Source: Isurus oxyrinchus (lineage: Eukaryota). From it: a DNA stretch of 64,000 bases. Below, in pieces: positions 1 through 64,000 of this stretch. The notes below the pieces were generated by a model that had not been told where the DNA came from, did not search any database, and was given only the letters and a program-made list of their open reading frames with translations. Both the position numbers and the translations under genes were made by a program. The stretch is taken from the NCBI GenBank assembly GCA_026770705.1, contig JANJGN010000018.1, positions 40,548,001-40,612,000 of the forward strand, given 5' to 3'. Every line of letters begins with the position of its first letter. Within the stretch, counting starts at the first letter, position 1.

Positions 1-1398
1 TGCTTTTAATACTGTTAGTTACAGTCACCCAGTCTCTCAAAAAAACTAAATTTGTGCAAAACTCATTGTCTTTCTAAGAAAAGGAAAGCATTACCACATG
101 TAAAAAATCTTTCTGAAAAAATTCTGAATCATGAAAAATTGAGAAAATATAAAGACTAGAATAGTCTGATGGATTTCAGAGGCTCCTTATAATTGTATAC
201 ACTTCGCATCATCTTGTACAATGACCCTGAAGGGGATTTCAACATTCATCTGCTATATTGATTTTAATAGAAACAATTGGAGACTGAAGAGCATGCAAAG
301 AGCAACTCCTGTCTATAGAGCTCATTCTAAAATGAAAATACAACTCATTTTTGGACTTGTAACTATACAGAAAATATGATATCCTACTCTACAACAGTGA
401 TGACTCTTCAAAAATGCTTCATTGGCTGTAAGTGCTTTGGGACATGCTGAGGTCATGAAAGGTGGTTTAAAAATGCAAGGCTTTCCTCTATTCATTATTA
501 ACATTAGTTCAAAAATAAAATACCAGAAACCATGGCAGCAACATTTCAACTCCTTAAAATAACAATGATCTATGCCTTTGGCTTCTAGTAGCAATATAAT
601 GTGTCATTAACATTACAAATTGACAAATGCCAAGTATAAACTCCTATTAAATGTCCATACCTGCCAGGGAACATTTCCGCACCATTTCAGATTATCTGCC
701 TTCCCTTTCACACAGCGATAATATAAACTACAGGAAAAGAATAAGACAAGCACTGAAAATCAAATCAATTCCTAACACTGTGCCTCAATCACTCTTTCAA
801 TATTTCTCCTTTGGGAGGGAAATTATTCAATTTTCTTCACATTAGTAAACATATACTAAATCAACAAGCTTACATATCACAGGAACTATGTATGGAAGAC
901 AGAATCAGTTCCAGTGAAGGAGCTACTTACAGTGCTCTGCACACAACAGTGATTCCATGAGGTAATCACAGAAAGAAAACAACCGTTGTTATTTTATGGA
1001 AGTGGCTCACAATGACTTGGGCAAGGTTTCTTAAAACCAACTCTTATGGCTGAATGGCCAAACTTGGAAATGAGAAAAGGCTATAACATCATGACCAGCT
1101 CACTCTACTAAGAAAAAAGATCACATCCAAAGGAATGAAAGGTCCAAACCTTGGTATAAACAAGAAACTGCAGTTCTTCTACTGGCCTACTAGTAAATGC
1201 ACCCCAGTCGCAAGACCACGTTGTAAAACCACTAGAAAAATTTAACGTAGATTATCCCAATGTGAAAAATGATTCAGTTCACCCTTTTGTCTGCCCCTCA
1301 GAATAAGAAACACAAGGGAATTCAGTGCTACATGGATTTCATGCCTCATGTGAAATATCATATGGAGTTGCTTACATAATAGTAACAGTAAATCTTAC

Positions 1399-1485
1399 CA
1401 ATAAGACTTGGTGTCCGATTTTCTAGAGATGGCCTGAAGTTCCACAATCGAATCTTCATGTATCAGACAGTGAGATACTGGGATA
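1399..1485 (-). CDS. TTF2: TTF2 coding exon 3 (IPVSHCLIHEDSIVELQAI...); not in ORF track; gene continues beyond the window start
   Basis: Polypyrimidine tract + AG at 1487-1486, GTAAGA donor at 1398, 87 nt, phase 2 to 2. Matches recalled TTF2 IPVSHCLLHEDFVVELQ. Confidence 0.9.
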
Positions 1486-2096
1486 CTGGGAAAGAAAGAC
1501 AATAAAACCAGTTACTGCAGAAAACACAGTATCAGAGAAATCAGGAGACAACAACAACAACAAAAAACCTTATATGAAACTTAACAAAAATTTACTTGGT
1601 GGGGCATTGTAATTGGTCTCAGTTTCCAAACTGGGGAATGGGGTGGGGGGCATGGGGGAGACTGGGGCGAAGGTTGGGGATCGGAAAGGAAATCAGTCAA
1701 GGTTCTCACGGTTGACTCCTATCCTGAAAAAGAAGTCTGTGTCATTAGTCACTGACTTTAGCAGTGGAATCAAGTTCATAACTATCTGAAATAAATTCAG
1801 TCCAAAGACTGAATTTTTTACCACAATTGCACATGCACAATATTCATAATGTAAGCTTCACTATTTTTAAATAGGATGAATTTTGATGCAACCATTGAAT
1901 CTTACATTTAAACACTGCCACTTTTTGAGGATTTCTGACTAGACTTCAACGTGTTTCTTGGTGTAGTTCAGTTAACTGAATAATGGAGGGAATGTATGCA
2001 TATTAAAAGCTATGTAAACAAACTTGTGGAATATTGCTATTTGTATCCCACATTGAGCTGAGGCAACACAATTCAACAAATTCATCCAAGGCTCAG

Positions 2097-2712
2097 TGGG
2101 TGGTATTTAATGGAGGCGAATGAGGTCTTGCCTGCATGCTGGAGAAGCGGCAAGGCCCTCATTAACTCCTTTGGGGAAGGCCTGCCAAATAAATTGCCAA
2201 TCATAAACATAACTCAGCAGGAGTGGGCCTTCCCCCCCCTAGATCAAGGACCCTGGGGGTGGAAATCCCACCTGGCCAATCAGAGGCCAGTAGCTTTCAT
2301 TGCTCAGTGGCACCACCAGGGCACCACCATAGGCCCAGCATCACCACTGAATCCAGGCATGGGTGGCTGATAGCTGGGGAGGGGTGGGTGGGGTTCTCAG
2401 CGGGCCTGTTGATCAGGCTCGGTGTGCCTTTGAACAAGGGATCCCCCGGGAAAATTGCATGCGAGCCCAGCAGTGTTTGCTTTCTGGGCTTCCCTGCACC
2501 GGCAGCAGCATGAGGCCCTTAAGTGGACAATAATTTCCCACTTAAGGACCGCAGTTCACAGTAGTGATTGTGATGGTGGTGGGGGTAGGGGGTGTAATGC
2601 TGAACACAGGTCTTTCTGCCACAGACTTAATCAGGACAGAGACAGGAAGGTAGCAGGTTCTGCTGCCATCCTCCCAACTGATTAAACGCTCACCCGCCAC
2701 TAAATTTACCAC
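2097..2712. mobile_element. Harbinger-type non-autonomous element in TTF2 intron 2
   Basis: Reverse-complement similarity to 13247-13966 (ccaatcagaggccag, gcccttaagtggacaat); degenerate TIRs. Confidence 0.6.
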
Positions 2713-3781
2713 AGGGAATAAATTCTGTCCATTACATCTAGATGGTCTCATTTGTTTTAAGAATAGGAGATATTTCCTTAGGATGCACACTTGGGGGTGT
2801 GGAAGCTTCAGTAGTAGGCTTCATCAGCAGCTCTACCCATCATGAGACATGGGGATGTATAGAAAACAGAAGAATAAAGCTTCATGTGCTGCTTAGTCAG
2901 TTGGTGAGACAAACTGAGGGGGAAACCAGCAAGGTCTAAGCAGAACACCCTTACTTAGAAAGCCAACCTTAGCTTGGATAGCTGGTCAGGTTTCAGGGAA
3001 AAAGTAGTGACCTAAAAAGGAGCAGTGTGTTTTATTAGTTTTCTTAATCTTGAAGCAGAAAATAAAGTGAGCTGTATGAAGATGATATTTGATTTTGACT
3101 GTTACTCTAAGTTCACTTGTTCTATATCAATTACTGCAGCTTCCTGATTCATATCTGACTTCTTCTCACTAAAGTGTTTCTCAGTGACAGGAAAATAACT
3201 CATATTTCAGATCACAAAAGGGCCCTATTGTTAGTTCTCCATGTTGTGCACTGCTGAACATACTTCAGCCAGACTTGCAATTTGTATCAAGTGCCTTTCA
3301 CGTACTCAGGACATGACAAACTGCTTTACAGTCAATGAATTACTTTAGAAGCACAGTCACTGGCAGATATTGTGCATGCAGCAAGCTGTCACAAACGTCA
3401 ATGAGACAAATAACCAGTTAATTGGTTTTACATAGTGCTGGTTGGTTAGGACAATGCGGAAACTTCCTCACACTGTACTCTAAACCCTACTAGACCTCAA
3501 AAGATTACCAGACTTCTTCCACAGGCACATATGAACTTCTGTTACTGGTCAAAACATAAGATGCTTAAAGTAACCAAGTTTCCAGTTACAATATATGGTC
3601 ACCACCCGTTTGCCACTTTCCAGCAACCCCTCGACTCCATATTGCATTTGGCACCAAAAATTTCTAATTGGATTCAAAAGATTGCATCTTAGGCCAAAAT
3701 GTTACAACGCAAAAAATTGCTCAACAAAACATTACTCCTACTTTCTCCTTTATATCGTAATGCAGAACGAGCAACACGTAC

Positions 3782-3893
3782 TTAGCAAGCTGCGTGAATG
3801 CACACGGTGAACTACCCCGGTGTCCACAGATATAGAAACTCTTGCCTTTGGTTGTTCCATCTCTCACTCCTGTTTTCAGAAAACAGGGTGTTC
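3782..3893 (-). CDS. TTF2: TTF2 coding exon 2 (GRF-type zinc finger: [22 protein letters not shown])
   Basis: AG acceptor 3895-3894, GT donor 3781-3780, 112 nt, phase 1 to 2. [17 protein letters not shown] matches the recalled TTF2 N-terminal motif. Confidence 0.93.
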
Positions 3894-4359
3894 CTGCAGG
3901 ACACAAAGAACACAGACAATCCAGACAAGAGTTAGGATGAAGACATTTTTAAAAAAGGAAGGCTTGCATTTATATAGCACATATCATAAGTTCAGGACTT
4001 CAGCCAGTAAAGTACTTTTGAAGTTTAGTCACTGGTGTGATGTGGCAGTCAACGTGTGCACTGAAAACTCTAACACGGCAATGAAATATATAACTAGACT
4101 ACCTACTTTATGTGTTAGTTCAGGGATAAATGTTGGCCAGGGCATCAGCAGAACTCCCCTGCTCTTCTGTGAATGGTGCAAGGGATCTTTTTATGTCCAC
4201 CTGCAAGGGCAGACTTGGCTTAACATCTCATCCAAAGATGGCAGCTCCAATAGTGTAGCACTCTGAGTACTGCACTCCTTAAATATTCACTCTATTTGAA
4301 AATATACATATCCACTATTTATCCAGCCAACCTCACCCATGGACATATTAAACATACAA

Positions 4360-4510
4360 AAATAAAAGCTAATTACTGCAGATGCTGGAAACCGTCAGCA
4401 GGCCAGCCACCATTTGTGAAGAGCGAAACAGTTAATGTTTCAGTTTGTTCATTCTGATATTAGGTTATCAACCTTTGCTGAGTGTTTGCAACGCTTTCTG
4501 TTTTTATTGT
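4360..4510. mobile_element. Degraded palindromic PLE tail remnant (similar remnants at 33735-33880 and 50785-50875)
   Basis: actgcagatgctggaa...gttaatgtttca followed by the inverted gctgagt...ttctgtttttatt. Confidence 0.55.
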
Positions 4511-4943
4511 GAACGAGGCCACTTCACAGACAAGCAATCAGCAACAAAATGAGGCTGCAATTACCAGCATTTTTTATTTCTCCCAGTTTCCAGCATGTAG
4601 CCTCTTTACCTACAATTTGACAGTTAACATTGTAAAGTGATAGGTGTGAGAAATGGTAACTTTGCAAATTCTTGGGGTTGGTGGCAAGGGAGAAGGGAAG
4701 ATGGATTTGAAGATGAGAAGGGCACCTATATTATATTAGAATCAGAAAGAGCTTGCATTTTCACTGCTCTTTTCATGTGCTCATGCCAAAGCCAAAGTAT
4801 TACTTTTGAAGAGCAGTCAGAGCTGTTAGGTAACAACTTCTGCAAAATTCTACAGAGAAAGTGAAACAAATAACTGGTTAATCTACTGTTTGATGATGCC
4901 CATGTTTGAGGAATCAAAGCTGGCCAATACATGGCGGATTCAA

Positions 4944-5556
4944 ATAGAAAGAGAAAATGCTGGAAATGTTCAGCATGTCTGGCAGCATCTGTGGCAGGAG
5001 AACCAGAGTTAACGTCTCAAGTCTGTGACCTTGCATGAAAACTGGTACAATCACATTTTAAGCAAGTGAAAGGGGGCATGGTGGGAAAAACAAAAAGGAA
5101 GGTCTGTAGTGGAGTGGATAGCAGGAAAGATCAAATGACAAAAGGCATGGTGCAAGAGCAAAGACGTGGCAATGGCACAGGCAAAAGAAACTAAAGATGT
5201 CTCCAGATGTGCATTGCAGACTCATGAACAGCTTCTATCCAAAAGCAAAATAGAATGTTAAAATGGGAGAAAAACCAAAACCAGCAAAGAAAATGGAAAC
5301 AAAATGGGGACAAAGGTTACAACCTAAAATTGTTGAACTCCATGTTGAGTCCTGAAGGCTGTAAAGGGCCCAGTCAAAAGATGAAGAGCTATTCCTCAAG
5401 CTTATAAATAGCTTTACTGTAACACTGGAGGAGTCCATGGACAGGAAAGTTTGAGCGAGAGCAAGTTGGAGAATTCAAATGATAGGGTGACTGGAGCTCC
5501 AGGTGGTGCTTGTGAACTGAGAAAAGGCTTTTCACAAACAGTCACCCAATCTGCAT
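4944..5556 (-). mobile_element. Degraded PLE 3' fragment
   Basis: aaatgctggaaat..cagcatctgtgg..gagttaacg tail and endonuclease-end remnants similar to 26823-27070. Confidence 0.65.
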
Positions 5557-5629
5557 GCCAGCCCCTGCCCTGTCACCCCCGTGCCAGCCCCTGCCCTGTC
5601 ACCCCCATGCCAACCCCTGCCCTGTCACC
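5556..5629. repeat. Tandem repeat, 26-bp unit x ~2.8
   Basis: TGCCAGCCCCTGCCCTGTCACCCCC(G/A) at 5556, 5582, 5608. Confidence 0.85.
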
Positions 5630-6012
5630 AGCCGGAGGCCATTATTTATACCATTATGGCAAAAGGACCAACAGCAACGTTGTGAAAAACATTTTTTATG
5701 CAGCAAGTGGCAGGGTCTGGAATGCACCAGCAGAGAGAATGGTGGAAGCAGATTCAAAAAAGAATTGGATGAGCACCTGATGAGTTACAAAATGCAGGGC
5801 TGGGGAGGCGGGGGGGGGGGGGGGGGGGGGGTGGATAAGGGCAGGAGAGGTGGGGTTAACGGAGATGCTGTTGCAAAGAGCTGGCAAGAGTGTGACAGGC
5901 CCAAAGGCCTCCTATGCTATAACCGTTCTATGACGCTTTCATGGTTCTGGAACAACTTCCCATCTTTCTGAAAACACAGTCACAGCTGGAGTGGGAAAAC
6001 GGTGTAATAAGT

Positions 6013-6152
6013 CCTTTTTCCTTAGTTCTGACGAAGAGTCATACGGACTCGAAACGTTAACTGTTTCCTCTCCACAGATGCTGTCAGAGCTGGAGTTTTT
6101 CCAGGTGCTTTTATTTCAGATTTCCAGCATCCGCAGTTTTTTGCTTTTATTA
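6013..6152 (+). mobile_element. Solo PLE terminal-repeat fragment (related subfamily)
   Basis: Hammerhead + gatgctg...cagcatccgcag tail; TSD TAATAAGT 6005-6012 / 6153-6160. Confidence 0.75.
6024..6062 (+). ncRNA. Minimal hammerhead ribozyme motif with canonical core
   Basis: AGTT-CTGACGA-A-GAGTC-ATACG-GACTC-GAAAC-GTT-AACT: stems I and II intact, stem III is the palindrome AACGTT. Confidence 0.75.
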
Positions 6153-6286
6153 TAATAAGTGGTCTTCAAAGTTTACCTCCGTAATAGGAACATTATTTCT
6201 AATGTTTTACATTTTGAAACAGTGAAAAGGCTCTGTTTGAATTTAATTTATCCCCTGTGGTCTTGAAGCCATAAGTAGACGAAGGT

Positions 6287-6708
6287 AAAAACAAAAAAAA
6301 AAAACTGCGGATGCTGGAAGTCCAAAACAAAAACAAAAACAAAAACAGAATTACCGGGAAAAACTCAGCAGGTCTGGCAGCATCGGCGGAGAAGAAAAGA
6401 GTTGACGTTTCGAGTCCTCATGACCCTTCGACAGAACTTGATTTCGAGTCCAAGAAAGAGTTGAAATATAAGCTGGTTTAAGGTGTGTGTGTGGGGGGCG
6501 GAGAGATAGAGAGAGAGAGAGGTGCTTGTGTGGACAAACAAGCAGTGATAGAAGCAGATCATCAAAAGATGTCAGTGACAATGGTACAAAAGAACACATA
6601 GGTGTTAAAGTTAAAGTTGGTGATATTATCTAAACGAATGTGCTAATTAAGAATGGATGGTAGGGCACTCAAGGTATAGCTCTAGTGGGGTTTTTTTTTA
6701 ATTTTTTT
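6287..6708 (-). mobile_element. 5'-truncated young PLE copy (terminal repeat only), TTF2 intron 1
   Basis: Near-identical to 26298-26718; TSD TAGACGAAGGT 6276-6286 / 6709-6719. Confidence 0.9.
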
Positions 6709-6966
6709 TAGACGAAGGTCTCGGTCTCCCGAAGGGACAATATCCGACAGAGAGACAGGAGTCTCCATCTTGCAGCACCAACATTCCAAACGCCCGCGGC
6801 TACCATGGTCATCGACCCACGTGGGAAACAACCGGAAATTCCCCTGTTTCAACACCCTGATTAGACTAAAACCTAAAACTCCTCCTGATTGGTCACTCCA
6901 ACGACCAATTAAACGACCTCATATCCGGAAATGTTTCCAACCTCCGACGGGATTCAATCTAATTTC

Positions 6967-7152
6967 AAGACAAAACAAAACTGCGGATGCTGGAAATCCA
7001 AAACAAAAACAGAATTACCTGGAAAAACTCAGCAGGTCTGGCAGCATCGGCGGAGAAGAAAAGAGTTGACGTTTCGAGTCCTCATGACCCTTCGACAGCA
7101 TCCGCCAATGCTGCCAGACCTGCTGAGTTTTTCCAGGTAATCTGTTTTTGTT
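6967..7152. mobile_element. Palindromic mini-PLE insertion (two tails-outward fragments)
   Basis: Minus arm 6967-7098, plus arm 7101-7152; TSD TTCAATCTAATTTC 6953-6966 / 7153-7166. Confidence 0.88.
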
Positions 7153-7225
7153 TTCAATCTAATTTCCCTCAGTTTATACACACACAGACATTTCCAGTTA
7201 ATAGTTTCTGAATATTTAAACATAC

Positions 7226-7253
7226 CATGTTCCTCACACAACACCTTCTCCAT
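7226..7253 (-). CDS. TTF2: Transcription termination factor 2, coding exon 1 (MEKVLCEEH-G)
   Basis: ATG at 7253-7251, 28 coding nt, then donor GTATGT. Resembles the recalled TTF2 N-terminus (MEEVRCPEHG) and joins in phase with exon 2. Confidence 0.9.
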
Positions 7254-7259
7254 TTCACT

Positions 7260-7510
7260 CTGGTTACCGGACCGATGCAAAAACTTACGCCCCTCCCTCC
7301 ACCAAAACCCCACCTACCAAGATCATGTGATACCAGACGCCAAATGAGGCTCTACCGTCTCATCCAATCAGAAATCAAGAACGGCGGCTACATCCGGGTA
7401 CTGTAATTTCAAGTTCCCCGCAGGAAACGGACAGGGTAAAGCACCAATCAGAACGTGGGATAGACAAAGGGCGGGGTTTCAATCACCTCTCTCTGGGATT
7501 GGAGAGCTGG
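7260..7510 (-). promoter_or_regulatory. Probable TTF2 proximal promoter (CCAAT boxes + GC box)
   Basis: CCAATCAG at 7364 and 7444, ATTGG at 7498, GGGCGGGG at 7469-7476, locally CpG-richer, immediately upstream of exon 1. Confidence 0.6.
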
Positions 7511-7798
7511 TTGTTTTCTTGTGTGTGTCTCTTCGGGTATGGGCTTCATACTCTATTAGGACCCAGAGCTGCGGAGATATTGGGCTTTATGGTCACTCAG
7601 AGAAGAACACAAGAATTAGGAAGAATAGAAAATCAGTCTATTTTTTAAATGGAGAGATTGCAGAACTCTGCCTTACAGAAGGATCTAGACGTCCTACTAC
7701 ATGAATTACAAAAGTTATTATGCAGATGCAGCAAGTGATTAGGAAGGCAAATGGGACGTCGGTATTTGTTGCAAAGGAAATGGAATATAAAAGTATGG

Positions 7799-9098
7799 AA
7801 CAAAAACAAAAATTGCTGGAAAAACTCAGCAGGTCTGCCAGCATCTGTGCAGAGGAATACAGAGTTAACATTTCGAGCCCGTATGACTCTTCAGCAGAAC
7901 TAAAATGTGGTGAAATATAAGCTGTGTGAGGGGGGTGGGACAGGTGGAGCTGGATAGAGGGCCAGTGATAGGTGGAGGCAAAGGAGAGATTGTCAAAGAT
8001 GTCATAGACTAAAGGTCAAAGGGGTGTTGACGGTGGTGATATTAGCTATAGGATGTGCTAATGGTGACATTAAGGGTAGAAAGCAGGATGAGCAAGTGAC
8101 AGATGGCTCTAGTGGAGGTGGTGTGGGGTATCGAATTAGGCTAAAAGGTGGAGATAAAACAATGGATGGAAATACATTTTAAAAATAATAATAGAAATAG
8201 GTGGGAAAAGAAAAACATAAATATTTTTAAAAAAAATAATTATTAGAAAAAAGGGGATCAAAAAGGGGGTGAGGATGGATGTTAAGTCCAGAAGGCTGTT
8301 AAGTGCCTAATTGGAAGATAAGGTGCTGTTCCTCCAGTTTGCATTGAGCTTCACTGGAACGTTGCAGCAGGCCAAAGACAGACATGTGGGCATGAGAGCA
8401 GGGTGGTGTGTTGGAATAGCAAGGGACAGGAAGGTCTGGGTCAAGCTTGCGGACAGAACAAAGGTGTTCCGCAAAGTGGTCACCCAGTCTGCATTTGGTC
8501 TCTCCAATGTAGAGACCGCATTGGGAGCAGCGAATGCAGTTGACTAAATTGAGGGAAGTGCAACTGCTTTAATTGAAAGGAGTGTTTGGGCCCTCGGATG
8601 GTGAGGAGGGGGAAAGTAAAGGGGCAGGTGTTGCACCTTCTGATGTTGCATGCAACGCTGCCGTGGGAGGGGGTTGAGGTGTAGGGGGTGATGGAGGAGT
8701 GGACCAGGGTATCCCGGAGGGAATGGTCCCTACAGAATACTGACAAGGGGTGAAGGGATGATTGGAGAGACGAAACGCACACTGGGTGACTGCTTTGAGG
8801 AACACCTTCGGTCTGTCCACAAGCATGACCCAATTTATTAAAATTTACTTCCATCCATTGTTTTACCTCCACCTTTTAGTCTATTTCCATTCCCCCCCCC
8901 CCCCCCCCCCCAACCATCCCACCCCCACTCCCACTAGGGCTATCTGTCACTTGCTCATCCTGCTTTCTATCCTTAATGTCACCATTAGCACATCCTTTAG
9001 CTAATATCACCACCGTCAACACCCCTTTGACCTTTTGTTTATGACATCTTTGGCAATCTCTCCTTTGCCTCCACCTATCACTGGCCCTCTGTCCAGCT
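7799..9098. mobile_element. Older PLE insertion with the same inverted architecture, nested in a CR1 fragment
   Basis: Minus copy ~7799-8755 (RDHSLRDTLVHSS..RRCNTCP, GIY-YIG remnants; hammerhead remnant 7863-7901) and an internally deleted plus copy ~8762-9098. Confidence 0.75.
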
Positions 9099-9099
9099 A

Positions 9100-9590
9100 A
9101 GTATTAGTTCAGAGAAGTTTTACTTAGCTGATTTCTGCGATGAAGGAGTAATCTTATGCGGAAATGCAGATTGGGCCTATACCCGTTGGAATTTAGAAGA
9201 ACGAGAGATGATCATATTGAAACATTTATGATCCTGAGGGGATTTGACAGGGTGAATGCTGGGAGGATGTTTCCCCTTGTGGGGAATCTAGAACTAGAGG
9301 GCACAGTTGAAAAAATAGGCATCTCTCTTTTAAAATGGAGATGTGGAGAGTTTTTTTTCTCTGAGTGTTGTTAGTCTAGAATTATTTTCCCAAAAGAGCA
9401 GTGGAGGCTGGGTCATTTAATTTATTTATGGCAGAGTTAGACCGATTTTTGATCAGCAAGGGAGTCAAGAGTTATGGGGGCATACAGGAAAGTGAAGTTG
9501 AGGCCACAACCAGATCAGCCATGATCTTATTGGATGACGGAACAGGCTTGAAGTGCTGAATGGCCTACTAGTGCTCCAAAGCACTGTATT
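9100..9590 (+). mobile_element. CR1 LINE 3' fragment (others at 5640-5930 +, 32460-32850 +, 44330-44610 +)
   Basis: RLGLYPLEFRRTRDDHIETF..GFDRVN. Confidence 0.8.
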
Positions 9591-9619
9591 CCAAAGTAGG
9601 CTATCTTTGTGATGGGAGG

Positions 9620-10690
9620 ATATTGGTTCAGAAACTTGGCTCTAGATTCATTAGGATGTTGAGGATGTGATTGTCAGATTCAAACAGAGATAGTAGTTAA
9701 AAAGGAGGATTTGAATCAATGGCACTGATATGGAGTTTAGGATGGGAACCAAAGCCACTAGTTTCACTTTTCCCGATGTTTAACAAAGGAAGTGTAGCTT
9801 ATCCAAGACTGGATGTCAGACAAGCAGTCTGGCAATACAGATACCATGGAACAGTCAAGAATGGCAGAAAAGTAGTGCGCATGTGGAAGCTGACCTCATG
9901 ATGGTTGATGATGTTTCATGGATAGCAATTGCATGGGCAAGAGGAGAGGAACTCCTGAGATAGTAATGCAAGGGTGGGAAGAACAGATAATTCTGGAATG
10001 CTCTGGCTATGCTTTGAAAACGTAGAGCAGAGCTAAGTGAGGGCAATCCCACTGGATTTGATAAGGGAGGAAAGCTGATGGAGGATGACAGGATGAGGAG
10101 GGCAGTGCACCACAATCACAGACACAGTGTCATTTGCGACTTTGATTAGAGCCATTTCAATGCTGTGAGGGGGATGTAAATGTGATTGGAGAAATTCAAA
10201 CAACTGTGGAAAAGCTGAGTACAGTTTTCGGAGGTAACCACTGTTTCAAAGACTTGACAGTTTGGAGATGGGACAGTAGTTTGCAAAGACGGAGGGGTTG
10301 ACTATATCTGGGTTTTGTGAAGAGAAGATAATGATAGCAGTTTTGAACAGGACATAGTGATACCTCAGCAGAGGAGAGCATAATGTCAGTTAGCATGGAC
10401 CAAAAAGGTGAGTTGAGTGGTAGAAGTTAAATGGAAATAGGGTCAAGAGAGCAGGAGTTATATGTTGTGGATGAGATAAGCGCAAAGAGGGCATGAGGGG
10501 AGAATCTTAGTGGAAAATAAGTTCATGAGCTTGTACTTATTGTTAAAGGTGAGGATGTTGGGATAGGAGGGAGGTGTTTAAGGAGAAGACCCCATAGCAA
10601 AGAAAAGAAGCAGGGCCTATCTTTTTTATCTCCTGGATGATCCTGAAGTAGTAGGTGGTTTTGACAGAGCGGAGTTAACCACTGAACGTG
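9620..10690 (-). mobile_element. Degraded L2-like LINE (similar remnants at 51350-51830 and 52990-53860)
   Basis: Purine-rich decayed sequence with L2-type segments (ttcaaagacttg, ggagatgggacagtagttt). Confidence 0.45.
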
Positions 10691-13246
10691 ACATAGGGCT
10701 GGATTTTCACCAAGTCAGGATGACTTGGGAGCCCTTTAAAAATGGTGGCTGGGACCCGACTCCAGGATTCCCAACCCCATTCCCGGGATTTCCAATTTTA
10801 GGGAGTGCCTTTTAAGGGCAAGGGCTGGTTTGGGTCAAAAGCCTGCACCCCAGACTTGGCCGGCTCCATTGTGGGGATAGGATGTCCTAATCCTCTGCAA
10901 TTTTCCTGGAATTGGGCCATGTTTTCAATGAGTCATGTTTCACGGCACCTCAGAGGGAGACAGTGTCATAAGTGTGGAGGACAGCAAACTGCAATCACAA
11001 TCACACTGATTATTGTCAGTGCTTGACCTGTGCTGTTTCAGTGCTCTGGACAGGGCACAAGACAAACTAGAGAAATTTATTCTGGGAGAGATGGAAACTT
11101 CACTCCAATGGAACAGCATTATTCAAATTTTAGGAAAAATGGTTACATATTCCACAGCAAAGCTTCAGAGGAAAAACTAACATAAACTGTTGCTGGCACG
11201 ATGTCCAAAATCCAGCACCATCAGGACCATGACTGTGCCAGATTTCAGATTTTCCTGGATTTTGTACAATAGAATCAGGAAAGGCACCATTTATACTGGC
11301 AAAATGTAACCTCATTGCCCAAAGCTTTTACACGTTTGACCCGATGGATTCAAACTTCTCCTGAACGGCTCTCCAAAGTCAGGCTGAGTTGCTTCAGGCA
11401 TCATCGGATGCCCTTTGATGCCTGTTATGCCCGTAGTTGCACAGAACCCAGGTCAGTCACAGAAAGTCAGGTTCTGGTTCTCCTGCTCCTTGGCTGGGCC
11501 GGAAGCTAGCCAGGGACCTGCTATTGCTCGCTGAGCACTTTCACGTGCCGTTAGCACCAAACCGATCGACCTTTCGTCCCAGAGTTACAGCCAGATAACC
11601 AATCAAAAGGTATCTGGGGCCACGCGTTCGGGGTGGGGGTTCCAAAAACTCCAGAGCTAGTGCACCAGTATAATATGCTCCGTCCTTTCGACCGAACCGT
11701 CTCTGCGTGAATCAGATGAGTAACACCAAAGCAGAAGGTGTCTGATCGCATCGAATTGTTGAGGAGAAATCATCAACCAACGTAATACTGTAACCTCACC
11801 TACAGGGGCATTCATTTCCATTTTCATGGATGTACTGTTTTCAGATAATTCTGGTCTTTGGACAGCCAGATTTTGTACATCATACTTGCAGTACAGTGAG
11901 ACCAGAAACTTTTCTTTTAAAGTGTCCTGTATTTATGACTTACTTTAGAATTAGCTTCATTCACTTTATTGTGACTTGTATTATAACTTGTAAATAACTG
12001 ACACATTGTTTAATGCTCAATTTGGTATCAGAAAGAAGAATTATTCCTATTAGCTAGGAGACACTTCCACATACTCAAGCACGGACTTTAAGTAATGATA
12101 ACAGAAGTGATATTTCTAATTGTTGGATAAGTCATTTACCCAATAAACACATTCAAAAAGCTAGAGACTGTAATATGATGAGTCACTTCATTTATTAATG
12201 AAAAATATTAATCTTAAAATTCCTAACCGACAATATAGTGTAGCACAAAATCAGATTGTGTGGATTTAATGAAGGGCTCATGCAACTGGCTTCTCCACAT
12301 CGCCAGCACCACCAGTTCTCAAAGGCAGCCACAGTCTCTCTCTTTCTAAATACAACTTATTCTTTATACCTTTTCTTTATAATTTTTTTCATGCTGAATG
12401 GAGTCTCATCCTATGTTGTATGACCACCCAACTTTTCAAACTGATTGCCAAACAGAGATGAGAGGCCCCATGCCTTTTCATACCATACTGCTACTTATTG
12501 TTGCTTTTCCTCAAGCTATAGCTTTGTTGTAAAAAAAACTTTGATGCTTTTACCCTGCTGTGATGAAAAACCAGTGTTCCAAAAGCTTATATGTTTCAAT
12601 CGAATGCTTCTTCAATCTCAATATTTATCCACCTAGCTTATTTATATATTTTTATGTTACAACACCCTTGGTCCTGAAATTGATTTTTCTACAATGTTAT
12701 CAGCAACGATAAGAGAAAAAGACAAACTTTCTGAGAGCACTATTGTGCTAATTCTGTCTACTGTTTTGTCTGTTAGAATTAAGAGGGATGTAATAACATA
12801 TTGATATTTTATACATAGTTCAAGGTGAGAAAAGAGCTCCCATTTGTTGCTTTGTAAACTTATTTTCCTGTCAGAGTTCATAATGTTATCATACTTCCTC
12901 TTCTAATTTGTTTCAGGATCTTTTTTTTTAGAAAAAAAGCAAACCATTACTGCTATATATCACCTCCCAACATGTGTGGTTACCCAATTGTCATTCTGTT
13001 GCTGCATAACAATGATATTGTTCTTGAGAAATGCTGATGTGTTGCAATATTGATTTAAAGCACAAGAAAAGACAGAATTGAGTGGTTTGAATTTACAACT
13101 GATCATATCTTCTGCCTCAAGGGTCACATTTACCTGAATTCCTGTAATATTGTGCACACCTAAAGGCACCAATATTTTATCTGCAGTTCAGGGGTTGTTC
13201 TGGTGGTTGGTATAAGGCATAATGTTGTTTCCCAAACTAGACATAT

Positions 13247-13966
13247 GGGGGGAATTTTATCCCTCCTGGTGGTGTGTTTGGAGGTGGGGGTGGGCATTTA
13301 ATTAGGCAGGAGAGTGGCGTGCTTCTATCAGAATTAAGTCCGGGCAAGGACGGCCCACGTTCAGACTTCCCACCCAGCTACCAAAGCCCTTAAGTGGGCA
13401 ATTAATGACCACTTAAGGGTCTCACCCGCCACCAGTAGGTGGGCCTGTTGCCACTCTGAGCACAACGAGCAAGCCTTTGCAGGCTGCTTGTGGTCTTCTG
13501 AGGGTGGGGAGAGGCGTCCCTGCCTCAAAGGCACTCAGTGCGAGTTTGAGGTCCCAGCATTGGGAAATGGAGTCCCCACTGAGTGCCATCCCGTTTCCCT
13601 TGCTGCCGAACCTCTACCCCCTTACCAGTAACCCTTAGCCCATGATAAACCTCCCACCATAACTTACCTCTGGCCTGGGTTGCTTCTCAGTCCTGGACCT
13701 CTGCTGGCTGTTGTTCCTGCAGCAGCCATTGCCTCCCTGGTGACACTAGTGATCAAAAGAGTTGCTGGCCTCTGATTGATTGGCAGCTCCCGGTGCATGG
13801 GATTTCTGCCCCTAGGGTCCTTGATCCCAGGCAACGCCCCAGTGGCCACTTAATTGCCTGAGAGGCAGTTAATACCAGCGGACCTTCTCGGAGGAGGCAA
13901 AGCAGGTCTCTCGCTGGCTCTACAGCCAGCAGGCAAGACTCCCTATGTCTCCATAAAATCCCCCCC
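13247..13966. mobile_element. Harbinger-type non-autonomous element; same family as 2097-2712 and 59876-60637
   Basis: TIRs GGGGGAATTTTA / TAAAATCCCCCC; shared internal motifs (cttaagtgg, tggcctctgattg, ggtccttgat). Confidence 0.7.
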
Positions 13967-14046
13967 AAACATTAGTTCTCTTTGAGTTCCATCGATTAAC
14001 CAGTATTCTCAAGTTAAAGGATTCTGAGAATGAGCTCTATAGTACA

Positions 14047-16900
14047 TTTTTTTTATTCATTCACGGGATGTGGGCATCGCTGGCTAGGCCAGCATTTATT
14101 GCCCATCCCCAGTTGCCCTCGAGAAGGTGGTGGTGAGCTGCCTTCTTGAATCGCTGCAGTCCATGTGGTGTAGGTACACCCACAGTGCTGTTAGGGAGAG
14201 AGTTCCAAGATTTGATCCAGCGACAGTAAAGGAATGATGATATATTTCCAAGTCAGGATGGTGAGAGACTTGGAGGGGAACTTCCAGGTGGTGCTATTCC
14301 TATGTATCTGCTGTCCTTGTCCTTTTAGATGGTAGTGGTCATGAATTTGGAAGATACCATCTCAAGAGCCTTGATGAATTCCTGCAGTGCATCTTGTAGA
14401 TGGTACACACTGCTGCTACTGTGTGTCGGCGGTGGAGCAAATGAATGTGATGCCAATTAAGCGGACTGCTTGTTCCTGACAATGTGAAGCTTATTGACTG
14501 CTGTGGGAGCTGGACTCAACTAAACAAGTGGGGAGTATTCCATCGCACTCCTTACTTGTGCTTTGTAGATAGTGGACAGGTTTTGGGGAGTCAGGAGGTC
14601 AGTTACCCGTCACAGGATTCCTAGGCTCTGACCTGCTGTTGTAGCCACAGTATTTATATGGTTAGTCCAGTTTAGTTTCTGGTCAATGGTAACCCCCAGG
14701 ATATTGATAGTGGGGGATTCAGTGATGGTAATGCCATTGAACATCAAAGAGTGATGGTGGGATTCTCTCTTGTCGGAGATGGTCATTGCCTGACACTTTG
14801 TGGCGCGAATGTTACTTGCCACTTGTTAGCCCAAGCTTGGATATTGTCCAGGTCTTGCTGCATTTGGACATGGACTGCTTCAGTATCTGAGGAGTCGTGA
14901 ATAGCGCTGAACATTGTGCAATAATTAATGAACATCCCCACTTCTGACCTTATGATGGAAGGAAGGTCATTGATGAAGCAGCTGAAGATGTTTGGGCCAA
15001 GGATGCTACACTGAGGAACTCATGCAGTGATGTCCTGGAGCTGATATGACTGACCTCCAACAACCAAAAACATCTTCCTTCATGCTCGGTATGACTCCAA
15101 CCAGTGGAGAGTTTTCCCTCTGATTCCCATTGACTCTAGTTTTGCTAGGGCTCCTTCTTGCCACACTCGGTCAAAGGTGACCTTGATGTCAAGGGCACTC
15201 ACTCTCACCTCACCTTGGGAGTTCAACTCTTTTGTCCATGTTTGAACCATGGCTGTAATGAGGTCAGGAGCTGAGTGGCCCTGACGGAACCCGAACTGGA
15301 CGTCAGTGCGCAGGCTATTGCTAAGCAAGTGCCAATTGATAGCACTGTTGATGATCCCTTCCATTACTTTACTGATCATGGAGAGTAGACTGATGGGGCA
15401 GTAATTGGCCAGGTTGGATTTGTCCTGCTTTTCATGTACAGGACATACCTGGGCAATTTTTCACATAGCTGGGTAGATGCCAGTGTTGTAGCTGTAGTGA
15501 AACAGCTTGGCTTAGGGGTGTGGCAAGCTCAGGAACACATGTCTTCAGTACTATTGCCAGAATTTCATCCAGGCCCATAGCTTTTGCAGTTTCCAGTGCC
15601 TTCAGCTGTTTGTTGAGATCATATGGAGTGAATTGAATTGGCTGAAGACTGACATCTGTGATGCTGGGGATCTCCACAAGAGGTCGAGATGGATCATCCA
15701 GCTGGTACTTCTAGCTGAAGGTTGTAGCAAATGCTTCAACCTTACTTTATGCACTGATGTGCTGGGCTCCCCCATCATTGCACATGGGGATATTGTGGAA
15801 CCTCCTCCTTCAGTGAGTTGTTTAATTGTCCATCACCTTTCACGACTGGACTGCAGAGCTTAGATCTGGTTGTAGAATCACTTAGCTCTGTCCGTCATTT
15901 GCTGCTTACTCTGTTCGGCGTGCTGTGTGATCCTGTGTGGCAGCTTCACCACGTTGAGGCTTCATTTTTAGGTATGCCTGATGCTGCTTCTGGCATGCCC
16001 TCCTGCACTTTTCATTGAACCAGGGTTGATTCCCCTGGCTTGATGGTAATGGTAGAGTGGGGGATATGCCGGACCATGAGGTTACAGATCGTATTTGAGT
16101 ACAATTCTTCTGCTGCTGATGGCCCACAGTGCCTCATGGATGACTAGTCTTGAGTTACTTGAACTGTTCGAAATCTATCCCAGTTAGAACAATGGTAATG
16201 GCACACAACATGATAGAGGGCATCCTCAATGTGCAGGCTTTGTCTCCACAACGACTATGTGGTGGTCTCTCCTACTGACACTGTCATGGACAGGTGCATC
16301 TGTGGCCAGCAGGTTGATGAGGATGAGTTCATGTATGTTTTTCCCTCTTGTTTGTTCCTTCACCACCTGCCACAGACCCAATTTAGCAGCTATGTCCTTT
16401 AGGACTCAGCTATCTCGGTCAGTAGTGGTGCCATCGAGCCACTCTTGGTGTTGGATATTGAAGTCCCCCATCCAGAGTACACTCTGCGCCCTTGCCACCC
16501 TCAGTGCCTCCTCCAAGCGGTGTTCAATATTGATTCATCAGCTGAGGGGAGAGCAGTACATGGTAATCAGCAGGAGGTTTCCTTGCCCATCTTTGACCTG
16601 ATGGCATGAGACTTCCAGAGTTGATGTTGAGGACTCCCAGGGCAACTCCTCCCGATCATATACCACTGTGCCGCCACCTATGCTGGGTATGTCCTGCAGT
16701 GGGACAAGACATAGCAGGGATGGTGATGTCTGGAACATGATCTGTAAGATATGTGAGACAGCTCTCCAAATTTTGGCACTAGCCCCCTGATATTAGTAAG
16801 GAGGAATTTGCAGGGTCAACAGGGCAGAGATTGCTGTTATTGTTTCAGGTGTCTAGGTTGATGCCAGGTGGTCTGTCCGGTTTCATTCCTTTTTTGCGTC
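14047..16900 (-). mobile_element. CR1-group LINE, decayed ORF2 (endonuclease + RT) with 3' tail
   Basis: SKVMEGII..QFGFRQGHS..LDIKVTFDRVW; ILGVTIDQKLNWTNHI; 3' end at 14047. Confidence 0.85.
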
Positions 16901-17259
16901 TTTTCAGAGGGCATTTTAAGAGTCAACCACATTGCTGTGGATTTGGAGTCACATGTAAGGATGGCAGATTTCCTTCCTTAATTGACATTACAGCATTTGG
17001 TTGTATGGTTTCATGGTGATTATTAGATTTTTAATTCCAGATTTTTATTGAATTCAAATTCCACCATCTACTGTGGTGGATTCAAACTGCTCTGAATTAC
17101 TAGTCCAGCAACAATGCCACTACACCGTCGCCTCACAGCGGCAGAGCCAGGAATCAATTAGCAACAGGTATCTGGGGCTATTCTGAATCCCTCATTACAT
17201 GTAATTTACAAATTTCTTGTGTACATCATCTCCAACAAGAAAAAAAATCATATATGTCA

Positions 17260-17540
17260 TGACCGCCAAACATCTCAAGGTGCTTTACAACAAATGAAGT
17301 ACTTTTGAAGTTTCATTACTGTTGTAGGAAATGCAACATTCAGTTTGTACGCAGCAAACTTCCACAAGCAGCAATGTGATAATGACCAGATAAATATTAA
17401 CTGAACGACAGCTTCTCCACCAATGCAGTACTGAATTATTGTCAGCCTTGATTTTTGTGCTCAAGTCCTGGAGTGGAACTTGAACCCACAATCTTTGGCT
17501 TCGGAGACAAGAGTTCTACCAACTGAGTCATGGCTGACAT
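17260..17540 (-). mobile_element. Deu-domain SINE (related fragments at 3310-3460, 3950-4280, 40990-41210, 54420-54550)
   Basis: tRNA-like head gtgggttcaagttccactccaggacttgagcac and conserved aagtacttttgaag...agcaatgtgataatgaccagata block. Confidence 0.6.
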
Positions 17541-20500
17541 TACAAATGTATTGAAAATTAACTACTTCCATTGTTCTTACATTGACAGATAACAACAGTA
17601 TTGGCGTTATCACAGCAATCATTCTGAAATGATGTCACTTCACCAGCAGGCTTCCTGCTATATCACATCAATCTGAATCTTTGCACCTTCAACCAAACCA
17701 TATTCCCATTTAATTTTAGTTTTTCATTTGGCTGACCAATATAAAATTTGGCATCCAATTATTTTCTATTTCATTTAACCCCTTTTTGAGCCTGATTTAA
17801 GTAGAAACATGTTCCATACAAATTAATGTAATGTAACAAATGGAGATCAGTCGTTCTTAATAGTTTTTGTTGTTCTGGTCCTAAATTCTGTCTGCCTAAT
17901 CATTCTTTTAACTACATGTACATTGTCTTATCATGTTTGCACAATTTCTTTATGTCACTTCACCTGATATCTTGCCAAATTGCATTTTAGTGAAATCGTG
18001 CCATTTCTTCTAGCAGCACATGATTAAAATTTACACACAATAACATAAAACAAAGGCAAAATTACAAAAGAAGGACTTAAAGAGGCAAGTGACCATATTG
18101 CAAATCATTATCCATCCATTATTTGGTCCTTTTCTTTGTTTCGGGTACTTCATTGATTCAACATGGTGTATTTTGTTTTGTTAAAGATGGGATTGTTCCT
18201 TTCTTCTTTAACATGAGTCTGCAGTCCAACCAATTGTTGAATCCCAATTGATTTGCTTTCATTTTGTTTCCAAAAATATAGAAGTTTAAAGTTTTGAGCA
18301 CATCATAATGCCAGATAAATATCATACTACCTTGTGCCAACAATTGCCATTAATAAGAGAAGTCTCTTTCCTCTGAGCAGCAAAGAACATCCTTTCAATT
18401 TAAAAAGCAATAACTCTCCATTTAAGTTAGAATTTATCAGAAAGTAAACAAATTATGAACTGAAAAGGGAAAGATCTTCCAAAGGCTGGTGCCCCTGAAA
18501 AGGTTTAATGGTAACAGTTTGTTTTAACATATCTGTTTTTGGGGCAACATAGGCATGTTTTAGAGATGCATTTTCATTATTAGTCACAGCTTCAAAAGTC
18601 AAAAAGCATTAGTTCGGTTGGTTTAAAAACAATTTCCCCAACTGCCATCATAATCAGAGGTATTTTAAGATCTTAATCTTACTGACTACTTTTCTTAATG
18701 CAGTTTTAACAATTCTATTTGTTCATTCCACTAAGTCTGACACTTGCAGGTGCTATGGAATGTGAAAGATATTTCTGTTCTATTCCTAATACTGTAGATT
18801 CCTCTCCTGCCCTGATGCACAAATCATGCTCCGCTATCACTATCAATCACCTTGATGTTACCACCTGGAAGGAACCTATTCCACAAGAACTGTTGCAGTA
18901 GGAAGTGTGGTGGTATTGCTTCAAACTGATACTTAAAAAAAAAACTAGTAGAGCAAATAGAATAAGAGATTAATGACTTGCTCACTTTGAAAAATCTTTT
19001 AGGGTTTGGGGAGGAGTCAGCCAGCACAATTGCAGACCCTGATGAGTTACTAAGTGCATTAAGGAAGCAATTTGAAAAAGTTCAAACTGTGACTTTATAA
19101 TTTTTGAAAGCTGTCTTTACCTTCTATAAAAAACTTCTGTCCACTTTAAATGGTATAATGTAAATTACAGTCAAAATAAATCCAAACCACATATCTTTGA
19201 GAAAAGAATAAAGTCAAACGCTTGCATGAAATTGCAACGGTTTTCCTTAAATCTCACATTTTGAGGGTACTTTCTTAAATTCAAATGAACTCACTTTTAA
19301 AAACCATACTCACACTTTCAACTCCAGGATCGCAGAATTCACCCCCATAGCGCCACTTGAAGCCATGGTTGTAAGGGTGCCATATCGTGCATGCACTGGA
19401 AGCATAGTGGACCGATTGTGATGTCAAACAATGAGTATCACTGATTTGGCTTCTGACCTGCCATTTTGAACCTCACAGGTACATTTAACATTCAATTACT
19501 CCCAGCTCAAAATGTGTGCCGCTGCACAAGGATCCACCACCACCCCAAAACATTTGTTAAAGGAATCACAATGGAATTGCTAGGTGAGATGCCTTTAACT
19601 AACTTTTGCTGCTGTTCTGTGTTGTTGGAGGGATTTGGAAAAGCTTTTGAATATGGAAGGGAGTAGTGTTGGACTTTGACAAGGAAACTAGAGGAGTTTT
19701 GAGGCCTGTCAGCAAACAGGCTGCTTTCACTAATAGGGGCAATAATTGCAGTTCCTCTTGGGATGCAGCATGACAGGGATAAGGGGCACAGAGGAAGGAG
19801 GAGGTGGTGCATTCTCAGTAGAAGGCCATACCCATGTAGGTTACTGAGGGAGCACTTCCACCTACCTGCACCTCAGCCAGGAGCATTGAGGCTGCTATAC
19901 TTCGCCAAGAAGATGGTCACAGAACTGTGCCATCTGCTCGAACCAAACCTACAGCCACAAAACAAGGGCCAGTGGATCCTTTCTGATGGGTGCAGGTGAT
20001 ATTAACAACATCACAGTTTACCATGCAGTGCCCTGTATACCAGGAGAGAGGATTTCATAGTTTTCTATCTTTTTAGCAGGAGCAATCACATGGCTTCTCC
20101 AGGCTAGCAGATTTCCTGATAGCGCTGGTTGTTAGCGACTGCACATAACTGGCTTGTAGGGTCCAAGTAACAGGGAGATACACTTCAAGGACAAGGCTAC
20201 CCATCCCTGAACATGCAGTTGGTGTGTGATCATGCATGGAACATGATGTCGGTGAATGTTCATAATCCAGGCAACAGCCACAACACCTTCATTGTCAGCA
20301 GACAGCTGTACTTGTCATATTTGAGCCACCATGATGAACCAAAGGCCAGCTGTTTAGTGATGATTAAAAGCTACCCATTATACAATTAGCTCATGACTCT
20401 TCTCCACACCCGAACACACTTGGACAGCATGCCTACAATGAGACCCATGCTGCATAAGGAATGTCAAATAAGGAGCAAACCATTAGTGTTCCTAAGCAAT

Positions 20501-22689
20501 GGTTCAGCTTCCTGGGCAGCTTGGGGAGGCCATCAGGACTTGTGGAATGTGTCTACAAATTCGTGGAGATATGCTGCATCCTCCACAACCTCACTCTCAT
20601 GTGTACACAGTCTTTGCCAGTAAGCCTTTGGTAAGCATCTTCAGAGGAGGAAGAAAAGTAAGAGAGGAGTAGGATGAGGACAGAGAGGAGGAGAAAGAGA
20701 GGAGGCATCTGGGAATCTCTTCGCTCCAAATGGGATATCCTTGACCAGTTACTTATACTCCAGTTCCCTAAAAATCTCATCCACAAATGCTGCAAAATTC
20801 CCCACTTATCCATCCCTGTGCTGTGATCCATCACAACATTCTTTTGGCTGAAATCCTGAAGTAAAAGAGAGCATAACTTCCACAATATTTTTATCCAACA
20901 ATGCTTATAATACCTACAAAACAGAAATACTCACTGTTTTGCCTTCCCTTAGTGAGTGTCTTACGTGTGCCTTTGCCATAGTGCTCCTGCACAGTGCTAC
21001 CCCTCCAGTGGCTGCTGCCTGCTGGCAGAAGGCTGCTAATTTTCATTGGAGGAGATAGCCTTTCAGGACACCTCCAAGCAATTCTGGTCCTTGAGGGCCA
21101 TCTTGGCACAGATGACAGCATTCTGGGCTGGCTGGTTGAAAGGCAACAGCAAAGGCACTGGTGGAATGGCAATGATGGGAGCACGAATGCTGTCATCCTG
21201 AGAGAGGGCAGCAGGTTTGTGCTCCACAGAACTGCTCCCACTTCCCCCTTGTGGTGCCTCAGCAATCCCAGTGATCTGCTGGAGCACAGATTGCTGGGCT
21301 GCTGTGAGAGCCTGCAAGCCCCTATGAGCACTGGTATCTGAAGCCATGATGGCAGCAGTTTGAACCTGCATGGCACCAAGCATCAATCTCATGAGTTCAT
21401 TCTGAGCTTCCATTGCAGCACTGAGACACTGGGTGGATTCTGCCTGTGTTGCGATAGAAGCTGAGACATCAGTTATTAGATGCTTCATCACAACTTATTT
21501 TTATTCATTTATGGGATGTGGGCTTTGCTGGCTGGGCCAGCATTTATTGCCCATCCCTATTTTCCCTTGAGAAGGTGCTGGTGAGCTGCCTTCTTGAACC
21601 ACTGCAGTCCCTGAGGTGTAGTTACACCCACAGTGCTGTCAGGAAGGGAGTTCCAGGATTTTGACCCAGCGACAGTGAAGGAATGGCTGATCTGATAGAT
21701 CTACATGTGCTGTCATGAAATTGGCCACTACTTACATATTGAAATGGATGGCCTCCAAACTCTGATTGACACCACATATCAAATTGGAGTTGGAGTCCTC
21801 AATGCTCCTTGACAGTGACAGCAGGCTTTGTCCTTGCCAATGCACCAAGTGTTTCTCTGTACATGCCCATCAGCTTTGTCCTGAATGTCTTCTCATTGAG
21901 GTCCTCACCTGAGTCTTCGGCAGTAGAACTCCTTTGTGACTTCCCCTTCCAGGGAGCTGGCACACAAGCTATCCTTCTCCACGGCCTATCTGCAGCCATT
22001 TGTATCTAATGATTCATCATATGCTGACCCTGCTGCTGTGCCACCCTCTAAAGTATACGCAGTGTCAGCATCTCAACTGGTTGCTGTGAGTGTCACATCA
22101 AGCCCTGATGCTTCTTCAGACATCTGCTGTTACTCTTGCCCTTCATGCTGTGACTGCACAGGCTGGCCAGGCAGCAGCACTTGGTTGTCTGAAGGAAAAA
22201 CATGCAGAAGTGAGTTGGAGTGAGGGGAAGAGGTGGAAAGCAAGATTGCCATTGTCACACCATCTGCAGCTTGCAGTCCATGCCAGATTGCTGGATAAAA
22301 ATGAAGTGGGAGTTGAGAAGGTGCACAAGGCAGGAACATACCATCATCCTGAATGTTCTTAGCAATGCTGGATACGGTAGTTTCAGTGACTGCTGGCCCT
22401 ATAAGGGAGAGAACCTTTGCCTCCAAAGGGCTCAGGAGATAGAGGCATACCTGTGCCCCACCAGTTCTCTGTGATAATGTGTGACCTTGTCCTGCGAGAG
22501 AGAGGAAAGAATGTCAGTGAACATGTTGCGGAGTGGGTTATGTGCCTGCCACAGCCAAAAAACTGGAGATACATGGAAGCTGCGAGAGGTGGATGTGTGG
22601 CTGGCAGCATTGGTACCTGTGGAAGGGTGAGAGATATCTAAATACTAGGCATGAGTTCAAATTACTATGGGTGAGTGATGGAGGTGTAC

Positions 22690-24020
22690 ATACAAACATA
22701 TGAACAAGGAGCAGGAGTAGGCCATTCGGCCCCTCGAGCCGGCTCCGCCATTTAATAAGATCATAGCTGATCTGATAGAAACCTCAAATCTTCATCCCGC
22801 CTACCCCCGATAACCTATCACCCCCTTGCTTACCAAGAATCTATCCACCTCTGCCTTAAAAATATTCAAAGACCCTGGAACTCTCTTCCTGAAAAAGTGA
22901 TGGAAGCAAAGACTCACGACACTCTGAGAAAAAAAAATCATCTCATCTCCATTTTAAATGGGCAACCCCTTACTTTTAAAGAGTGAGTCCGAGTTCTAGA
23001 TTGTCCCACAGAGGAAACATCCTCTCCATATCCATCCTGTCAAGTCCCCTCAGGATCTTATATGTTTCAATCATGTCACCTCTTAATCTTCTAAACTCCA
23101 GTGGATACAAGCCTAATCTGTCCGAACTTCCCTTTTAAGACAAACTGTCTGTTCTAGGTATTAATCTGGTAAATCTTCCCTGAACTGCTTCCAAAGCATT
23201 TACATCCTTCCTTAAATAAAGTGAGCAATACTGTACATGGTATTCCAGATGTGGTCTCACTAGTGCTCTGCAAACTGAAGCATAACCTCTCTACTTTTGT
23301 ATTCAATTCCCCTCACCTTAAATGATAACATTCTTTTACCTTTCCTAATTACTTGCTGTACCTGCATTCTATCCTTTTGCGATACATGCACTAAGACACC
23401 CAAAGCCCTCTGCATCTCCGAGCTCTGCAATCTCTCACCATTTAGATAATATGCCTCTCTCTTTTATTCTTTCTGTCAATATGGACAATTTCACATTTTC
23501 CCACATTATACTCCATTTGCCAGATCTTAGTCCAATCACTTAACCTATCTATATCTTTTTGTAGCCTCCTTATGTCCAGTTCACAAATTACTTTCCTACT
23601 TAGCTTTGTGTCATCAGCAAATGTGGCAACCATTCCATTCATCCCCTCATCTAGTAAGGTCCCAATTGAGATCCCAGCACTGATTCCTGTGGCACATCAC
23701 TTGGTACATCTTGCCAACTTGAAAAAGACCCAATTATGCTTACCCTCTGTTTCCTGTTAGCTAGCCAAACTTCCATCCATGCCATTATGTTACACCCATA
23801 CCATGAGCTTTTATTTTCCTCAATAACCTTAATGTGGCACTTTATGTAATGCCTTCTAGAAACCTACCAGTTCCCCTTTATCCACAGCACATTTACCTCC
23901 TCAAAGAACTCCAGTAAGTTGGTTAAACACGATTTCCCTTTCCCAAAACCATGTTGACACTTCCTGATTACCTTGAACTTATTCAAGTGCACTGCTATAT
24001 AGTTTCTTTAATAATAGCTT
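22690..24020 (-). mobile_element. CR1 LINE 3' fragment
   Basis: VATFADDTKL..LQKDIDRLSDW..WQMEYNVGKC. Confidence 0.85.
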
Positions 24021-24359
24021 CTAATGTGACGGATTGAGCAGTGAGAGAGGTTCGTGGAAGATGTACTCACTGACCTTGACCACCCATGTGAGAACATTGA
24101 CTGTTTCCAGCACTGTAAGCAGGTCCTGGGGCTAAACTCTGGGAATTGACTTGCTCTCATTCCCTTTGCTCTGCATGCCTCAAGGACCTTTTGGTGCTGT
24201 GTGGAAACATCGCCTCTCTCCTTCTTTGACCTCCTGGAATAAAGCCTCCAGCGCCGCATCAGAGGACCTGGAAGCTCTCTCCCTTGCCTATTTCTCCATC
24301 TGCAGCCTCCTTCCTTTCATCAAACACTTTCTGACTCAGTGCCACAGCTGTTACATAAG

Positions 24360-24476
24360 GGGCAGAATTTTACGGCCCCGTTTTGGCGGGGAAGGGGCCG
24401 TAAAATGTGGTGAGACATTCTAAACCTCCTTGGTTTCAGTGGGAACATAAAATCCTGCTGCCATAAAATTTCGCCC
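24360..24476. mobile_element. 117-bp Harbinger-type MITE
   Basis: TIRs GGGCAGAATTTTA / TAAAATTTCGCCC; 3-bp TSD AAG. Confidence 0.75.
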
Positions 24477-24477
24477 A

Positions 24478-25660
24478 AGAAATAGGAACAGGAGTAGACC
24501 ATTCAGCCCCTTGACCCTGCTGCACATTCAATATGATCATGGCTGATCTGCTTATGTTTTGAATTCTACATTCTCATCTACTCCTGATAACCATTGATTC
24601 CCTTGCCTAATAAGAATCTATCTACCTCTGCCTTAAAAATATTCAATGACCCCACCTCCACTGCCTTCCGAGGCAGAGAATTCCAAAGTCGTACAATCCA
24701 CCGAGAGAAAAAAATTCTCCTCATCTCTGTCCTAAAAGGACGGCCCCTAATTGTAAAACAGTGGCCCCTAGTTCTGGACTCACCCACAATAGGAAACATC
24801 CTTTCGATGTCCACCTTGTCAAGGCCATTCAGGATCTTGTATACTTCAATCAAATCACCCCTCACTCTTCTAAACTCCAGTGGAAACAAGCCCAGTCTGT
24901 CCAACCTTTCCTCATAAGACAACCCGCTCATTCCAGGTATCAATCTAATAAAACTCCTTTGAACCGCCTCCAATGCATTTACATCCTTCCTTAAATAAGG
25001 GGACAAAAACTGCACATAGTATTCGAGGTGCGGTCTGACCAATGCCTTATGTAACTAAGGCATAACATCCTTACTTTCATGTTCAATTTCTCTCATAATA
25101 AAGGATAACATTCCATTAGCCTTCTTGATTACTTGCTGTACCTGCATACTAACTTTTGTGTCTCATGCTAGTACACCTAGATCCCTCTGCACCTCAGAAT
25201 TATGCAGTTGTTCTCCATTTAAATAAAACTCTGCTTTTTTGTTTCTCCAGCCAAAATGAACAATTTCACATTTTCCCAATTAAACTCCATTGCCAGATTT
25301 TTTGCCAACTCACTCAACCTGTCTATATCCGTCTGCAACCTCCTCATGCCCTCTTCACAACACCTTTCCTACCTATCTTTGTATCATCTGCAAATTTAAA
25401 TACCAAGCCTTCACTCCCCTTATCCAAGTCATTGATGTAAATTGTAAAAAGCTGAGGTCTCAGCACAGACCCCTGTGGGACTCCACATGTTACATCCTGC
25501 CAACCCGGAAAAGACTCATTTATGCATACACTCTGCTTTCTGTCAGCCAGCCAATCTTCTAACCATGCTAATATGTTACCCCCCACTACACCATGCATTT
25601 TTATTTTCCGTTATAACCTTTGATGAGCACCTTATCAAACACCTTCCGGAAATTGTTGTA
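24478..25660 (-). mobile_element. CR1 LINE 3' fragment
   Basis: GVPQGSVL, FKFADDTKI, VRPHLEYYVQF..LSYEERLDRLGL..RGDLIEVYK. Confidence 0.88.
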
Positions 25661-27769
25661 GCATGAATGTGCCTCCCCTTTAAGATGTGCAGGCTGACTG
25701 TGTGTTGTGCTAGCCATGTTTAATTCTGGGACTCCTGCTGAATGTGCAACACCCAGCAGCACATTTTGTGCTGAGCTACATGCCACCATCATTTAAATGA
25801 GCAGGTGGCACAAAATTTACATCCCGCCTGTCTCAACTTGACCAAGTGCAGGATAATTATGCATCACAATCCATGTGCCGGCTAACGGGCCTAATTGAAT
25901 TCATAGCCCGATATTTTAATCACCCTCAATCATTCAAGCCTGATTTGCCCTCATTCACCTTAAAATATTGATTCTTTCTTATCCGTTGATTAACTCAAAT
26001 GTGCAAATTCTATGTAATAATTCCAAGATGCAAGCTAGTTCACACAATTTGCATAGGCAGTTTTCGAAAGTGGTCATTAGTAATAGTGCATAGTTTGATC
26101 ATTTGGTCAGATACATGGTCTGTAAATTTCAAACCCAAAATCTGCCCAGCGGAACCCAACATTGTAAAAATGACATATCTGTATACATGTGTAAAAAAAA
26201 TTAACAAATGTAAAACAGCACTGGCATATAGGAAAGACAATGAGCAAAATGCTTACATTGCTCCCAGTGGCATTGACAGGAATTACAGAAGCTTAAAAAC
26301 AAAAAAACTGCGGATGCTGGAAATCCAAAACAAAAACAAAAACAGAATTACCTGGAAAAACTCAGCAGGTCTGGCAGCATCGGCGGAGAAGAAAAGAGTT
26401 GACATTTCGAGTCCTCATGACCCTTCGACAGAACTTGAGTTCGAGTCCAAGAAAGAGTTGAAATATAAGCTGGTTTAAGGTGTGTGTGCGGGGGCGGAGA
26501 GAGAGAGAGAGAGAGAGAGAGGTGGAGGGGGTTGGTGTGGTTGTAGGGACAAACAAGCAGTGATAGAAGCAGATCATCAAAAGATGTCAACAACAATAGT
26601 ACAAAAGAACACATAGGTGTTAAAGTTAAAGTTGGTGATATTATCTAAATGAATGAGCTAATTAAGAATGGATGGTAGGGCACTCAAGGTATAGCTCTAG
26701 TGGGGGTGTTTTTTTTTTAAATAATGGAAATAGGTGGGAAAAGGAAAATCTTTATAATTTATTGGAAAAAAAAGGAAGGGGGAAACAGAAAGGGGGTAGG
26801 GATGGGGGAGGGGGGAGAGAGCTCACGACCTAAAGTTGTTGAATTCAGTATTCAGTCTGGAGGGCTGTAAAGTGCCTAGTCGGAAGATGAGGTGTTGTTC
26901 CTCCAGTTTGCGTTGGGCTTCACTGGAACAATGCGGCAAGCCAAGGACAGACATGTGGGCAAGAGAGCAGAGTGGAGTGTTAAAATGGCAAGTGACAGGG
27001 AGGTTTGGGTCATTCTTGCGGACAGACCGCAGGTGTTCTGCAAAGCGGTCGCCCAGTTTACGTTTGGTCTCTCCAATGTAGAGGAGACCACATTGGGAGC
27101 AACGAATGCAGTAGACTAAGTTGGGGGAAATGCAAGTGAAATGCTGCTTCACTTGAAAGGAGTGTTTGGGTCCTTGGACGGTGAGGAGAGAGGAAGTGAA
27201 GGGGCAGATGTTGCATCTTTTGCGTGGGCATGGGGTGGTGCCATAGGAGGGGGTTGAGGAGTAGGGGGTGATCGAGGATTGGACCAAGGTGTCCCGGAGG
27301 GAGCGATCCCTACGGAATGCCGATGGGGAGGGTGAAGGGAAGATGTGTTTGGTGGTGGCATCATGCTGGAGTTGGCAGAAATGGCCGGGGATGATCCTTT
27401 GAATGCGGAGGCTGGTGGGGTGATAAGTGAGGACAAGGGGGACTCTATCATGTTTCTGGGAGGGAGGAGAAGGCGTGAGGGCGGATGCGCGTGAGATGGG
27501 CCGGACACGGTTGAGGGCCCTGTCAACGACCGTGGGTGGAAAACCTCGGTTAAGGAAGAAGGAGGACATGTCAGAGGAACTGTTTTTGAAGGTAGCATCA
27601 TCGGAACAGATGCGACGGAAACGTCAACTTTTTTCTTCTCCGCCGATGCTGCCAGACCTGCTGAGTTTTTCCAGGTAATTCTGTTTTTGTTTTTGTTTTG
27701 GATTTCCAGCATCCGCAGTTTTTTTGTTTTTATCTCTGTGTTTAATTGACTGCCACTGCTCTTCAAGAA

Positions 27770-30526
27770 ATGCCCACCTCCTTGAAGAAGTTCTGTTCTT
27801 TTCTGCGACAAGATTTCCGTTCCTCTCTTTTGCCCTGCTCACCTTCCTTGCTTTCCATTTCCCTCCTGGTGTTTGACAAGGCGTTTACTAAAACCCGCTT
27901 TCACAGCCATATCTTCTTTCTCAGTGACTGTCTCCGTCTCCGACTTACTCCACGTGGATTTCAACTGAAATTCCACCCCTCATCTTTCGAACCCACCCAG
28001 GATTACAGGTATCTCTGGGACATAAAACGTTTCTCAGACTGCTGTTCCCGTCACATTCTGAAATCTACACTCAGTGCCATGCGCCGCCATGTGAACACAC
28101 TCGACCTCTCCCTCCAGCAGCACCGCCGTACCCTTTTTCAAAGCTGCGCGTGCCCCCAGTTTCATTTTATCCTTCAGCTCATCCGACGCCTCAACAAGAT
28201 ACTTTTTCTCTTTCTCTCAAGTGCTAAGGAACGCAAGCTCCAACAACTCATCGACACCAACACCCATCTAGGACCCTCTACCCCTGCCTGTCCCTCCGTC
28301 CCCACCATTTCTTCCAATCCCAACCCCAGCCATGTATTCACTATACCCCCTGACCTTCCCCTCCCCGATGCTGAACGTTCAGTGCTCAGCAAAGGACTTA
28401 GTTTCATACCCTTACGCCCTCACCTCAATGAATTTCGGGCTCGGCATGATGCTGAACTCTTCTTTCACCGTCTTCGTCTCCGGGCTCACTTCTTTGGGCA
28501 GGAGTCCTCTCCCAGTTCAACGGATCCTTTTACCCATCTCCAATATTCTCCCTCCACCTAGACCCCTCCATCTGGATTCTTACCTTGTCTTGATCTTTTC
28601 ATTGAGAACTGTCGGCGCGACATTAGTCGTCTCAATTTCTCTGCTCCACTCACCCATTCTAACCTGTCTCTCTCTGAACTTACTGCACTCCATTCTCTCA
28701 GGTCCAACCCTGACATTGTCATCAAACCCGCTGACAAGGGTGGTGCTGTTGTTGTCTGGCGCACTGACCTCTACCTCGCGGAGGCTGAGCGTCAACTCGC
28801 AGACACTTCCTCCTACCTCTCCCTGGACCATGACCCCACCACTGAACATCAAGCCGTTGTTTCCAGGACTGTCACTGACCTCATCTTCTCTGGGGATCTC
28901 CCTCCCACAGCTTCCAACCTGATAGTCGCCCAACCTCGGACGGCCCGCTTCTATCTCCTACCCAAAATCCACAAACAGAACTGTCCCGGTAGACCGATCG
29001 TCTCAGCTTGCTCCTGCCCCACAGAACTCATTTCTCGTTATCTTGACTCACTTCTCTCTCCCCTTGTCCAGTCCCTTCCCACCTACATCCGTGATTCCTC
29101 TGACACCTTACGTCACATCAACAATTTCCAATTCCCTGGCCCCCTCCGCTTCGTCTTCACCATGGACATCCAATCCCTCTACACCTCCATCCCCCACCAG
29201 GATGGTCTGAGGGCCCTTAGCTTCTTCCTCGAACAGAGTCCCGAACAATCCTCATCCACCACTACTCTCCTCTGTCGGGCTGAACTTGTTCTCACGCTGA
29301 ACAATTTCTCCTTCAACTCCTCTCACTTCCTCCAAATAAAAGGTGTGGCTATGGGTACCCGCATGGGCCCCAGCTCTGCCTGTCTCTTTATGGGGTATGT
29401 GGAACATTCCTTGTTGCAGTCCTACTCCGGCCCCCTTCCACAACTTTTTCTCCGGTACATCGATGATTACTTCGGTGCCGCTTCATGCTCTCGTCGGGAC
29501 TTGGAAAAATTTATTAATTTTGCTTCCAATCTCCACCCCTCCATCATTTTCACGTGGTCCATCTCTGACACTTCCCTTCCCTTCCTTGACCTCTCTGTCT
29601 CAATCTCTGGTGATAGACTGTCCACCAATATCCATTATAAGCCTACCGACTCCCACAGCTACCTCGACTACAGCTCCTCACATCCCGCTTCCTGTAAGGA
29701 CTCCATCCCATTCTCTCAGTTCCTTCGCCTCCGTCGCATCTGTTCCGATGATGCTACCTTCAAAAACAGTTCCTCTGACATGTCCTCCTTCTTCCTTAAC
29801 CGAGGTTTTCCACCCACGGTCGTTGACAGGGCCCTCAACCGTGTCCGGCCCATCTCCCGCGCATCCGCCCTCACGCCTTCTCCTCCCTCCCAGAAACATG
29901 ATAGGGTCCCCCTTGTCCTCACTTATCACCCCACCAGCCTCCGCATTCAAAGGATCATCCTCCGCTATTTCCGCCAACTCCAGCATGATGCCACCACCAA
30001 ACACATCTTCCCTTCACCCCCCCTATCGGCATTCCGTAGGGATCGCTCCCTCCGGGACACCCTGGTCCACTCGTCCATCACCCCCTACTCCTCAACCCCC
30101 TCCTATGGCACCACCCCATGCCCACGCAAAAGATGCAACACCTGCCCCTTCACTTCCTCTCTCCTCACCGTCCAAGGACCCAAACACTCCTTTCAAGTGA
30201 AGCAGCATTTCACTTGCATTTCCCCCAACTTAGTCTACTGCATTCGTTGCTCCCAATGTGGTCTCCTCTACATTGGAGAGACCAAACGTAAACTGGGTGA
30301 CCGCTTTGCAGAATACCTGCGGTCTGTCTGCAAGAATGACCCAAACCTCCCTGTCACTTGCCATTTTAACACTCCACCCTGCTCTCTTGCCCCCATGTCT
30401 GTCCTTGGCTTGCCGCATTGTTCCAGTGAAGCCCAATGCAAACTGGAGGAACAATACCTCATCTTCCGACTAGGCACTTTACAGCCTTCCGGACTGAATA
30501 TTGAATTCAACAACTTTAGGTCGTGA
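27770..30526 (+). pseudogene. PLE reverse transcriptase + GIY-YIG endonuclease ORF (918 codons) with a single in-frame TAG at 28559-28561
   Basis: ORF-track pieces 27746-28561 and 29162-30526 share a frame, and the gap translates stop-free (KPADKGG, FYLLPKIHK..PGRPIVS). Then MDIQSLYT, GVAMGTRMGP, RYIDD, NLVYCIRCSQCGLLYIGET. Confidence 0.9.
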
Positions 30527-30907
30527 GCTCTCTCCCCCCTCCCCCATCCCTACCCCCTTTCTGTTTCCCCCTTCCTTTTTTTTCCAATAAATTATAAAGA
30601 TTTTCTTTTTCCCACCTATTTCCATTATTTTAAAAAAAAACACCCCCACTAGAGCTATACCTTGAGTGCCCTACCATCCATTCTTAATTAGCACATTCGT
30701 TTAGATAATATCACCAACTTTAACTTTAACACTCATGTGTTCTTTTGTACCATTGTTGTTGATATCTTTTGATGATCTGCTTCTATCACTGCTTGTTTGC
30801 CCCTACAACCACACACCCCACCCCTCCACCTCCCTCTCTCTCTCTCCGCCCCCACACACACACCTTAAACCAGCTTATATTTCAAGTCTTTCTTGGACTC
30901 GAACTCA

Positions 30908-30946
30908 AATTCTGTCGAAGGGTCATGAGGACTCGAAACGTCAACT
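30908..30946 (+). ncRNA. Minimal type I hammerhead ribozyme motif in PLE terminal repeat (variant core CUGUCGA)
   Basis: CTGTCGA-A-GGGTC-ATGAG-GACTC-GAAAC-GTC-AACT: stem II, GAAA core, palindromic ACGT stem III. Further copies at 6400-6438(-), 7064-7098(-, partial), 26397-26435(-), 42610-42648(-), 42871-42909(+), 63495-63533(+). Confidence 0.7.
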
Positions 30947-33900
30947 CTTTTCTTCTCCGCCGATGCTGCCAGACCTGCTGAGTTTTTCCAGGTAATTCTG
31001 TTTTTGTTTTTATTACAGAAGCTTAAACTGCTCTTAATTCTGTGCGACACTGTACCAAGAAACAGCAAAGGGACACACATTTAAAAGACAGTGCATAGAA
31101 CACAAAAGAAAATCTTATTATTTTACTTCAATCCTATTTTCCCACAACAAAAGTAATCTGATATTTGCTGTGGCTTTCAATTTAATTTTCTTCCTAAATC
31201 TGTGCTTACTCTTTGTATATCTAACAATTAATTTTTACTTGTCTGCTTAACAATATTAATTTGCTGTGAAAGGGTTAATACAAACTCCTCAACCTGCTGC
31301 AAAATTTTTTGATTTCCTCTCTGTTGAACAAAGGAAGGTGTGTAATTGCATTGAGCAGAGAAAGAAGGATACACTGAGAAATTCATTGAAATTCCCAGTA
31401 ATTTCTCAGCTGCGGAATCATTAGAACTGTACGTCTCACTCCTGCAAATCCCATACCATCTTTATGTCACTCACATTGTTCCCTTTCACTCTCAGATTTA
31501 AGGCTGCCTCTGTTTGGGTTCACTCAAAAAATCCTTCTCAAGTATTTTCTCCAATAATTCTGTCACAAAGATGACATCCACCACCATGCCCCATGGAATA
31601 CTGGGCTCCATGCTCCTTTAATTTTCTCATTGTTCAAATGTCTCAATCATTTCCACTGCCACATGGGTCTTATCACATCTGTGCTGGGCAGCCCCGAATC
31701 AATGTTCACACTACTACTGATCTTGGTTTCTGCCTGGCTTGCCGAACTCTAGATATTCGTAAAACTAGAGACAATAATATGTTTAATAATATGCTTCATT
31801 TATTATTGACACAACATTAATCTTAAACAGCAACATATTACTTACTATATCAATTTAAATGGGGACCTGTAAAAGTGGCTTCTCCATACCACCAAGACTT
31901 GAAAGCAGCTACAGCTTCTTTCTAAATCAATCAATCAATCAATAAATAAATAAATAAATAAATTAAAAAAACGTGGGATTTCTTTTTACCATTTTCTTTT
32001 ATGGTTCTCTTCATGCTGAATGCAACTGTTATTTTAAGACCGCCCAGGCTTTCCAACTGATTTCTAAACAGAGATGAGAGTCCCCAGGGCTTGCTATACA
32101 GTACTGCTGTTTCCAAAACCCAAGCTATAGCTTTGTTGGAAACAATCTTTGATGCTCTTATCCTGCTGTGATGAAAAGACAGTATCCCAAAAACTTTCAT
32201 CTTTCAATCCTAATACTTCTTTAAACTCTACATTTCTCCACCTGCTTTATTTATATGTGCCTACCTTTATAGTACACAACAACATCCTTGCTCCTGAAAT
32301 TGATCCTTCTATAATGTTAGCAGCATCACTGAAGGGAAAGGACAGGCTTTTCGAGAACACAATTCATTGCCAATTCTGTCTGCATTTTATTTCCACCAAA
32401 GACAAAACCGTAAAGTAAAAAAAAAATGACATTCTTACAACAATTATCAAGAAATTCTGAAGAGGCTGGGATATTTTTTTCCTCTAGAAAAGGGAAAACT
32501 GAGGGGTGATTTAATAGAGGTCCATAAAATTCTGCAGGAGGTTGATAGGGCAAAGAAGATGTTTCCAGTAGCAGGGTGTTCCAGAACTAGGGGTCATAAA
32601 TATATGATAGTCATTAATAAATCAAACAAGGAATTCAGGAGAAACTTGTTTGTCCAGAGAGTGGTAAGAATGTGGAAGATTGGAGTAGTTGAGTTGAATA
32701 ACACAGATGCATTTAAATGGAATAAGTACAAGAGGGAGAAGAATAGAACAATAATCTAGAACATTAGATGAAATAAGGGAGGATGCTCATAATGGAGACT
32801 AAACACCAGCAAGGCCAGATGGGCTGACTGGCCTGTAAATTCTATATAATTAACAACTCTCAAAATATCAAATATTCTGGAGAATCTGGTATCACAAAGC
32901 AAAGAGAACTAAATCTGCAAATCTTAGAAAAATGAAATAAAAAAACACAACATATCAATCAGTATAATTCAGACTCTTATGACAAGAAATGTACACAAAT
33001 AAGTATGAGCCAGAAATCAGTCCCTGTATATTTTATTTAACAAGTTCAGAACAATTAAATTGCTATCCACAGAACCACTAAATCAAGAGCCAGGACTCAA
33101 ATTTCCATGGAAGTTTTCTCAAGTGTAAGCAGTAATGTTAGTGGAAGATGTGCAGAAATTCCAGAAAATTGACAAAATTACAGTGGGGCAATTGAGAGAA
33201 CTCTCACAGACATAACTGGCACATGCCTCGAATGTACCAGGCATGCACCGTTGGTAGCAACCTCCGCATAATCCTGTCCAATTTATTTACCTTTTACAGT
33301 ATAGTTTGAATTTGCCTGCTAGTCTGAATGAAAATTAATTTGGCTCCTTAACAGCTTATATCAGATTTTGCTTATTGCATGCATAAAATTAATATAGTGA
33401 AAAATTAAGAACCTAATTGGATCTTACTGAGACTTTTACGTGTTATGCCTGAAGCAAGAATTTCTTATAATTGGAGCAAAGGAATGCAATGAAGTAAATG
33501 GATAGATTTAGGAAACTATACTCAGATTAATATTAGTTTGTGTTCATCAAGCATTAAGGAATGTAGATTTTGTCCAGTGGGTGGCATCGTATCCCAACTT
33601 TTAAAGAGGTACTTGGAAAATAATCCCGTATCGGGGCACTTCTGATTCAATATTATGTAGTGTTGCTTACAGTAAATCAGGGATTTTGAATGTTTGCTAA
33701 TTAGTATCACCAGGGATCAAGACTTATTAGAACAAAAGCAAAATACTGCAGATGCTGGAAATCTGAAATAAAAACAGAAATTTCTACTCAGCAGGTCAAG
33801 TAGTGTGGAGAAACAGAGTTAATGTTTCAGTACCAAAAATATTAACTCTTTATCTGCACAGATGCTGTATGACCTACCCCGACATATTATCATTGGGTGA

Positions 33901-34866
33901 ATCTAGGAATGCTGGAGAAGGCTGGGAGAGAATAGTGCGGTGTCAGACCTGCCAGTACTGGAAAGAAACCTGAGTCCAGCATATTGTGAAGGAAGGAGTC
34001 AGAGAGTTCCAAACTAGAGAAGAAGGTTGAATGAACACAGGAAGAATAATTCTGGTATATAGAGGCATTGAAGTTTTAGGTTCTGGAAGCACTGGGGTAG
34101 TTCTGTCATCAGGGAACATTAAGAATATAGTCTAAAAGTTTTGAACACTGGAGGATAGAGGTGTTGGAATCTGGAGAAGGAAGGTTTAGGAGTGAAGCAA
34201 GACAGAGGAAGGGTTTGGAGCATTGAGGAGCCACTAAGATTTATACAGCATTGCTATTCTTTTGTTTTGAGAAATGAGAAATTGTCAAGTTCCTGCTGAA
34301 ATCACCTTGCTGGGGTCTGGCTCCATAAGAAACCACAATCTCTTCAGTATCTCATCCAACTTGTTCACCATCAGTGCCAATCTTTTTTTCTTTATGCTTT
34401 CATGGGATGTGGGCATCGTGGGCAAGGCCAGCATTTGTTGCCCATCCGTTATGGCCCATAATGACCTTGCTAGGCCATTTCAGAGGACAGTTAACTGTGG
34501 GTCTGGACCCAGGATGGCAGAATTTCCCTCGCCACCCCCCCCCCCCACGCCAAAAGGGCATTAGTGAACCAGATGGATCAAAACAATCAATGACATTTTC
34601 ATGGTCATTATTACTTAGACTAGCTTTATATTCCACAGTGGGATTTGAATCCATAGTTGAACCCAGAGCATTAGTCTAGGCCTCTGGATTACTAGTCCAG
34701 CGACATTATCACTAGGTCACCGTCTCCCCATATCCAGTCTTGTCATCTTCAACATGCACACACCCAATCCCAGTCCCAGTCCCACCGGAGTTACTGCACA
34801 GCCAGTTAGGAGGGGGAAAATCATCAGATTGTCATTCTCAGTGTGGGCACATTGAGAAGGATTATA

Positions 34867-35222
34867 GACTGGGATTTTCCCGACCAGCTGTGGCAGTACC
34901 TGCCGCGGGGATGCAGTGGGCCAGCCAAATGTCCATCGACTTTTGGTGGGACCGGAAGATCCTGGCAGCGGGCGGGACTGGAAAATCCCGGCCATGTTTT
35001 ATCTTCTGCTCTGGCTAAAATCAATGCACTCAGTACAGACCAGGCATGGAGGATTCCCATTCATCGATTCGCGTGTGACTTATTGCAATTGTGACTTTCC
35101 AGTCTCACCCACCGTGGGAATCGTCGCAGGCGGGATGGAAAATTTGATGGATCAGTAAAAGGCTCATTGACTTCGGGCAGGAATTCCTGGTCCCACAGTG
35201 GGTGGGATCGGAAAATCCCACC
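34867..35222. mobile_element. Two adjacent short MITEs
   Basis: CTGGGATTTTCC..GGAAAATCCCGG (34869-34992) and a related copy ending GGAAAATCCCACC (35222). Confidence 0.55.
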
Positions 35223-35313
35223 TTACTAGTGTTTTATTTCGTAGAAATTGTAATGTTTTATTCTATGAAAATCATATTTCATTAAAACCTTCTTGTTAAT
35301 TTAATATTACAAA

Positions 35314-36077
35314 GGGCTGGATTTTCGTTTGGCTTCAGGATCCCGACAAGGCACTAAGTGAGGTACCCCGGCCCCCACCTGGGGTACCCCAGCCCCCACT
35401 TGCCAACAGCAAGTCCAGCTCAGCAATCTTTCTGGAGGTAACTCCCTGATTGGCTGCCTCTGAATTGACCTTCCTAATAAGTGTGGTGGATGGATTCTCA
35501 ATGCTGTCGGCCCAATCAGAGAGTCAGCAGCTTTGGAGTGGTGGGTGTTACTAAGGCAGGCTGGACACCACAAGGGTGCAGCAATATGAAGGCACCCCAA
35601 CATGAGGTGCCCTTACTGGCCTGTACAGCACTGCAGAAATGAACAGGATCAAGGCTGGCAGGTCCATAGGGATGGAAGGGAAACCCGTTCAAAGGATTGG
35701 GATTGGCTGAAATTGCAGCTTTTCCAGCTTGAGGCCCCACTCATGGAGCTCTGGAGCCCTTGCTGCAATGAGCCTCCAACCCACACCCCAGCCTGCCACA
35801 ATGGGGCTATCTCCATTGGGCTGGGGGCCTCTGGTGGGGAGGGGGTGGCACTTTGCCAGCAGCAAAATGCTGACAAGGCTGAAAAATTGCTCACCACTGG
35901 GGTGTTGATCGCCTTAACTGGCTGCCCACCTCCATGGTACAGGCAGCTGATCCTCCTCCCAAACCACCTGTGGGAAACTTCCCTGGCAGCGGGCATGTTG
36001 TCGCCAAGTGGCTCCCTGCTACGTTCCTGGCCCCCGATCTCCAACCCTATCTCCATGGGGCCGGGGAAATCTAGCCC
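35314..36077. mobile_element. Harbinger-type non-autonomous element
   Basis: TIRs GGGCTGGATTTTC / GGAAATCTAGCCC; TSD AAA. Confidence 0.7.
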
Positions 36078-37162
36078 AAAGGTTTTCTTTTGAAGTAGGG
36101 GTCTAAATGGTTAACACGTTCCCTTTGTGTTTGGTGTAAGCAGCTTGTATCACTTTTATCCTGTATCATTATCCTGAATATAATGTTTAACAATGCTCTG
36201 GCTGAGAGAGAGATTACAGAAACAGCAGCCTGCTTCGAGTTTCGCAAGCAGAGGTTTGCATTTGATCTCATTCTCTCAGATTCCTGCAGTGAAACAGCCC
36301 TTTATGCCGTTCAGTTTGACACTTTCTCTTATCAAGATCCTCACACTTTTGCCATTTCCTTTTCATCCATGGCCAGTAATTACAAGGATTATTCTTAAAC
36401 TCCAAGTAATTTTAGTGATGAATATCATCACACACTGTGCAAACCATGAATGTTAAGAGTTTGTAGAATAGGACAACTAACTTCCCTTAGGCCTTCTGAC
36501 ATTTTGAAATGTATGCTAGAAAATGGTAGGTATGGGAAAGATTTGTGGGTTGTTCAGAAAATGATTAATGATTAAGAAACTGGTAAATTTTTATCTAGAT
36601 ATTAATTTATTTAATACATCAATGACACTGACTATTGAAGCGGATGGAGGATTTAACAATAGAGGTGTAGGGAGTAGTATCGGCTTGTCTGGAGCTGGTT
36701 TAAATGACATGGGGCCTGTCTGAATGGGCTGGCCCCCATATGTGAGTCTTGTGGTACTGAAATTCTGGATTTGATAAAACCAGCAGCCAGGAAGATTAGT
36801 GTGACAAATTGTACATTTTAATCTATGCTTACTGGTTAACATGTGCTTTTTGTGGCTGGAAATAGCATTTGGGTGTCAACAGCCAATGCCACATAAAGTC
36901 GGCCTTACATACACCATTATTTCTGACCAGAATGAGGATGATTGGACAATTCCCCCATCAATCACACATGGAGACTTTGTGACTAGGATTGATTTTTAAC
37001 TCCACTCGCTCTATTTTTCTCAGTCACACTGCTTTTATTAGAAGTTGCCGAGTTCGGTTTGCTGTAGTTCGTGGAGACTCAAATAGACTCTGTAAGTTGC
37101 CTTTGTTCGCTGTATGTCCTTCCATAAATCCAGCCCTTGCCTCTAACTCATTGGCTGAGGCA

Positions 37163-37900
37163 GGGGCAGGATTTTTCAAATGGTGCTGCCCTGCCATAAG
37201 AGTCAGCGGAGCACAGATCCTCAATGATGTTGGCAGCCCTGCAGCCATTTAACACCACATGGAGCAATAATTGGCTGGGTGGCAGTTGGTGAGGGGGGTG
37301 GGGGGTGGTCTTCAGCCCCTCATTTTGGAGGAGTCCTGCGCCAGAGAGCTGCCAGCCAATCTGATTGCCCAACAACTCTGTAGTCCCAGCGGCGCAATGG
37401 GACCGGTGGCCACTGTCTGGACTACACCTAGTCACCAGATTCTAAGTGCTGGGAGCCCAGGGCCAGGTAAGTGTAGGGGTTTCATGGCAAGAACTGGAGG
37501 AGGGGCCCTAGGATAGAGAGAGGGCGGCCAGGTTGGAAAGACCAGGGGAAGGGGAACACCCAAGTTGGGGACAGACCATGGTGGGGGGGGATGGGTGGGT
37601 TGTGGCCTGATCAGGAAAGGGGATCTATGAGAGAGGTGCCCACCCTTTCCCTCCCTTGAAGTCCAAGCAGGGTAACCTGGTTGGGCTTTCGCCCCTGTCT
37701 TTGACCTCCTCCTGCCAGCCTCAAAATTGAGTACAGCGTAGGAAGCCACTTGAGGGACTCATTGAAGCGTGGGGAGGTGTCACCTGCCCCACCCCTTTGA
37801 AACTCCACATATGCCTGGGGTGGGTGGGAAGGCCACCTGAGGAATTTTATGGATTCCCCTGCCAACAAATCTTCTGGCTGGGACACGTAAAATTCTGCCC
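37163..37900. mobile_element. Harbinger-type non-autonomous element
   Basis: TIRs GGGCAGGATTTT / AAAATTCTGCCC. Confidence 0.65.
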
Positions 37901-39129
37901 AAAATATCAGGGCGTCAATAAACACGAGCAGAAAATTTTTCATCTTTGAACACAGAGAGGCTGGTTATGAAGACTCATAATGGACCATGTTTCTGAGGTT
38001 TAATTAATCAAAACAATCAGATCTAATCACAAATAACTTATGCCATTGTAGAAGATTGACTATCCCTTCCATATTGTTGAATGGGTATTAATTTAACTTA
38101 AGTATAAAAGCTGTTGGTGTCCATTACCCTTAAGTTTCTGTCTAACTAATCAGCTGGTAAGATTTAAATGAAAACGGGGAATTAAAATAGTCTGTGCCTT
38201 ATTTCTGGAGCAGCGATCAAGTTTCCAACTCACCAGGTTCCTACTGCTACCATTGCAGCTAGAAAATGGATTAAAGCAGCTTAAAGCTCCTGCTTGTATT
38301 CAGCAATGCATTCAGAGAGTGTATTGTTATTTCCTCTCTTCCATATTAAACACTGGATATATTAAACCACATTGGTTTTGAATCCCTTCCTTCAAAATCA
38401 TAATGAAAGTATTAAGCTGATAATTTAAATTAAAAGTCATTTGCACAGGAGGACAAATTGATATAATTTTCTATAATTTTCCTCAATATGTTCAGATTGC
38501 TAAACAGTTTACTCAAACCTGAGTGCCCTGGGTTTTTATGCAGTTATAAAATATGATTTCATTGGAAAAACAAACAATGGAGCTTGGACATTGGAGCTAC
38601 TTTAAATTGGTTTTAAGCACTAACAACAATCATCCTTCGAGATAATTCTTTTGATACCCTTCTGCTGTTCTGAAGTGAACAAATGACCAATATTAAGCAA
38701 AGTGAGCTGATTAATGCTATGAAAATTATTTCCATTATTAAACTGAACAGAAGATTTAGAAGTGACTATTACATGTCCTGACTTAATTTTCTGATGTTTT
38801 TAACATAATTACAACATAGGAGTTGAGTTGCCCCCTTATTTCCCCCAAGGAAATTTGCACATAGCTGAATTACTTTAGTTTTGCACCACTTCCTCACTGC
38901 ACATGAATTTGTTTCTTTATATTGCTCCTGAGCTACCACTGTGAAAACCCAACTTTGTTCTTTAATATAACCCCTTGCAGAAGATCAGAGAATGTGAATA
39001 TCCTGCACTTGTGCCAGTTCTGAATAAGCATAATTTATGCCATAAATATTAGGCATAGCAAGACCCAAAGTCGCCATTTCTGGTGGTTTATAAAATTTTT
39101 TTTGCAAAGAATTCTTCTTATTGAGACCA

Positions 39130-40770
39130 GCAGGTGGCTTGTGAACGTTCCCATCCTCAATGATGCTGGAACCCAGCACAAGTGCAAAAGGGCGTTGAAG
39201 TGCTGAGTGGATAATCATTTACTGCCTACTCCTGTGGTACCCACCATCACATAATTAATCTTCAGTCAATTCAAGTCACTCCACATGACATCAAGAAACT
39301 GTTGACTGCACAGGACACAGCAAAGGCTATGGGCCCTGTCAATATCCAGGCTGCAGAACTGAAGATTTGTGCTCCTGAATTAGCCATATGGCTTGCTAAA
39401 CTGTTTCAGTCCTGCTACAATACTGACATCTATCAACAATGTGGAAAATTTGTCAGGTAGATCCTGTCCACAAAAAGCATGAAAAATCCAACCAAGCCAA
39501 TGCTGCACCATCAGTCTACTCTCAATCATCAGCAATGTGACAGAAGATGATGTCAGCAGTGCTATCAATTGACACTTTCTGGCCAATAATGAGCTCACCA
39601 AACTTAGTTTGGCTTTCTGCTAAGGCTACTCAGTTCCAGACATCATAGCCATCGTTCAAATATGGACTAATGAAGAAATGACTTTTAGAGGTGAGGTGAC
39701 TGCCCTTGAAATTAATGCAGCATTTGACTGAATGTGGCACCAAGGAATCATAGTCAAACTAAAGTCAATGGAGATTTAGGGGAAACTCATCAGTGGCTGC
39801 AGTCATTACTGTTACAAACATTACTGGGTTATTGGAGACAAATCATTTCAATTCCAGGGCATTGCTGCAAGGGTTTCTCAGGTGTTCTAGGCCCAACTAT
39901 CTTAAGCGGTATTAGCAATCATATTTCCTCAATGATAAGATCAGAAGTGAAGCTATTTGCTGATAGTTGCAGTATTCAAGTCAATTTGCAATTCCTCAGA
40001 TAATGAAGCAGTCCATGCTAGTATGCAGTAAGTCCTGTACAACATGCCAGGCTTGGTTTGATAAGTGTCAAGTAACTTCCATGCCACAGGTTACCAGGCA
40101 ATGACTATCTCTAACAAGGGAGAGCCTAACCACATTCCCTTAATAGCATTATCATCACCAAATCCCCCACCATCAACATCCTGGGTTGACCAAACATTCA
40201 GTTGGACCAGTCACATAAATACAGTGAGTCCTAGAAAAGGTCAGAGACTGTGTATTTCATCTAAGTTGAAGCCTCTCTACCTCCTACAAGACACGTATTA
40301 GGAGTGTTATTGAACAGTCTCCACTTGCCAGGATGTTGAAGCTGCAACATTTGATAAACTTGGCATAATCCAGGACGTAACAGTCCACTTGATCGACACC
40401 CCATCCACCAACTTCAGCATCCATTCCCTACCGCATCAGCATAACGCAATATCTCCAGGGTGCACTACAGCAAGCCATCAAGACCTCTTTGGCAGCACCT
40501 CTCAAACCAGTGATCTCCACCACCTAGATGAACAAGGACAGCAGGTGCATGGACACCGTGATCTCCAAGTCTCAGACAAAAAAAATCAATCCAATAACAT
40601 TGCTGGATCAAAACCCTGGAAATTCCTATAGATTTGCATTGTAGCAATATCTTTACCACAATGACTGCAGCAGTTTAAGAATGTCCACCACCACCATCTC
40701 AATGGCATCGAGGGATGTGCAACAAATGCCTTATTTGCTAGCAGTACCCATATCCTGTGCATTAATTAAA
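39130..40770 (+). mobile_element. Older copy of the same LINE family as 14047-16900
   Basis: gcaaaggctatgggccctg, VKLFADS, ccaggcaatgactatctc, tail ..atcctgtgcattaattaaa. Confidence 0.75.
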
Positions 40771-42543
40771 ATAGAACTTAATGGCTTTTTAAGAAACAGT
40801 TAGGCAGGTTCTTGTCAATAAAGGAGATTCAAGATTATTAGAAATGCAGCAAGGGAATTCTTGGGTGGGTGGGCGAGGCCTCCTGCATAAAGTTGTTAAT
40901 TTACTACTACCCAGCAATAACAGAGCAGATGTTAAAAAGTTAATGATTCATGCCTCATTTAAGAGATTTAAGGAAATAAATCTAGACTTGACACTTTAGT
41001 GCAGGGCTGAAGAAATGCTATCGGAAGTGTCACCTGTCAGTTGAGATGTTAAGCCGAGGCCTTGTTTGTTCTCTCAGGTGGGCATAAAATACTTTGTCGG
41101 ACAATTTGAAAAGACCAGGGATTCTCCGAATATCCTGGCCAACATTTATCCTCAACTGACACAAATGACAAAATAATCTGTTTCAATGCTCAATGCTATT
41201 TGTTGACACTTGCGTATAAGGAAAAATAACCACTTGAGTGAGGGAACAAAGCGTCTCATATCTATGAACCATCCCAACAGAGTCCGAAGAAAAAAAACTG
41301 ATAGTTTCTTAATTACAAATGTGGACACAGCACTGACTGAAACACAAAGATCTTTTCAAGACCCGGTATTTTATTAACAACAAAATGACAAAATATTTCA
41401 AACAAAGCACATCACATTTTTAAATTTCCATTAAAATACTTACATCACAAATGAAATTCCACAGTATCATGCATTACTGATACATTGAAAATACCTAAAA
41501 CAGGACATCTGTCCAAACAATCAGAAACTGGGAATATCCCAACACTTCAGTATAGAATTGTTTAATTTGATCATGGCTTGGAGTAAAGGCTCCCACCTCG
41601 CAATGTCAAATTTAAAATCAGGTCAACCATATAGCAGGAAATGCTGGAAGAAATGCCTATCTGCAGGAAGCTCATACATCAGGCTGGCTGTGAGAGATTT
41701 TTATTCCTTCATTCATTTTAATATTGTGAAGCATTCACCTCGCAAACATTTTCCCAGTTATCAGTAAGACATTAAACCAGAAGGCTCTCATCCTCTATAA
41801 CATTTCTACCACCAGGCAGTGCAGGGACCCTTTTGGATCATTTTGAGAAAAGGTTAGTACTATAGTTACAAAGAGTAACAATCTCGTTAGGTGAAAACAG
41901 CACAAATTTACCAAATTAATCAAACGGTTCGACATGGTTGTGTCAAAGGTTGACACTTCTGATTGAGCATAAAGCTTTGAGAAATTGTGAATAAAGTAGA
42001 ATGAATCAGAATTAATGCACAATAATTTTTTCAAGGAAGCATTTTCAGTTACATCACAGGCCAAAAGTTACAATACACTCCACTGGAGAAGCTAGAGGGC
42101 CAAAATATGACCACCCTGAAATATAGTGCATTCAGTTTTAGCAACAAGTTATCGTTATTGTAATTCAACTGTAATGTATGTTCTGTCTTTGCAAATCCAA
42201 AACTCATATTTATCTGCGTGGTTTTGTTTACAACAGTCAATGTAGTTGCATTGCATTGACGAGATTAATTGTATTTCCAGTGACACACAGAATCTCATAT
42301 TTTTCCCTCTACTGAAACTATAGGGTAAATATTCATATTCACTCTATTCACATTGGCAATCAACTGATGGAGCGGAACATTGCCAAATCGACAACCTGCC
42401 TGAATTTTAACCCATTGATGGATTCTATAACAGAGTGGTGGGGTTGGGGGTGGAAGGGCACTCCATTCCACGGATTACTGCTCACATGCTGAAGATGAAA
42501 ATTTATACTCTGCTGTCTGCTTATCCACCTGAGCACTGAGGAA

Positions 42544-43013
42544 CAAAAACAAAAACAGAATTACCTGGAAAAACTCAGCAGGTCTGGCAGCATCGGCGGA
42601 GAAGAAAAGAGTTGACGTTTCGAGTCCTCATGACCCTTCGACAGAACTTGAGTTTGAGTCCAAGAAAGAGTTGAAATATAAGCTGGTTTAAGGTGTGTGT
42701 GTGGGGGGCAGAGAGAGAAAGAGAGAGAGAGGTGGGGGGGGTGTGGTTGTAGGGACAAACAAGGTACAACCACACCCCCCCCCACCTTTCTCTCTCTCTC
42801 TCTCTCTCCGCCCCCCACACACACACCTTAAACCAGCTTATATTTCAACTCTTTCTTGGACTCGAACTCAAGTTCTGTCGAAGGGTCATGAGGACTCGAA
42901 ACATCAACTCTTTTCTTCTCCACCGATGCTGCCAGACCTGCTGAGTTTTTCCAGGTAATTCTGTTTTTGTTTTTGTTTTGGATTTCCAGCATCCGCAGTT
43001 TTTTTGTTTTTAT
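42544..43013. mobile_element. Palindromic mini-PLE insertion (~210-bp arms, 13-nt spacer)
   Basis: Spacer 42752-42764; TSD CTGAGCACTGAGGAA 42529-42543 / 43014-43028. Confidence 0.9.
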
Positions 43014-46000
43014 CTGAGCACTGAGGAAGTTTGCAAAGGTTGCTTTGCTATCTGCTGTGTGGAACATGTTGCTCCATGTGCAATAACTAGCTACATTCAT
43101 TGCAAACTCTGCTCAATAGCATTTTAAACATGTAAACTCAAATTTTAAACAGGAACAGATTCAAATTACTAATGAGTTTTTTGAAAGCGCAATAATTAGC
43201 TGACATTATACTTTACAACCCATCCTATTCATCAGTAGTTACATGCTGATTGCATTCAACAAAAGTATTTCACTAACATCTGCAAGTGGAATAGCATAAG
43301 ACAGCCTCACATACAGCAATCAGCCAGATACAATGGTCAAATTAATCCTTATAAGCATGGCTCATTGTACTTGAACCTGTATTGGTACCTTGCTACCACT
43401 TCCTGCTGACTCTCCAAACCAATTGATATATATTTGGAAGTTTTCATTTTGAAAACTGAATTTTAAAAAAATCAAGAGAAATGTTATTTATTTATTTTTG
43501 TCTCAACACCCACCTTTACCTACAGATCCGATGACAAATGATAGATAACTCAGGTTGTTAGACATCAGGTTGATGCCTGCCCCTCTTCAGTTACTGTTCA
43601 ACTTTAGTACTTATACTGTTAAGGGGAAAAAATAAGATGTTATCTCTAGGCTGTATTGTAAGTTGTACTAAAATGTTAGAACAACTCATATTCACTTATG
43701 AGGTATTTAACTTGCATCAGAAATAGCTAAACAACAAAATATTGTTTTATTGAACTGTAACTGCGCTATAATAAATAGATAAAAGCTGCAGACTTATTTT
43801 AAATATAATTTTAAACAGCATATTTAGTACCAAGACTAACATGAACATAAATTTTTGAGGTGTCCCTTTCCAATGCCTGTCATGTTTAATGTGAATTGGA
43901 CTAGCTTTAAATATTATTTAGCATGGATTTTAACACTTCCTCTTTGAAATTCAAATTTTCACAATATAAAAAAACAGATGGAGGGACTGAAGTGAGATGT
44001 ATAGCATTTCTCCAGTTGGAAAGATTCGAGCTAATCTCCCAGAATGAGATATGATGTGAGAACTGGGGGATTGAGGCATTAGTTGAAAATACCTTATAAT
44101 AAAGTGGACTCAAAAGGTATAAATGCCATTTGAATGGCTTTTTCAATCTGTCCAGCAAGCACATCAGATTTCGCACCAAAAGGAATTTGGACATACTGTG
44201 GAATCACACTGGCTTGAAAGATCTGATTGGAACTTTAGCAAATACCTAAAGTCTACCAACCTGTTCATCTGACATCCTATTCTTCCTTCACACACACCCA
44301 CCCAAATGTATGTAACCTTTAAAATTAAGAGTGTTGATAAAATAAATAAGGACAAAATGTTTCCACTGGCAGAAGGCTGGCATAAAGAGCATAGATTTGA
44401 GATAATTCGCAAAAGAACCAGAGGGGAAATGATGCAAACTGTTATTAGTTATTAAATGGAATGCATTTCATAAAAGAGTGGTGGAAGCAGATTTTAAAAG
44501 TGAACTAGAAATATACTAGAAAAGGAACAATGAGCAGGGATAGAGAAAGAGTTGTGTAGTGGGATGAATTGGATAGCTCTTTCAAAGGCATGATGCCAAC
44601 TTTATGATTCTGTGAAAACAGCTCCCCTCAGGTGGTAACTGAACTATACCTCAAATGGAAATGAACCAGGCAAAATGCCCTCAGGTTCAATGAATGGGGT
44701 GTACTGAATTAATTGATCACTTGGGTACTACAATTGTATCCAGAGACCCTGACCCAAAGGGGGCAAAATAGCCAGAATGACTCAGGTTGGAAAATGTGTG
44801 TGAAATCTCACTGAGAACAGGTTCAGGTACAGCTCTTATGCCACTCACTATCAGACAATCTACTGGGAATTGCTATCTAGGGTCAGACAGACTGGCTATT
44901 TGGATGGGATGACTGGCTACTTGGATAGGAGTACTGGGGGGCTGTCATGGAATTGTACTCCAGCAAGATTCAGCATCTTCTGATGAGATGGGAGAAATAC
45001 AGAAAATTAACAAGCAAAAAAAGTAAAAGAGCTGCAGATCTTTAGAATGATTCAAGTGTGAAATGTCTTTGGCTCATTAATGTCTGTTCACTGATATATT
45101 GTAATTCAGTTTTGTACATTTAAAAAAAACTACAGAGATATAAACTCTTCACAATTTAAATACATGTTTAAGGGGAGCAGTATGGTGAGAATTTATGACC
45201 TGTTCCCAAATTTGGGATTTAAAAAAAATGTTTTTTTAGGGTTATGAGGAAAATATTCAGTCTTGGATTTCTATAGAGTTGACACTATTTCTTTTATATA
45301 CTATATTCTAAATTGCTGCTTTTTGGCCAGATTCAATAGTTCAAACCAAGATTTTCTCATGTTTTCTAGCTACATTACTTTTTCTCAATAAACAGTCTAC
45401 AACTATCTGCATTTCCATGGAAAAACTCCTCTTTGCATAAACAGGGAGTGAAAATATACAAAACATACCAATTTTTCCAATTCTTGGAAACTTGCAGCAT
45501 CAGCAATTTGTGATCCATTATCAGTTTCCCTGCAGGTTACGGGGATGATATGAATACTGTACATCATTCATGTCATCACACCTTCATTGAAATATTAATT
45601 AAAAAGTATGCTTGCATGACTTGTATTGCCATAATATTGCTGAATATAGGATTTTACTGCAACGTGCAATAAAGCCCCAAGCACCAACTTTATAAAATTG
45701 GCCCTTTTATATTTCTGCTCAATTATCCAATTCAGCCTGCAAAGTAGAATGTGTATTTGCTGAAGCTCCAAATAACACCCAATTACAGTTTGCTTTTTGA
45801 AGTTGCAGTATCATCTTTCAACATGTGAAGGCCAGCTCAGAACCAGTTATGCCTTTCTTGGCTTACTTAGCCAAGGCTTAGGTGCGATATACCCATATTG
45901 CTACTTTACATGGCTTTTGTGGTGTCAACTGCTGCAGTTCATAAATGTCACTGATGCCTTTTCACACTGCTTGGAAACTCTACAGGTCATACTGGTAAAA

Positions 46001-47786
46001 TCAGAATTTGTTAGCCTGATCCATTTACAGAACTAGTATTATCCAAATCTGAACCTGCAACAGGTATATTCCAGAATTAAAACAGTGTACAAAAGTGCTC
46101 AATGGAATTTTTCACACAATAATCTCAGCCAGTATCAAGTTTTGTACTGTACTTTTTCTTGATACTGCCAAATGTTTCAGTGAGTTTGAGATACACAAGC
46201 CTTCTCAAGAGCTAAATTATTGCCTTCCATATCCTGACCATATTCTTGTTACCTGATATAACATTGTTCCCAAATAAATTAATCCATTTCAGGACCAAGC
46301 TTTGCATTGGTTTTAATTAACAGATATCACTACATTGCTTGTTTCCAGAATTGTCATGGGTCTCAGCCTTTTTCTTTGTCTAGTGTACTCCACAAAAATA
46401 TAATTCACTGCTCCTACTACAGAAGAAGCTAGGAACATCCTTTAACCTGTATTGACACTCAAACTCAGATGTTTAACATTTTGGGTTATTAATTTATCAT
46501 TTAAGTTCTATGCCCTTGTAGCGATTGCTATATTCTATTGCATTTTATAATCAGAAAAAAACTGCTTAAACTTTATTCCTAGAACTTATTTTACAATGCA
46601 GTGGGCACATGGAAAGGGCACAGTGATCTCCCAATTCTCCCACCCACATTTGAAAATCTTTGCTGAATTAAAGTATATTGGTTTACTAACTCCATCTGAA
46701 ATGTATTTTTACTTCATACCTTAACCTTTTCTTTATCCCTTTTTAAATGATTAACAGTTATTGAATTCTGAGACTGGAGTTTTGTAAACAAGTGCCTCAC
46801 TCTCCAACATCAAGCTCAAAGAAGTCATTCTTTCAAAACCAGTCTGGCTGGTCCAGGATCAAAAACATCAAATTCAGAGGCAGTATCTGTGTGGGCAAGT
46901 TTATGAGCAAAGGAAATCAAAACCTTACGATTAATTTTGATCTTATTATGGAGATAAAGATGTGAAATGTAGAGACTATGTAACAACGACATGACTTTGA
47001 GAGGTTGGGGAAGGAAGAACATAATCAAGCTGTGAGCACCTGATAGTTCTGAAGGTTTAGGGTTTAAATGAATCGCTTCTTTGGTAATGAAAAAGCACAT
47101 GGGATGTGAAGGGCTGTGCAGAAGAGTCCAAGAGGCACAAAATGATGAAATAGCCTTGGCATCGACTCCACAGCTCATTTATATTCCCCACTCATGGATG
47201 TTCACAACTATGAATGCATTAGTGTAGTCAAAAGTTGGTTCTCACTTTCTGCCCTAGCTAATGAGTACTTTCTGTGACACTGGTCACCCACTCACATGAA
47301 GGATCCTTAGGCTAGATACTTGGTCAGATGATGAATTCTGTGATTGCATTCAGGGTGAGATACTGTGCCACATCATAAAAGTCCAACATGCAAACAGGGT
47401 ATAACTGCACATTTCAGAGGAACCCTGGACCAGAATGTTAAGCTACTGTTATTGTAATTAATCTGTGCTTTTACTGCAAGAAGATAGCAAATGTAACAAA
47501 GCACCCAGCATCACAAGTACCAAATACAGCCTGAAGGCATCATCAGTCATCTGACAAGTAACATTATTGAAGGAAGATAAAGGTATTGTCAGATTCTTAC
47601 CTGAACTTGCAGCTGTTGTATACTTATAGCCGAACTGTAACAATAGTTTATAAATTGGAACGACTAGATTAAGGATGCAGCAGCTTACAATGGACCTATA
47701 TGTATGAGCCTTGTGTTCCTGATGCATGGTTCATTATACATGCATTGTATGTGATAATAGAGGAGCATATTCTAGATGAGAGTAGA

Positions 47787-47995
47787 GCACATAAATCCTA
47801 CTGCACATCCTAAGCAGAATAGAATCAACTATTTTCTGGATAAAGTTTATTTATTTATTCATTCATTCAAGGGATGTGGGCTTCACTGGCTAGGCCAACA
47901 TTTATTACCCAGGATTATAATGAATAAATAGAAAAACCTTTTCTGGAAAATAGTTGATTCTATTCTGCTCAGGTTGTGCAGTGGAATTGATGTGC
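47787..47995. repeat. Imperfect ~77-bp inverted repeat around a LINE/SINE tail fragment
   Basis: agcagaatagaatcaactattttc vs gaaaatagttgattctattctgct; arms ~47787-47863 and ~47919-47995. Confidence 0.8.
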
Positions 47996-48169
47996 AGTGG
48001 GAACAGATCAAATTAACCACGTAATAACCTATCAATTCAAAATTTGTATTGCATGAAACCATACCAATTCAACATGAAAACTGATAAACCAGCTAGGTAG
48101 GGATATCCAATCAGGTTGGTTAACCATTCAGTGCTGGGATAAAAAGTTTCCAATTGTAGAATCTTCCTA

Positions 48170-48870
48170 CACATGGGCCAGCATCTTCTGGTCAGTGAGC
48201 GGGTGCAGGCCCTGCTCGCTGACGCATAATATGATGTGGGGTGACACCCAGCGTGCCTCCCGACGTCACCCCGTGTCATTTAGATTGTCAGTTCGGCAGG
48301 CACACATCCAAGTCACATGTGCGCCCACCGACCTGTCAATGGCCTATTAAGACCATTAAAAAACCAATTGAACTCATTAATGGCCTTGCCCGTCCAACCT
48401 TAAGGTTAGTGGGCAGGCTGGGAGCCCAAGCGGGCTTGTGAATAAACATGAAACCTCATCAACCGGCAGGATGAGATTTCATGAGTGATTTAAAAAAGTG
48501 CAGAATATTTTACAATAAAAGTAATGGACATATCTCAACTCATGTGATAGTATCACATGAGGGGACATGGCAGGGAAAATTTTTTCTGATATTTGTTCAA
48601 ACTTTTAATTCAGAGCCGATCTCCCTGAGGCAGCACTTCGCCTCAGGGAGATCTGTGTGCTCTTTGTGCGAAAGAACGCACTACCGGCTATGGGAATCCC
48701 CCCTCTGCCTGCACAGGGAGCGCTCATAGCGCATCCTAGCGCATGTCATGCTGGGCAGGCCTTAATTGGCCCCCCCATGTAAAATGGCAGCGTGCCCCCC
48801 ACTGGGGGGCGCCAATTGGAAGCCCACCCACTCCTGCACTTACCCCCCCTGACGGGGGGGAATGTTGCCC
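48170..48870. mobile_element. CpG-rich non-autonomous DNA transposon fragment
   Basis: Ends GAATGTTGCCC (Harbinger-like TIR); internal hairpin gatctccctgaggc...gcctcagggagatc. Confidence 0.5.
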
Positions 48871-50479
48871 ATGTATCAAACTCCATCCCCATGATAGTGA
48901 TGCTGTCTTGAAACAACCGCTTGGACCTCTGGCATTCCCCTCCCCAATCCCACTTTTCTTTCCTCACATGAATACTGTATTTTTTTTCTCATACTGTAGA
49001 ATTTATGATTTTTGAGAGTTTAATCCAATGAAATAGCCATTTTTGCTTCAGTGCAAAACATTTTTAGGTTGGATAATTCATTCCCAACCAAATCATTAAT
49101 CCACGGTGTACAGCAACATGTTAGATAATTTAAAATTTAAAGAGTGGTTTAGTAAATATAAATGGAATCGTTTTAAAACAGAATATGAATTAATGTTTGA
49201 AAATTCTCTGAAGGTATTCAAGCTGAGACAAGTGTTACATGATTTAGACTAACTGGGCTTGTAACAATGCCCAAGATTCTGTCAGCACACTGAAATTGTT
49301 TGGGCACTAGATCTGTTCAGGCCTGTAACCATTTCTTTTGACCAAATGACAGTCTTTCAAAGAACACTTTCAAACAAAACAGGCAATTATAATGATTCTT
49401 GTTCAAACACAGAATTAAAAAAGTTATTTCAAAAAGTGCAAAAGCAATATATAAAACAAAAACTATCCACTCTATAGAATTGCAGCTTAATCAGGTTTCT
49501 GTATCAAAAAAATTCATAAATGAGAAACATTGGCTGTACTTGCTAATAATCTGCTTGATCCTTGTCTATATTTGCAACAAAGGGATGGAATTTCATTGTC
49601 CTGTATCCTGCATTTGGGTAACATTGTCCTCATGTAATCCTGCCATAATGCAGCCGTAACACTGATGATGATCATTGCCTGCACAGGGTGTCCTTCCTGG
49701 CTTGTCTATTGCACAAGTAATAGTCATTTGACACTTGTCAAACACTGAGTTTGCCTGACGCAATGTCTATGAGTCTTCAGTGCTACAGCTTCTTCTCAGC
49801 TTCCGTGAGCTTTCCACTCCCCTTTTATTGTTTCTGTTGTTCAAATATTCTATGCAGTGATTGAACAGAAGGTCTGGGTGTATGTCCATTTCTCAAGTCA
49901 AAATTTCTCTGATTTTGTGTTGACCCTTCTTAGACTTATTACCTAAGCACTGGGGCAGTTAAGTGTCATGAGGCTCTAAAAAAAACACCCTCAATTTTAC
50001 ATCATTACAGCTCAATATTTCTATCCATGGAACTGCATTTGCTACAGTTCTGTATTCCTCGGGAGTGACAATAGTCTTAACATTCAAGGGATCATCTGGC
50101 ATTTTAATGAGATCATACCTATTACACATGATGGACTAATGTGACAGCAGAACTCTCATGCAGTAAAAACAGTTGGCAGAAGACTATACATCTACATTAG
50201 TGTAAAATTAAACATTCCAACTATATCAACTAATTGGGTAGGGAGTAATGGGGAAGAGGCCAATTGAGGCAAACATCTTGGAATAAATGGATCCTCTTTC
50301 CCCCATATCTCACTGCCATGACCCTCAGAATGTACATTCTTAATGTAAGAGGTGGAGGATATTGCTTCCAAACTTGGATATTTTGGGGTTAAATATTCAT
50401 CCTTAATTCATTACAACTTTGACCCCGTCAGTCGAATATCTCTTATATTTTCTCCGAAATCCCTTTCCTTCTTCCCCTC

Positions 50480-50730
50480 TTAACCAAGGCTCCCTGGTCC
50501 TATTCTGAAATCTGGTGGCTCAAGGCTTGTTGGAGAATAAGTCACTGCAGGTTCTTTAATCCAAAGCAATGGAACACCATTTTTGCCATCAGATTTCTTC
50601 TGCGAATTTAGAGTTTTATAGCGTGTTAGTAAAATTGCAATAAGCAGGACTCCAAAAATTGGAAAAGGGTAGAAAAATATAAAGTAGAATAGGGCATCAT
50701 TTGAACAAATCGCATCCTGAAGAGAAGAAC
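50480..50730 (-). CDS. IGSF3: IGSF3-like terminal coding exon (transmembrane helix + cytoplasmic tail)
   Basis: Acceptor ttcctccag, stop TAA at 50482-50480. ICSNDALFYFIFFYPFPIFG...DGKNGVPLLWIKEP...YSPT.LEPP closely matches the recalled IGSF3 C-terminus. Confidence 0.9.
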
Positions 50731-53700
50731 CTGGAGGAAAGAAATAATGAAAGATCAGAAACTCATTTTCTTTTTTGTCATACCAGAAAATTCTCTTTAC
50801 AGACACTGATGGGATGTCCTGTTTATTTTCAGCATTTTCTGTTTTATTTTAGATTTCCAGGATTTGAGTTTTTTTTTTTGTCTACACATAAGAAGCCTTT
50901 TCACCAGAATTTGTAGATTGATCATGTTCACAAGCTTAATCTGAGTACATTCTGCAGCTATATGCATAACCTGAGGCATTACTATTCAAGGCATTTCCCA
51001 CCCAGGCTATGAGTCACCTATCAGGCATGCTGACAAATTACTTTTGAAATCTTCTCTTCCTGGGTGGCTGAGGGAGTGTAAACTGATTGACACCAGTGTG
51101 TTACAGTAAAAAGGCCTGAAAGGGAGTTAAAAAGAGGGTGTTATTGATTCTTATAATACTCATGTCATACTCCACAAGAACACAGGTTTAGTTGGTTGAG
51201 TATCAACAGGACTGTGAAACTGAATTAAACCTTTAAATCACACTTTTATGAAGTGCTTTGCAATGTTCTTCTAAGTTAAAGGCACTATATAAATGCAAAC
51301 TATAAATGTAAATTGTGTGCTGCTGCCGCACATTGGTCACACTCTATAATTCAACAACACCTTGCATTTATTGTGCCTTTAACATAGAAAAATGACACTG
51401 AGCTAAAGAAAGAAATGTTAGAATGGCTACCTAAAACCTTAGTAAAAGAGGTGGGCTTTAAGGAGTGTCATAAAGAGGGTATGGGGTGGAAAGGAGGGGT
51501 TCAGGGAGGAACTGAGACTGTAAAGTGAGAGAGGCTTATAGAGATGGGAAGGGACATGGCCATGAAGACATTTAAACACAAAATGAGAATTTTAAATTTG
51601 AAGCATAGGAGGACTGGAAGTCAATGATGGGGAGTGAAGATAGGGTGGTGGGAGAGTAGGATGTGGTGCGGGATAGAATGTGGGCAGCAGAGTTTTGCAT
51701 GAGCTGAAGGTTACTGAGGATGAAAAATTAGAAGATGGCTAGAGAGCATTGGAATAGTCAAGTATGAAGGTTACAAAGGCATGGATGAGAATTTCGACAG
51801 CAGATGAGCTGGAAGTAGAAGTGGTGGTTAAGGAAATGGAATAAGCTCATTGTTGTGATGGATATACATTATATAAGTCCTTAATGTGTAATCCAATGCT
51901 ACTGAGTGGATAATTTTCTCATTACAGAATCCAAAGAAATTTACCCTGTCCTTCTTGTTGTGATCAAGAGGGAATGGAGATGCTGATGGCCAGGAGGGCT
52001 GGGGGGAGGCTGAAAACTTTCCTGAGAAGCCTGGGCTGAGCAATCCTGTTCCTCCTGGTCCACCAGGATTATGAAAAAACCACTTACTTTAGGAAGCTGA
52101 TAGCTTTAGCCTCAGGTCAGCTGTGAGGAATCTCAGAGGTCACGTTTCCCCCTCATATATTATTAAATTTGAGTCACGAGACCACTGACATCAGCAGGCT
52201 CTGCCTTTGGTATGTTAGTTAGGACCCTTGGCCTTTTGCAGGATGCTCGTCCATGAACTAATTTCTGGAACTTTGTGGGGCCAGGTTGCCTAATTGTGAA
52301 ATTTTAAGCCCCACAACCCTTCCCTGCCAGTCAATGGACAGGGTTTTAAATTGAGGAGTGTATCACTGAGACTAATCAGACCCCAAAATAACACCTCTAC
52401 TCATAGTTCTTATCAAAAATGTCCAATCATATTCTATCAAAAAAGAATTTCTGTGGTGTAAAACTGCCAAGTCAGTCCCTCTGCCATCCAAAAACCTTTA
52501 AAATCAGCTTTATTACAAATTTACACGTTAAAAAAAATTGATCAAGAAAATCACAAACATATCCACTGCACTTTCTATTCACCCAGCTGTTTCCCCAGTA
52601 CCTCAAACTTGGTAGGCCAACTCTGTGCATGTGCCCTTGAGTCAATCCCACTCTAATTTCATCTATGTCCATTCTACATTCTACCATCTCCTGCCATTCC
52701 TTGCTCCCTCCCTCTTGTAGCTTCTCACTGTTCAAAAATTAATAAATAGAGAGAAAAAAAAACAAGAAATAGAGGAAAAGTAACAAAGACACAGGAATAT
52801 ATTAACAGAGTTCAACAGAGAGAATAGGGGTGCAGTGATATTTTAACAGAGATAAATGGAGATAGTAAGGGAAACAGGAAGAGATTAATAGAAATGGGGA
52901 GAATAAGGCACAATATTAACTCACATTTTGCAGTAGTTTTCCCGTAGAATATCCTGCACTGTTTTACTTTAAACACACACTAAGCAGTGGTGCTGGGGCA
53001 GGGGCAAGGTGGAATTAGGCGACTAAAGACATTGTCCAGGGGGATGTTGGGGAGTCAGGGCAGAAATGAAAAGTTGCCAATAAGAAAAACAAGGTCCTGA
53101 TAGCAGTCAAAGTATCCAGGCAGTGGAAACAGAGAGATGGTTGTGAGTTACATAACAACCTTGGTGATGTAAGTATGATACATGGGTATGTGGGCAAGTT
53201 TATCATGGGTACCAAACAGACTCCAAGGTTTGCTATTGATCAAATGGATTCAGAATAGTTGCTGGTTGAGATGGTTCAGATAGAGAAGGCAAACAACTCA
53301 GAATCTAGTGCTGGTTGTAGATTTCAAGCTTCAAAGTGGTTGATTTGAGTCTGAGGCTTAATTGTAGTCAAGAAATGTCTGGGTTGTGGAGATGGTTAGA
53401 GAGATCTGTGGCCTAGAGATTAGCTATTTGACTTGAGGTCAGAGTCCTGGGTCTTCCTGCGGTATGTGGGCAGAGGCCTGGCTAGATGAAGTCTGAACCC
53501 AAGGTCTGGCTGGCCAATGGTTTGGGTTAGGTTCTCGCTGGACAGCAGAGGAGAAACAATCCAAATTTGGTATTCATGGAGAAGCAAAATCATCGTACAA
53601 GGGTTGAAAGCAGTGATGGAAGAAAGCACATGAGTGAGAGAGACACACACAAAGAAAATCAGTGAGGCTGACAAAGACAGAGAAAGAGAGAAACAAGTGA

Positions 53701-54819
53701 GAGTAACACAAACATGGAAAGACCTTAGGACAGCTTTTCAACGGATTCTCCAAGCTACTCCGGGTTGTTTGCATATAGTAGCCCTCCAACATGGACACAA
53801 GTCACAAAGTCTTCTTTCATTCCAAACATTCAGGAAAAATAAAATATTCTCTAAGTAGAAACCATTCTGACTTCAACCTTACAGCAACCACCAACCACCC
53901 AGCCCCACCACCAATCCTCTTCTTAGCTATACACTGTTTCCTTATCCAACCTGATTCAAAGAGAAACACAATGGCAGCATTGCCTCATTAAAGGTATATG
54001 AATCCTGCATTGCATACCTCAAGCTACTTGAATGCTGTGGTAGATCAATATTGTACTTAAAATCATTGCTGGGAATACGCAATATATTTTATGTTGAAAT
54101 GTTTAGATAACTTACGGTACAACTGCTATGCACCTTTTCTTTCTGGTAATGTTTGAGTTTGTTACAATATAACTTGTGCGTGCATAATCTTTATGATACT
54201 TTGTGGATTTTTAACATTAAACCCCTGTGGATTTTCAGTGTTTAAAGGGATATGGGAGCTAGGGGACCTATCTAATATCAGTCACCACTGTAGATGCGAT
54301 ATAAATTTAATATACTTTAAAATTACTTTTTAACATAAGGCATTTGTTTGGATGTATTATACCTCAGATGCGTGTAACACAGTGAACAGAGTAGTGAAAG
54401 TAAATCTGGTGTATGACTTCAGACACGTTAACTCTGGCTCACGGTTACACTCTTGCTTCTGAGCCAGAAGGTTATGGGTTTAAGTGCCACTGCAAAGGCT
54501 TGAGCATGTAATGTGAGCTAACACCTCACTGCAGCTCTAAGGAAGTGATGTAATGCTTGCAGCTCATTTCCAGCCAGCACCACAATATCAGCTAATGCAC
54601 TTCTCACACATGGATCAGACAGGTACTCAATGGCCTTTTAAGTGTCTGCAACCCTTTCATTGTTCCCATCGACCTATAAGAAAAGTCAAAATCTGTTCAC
54701 CTTCATAAAGCATTCCCAATGCATCATGCACCAGTCAGCAGGAGTGCACTGAAATTATTTAATTTAACTGATGACATATGATTCAGGAAAGATCAGCATT
54801 TTGTTGATGAGTAAGTTAC

Positions 54820-55236
54820 CTTTATCTTGTACAGTGACCATGACCAGCCCAGACTCATCCTCCCCTAGTTTGTACCAGATATTGTTGGCATTTTGAATCC
54901 ATTCCTCCACATGACAGTAGTAATTGCCCGTGTCACTGCTGGCCGAGTCCTGCACCGTCAAGCTATACAATCCATTGGAAGGTCTCTCTAACTGCAGTCT
55001 GTCCTTCATTCCCTCAGCTCCATCCAATGAGACATCGAACCCAAACACTGAATTATGATCAACTTTTAAAATTGTCTCCTTTTGGTCAGCACCTTCCTTG
55101 ACTTTCCACACGAACCAGGATACGGCAAACTGGGAATTATCTTGTGTTCGGTGGGTTACATTGCAGCAGAGCTGAAACAAGTCCTTCTCTGGTATGCTAA
55201 TGTTCAATTCTGTTTTATCCACTTGCATTTTAAATT
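54820..55236 (-). CDS. IGSF3: IGSF3-like protein, membrane-proximal Ig V-set exon with EWI motif
   Basis: AG/GT-bounded 417-nt phase 1-1 exon; LCCNV..VSWF..DTGNYYCHVEEWI. Confidence 0.85.
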
Positions 55237-57169
55237 CTGTTTGTGAAATTGAAAACAAGGAGATAACAGGTTTTAATGTTTAATCTGTGAAAATCAGAAA
55301 AAGTCAATGCACCCATTTTTCTCTCCGTTGATTAAACTCATCAATCTGATGCTCCCAACAGGGAGTCACACTGGAAGACAGTGCAGCTCAGAGAAACATA
55401 GCTGCAAAGTTGCAGTCCTATTTCCAATCCATGCTTCTTCTGAGCCTCACTTCCTACTGGGAGTGCTGGATCAGTGAATTTACTCTTATATTCATACTAT
55501 TTCCCTCAGCCAAGGGTGGAACAAGCCCAGATTCAGACACCTCTGCCCAGGTCAACCCACCAGGAGGAAAAATTGAATGACGCAGAAAGGGTTTTATCTT
55601 AAGCAGACTGTTACTGCAGTTCCTACATGTAATTATTGTACCTGACAAAGTCAGATGGGATTTTTAATTTATATAGCAGACGTGACCTCGAGATGAGAGT
55701 CAGCTGTGATAGCTTCTCACATTCAAACTGTTTGCCGACTCCTTGCCGTCCAGGACCACAGGCTAAAATAAATAAGTTGTTGAAGGGCTACATGGGTGAG
55801 CCCCTTTAGCAAAGACAAGAGGAGGGAATAAAAAATTAGAGGCAGAAAAAAGATGCAGACCAATTCAAAGCAAAGAAGTTCTTGCATTCCAAACACTATT
55901 ACACCTGAGTAACAATCATATTTTTCTACAATAGCCCTAGTATAAAGTAAATGCTGCATTAGTTTTCTTTTTTCAGTTGTGCCACACATCGTTTTGGTTC
56001 CATGGTATATTCCCACCTCCAAGCACCTTACCCTGAGGCCAGCCCCTAGCAGCTGAAGCTTCCTGGCATGGCAGTGGCTTGTAGCCAATTAAACTGTACT
56101 CATAAGGGAAATTAAGCTCTATTTTTCAACAGAGTATAAATTTTGTAGGTGGAGCACACTCCCACCGCCTGTGATGGCTGGATGCATGTTACTTTCCAAC
56201 CACTCCATAGACGCGAATGGAAGATGCAGTGCCCCTCCCTGTTGCTCCACCAGACTGGCCCTCAGCAGCTCTCACACTCATCTCATAGTGGGGGCTGCCA
56301 GCCAGCACTGTAAAAGGCATGATGTCCTGCACTCCAGCCTTGGGAAATGCTCACCACCACTAACTGGACAACAAAAGTGGAGGCTGTTAATTAACTGCCT
56401 CCTGTAAAATGAGGCCATCGGATCTGCATCTCAAACGGACGGCTTCAGGACCCAGGAACAATCTCAATATTGCCTACTGTCTAGAGACATATATTATAGA
56501 TTACAGCAAATTTCAGTTACACTACATCAAAACTGCATCTTCAGAGCCATAGCTGGAGGCTTACAATTAATTCCAATACAATGTGGATTGTCATATGGAG
56601 TTCACTGCGGAAAATCCCATTGCATAATGGCCTATTTCATGGCTTCATTGCAGCGATAATAGGCCTTTTATAGCAGATCTCAGGAATTTAAATTTTGCTG
56701 GATTATTCCTTATGGTGCAGCAATACTAATTCTTGCAGTTTCCTCAAGGACAATTTCCTCAGCATACTCGAATAAACTCTTATGTACACATATCATGTGT
56801 GGCACCATCGCATCTGATCATGTCTCACACCTTTTCTGCCTGTAGCCACCAAAGCTGGAAGCTGGATACCAGCTTAATCAGGAGTAGGTGAGGAAGAGAT
56901 GAATGTCCAGGTGGTATTTCAATACAAAGGAATTTTTTGCCAAGTAAGTCACACTGTGATTAAGTCAATATTAACACCAGCAGTGCTAATGAGATTTCAA
57001 GAGATTGCCTCAGGCAGGCTATAACTATATCATTAGATTTGCTTGGCTTTTTTTCATTTAAAAAAATTAATAACATCTGCATCTTGCAAAATGATTACGT
57101 GTAGCCAATGTCACAATTAGTATTTGAGAAATTTGAGTATAGCTGCCTGATTATACTACTGGCCAGAAG

Positions 57170-57560
57170 AACATAAGAATTAGGAGTTGGCCATTTGGCC
57201 CCTCGAGCCTTCTCTGCAATTCAATAAGATCATGGCTAATCTGATCGTGGCCTCAACTCCACTCTCCTGTCTGCCCTCCTTAACCTTCAATACCCTTGTA
57301 GATTAAACATCTGTCTAACACAGCCTTGAATATAAATGACCCAGCCTCCACTGCTATCTGGGGTAGAGAATTCCAAAGATTAACAACCCTCTGAGAGAAG
57401 AAATTCCTCTTCATATCCATCTTAAATGGGAGATCCCTTATTTTTAAACTGTGCTTCCTAGTTCTAGACTCCCCCCATGAGGGGAAATATCCTCTCATCA
57501 TCTACCCTGTCAACCCCTCCTCAAAATCTTACATTTCAAGAAGTTCACCTCTCATTCCTG
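57170..57560 (-). mobile_element. CR1 LINE 3' fragment
   Basis: ESRTRKHSLKIR..RNFFSQRVVNLWNSLP. Confidence 0.8.
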
Positions 57561-58598
57561 GCCCTTTAAGAACAACCCTACGACCACCACTTTCTTCCCC
57601 CACCTGACTGCGTATAAACATGTGTGCGTATGAGGAATACACACCCCTGCTTTTAGGCTGTGAAGGTGTAATATATTACTCGTCAGGACAACGCTGCAAA
57701 CAGGATTAACGTTGTTCAGTTACTGCCCAGGAAGAGTTTACAGAACAAAGTGTTAAACTTTACAAAGCCTATTGCATATGAATTTTAAAAGAAACTTTTG
57801 TTTAACATGGAATACCAAGTAAGATGGAATCCTGTCAAAATAATAGGCATAATAGGGGTGAATTTTGTCACAAGCCCACAGCCTGGGTAAAGTAGACAAC
57901 ACTGAGTCACTGGACAGTCTGGTGCCCTTGTTAAATTCAATCTTGTCATTAATAATGATGCATCATCCAACTGACAGGATTGTGCTAACCCATGACAGTG
58001 ACATTGAACTCCTTTGAAACATAGAAGAGCAACTAATAGTGGCACTCAAATTTTTCAGGAAACCAGAGCACATGTAAATCTTGCTAGCCCCGCATCACCT
58101 GTGTTAAGTGTGTGGAATTTTGGGGGTGGGGGTAACTCATACAGCAAGCAAGATATTTATACAATGTGCACTGTGGTACTGTGATGGGCACTGTGTTTTG
58201 GCTCTAACATCTGTATTGGAGGCAAGACAGCATAGCTCATTTGGGAACTGCTGGTGCTGTTTAAGCAGGACATTTATAATGTTTGCGGTGTTATGCTATG
58301 GATTTGATGCCAAAATAGACAAAACCTCTGTTATATTTATGATGTAAACAACATTGCAATTTAAAACTGAGGTAATTCAGTACATATCAATCGGCTGGAT
58401 GTTATTGTATTTCAGAAACCAGATTTCAGCTAATTTTCTGTATAATTTAATTCCTCAAACATCGTACAGCCATGTCTTAAGATTTCCAATAAAGAGACCT
58501 CATGTAATGTGGTCTGATGCCAATCAGAGGAATAGCTTTTGTAAATCACTCTTCAAAAATACATTTCTCCCAAATTGAAATGAATAGCTATAGAATAC

Positions 58599-59009
58599 CT
58601 GGTTGTTGTACAGTGACAGTAGTCAGTCCAGACTGATCCTCTCCCAGTTTATACCATACATCATTAGGGTCAAGTAGCCATTCTTCCACATAACAGAAGT
58701 AACTCCCAGTGTCTGATGTAGTTGCTTTCTGTAGTGTCAGACTGTAGAGTTCATTGGTAGTTTTTTCAAACTGTAGCCTATCCCTCAGGCTTGCACTGTT
58801 ATTCTCAGAGCTGCCATACTCAAAAACAGAATTCCGATTCAGGCTGAGAATAGGATGTCTATCTTGCTGTAGTGCTCTCTGGGCATACCAGAACACAGAT
58901 AGTTGGGAATCCAAGTTGGTACGATTGCTGATCTTGCATTCCAGCAGAATCTGACTATCCTCTGGCACCATAATATTTCTTTCAGTTTTGACAGTTTGCA
59001 AATTGCTTT
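58599..59009 (-). CDS. IGSF3: IGSF3-like EWI-family protein, Ig V-set domain exon
   Basis: AG/GT-bounded 411-nt phase 1-1 exon with Ig motifs LECKI..VFWY..YSLTL..DTGSYFCYVEEW. Confidence 0.85.
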
Positions 59010-59875
59010 CTGTAGGTAGAAAAAGTTTTCACTTTATTAAAAGGAAATTTGAAAGCCAAAGAATTTAAATATTATAGAATACTAGTTTCATAATTCCCCA
59101 ACAGATTTATCAGATATTCTATTCAAACACATTAACATGACTATGTTAAAAAAACGTGATTTGTGTAAACACATAGAAAATAGTTTGACCTTTTGAGCAT
59201 CAAAACAGCTCATAAAAACAGAAATTACTGGAAATCAAAGATTCACAGAATGGTTACAGCACAGAAGGAAGCCATTCAGCCACCACGTCCATGTCAGCTC
59301 GCTATAAGAATTACTCAACTAGTTCCACTTCCCTGCCTTTTCCCCATAGCCCTGCAATATTTTTCTCCTTAAATAATAAGAGTATCTAATTTCCTTTTAA
59401 AAAGCATGATTGAATCTGCTTCTATCACACTCTCGGGTATTGCATTCCAGATCCTAACCATTTGCTGCATAAGTTTTTTCATGTTGCCTTTGGTTCTTTT
59501 GCAAATCATCTTAAATCGGTGCCCTCTGGTTCTCAATCCTTCCACCAACAGGAACAATTTCTCCTTATTTACTCTATCTAGGCCCCTCATGATTTTCAGC
59601 ACCTCTATCAAATCTCCTCTTAACCTTTTCTTCCATAAAGAGAGCAGCCCCAGCTTCTCTAATCAGTCCACATAACTGTTGTCCATTCTCCTAAATCTTT
59701 TCTGCACCCTTTCCATTGCCTTCACATTCTTGGCCAGAATTGGAGATAATATATTCTAGTAGAGGCCAAACTATTGTTTTATGCTCTGTCTTTATTCATA
59801 AAGTCCAGGATCCCATATGCCTTATTTACTATTTCTCAACCTGTCCTGCCAGCTTCAATGAGCTGTGCACCTATG

Positions 59876-60637
59876 GGGTGGAATTTAATCTTCTCCCCTG
59901 AGGTGAGTTTGGATAATGGGTGCATTTAATCAGGCTAGGGGGTGCAGGTGGGGACCTCACTGCCTTCCCGTCTCTGCTCCAATTATGTCTGGAACAGGAA
60001 GGCTCACGGGCGGCTTCCTGGCCTGACGCCAATTCATGCCCACACTTACCGGCCTCATCCTGCTGCTGCTGGCATTCAACCAGACGAGGGAGGCCAAGAG
60101 ACAAATCCTGTTGAGTTTGCCTGCGGGGCTTCCAGGAGGCGAAAGGAGAATGTCCCTCATCGTCAGGCACTCACTGACAGATCGGGGGACCCCACATCAG
60201 GAAGTGGGGGGCAGGGGTCCACTGAGAGCTGACCCTGCTCTTTCTTCCAACCCCTAACTAGCCCCTATGCCAACCTCTAGCCAGTGACCACTGACCCCCA
60301 TCCTGCCCTCACGATACCTGTGGCCTGAGTCTCTCGTTCATCCTGGGCATCGGTGGGGGGGGGGGGGGGGGGGGGGGGGTGCATTGCCGGCAGCTACACT
60401 GCTCCTGGTGGTGTTGCCTACTATGGAGAGTTGTTGGCCTCTGATTGTCCAGCAGTACTCGTGGGATGGGATTTCTGTCCCCAAGGTCCTTGATTCTGAG
60501 GAAGGCTCACTGCTGGCCACTTAAGTACCTGAGAGGCACTTAATATGGTGGGCCTTCCCCGAAGGCAGTGACGCGGGATTCTTGCCAGCTTTCCAGTTGG
60601 CAGGTGAGATCCCTGTCACCTGGATTAAGTTCCACCA
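59876..60637. mobile_element. Harbinger-type non-autonomous element inserted in a CR1 fragment
   Basis: TIRs GGTGGAATTTAATC / GATTAAGTTCCACC. Confidence 0.7.
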
Positions 60638-61514
60638 ATACCCCTTGGTCCTGCTGCTCCTACAGCCTCTTTTGCCCCTTTAAAAAAAATAAAGGATACA
60701 ATTAATTGTTTTCCCTCATTCTTCCTATCAAAATGTATCACTTCTCTGCATTAAATTTCATCTGCCACATGATCGCTCATTTCACCAGCCTGTCTTTGTC
60801 TTCTTGAAGTCTATCACCAACCTCTTCATAGTTCACAATACCTCGAAGTTTTGTGTCATCAGTAAATTTTTGCAATTGTGTCCTGTGTACCCAAGTCATT
60901 AATCATTATCTTCTTCAGTTCTCTGCCCAAAGGCACGTCCTTGGCAATAATTCGCTGAACCACAGCAAGGTGCCATGATTTGTTACTATAGGTAGGAAGG
61001 AGGCAGGCCCAAGTCTACCTCAGCCGAACAGAGATTGAACTCCATGCTGCTGGCATTAGGTCACGAACATAGATCATGAAAAGCAGTGATCCTAGTACCG
61101 ACCCCAGGTGAACTCCACTATTTATCTTCCTCCAGTCTGAAAACAACCACTCACCGGTACTCTTTCCTGTCACTCAGCCAACTTAGTATCCATGCTGCCA
61201 TTGTTCCTTTTATTCAATGGGCTTTAACTTTACTGACAAGCGTGGCACTTCATCAAATGCTTTTTGGAAGCCCATGAATACCCCTTCAACCACATTACCC
61301 TCATCAACCCTCTCTGATATTTCCTCAAAAAACTCAATCAAGTAAGCCAAACATCATTTTCTCTTAACAAATTGTGCTGACGTTTCTTCATTAATTAACA
61401 TTTGTCCAAGTGACTATTAATTTTTTTTGGAGGATTATGGCCAGTGTCTCCGCATTTTCCACCCATACTTTTGTAAATGTCCTGGGGTTGATCTGATCCA
61501 GTCCTGAAGATTTT

Positions 61515-61880
61515 TAAAATTCTTTCACAGGATGTGGGTATCACTGGCAAGGCCAGCATTTGTTGCCCATCATTAATTGCCCTTGAGCTGAACATTTCAG
61601 AGGGCAGTTAAAAGTCAACCACATTGCTGTGTGACTGAAGTCACCTGTGGGCCAGACCAGGCAAGGATGACAGATTTCCTTCCCTAAAGGGGTGATCGTG
61701 AACTAGGTGGATCTTTATGATAATCGATGATAGCTTCATGGTCATGATTAATGAATCTAGCTTTATATTCCAGGTTTTTTATTAATTGAATTTAAATTTC
61801 ATCAGCTGCCATGGTGGGGTTTGAACCCATGTCCCCAGAACATTACCAGAGCAGTGAAATTACCATTACACCATCATCGT
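61515..61880 (-). mobile_element. SINE sharing its 3' tail with the 14047 LINE (also 34390-34730, 16905-17130)
   Basis: ggatgtggg..caaggccagcatttgttgcccatc tail plus tRNA-like head (ggtttgaacccatgtccccag). Confidence 0.65.
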
Positions 61881-62639
61881 AACACCTCCCCTTTGTCAAT
61901 TTTTAGCCCATCTGGTGTCTCAACTACTTCCTCTTTCACTTCTTCCTTGATAAAGACGGATGCAAAGTAGTCATTTAGTACCTTAGTCATGCCCTCTGCC
62001 TCTACATATAAATCTCTTTATTGGTCCCTGATTGACCCTACCCCTCTTTTTATCAACCTTTTACTTCCTAAAACGAATGCACTACTGACCACTCGAAGAG
62101 GAAAATGATTTCCAACAGCATTCATCAGCCTGTGACCAATGTTTGTCAAAAAAATCAACAATATGAACAAGAAACTAAATGGCCCCAAATGAAATAACTC
62201 GAGAAGTAATGAGATTTATGATGATGACAAAGTGACATATAGGGCTTATTACTAAGATTATTGTCTGGAAAAGTTGCAGGTAATAGATCAAGAAACAAAC
62301 AAAGAACACGGAACGGTGATGAGCAGAAGTGACATTAGATGCTGATACAATCTAACTGTACTGAGTGCACTGATCACTAGCCTCAACAGCAGTTAACACA
62401 CAAATAAAAAGGGCATTTGTGTGTGGAGAGGTGAATTTCTCATTGTATTCTTCTGCAATCCAGGTGAGTTTCACACAAAAATTTTGCAAAAATAATTTAA
62501 ACTATACGGTAGTTTCTCCACCACGAGAATACACACAACCCCTGAGTGTCTACATTCTTCAACGAGCCATTCAGATAATGACAGCACTTAGCTGCATAGG
62601 AAAGCAACCACAGAAATCAGCGTGAGCTCCTCTCCTGGA

Positions 62640-64000
62640 CGTTGCTCATGAGGCCTCTGGTTCAGTAGTGCTGGAGCAGTGCAGCCTCAAATTTCTTAAT
62701 TGGTTGCTAGGAAAGGAAATTTCTATGGGCCCACTAATATTGCAACAATGATGACCTTTTTAGAGTTCAAAATTTGTTCAAATGAAATGTGTTCTCTTAG
62801 TGTGCTGGAGTTTCTCTGTCATGTGGATGCAATTCCATGCACCATGTGAGTCAGTTCCATAGCACCAGCAGCAACAGTCAAATGACTGCATGCAAACTAT
62901 CATTGCTGTTGTCAGTCCCTTCAGATGAAGATGATGTCTGCCAGCCTTCAAGATTTGTGTGTTCTCAGGTGACTCCAATCCTGGAGCCACAGGTCTTTGG
63001 GCAGAAAGGACAAGAGTTGCTCCAAGTAAAAAGAGTTTTCTTGAGCCAGGGTTCTGCTCTCTTTCCTTCCACTTTCATTGTTTTTCTGCAGCAGAGTTTA
63101 TGCAGCAGTTCCTGACTGTGTTGCAGCTTATTGGATGAGGCACCACAACACAGCACAATTAACGACAAATTCCTTCCGTGCACCAATGTCAATTTGTTCC
63201 CTTTTCAATAAAGCCTTCAGAGTGTCCTTAAAATGTTTTCTCTGCCTTCCTTGAAATTGGGTGGCATTTAAGTTTGAAAAGAGGATCTGCTTCAGATGCG
63301 GTGTCTGGGTGAGTGGAGCTGATTTCGCATGATTGTGGTTGCAATGCTGGAGGAATTGGCTTTGGTGAGAATGCCAGAGCTTGTTCATCTGTATAAAAAC
63401 AAAAAACTGCAGATGCTAGAAATCCAAAACAGAATTACCTGGAAAAACTCAGCAGGTCTGGCAGCATCGGCGGAGAAGAAAAGAAAAGAGTTTGAGTTCT
63501 GTTGAAGGGTCATGAGGACTCAAAACGTCAACTCTTATCTTCTCCGCCGATGCTGCCAGACCTGCTGAGTTTTTCCAGGTAATTCTGTTTTTGTTTTGTT
63601 CATCTGTATTCCCACTTGACTTTGAGTATTCTGCAGAGACACTGTTGGTGGGGATTCTCCAGTGATCAGAGACTTTGGAAGGTAGCCCAAGTCTCACTGC
63701 CATATAGAAAGTTGGTGACTAAAGCTTTTGCCCTCTTACGAAGATCTCTATTGTCAAAGACCCGCTTGTGCAATTTTTGGAAGGTGCAGCAGCACAGCCA
63801 ATTTGGTGCTGGATCTCCCCTTTGATGGTGACCTTTTGAGAAAGGTAGCTCCCAGGATCTGGGAAGTGTTCAAAACTTCTTAAATTCTCCCCATCAATAA
63901 CAACAGTTGGAGGTGTGGATGCTTGAATGGAGGAGGGCTGGTGGAGGATTTTGGTCTTGCTGATGTTGATTGAGGGATTAACCCTTTTGTATGCAGAGTT
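62640..64000 (-). mobile_element. RTE-clade LINE 3' region
   Basis: HLKQILFSNL..QGRQRKHFKDTLKALLK and C-terminal CPFCPKTCGSRIG. Confidence 0.7.
63395..63595. mobile_element. Palindromic mini-PLE insertion inside an RTE LINE
   Basis: Minus arm to 63492, plus arm from ~63495; TSD TTGTTCATCTGTAT 63381-63394 / 63596-63609. Confidence 0.88.

Follow-up and report, generated by a model that had tools for sequence, protein, structure and literature searches.

Five inserts of one Penelope-like family

We analyzed a 64,000-nt stretch of Isurus oxyrinchus DNA (GCA_026770705.1, contig JANJGN010000018.1, 40,548,001–40,612,000, forward strand), hereafter the window, to which all counts of end types, pairs, and relics refer. 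Five inserts, labeled A–E with positions numbered from the start of the window, together cover 9.4% of this sequence, which contains no Ns. They are real, fairly young copies of one Penelope-like element (PLE) family. Insert A (6287–6708, minus strand) is a solo 5′-truncated copy with a long tail at its left end and an 11-bp TSD (6276–6286/6709–6719), as previously described. Three small inserts consist of two oppositely oriented arms. Insert B (186 bp, 6967–7152; 14-bp TSD 6953–6966/7153–7166) joins a long-tailed minus arm (6967–7098), with its 5′ end at the hammerhead core, through a 2-nt junction insert (7099–7100) to a short-ended plus arm (7101–7152). Insert D (470 bp, 42544–43013; 15-bp TSD 42529–42543/43014–43028) has a short-ended minus arm (42544–42763), a 1-nt junction insert (42764), and a long-tailed plus arm (42765–43013). 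Insert E (201 bp, 63395–63595; 14-bp TSD 63381–63394/63596–63609) has a long-tailed minus arm (63395–63492), with its 5′ end at most 2 nt from the predicted hammerhead cleavage site, a 2-nt junction insert, and a short-ended plus arm (63495–63595).

Insert C (4714 bp, 26298–31011; 16-bp TSD 26282–26297/31012–31027) was taken in the sequence-only reading for two copies and instead has three parts, an inverted 1.32-kb copy plus a partial tandem with a third, read-through tail. The left arm (26298–27619, minus strand) contains the end of the ORF, the 3′ UTR, and a long-tailed pLTR. It shares 2 nt (27618–27619) with the right arm, where the partial tandem begins inside a truncated upstream pLTR (27618–27733, plus strand) that reads through the short site and the tail and starts 6–8 nt upstream of a predicted hammerhead cleavage site (27625/27626). 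The PLE ORF follows (27770–30526, plus strand, 918 codons, one in-frame stop at 28559–28561), and then the 3′ UTR and downstream pLTR (30527–31011, plus strand), which stops at the short site. All five TSDs were exact and lay where they had been placed (11, 14, 16, 15, and 14 bp for A–E); among 20,000 random position pairs, one had an exact repeat of at least 11 bp no more than 5 nt from both junctions. A search for empty sites inside the window matched none of five constructs across the junction.

The ORF encodes an N-terminal region, a DKG motif, RT, and a CX4CxxC linker, with a GIY-YIG endonuclease at the C terminus. The plus ORF matched the RVT_1 profile (E = 6.8e-8), and the left-arm translation matched GIY-YIG (E = 1.9e-4, 22.1 bits, just below the 22.6 cut-off), with no GIY-YIG match reported for the plus ORF; PF01541 was found in several full-length homologues. 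The DKG motif named in PMC8557442 occurs upstream of the RT core as KPADKGG and was near-invariant in 13 aligned proteins. The endonuclease has a CCHH motif whose two Cys lie between GIY and YIG (VYCIRCSQCGLLYIG); its first His is present in the left arm and is Tyr in the right arm. The RT-EN linker, CPRKRCNTC, is conserved among relatives. A PDB search returned no relative of the RT-EN protein.

A candidate minimal type I hammerhead motif was recognized by eye from its agreement with the published layout of the min-HHR. In insert C it spans 30908–30946 (plus strand) with the core CUGUCGA, stem II, and GAAAC-GUC, and cleavage is predicted at 30942/30943. The layout recurs in seven young arms, six with CUGUCGA and one with CUGUUGA, for all of which cleavage is a prediction, and an older copy at 6028 has the canonical core CUGACGA. 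The 41 Rfam matches at E ≤ 1 did not include a hammerhead; they were miRNA-like hairpins only, all under the gathering score. Predicted RNA folds of the two-site region did not support a defining structure (z = 0.24 and 1.09 in young copies, −1.72 in the older 6020–6155 copy), and two-sided changes were absent from all 12 consensus pairs. In 5/9 young arms the 5′ end lay between −35 and +13 nt relative to the predicted cut.

The linker motif and the vertebrate host suggest a Neptune-type PLE, and the nearest named relatives are from sharks and rays. A linker motif also occurs in Nematis, and the Penelope/Poseidon clade, which is defined by the lack of a Zn-finger linker, was rejected as a placement. 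As in the Neptune clade (PMC8557442), the shark family has a C-terminal GIY-YIG with CCHH, a CX2-5CxxC linker, and DKG, and its pLTR has a candidate counterpart of the clade's hammerhead; it differs in having no microsatellite target among its five sites and U at position 6 of the hammerhead core. The EN+ PLE layout is present, with a partial-tandem pLTR, an inverted 5′-truncated copy, a 30–40 bp tail at one end, and a TSD. This layout is already published as PLE anatomy, and the family, which may already have a catalogue entry, is a further example. A 30–40 bp tail, frequently at one end only, belongs to the “typical Penelope structure” (PMC3846280, PMC8557442). Pen2a_Av of Adineta vaga, described in those words (PMC3846280), can be likened to the shark inserts, although it belongs to the Penelope/Poseidon group, its TSDs are shorter, and its tail is called optional. 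In the Fig. 1C legend of PMC2377424, the active form of Drosophila virilis Penelope resembles insert C in its partial tandem, 5′-truncated upstream copy, and variable-size inverted repeats, and has an end repeat of 34–37 bp; it differs in its clade, which lacks the linker Zn-finger, and in its insect host. What we add is that simple cDNA fold-back is ruled out for three of the four inversions, that the junctions look end-joined, and that the arms decay neutrally.

Element ends and older relics

The nine outer ends fell into two classes, five long (39–63 nt past the GGTAAT anchor) and four short (11–16 nt past it), with the spread among long ends due mostly to 0–3 copies of a T5G unit. Every inverted insert has its 3′ ends toward the flanks, one long and one short (4/4), confirming the earlier description. 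The long-short offset had been put at 35–45 nt, which is about right but slightly too large, as it measures ~33–42 nt on the read-through copy. The ends had also been said to share a few nucleotides with the TSD, and they do, by 1–4 nt at seven of eight scorable ends (the 6967 end was unscorable and left out). These sum to 16 nt against 6.1 expected under a null that allows for TSD calling (P = 0.006), an excess that a T-rich nicking preference could equal.

The window also holds older relics of related subfamilies that the first reading overlooked. The seven relic ends that we found likewise all stop at one or other of these two positions in the model. None of the relics in the window was firmly scorable as an added pair; among eight boundary pairs tried, only 6026–6150 had a plausible TSD (8–10 bp). 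The element at 7799 has a right arm that lacks its end, at a place where the repeat around it is also short of ~100 nt.

Origin of the inversions

Twin priming followed by end-joining is the best model for the inserts, and we give it a probability of about two in three. The GIY-YIG domain would nick both strands 11–16 bp apart, and each nick would prime RT, aided by 1–4 nt of primer pairing, at either of two internal U-rich tracts ~35–40 nt from each other and just downstream of the hammerhead motif. The cDNAs would stop at variable points, from ~50 nt to 3.4 kb. Where both nicks were extended, host end-joining would link the two cDNA 3′ ends into unequal head-to-head arms within one TSD; extension of one nick only would yield a solo copy such as insert A. 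Both ends of each inversion adjoin one TSD, and both nicks probably acted in a single event. The two end classes, the excess of end microhomology, and the near-identity of the insert C arms when they were inserted speak for the model; the small number of inserts, the folds that reveal no structure at the sites, and the negative result for empty sites speak against it.

Close precedent comes from PAc, a Poseidon element of Anolis carolinensis. According to excerpts of PMC11167929, both strands are nicked and extended in vitro, and RT begins at two adjacent internal sites bounding the tail; as in the shark family, a hammerhead motif is followed by these two sites ~35–40 nt apart. PAc differs in its clade, in having AC-rich rather than U-rich sites, and in placing them inside the ORF, whereas those of the shark family lie upstream of the first ATG. 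The shark family probably also uses its U-rich tracts as RT start sites. The PLE assignment, two neighboring fixed start sites, and both-nick priming proposed in the sequence-only reading agree with the sequence and are largely published already. Steps after initiation were left unvalidated in the excerpted text of PMC11167929, which covers neither a model of inverted products nor how sites pair in a single event, and PMC8557442 names the formation of tandem and inverted PLE structures as an in vitro task. L1 elements allow a comparison outside the PLEs. In L1 twin priming, or 5′ inversion, a further cDNA is started from a second nick and linked to the first through microhomology or a small insert within one TSD, and what ends up inverted is an internal segment of the RNA with no overlap. 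Both shark arms instead start at the element 3′ end and overlap, so an L1-type inversion was rejected; the process would work similarly, not identically.

The arms of the inversions overlap by 52–1280 nt and both have the 3′ end. Their inner junctions have 2-nt microhomology (C) or 1–2 nt inserts (B, D, and E), with no symmetric centre in any of the four, and look end-joined. In insert B a 10-mer made up of the junction insert and the bases on either side recurs in the tail, for which the chance is 0.9% per junction, and this resembles templated end-joining. The earlier proposal that two cDNAs, each primed on its own, were joined head to head is supported by arm geometry and junction anatomy and is best read as probable. 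In insert C the plus cDNA reads through a long-tail site for 115 nt, which on one linear RNA would call for strand displacement. The 14 pLTR variants are each private, which leaves one RNA template indistinguishable from two.

A single priming event with a template switch or second integration, in which endonuclease resolution rather than the RT start site sets the tail, is unlikely. PMC8557442 ascribes the tail to EN-mediated resolution, earlier work cited in the excerpts of PMC11167929 holds that EN recognition requires the tail, and strict asymmetry would follow naturally; those same excerpts place genomic ends on the two RT start sites, and we found primer-type target microhomology in both end classes.

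Self-priming, in which antisense RNA or the first cDNA primes its own copy and a hairpin is integrated with one arm trimmed, is quite improbable here. PMC3846280, whose authors favor antisense self-priming for Pen2a_Av, put it forward to explain PLE palindromes joined head to head, and the shark arms would suit it in having been near-identical at insertion: the coding parts of the insert C arms differ at 23/795 nt, with 7 synonymous changes against 6.3 expected under neutrality, which implies near-identity at the start. Insert B, where the longer arm bears the tail, also has a geometry that fits fold-back. In inserts C, D, and E the short end belongs to the arm that extends further 5′. The long-tailed arm therefore cannot be a fold-back copy of that arm, and simple cDNA fold-back cannot account for these three of the four inversions; an antisense-RNA route with trimming afterwards might still yield them. 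The junctions moreover give just 0–2 nt of pairing, the loop in insert C would be ~2.1 kb, and in the PAc system, per the PMC11167929 excerpts, the primers are DNA nicks and the template is sense RNA.

Inversions in PLEs are a known source of assembly problems (PMC8557442), yet fold-back chimeras or other assembly or read artefacts are a very remote explanation, given a separate exact TSD for each insert, a window free of Ns, and arm differences that look like ordinary decay (39 mismatches to 1243 identities in C, 5 to 203 in D); neutral decay from near-identical templates rules against an artefact. That the small palindromes are MITEs mobilized by a DNA transposase has a negligible chance: the mimicry of MITEs seen in the sequence-only reading holds for shape only (186–470 bp, inverted arms), and in place of symmetric TIRs, a short fixed TSD, and many same-structure copies we found PLE 3′ ends as unequal arms, variable 14–16 bp TSDs, and three different junctions in three small inserts. 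In genomes of this kind, palindromes of 190–470 bp can be mistaken for MITEs or miRNA hairpins.

Pairing of long and short ends

The asymmetry had been called fixed. All four pairs are discordant and no long/long or short/short pair was seen in the window, but at n = 4 this is not significant (p = 0.0625 with a random choice per end; p = 0.23 conditional on four long and four short ends). Obligate pairing is the sole part of the earlier interpretation that we did not find stated in the literature. That a two-armed insertion always has one long and one short end, generally across PLE clades, is a tentative proposal that we consider somewhat doubtful. Under it, a single PLE ribonucleoprotein would have two RT/EN active sites and load both nicks at once, and the nicks would take neighboring tracts of one RNA, hence one long and one short end in each event; the tail would be the physical spacing between the two polymerases. 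An obligate pairing would suggest that double priming is coordinated on one RNA, which would be relevant to retroelement mechanism and to gene insertion tools built on RT; otherwise, the window neatly illustrates PLE anatomy that is already known. As a young, dense family with clean TSDs and non-repetitive targets, the shark PLE allows end types to be counted per event, unlike microsatellite-targeting PLEs.

Against obligate pairing, the literature treats the PLE tail as optional, and PAc start sites are alike on both strands in the PMC11167929 excerpts, a pattern compatible with coupling within an event or with none. In its favor, the arms of insert C have two simple-repeat variants in common that are absent from the arms of insert D. 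An older relic pair at 4363–4509 counts weakly on the same side (second arm E = 0.22). Of the four −/+ rows in the rotifer Table S1 of PMC3846280, two allow both ends to be read, and on our interpretation the ends seem unequal in each of them (40/69 and 76/40 nt).

Structure and ends of the young insertions

Five young insertions of a Penelope-like element (PLE) lie where the sequence-only reading had placed them, each flanked by exact direct repeats: A (6287-6708, 11 bp), B (6967-7152, 14 bp), C (26298-31011, 16 bp), D (42544-43013, 15 bp) and E (63395-63595, 14 bp). Even an 11-bp match this near both junctions occurs in 1/20,000 random position pairs. As described, four of the five are inversions: their arms meet head to head and their 3' ends face the flanks. 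In all four, one end carries a tail (the long end; left in B, C and E, right in D) and the other stops within a T5G tract (the short end), and the solo copy A also has the tail. The two end classes are neighbouring as claimed, with a spacing of about 33–42 nt rather than ~35–45 nt on a read-through copy, a third tail copy inside insert C (27618-27733) that contains both end sites. Insert C is indeed inverted within one TSD, but the two copies attributed to it proved to be three parts: an inverted copy of 1.32 kb, a truncated upstream pLTR (the element's repeat) with the read-through tail, and the ORF (27770-30526) with its downstream pLTR.

Sharing of nucleotides between ends and TSD was also confirmed, at 7/8 scorable ends (1–4 nt each; the end at 6967 was omitted because its last bases are variant). 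The total of 16 nt exceeded the 6.1 expected under a null that allows for the TSD-calling procedure (P = 0.006), though a T-rich nicking preference could be an alternative source of the excess. The number of T5G units at the short site was 3, 1, 2, 2, and 0 in the tailed arms at 6287, 6967, 26298, 43013, and 63395, reflecting either microsatellite slippage or skipping by RT where the second primer sits.

The ORF spans 918 codons with one in-frame stop. Under the definitions in the accessible text of PMC8557442, the element is a Neptune- or Nematis-type PLE, not Poseidon. We call it Neptune-type, a putative label taken from the linker motif (CX4CxxC, between RT and GIY-YIG) and the host. Among the named ones of 120 listed homologues, five shark/ray proteins had the top identity (65–73%), which points to a cartilaginous fish as the probable host. 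The family is possibly already catalogued in Repbase or Dfam.

Origin of the inversions and pairing of their ends

The earlier observations were accurate and their interpretation mostly right, though most of it is already in print. In the available portions of the cited papers, the typical Penelope structure has direct pLTRs plus an inverted pLTR within one TSD, where one inverted pLTR bears a 31-bp tail, and antisense self-priming is proposed (PMC3846280). A 30–40 bp tail is often at one end only and is attributed to endonuclease resolution (PMC8557442); the commonest D. virilis form has the layout of insert C (PMC2377424). PAc, the Poseidon PLE of Anolis carolinensis, nicks and extends both strands, and its RT initiates at two neighbouring sites that delimit the tail, used alike on both strands; the steps after initiation are left unvalidated there (PMC11167929).

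The simplest model, to which we give a probability of roughly two in three, is that two nicks 11–16 bp apart would be made at the target, each would prime reverse transcription at either of two U-rich tracts, and both cDNA ends would be joined through host end-joining repair. RNA folding gave no evidence of structure marking the two sites. A symmetric centre is absent from all inner junctions: the arms of C meet at 2-nt microhomology, and B, D, and E have inserted nucleotides between theirs (2, 1, and 2 nt, respectively). At the B junction (7096-7105), the inserted nucleotides and their flanks form a 10-mer found in the tail, expected at 0.9% of random junctions; given three insert junctions, this is suggestive, no more, of templated end-joining.

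If instead the first cDNA folded back and primed a copy of itself, the second arm must lie within the arm reaching further 5'. This is compatible with insert B. In C, D, and E the short end belongs to the further-5' arm (reach relative to the predicted hammerhead cut, short-ended versus tailed: whole ORF vs −1213 in C, −151 vs −139 in D, about −35 vs 0 in E), so the tailed arm holds an ending that its supposed template lacks. The evidence stands against cDNA fold-back, which fits B only.

An assembly artefact is made very unlikely by ordinary neutral decay between the C arms (39 differences beside 1243 identities; in the coding part 23/795 nt differ, 7 synonymous vs 6.3 expected), which implies that the arms were near-identical at insertion and have since decayed about 1.5% each. 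Among ten arms all 14 pLTR variants are private, so the family is star-like. Two simple-repeat characters are common to both C arms and not to the D arms, a weak hint that each insert may have had one source.

The long/short asymmetry was seen in 4/4 inversions, but calling it fixed goes beyond what the window can show, since four discordant pairs have p = 0.0625 if ends choose independently and 0.23 given equal counts. Four of the 138 rows of Table S1 in PMC3846280 are marked -/+, and two have both ends at the consensus start (40/69 and 76/40 nt); in our interpretation, not that of its authors, these are long/short palindromes of 410 and 917 bp. We regard obligate long/short pairing as possible but somewhat doubtful. 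Neither it nor a twin-priming model for PLEs was found stated in the literature searched, and pairing is unaddressed in the available text of PMC8969392 and bioRxiv 10.64898/2026.07.22.740005. What the inserts add is the occurrence of U-rich sites in a family of Neptune type, together with evidence against cDNA fold-back.

The predicted hammerhead motif

The pLTR contains a minimal hammerhead layout similar to that in the accessible part of PMC4209133. The predicted core reads CUGUCGA in 6/7 young arms (30912, 42875, 42644, 26431, 7098, 6434) and CUGACGA in the older copy at 6028; the older subfamily keeps A at position 6 where the young family has U. A natural A6C variant described in the available text of PMC3088659 has lowered activity from a change at this core position. 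The Rfam search of the window did not detect a hammerhead. To judge from the core, the ribozyme may be weakened in the most recently active family, in agreement with PAc, where cleavage is not needed in vitro. In 5/9 young arms, the 3.4 kb arm among them, the 5' end lies between −35 and +13 nt relative to the predicted cut (7098, 7101, 27618, 63492, 63495; about 6026 in the older copy), in one of the five at ≤2 nt. Possibly RT stalls at the ribozyme or reaches the end of a cleaved RNA.

Older relics and neighbourhood

A profile search of the window recovered older relics missed by the sequence-only reading. Degraded relics of other subfamilies lie at 4363-4509, 4941-5553 (profile match 4941-5043), 6022-6149, 33733-33876, and 50792-50872, and a match at 7796-7903 belongs to an older related PLE inversion (7796-9100; minus arm to 8762, plus arm from 8761). 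All seven visible relic ends are at the long (4) or short (3) position. Only 4363-4509 resembles a complete long/short pair; its second arm is weak (E = 0.22) and no TSD was found around it, and for these reasons it was excluded from the pair count. Relic 6022-6149, a solo copy, has a long tail and a possible TSD of 8–10 bp. The 7796-9100 inversion sits in another repeat, which we take to be LINE/CR1-like and which has further copies at 22805-23474 and 24587-25248; the left end of the inversion is short, and its right end is absent along with ~100 nt of the surrounding repeat. The 5 kb around 4347-9100 hold at least six PLE-derived insertions of differing age; this may be a hotspot for insertion, or selection may be relaxed there. 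A dispersed repeat family unrelated to the PLE has five copies with a common 78-nt end (14046, 21494, 34385, 47852, 61510).

Two similar minus-strand Ig V-set exons of one domain each (54764-55279 and 58588-59028) look like parts of a multi-V-domain gene, presumably of the CD101/IGSF3 kind; a PDB search with them returned generic antibody and TCR matches only. Insert E may lie within an intron of this gene. The PLE palindromes at 42660-42860, 63434-63583, and 7022-7133 match miRNA-precursor/hairpin Rfam families below gathering thresholds and probably give rise to false miRNA calls.

Follow-up and report, generated by a model that had tools for sequence, protein, structure and literature searches.

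A decayed and duplicated pseudogene-like relic without an identifiable parent in Isurus oxyrinchus, with a faint likeness to chondroitin synthases

The vertebrate CHGN set comprises CHSY1/3 and CHPF/2 (available portion of PMC8022947) together with CSGALNACT1/2 (available portion of PMC13389171). The CHSY and CHPF proteins are about 800 residues long and carry an N-terminal GT31-like domain, according to the text available from PMC13389171 and PMC8022947. Shark CHSY1 and CHSY3 are intact and strongly conserved elsewhere. No report of a CHGN subfamily in sharks or of any gene at the locus described here was found in the literature searched, which included few subscription papers.

The window analysed here, a stretch of 64,000 nucleotides from Isurus oxyrinchus (contig JANJGN010000018.1), holds a broken minus-strand reading frame (copy A) and a partial second copy (copy B). 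An earlier note had read copy A as the remains of a divergent glycosyltransferase gene of the chondroitin synthase/CHPF type. The frame lies between an exon with a GRF zinc finger, presumably of TTF2, and a set of immunoglobulin exons, presumably IGSF3/CD101-like. An Rfam scan of 11500-34000 gave no match. In one run, guessed to be RNA, cover was near nil over the unique parts of the locus, which is uninformative on expression.

Table 1 Features of the locus (positions in the window).
Feature	Position	Strand	Basis or remark
Exon with GRF zinc finger	3808..3912	-	PF06839, E 4.6e-6
Copy A segment homologous to copy B	12144..12762	-	73% over 423 columns (blastn)
AATAAA overlapping copy A frame end	12191..12196	-	kept in both copies
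Copy A decayed reading frame	12198..13244	-	349 codons, 12 stops
MITE-like insertion	13247..13966	.	14-base terminal inverted repeats; raised depth
80-base spacer between insertions	13967..14046	-	sequence position
Decayed LINE with reverse transcriptase remains	14047..17130	-	RVT_1 E 1e-12; depth 1e5-1e7
LINE-SINE spacer	17131..17259	-	no family match in three frames
SINE-like insertion	17260..17540	-	tRNA-like head at 17540 end (by eye)
Candidate 5' part of relic	17541..18110	-	Met 18108; several frameshifts required
Copy B, 3' part only	31755..32388	-	same orientation as copy A; AATAAA 31799-31804
V-set immunoglobulin exons and transmembrane last exon	50483..59028	-	V-set E 4.8e-13 and 6.7e-8

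Copy A is interrupted by three insertions, and contig depth together with the RVT_1 match confirmed that these are repeats, as had been proposed; their removal leaves 2.79 kb, close to the roughly 2.7 kb estimated before. In contig depth summed over three DNA-type runs, the MITE bins reached about 2,000-28,000 and the SINE bins about 32,000-101,000, while the flanks (11800-13069 and 17642-19400) stayed at 13-266, i.e. low-copy. The LINE, presumably of the CR1/L2 type, showed more than 2,000 loose ends per DNA run at its edge at 14047 and has a second copy within the window at 39197-40771. By contig depth the relic itself does not qualify, at ≥80% identity, as a dispersed high-copy repeat, an alternative that the earlier note had itself raised, and no bounding terminal repeats surround it among those listed. 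The same insertions are present in a second species, 1.4% diverged. As junction-spanning contigs show, the MITE, LINE and SINE entered copy A before the two species split.

The two ORFs on which the first reading was built (12960-13187 and 12657-12902 from stop to stop, minus strand) do lie in one frame with two stops between them, and the full frame runs from 13244 to 12198. Its stops compare with 19.4 ± 2.7 in shuffled sequence when the best of the three frames is taken, a number as low being reached in 19 of 2000 shuffles. Seven of the 12 fall within 12661-12603 and 12537-12493, intervals that are out of register relative to copy B, and upstream of the copy-B homology the frame continues open for 160 more codons with three stops. 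Since stops are depleted, and clustered in the out-of-register intervals, coding ancestry is moderately supported. That the relic makes no protein today is near certain. A plus-strand frame is about as open (11 stops), and neither a joint openness test of both copies (270 of 3000 shuffles) nor a frameshift-aware test (21 of 300) was significant.

All the peptides quoted in the earlier note are present in the translations: KWEY (17711-17700), TGIQVNVTLE (13145-13116), WYEKAWG..LGG (12485-12423), FSMKKIIK (12398-12375, with FSMKRTIK as its counterpart in copy B) and a peptide of 14 residues (12284-12243). The candidate 5' part contains a hydrophobic stretch with one stop (18072-18013) and the peptide AK.KTKIKWEY (17732-17700); it is not stop-poor, 222 of 300 shuffles being equally open. 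With the insertions excised, the candidate span from its Met comes to about 600 codons. Nothing connects the adjoining 18110-19100 with the relic, in which it had been included, and 51 of 300 shuffles are as open as this stretch. A single-sequence AlphaFold2 model of the relic had a mean pLDDT of 28 and is uninformative.

Copy B lies 20 kb from copy A and is 73% identical to it. The homology extends about 50 bases past the AATAAA, which argues for a genomic and not an RNA-mediated duplication; the AATAAA itself may have been used as a polyadenylation signal in both copies. The upstream part of copy A had no homologue in nine stretches of the window. The homology may begin at a splice acceptor, with an AG ahead of 12757 in copy A and of 32382 in copy B; the pyrimidine tract of copy B is not adjacent. 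Over 148 codons the mismatches between the copies are distributed 34/34/34 by codon position, with 15 synonymous and 57 non-synonymous codon changes, and one stop is common to both in the continuous frame. The copies have diverged neutrally, without protein constraint. Given this divergence and the common stop, they amount to one observation of an already dead sequence, and the loss of a motif in both is uninformative on whether the parent was non-catalytic. The duplication, which carried 620 bases or more from the end of the frame, AATAAA included, to a place 20 kb away, would have met a frame that was already broken or broke at about the same time; both copies have since drifted without protein constraint.

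A duplicated non-coding stretch (intergenic DNA, or else the 3' end of an RNA that is non-coding or untranslated), its frame open by chance, would fit the lack of codon-position bias between the copies, the open plus-strand frame, the non-significant joint and frameshift-aware tests and the lack of a protein match anywhere. Against it stand the low stop count, the clustering of stops at the register shift, the further open codons upstream and the absence of an Rfam match in 11500-34000, and we consider it unlikely. We tentatively prefer to regard the relic as a dead former protein-coding sequence on the minus strand, unassignable to a family. In this respect the earlier claim of a decayed, duplicated, low-copy former gene gains moderate support from depth, the alignment of the two copies and the stop test.

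Searches for a parent of the relic were negative. The 1,217 word-sharing candidates (612-2000 residues) included no homologue of the main frame, and neither they nor 1.84 billion representatives, drawn from a collection that includes proteins of many sharks and rays, yielded an intact relative or a parent gene. The sole match among the representatives, a salmon sialoadhesin-like Ig-repeat protein (E 6.9e-5), was a repeat-summed chance match. NCBIfam, PHROGs and Pfam gave no match for the main frame. Weak library matches of a plus-strand frame (WDR75, E 0.011, and DUF6498) and of one upstream frame (NCBIfam, E 0.12; PHROGs, E 0.11) were discarded, as were two unrelated PDB entries, 3DF7 (E 0.14) and 3DL3 (E 0.46). 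Viral contigs held no relative of the main frame, their two pattern matches both being unconfirmed.

A gene of a mobile element or virus that was dead on arrival and later duplicated locally, such as a 3'-terminal piece of an L1/Tx1-type ORF2, would explain the neutral drift from the start and the missing host orthologues, as well as the lack of obvious introns, the A+T richness and the AATAAA at the frame end. The C-x2-C and H-x4-C arrangement at 12308-12243 would also fit such a 3' end. In copy B, however, the closing Cys motif is not preserved, and the nine bases encoding the first Cys are missing. The other marks of an L1/Tx1-type 3' end (a zf-RVT or RT match, a poly(A) tail and many copies) are absent from the relic, and the homology continues past the AATAAA. 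Together with the lack of family matches, viral relatives and listed terminal repeats, this makes an inserted gene of this kind improbable.

The family named in the earlier note was searched for specifically. No frame or piece of the relic matched Pfam PF05679 (CHGN) at E up to 10 with the HMMER filters on, in a search in which the control P0181 scored 302.7 bits, and no Pfam family was matched by its minus-strand frames or pieces (0 of 9 in one scan). HMM searches with CHGN profiles, filters off, gave no match at either copy. CHPF was absent from these profiles, as were CSGALNACT and B4GALNT sequences of vertebrates, and the CSGALNACT-like one consisted of three sponge-like members; five bacterial loci from a prokaryote motif scan for CSGALNACT were left out of the family set. 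Alignment with hhalign against profiles from real CHSY and CSGALNACT proteins gave P values of 0.83, 0.19, 0.43 and 0.32. The best pairwise BLASTP value was that of bird CHSY1 (E 0.38), with 9.7 and 1.8 for two sponge-like CSGALNACT proteins, and tblastn with the fetched family proteins placed nothing at copy A or B among the best 40 matches. A CHGN match was found neither in Pfam nor in the PDB nor among the 1.84 billion proteins, and the family claim falls to the refuting outcome that the earlier note had itself named.

A faint residual signal appeared under forced end-to-end alignment, with z ranging from about 0 to 4.4 depending on the profile and the setting. It was about 2-3.4 in the 3' part common to both copies (diverse and CHSY profiles), and the segment of copy A homologous to copy B is the sole part of its frame with any CHGN-like signal (z 1.1-3.4 by profile); the half holding the two ORFs and TGIQ..FKPL..NIIV has none (z 0.4-1.4). 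With the diverse profile, 13244-12198 reached z about 3, a value matched or exceeded by none of 150 codon shuffles, one of 150 column shuffles and none of 179 window stretches; a different gap setting changed the CHGN z values from 4.0-4.4 to 1.2-2.1. On copy A, 21 of 22 single CHGN members beat their own shuffles (mean z 2.6), and the CHGN median score was reached by 3 of 115 unrelated proteins. The local frameshift-aware score was equalled by 40 of 150 shuffles, and the whole stitched relic gave z 0.3-2.5 (fitted P 0.04-0.3). Against the CSGALNACT-like profile the upstream segment, picked after seeing the match, had z 3.9-4.2; the whole N-terminal profile gave z 2.3-2.6, a level reached by 2 of 200 shuffles and also by 11 of 142 window stretches. 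The colinear chain of motifs drawn up earlier does not exceed chance search-wide, and excision of the insertions leaves about 158 codons between KWEY and the GIQ motif, roughly double the distance seen in the family members examined.

Were this signal genuine, the relic would be a very divergent CHGN (GT7) descendant of CSGALNACT-like build (signal anchor, stem, cystatin-like domain and GT7 domain) with a length of about 550-600 residues, and would have died no later than the duplication. Its parent would be a putative type II membrane protein of the Golgi that worked on, or together with, the initiation of chondroitin chains. The z values of the common 3' part and of 13244-12198 point in this direction, as do the colinear places of the best local hhalign segments, a Met and hydrophobic stretch about 132 codons before AK.KTKIKWEY, and the resemblance of this peptide to AKP.T.IRNEY near residues 138-148 of sponge proteins. 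Against these stand the low values with the CSGALNACT-like profile, which gives 13244-12198 a z of 0.2-1.8 and the complete stitched relic one of 0.3-1.9, absolute scores that are negative, the unrelated proteins that match the score level, and the roughly 80 additional codons that must be fitted in between the main frame and the match upstream. The DxD motif, an invariant CDVD in A1 and A2, has no equivalent at the aligned place in either copy, and GWGxED (xED) is absent, FSMK..IK standing near that place in both copies where the alignment is uncertain. CHGN members put through a simulated decay of 15% score +76 to +258, against -24 to -34 for copy A, so that the earlier remark that this is not simple decay of a known paralogue was right. 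Such a descendant appears unlikely, and so in equal measure does the picture in which the relic is the fossil of an extinct GT7 lineage of vertebrates, hitherto undescribed, CSGALNACT-like and more diverged than CHPF, which underwent tandem duplication next to TTF2 and an early loss in sharks. CHGN descent as a whole, in that case CSGALNACT-like rather than CHPF-like, is doubtful; membership of the family, for which no database or profile match was obtained, is not established, and coincidence is the most probable explanation for the likeness to chondroitin synthases. Because the likeness to these cartilage sugar-chain enzymes is too faint, we withhold a family identification.

The more specific proposal, a non-catalytic CHPF-like partner forming a subfamily of cartilaginous fishes and intact in other species, is very improbable. 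CHPF is without DxD and xED in the available parts of PMC13389171 and PMC12748766, and the relic shows neither motif; this absence in two neutrally diverged copies is, however, not independent evidence. Human CHPF is found by the CHSY profile (E 3e-40) and by the CSGALNACT-like profile (E 3e-17), whereas the relic did not match the PDB CHPF chains 9O4G_B and 9Q8Z_A at E up to 10. Its length leaves no space for a GT31 domain, and Pfam gave no Fringe/GT31 match upstream of it. No intact member of a cartilaginous-fish subfamily was found in the protein searches, 1.84 billion representatives included.

As it stands, the locus holds an old, duplicated, pseudogene-like relic without an identifiable parent, which matters little. 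If the CHGN likeness were true, it would represent a lost branch of the vertebrate CHGN set and bear on the evolution of cartilage glycan synthesis in sharks. The gene is nonetheless dead in the two species examined and leaves no enzyme to study unless an intact orthologue appears.

Among known systems, CHSY1 and CHSY3 are approached by the relic segment 12485-12423, whose alignment with their W..GFG..GG region is the best local match to them; the relic differs in having no GT31 domain and no DxD or GWGxED, with P 0.32-0.83. CHPF and CHPF2 likewise miss the canonical GT7 motifs in the available text of PMC13389171, but CHPF has a GT31-like domain and is readily found by family profiles, and the relic matches neither of its PDB chains. 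From CSGALNACT1/2 (PF05679, CAZy GT7) the relic is set apart by the lack of a significant match, the absent DxD/xED, its extra length and scores far below those of decayed members; by eye, and with weak scores, it is alike in the possible signal anchor, the distance to the EY motif and short colinear likenesses. The relic differs from duplicated (unprocessed) pseudogenes in that the searches gave no parent gene, an unusual outcome for a host pseudogene decayed by about 14%, and resembles them in its tandem same-strand copy, neutral divergence, stops, frameshifts, repeat insertions and retained AATAAA.

The relic is a real but ordinary sequence: it is duplicated and long dead, and no parent gene was found for it. 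The two ORFs that the earlier note described are indeed present and lie in one common minus-strand frame, two stops apart, and all of the peptides it quoted were located in the sequence. The frame of copy A (349 codons) contains 12 stops, against 25 and 27 in the remaining two minus frames and 19.4 ± 2.7 for whichever of the three frames is most open after shuffling (a count this low arose in 19 of 2000 shuffles); seven of the 12 lie inside two short intervals where copy B shows A to be out of register. On the other side, a plus-strand frame is about as open (11 stops). Joint openness of A and B was equalled in 270 of 3000 shuffles (plus strand, 157 of 3000) and frameshift-aware openness in 21 of 300, and no stop depletion was found at 17541-18110 (222/300 shuffles as open) or 18110-19100 (51/300). 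Support for former coding is moderate; the relic was probably coding, and a sequence that never coded is an unlikely origin.

Positions 12360-12766 and 31980-32388 are 73% identical. In a finer alignment the homology continues through the AATAAA of both copies and for ~50 bases further, which points to genomic duplication and not retrocopying. Nine stretches of the window were compared with the upstream part of copy A, and none showed a counterpart. When the frames were set without regard to any family, each of the three codon positions carried 34 mismatches over 148 codons, differing codons comprised 15 synonymous and 57 non-synonymous, and one stop is common to A and B: both have drifted neutrally. 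At 23% mismatch they stand ~0.27 substitutions per site apart, ~20 times the 1.4% (48/3,446 bases in two contigs) by which the source organism differs from organism B, a relative with the same insertions, and decay per copy since duplication is ~14%.

No significant CHGN match was obtained for the stitched translation within the stated limits of the searches, the outcome that the earlier note had named as refuting its proposal. Pfam gave no families in nine of nine frames and none for the relic's minus-strand pieces (HMMER filters on), PDB, whose entries include human CHSY3 and CHPF, gave unrelated matches only, 1.84 billion representative proteins gave a single match, judged chance, and a word search among longer proteins gave no relative. 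The protein collection includes CHSY1 from many sharks and rays; had an intact orthologue been annotated, it would be expected among the matches. A CHPF-like subfamily intact elsewhere is very improbable. Nothing on this locus was found in the portions of the literature searched.

The CHGN members used were coral and vertebrate CHSY loci, 120 CHSY1/3 proteins and a further set including three sponge-like CSGALNACT; the profiles hold no CHPF, vertebrate CSGALNACT or B4GALNT sequences, which limits the family tests. HMM searches without filters, run over the window in six frames, placed neither copy near the top, hhalign of the profiles gave P of 0.83, 0.19 and 0.43, and frame-corrected A+B against 23 diverse members gave P 0.32 (14/60 shuffles as high). 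Local frameshift-aware scores were equalled in 40/150 shuffles (A) and 9/150 (B). Forced end-to-end alignment on copy A gave z 2.3-3.6 with the CHSY profile; the diverse profile gave 4.0-4.4 with one gap setting and 1.2-2.1 with another. The forward sum reached z ~3 with the diverse profile (0/150, 1/150 and 0/179 as high), but the CSGALNACT-like profile gave 0.2-1.8 and the CHSY one 1.2-2.6. The end-to-end signal is located in the part shared by both copies (z 1.1-3.4 in A, 0.6-2.5 in B), and the half of copy A holding the two ORFs gave 0.4-1.4. An upstream segment, picked after its match was seen, gave z ~4 with the CSGALNACT-like profile; the whole N-terminal test gave 2.3-2.6, the diverse profile showed no signal on the upstream N-terminal part, and the whole stitched relic gave 0.3-2.5 (fitted P 0.04-0.3).

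In calibration, the median z of 22 single CHGN members, taken across the two copies, was 2.1, a level that 3 of 115 unrelated proteins (121 collected) also reached; a one-in-forty likeness picked by eye from thousands of families is expected by chance. Simulated members at 15% decay scored +76 to +258 and needed 35-45% to reach the observed -24 to -34. With ~14% decay per copy, the relic is therefore not a decayed CHSY1/3 or typical CSGALNACT, and the earlier view that simple decay of a known paralogue is insufficient was right. The excess divergence fits non-homology equally well as a divergent parent, and a former gene of unassigned family is the favoured, if tentative, origin.

Four public runs were mapped onto 11800-19400, about half of each DNA run being read. 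Depth summed over three DNA-type runs was 13-266 in the flanks. It ran to thousands across the MITE, to tens of thousands about the SINE and to 1e5-1e7 within the LINE; this contrast, with an RVT_1 match in the LINE, indicates that the repeat boundaries drawn earlier are about right. Organism B contigs span the junctions of all three insertions. At ≥80% identity the flanks of copy A are low copy (about half of each DNA run), and a mobile or viral insert is a distinctly unlikely origin. In one run, X1, depth at 12376 and 12538 was ~3 times that of the main contig, equivalent to about two further contigs matching at ≥80%; copy B accounts for some of this excess, and there may be a third copy elsewhere. 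Neighbouring exons encode a GRF zinc finger, which we take to be TTF2, and V-set domains, presumably IGSF3/CD101-like.

Features of the window and of contigs from the family search
Feature	Position (strand)	Remarks
Copy A frame	13244-12198 (-)	
Copy B	31755-32388 (-)	partial
MITE	13247-13966	
LINE	14047-17130	
SINE	17260-17540	
Sequon/cysteine cluster	13154-13032 (-)	three N-x-S/T and three Cys in ~40 codons of decayed frame; could reflect a lumenal/secreted protein, or chance
C-x2-C and H-x4-C	12308-12243 (-)	no Pfam match; first Cys missing in copy B; resembles zinc knuckle ending L1/Tx1 ORF2
Penelope-like element, near-intact	27746-30523 (+), with 26329-27619 and 29730-31014	271- and 654-codon frames, one stop between; RVT_1 and weak GIY-YIG matches; adjoining inverted partial copy 96% identical
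Short copies of its end	6293-7155; 42542-43015; 63393-63598	back-to-back inverted pairs, 85-100% alike in best parts
A+T-rich, repeat-poor stretch	41340-47800	long; minus-strand AATAAA, 41370-41375; possibly the 3' untranslated region, then a very long one, of the neighbouring Ig-family gene
CHSY-type frames, metagenome contigs	L024:924-3263; L025:24-2357	intronless, full-length, ~780 codons
CHSY GT7 motif region, viral contig	L078:2501-2635	short match, 41%, E 5e-5 within candidates

CHPF is described as lacking the DxD and xED motifs and as possessing a GT31-like domain that is absent from CSGALNACT (PMC13389171; PMC12748766; PMC8022947). Like CHPF, the relic shows neither DxD nor xED, at a place where the alignment is uncertain. 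A non-catalytic parent had been proposed from motif loss in both copies; given neutral divergence and the shared stop, A and B count as a single observation, made on a dead sequence, and their agreement is not independent evidence. A CSGALNACT-like descendant is as unlikely as a never-coding origin; should the homology be genuine, the relic's length and a possible signal anchor ~132 codons ahead of its EY-like motif fit CSGALNACT, not CHPF.
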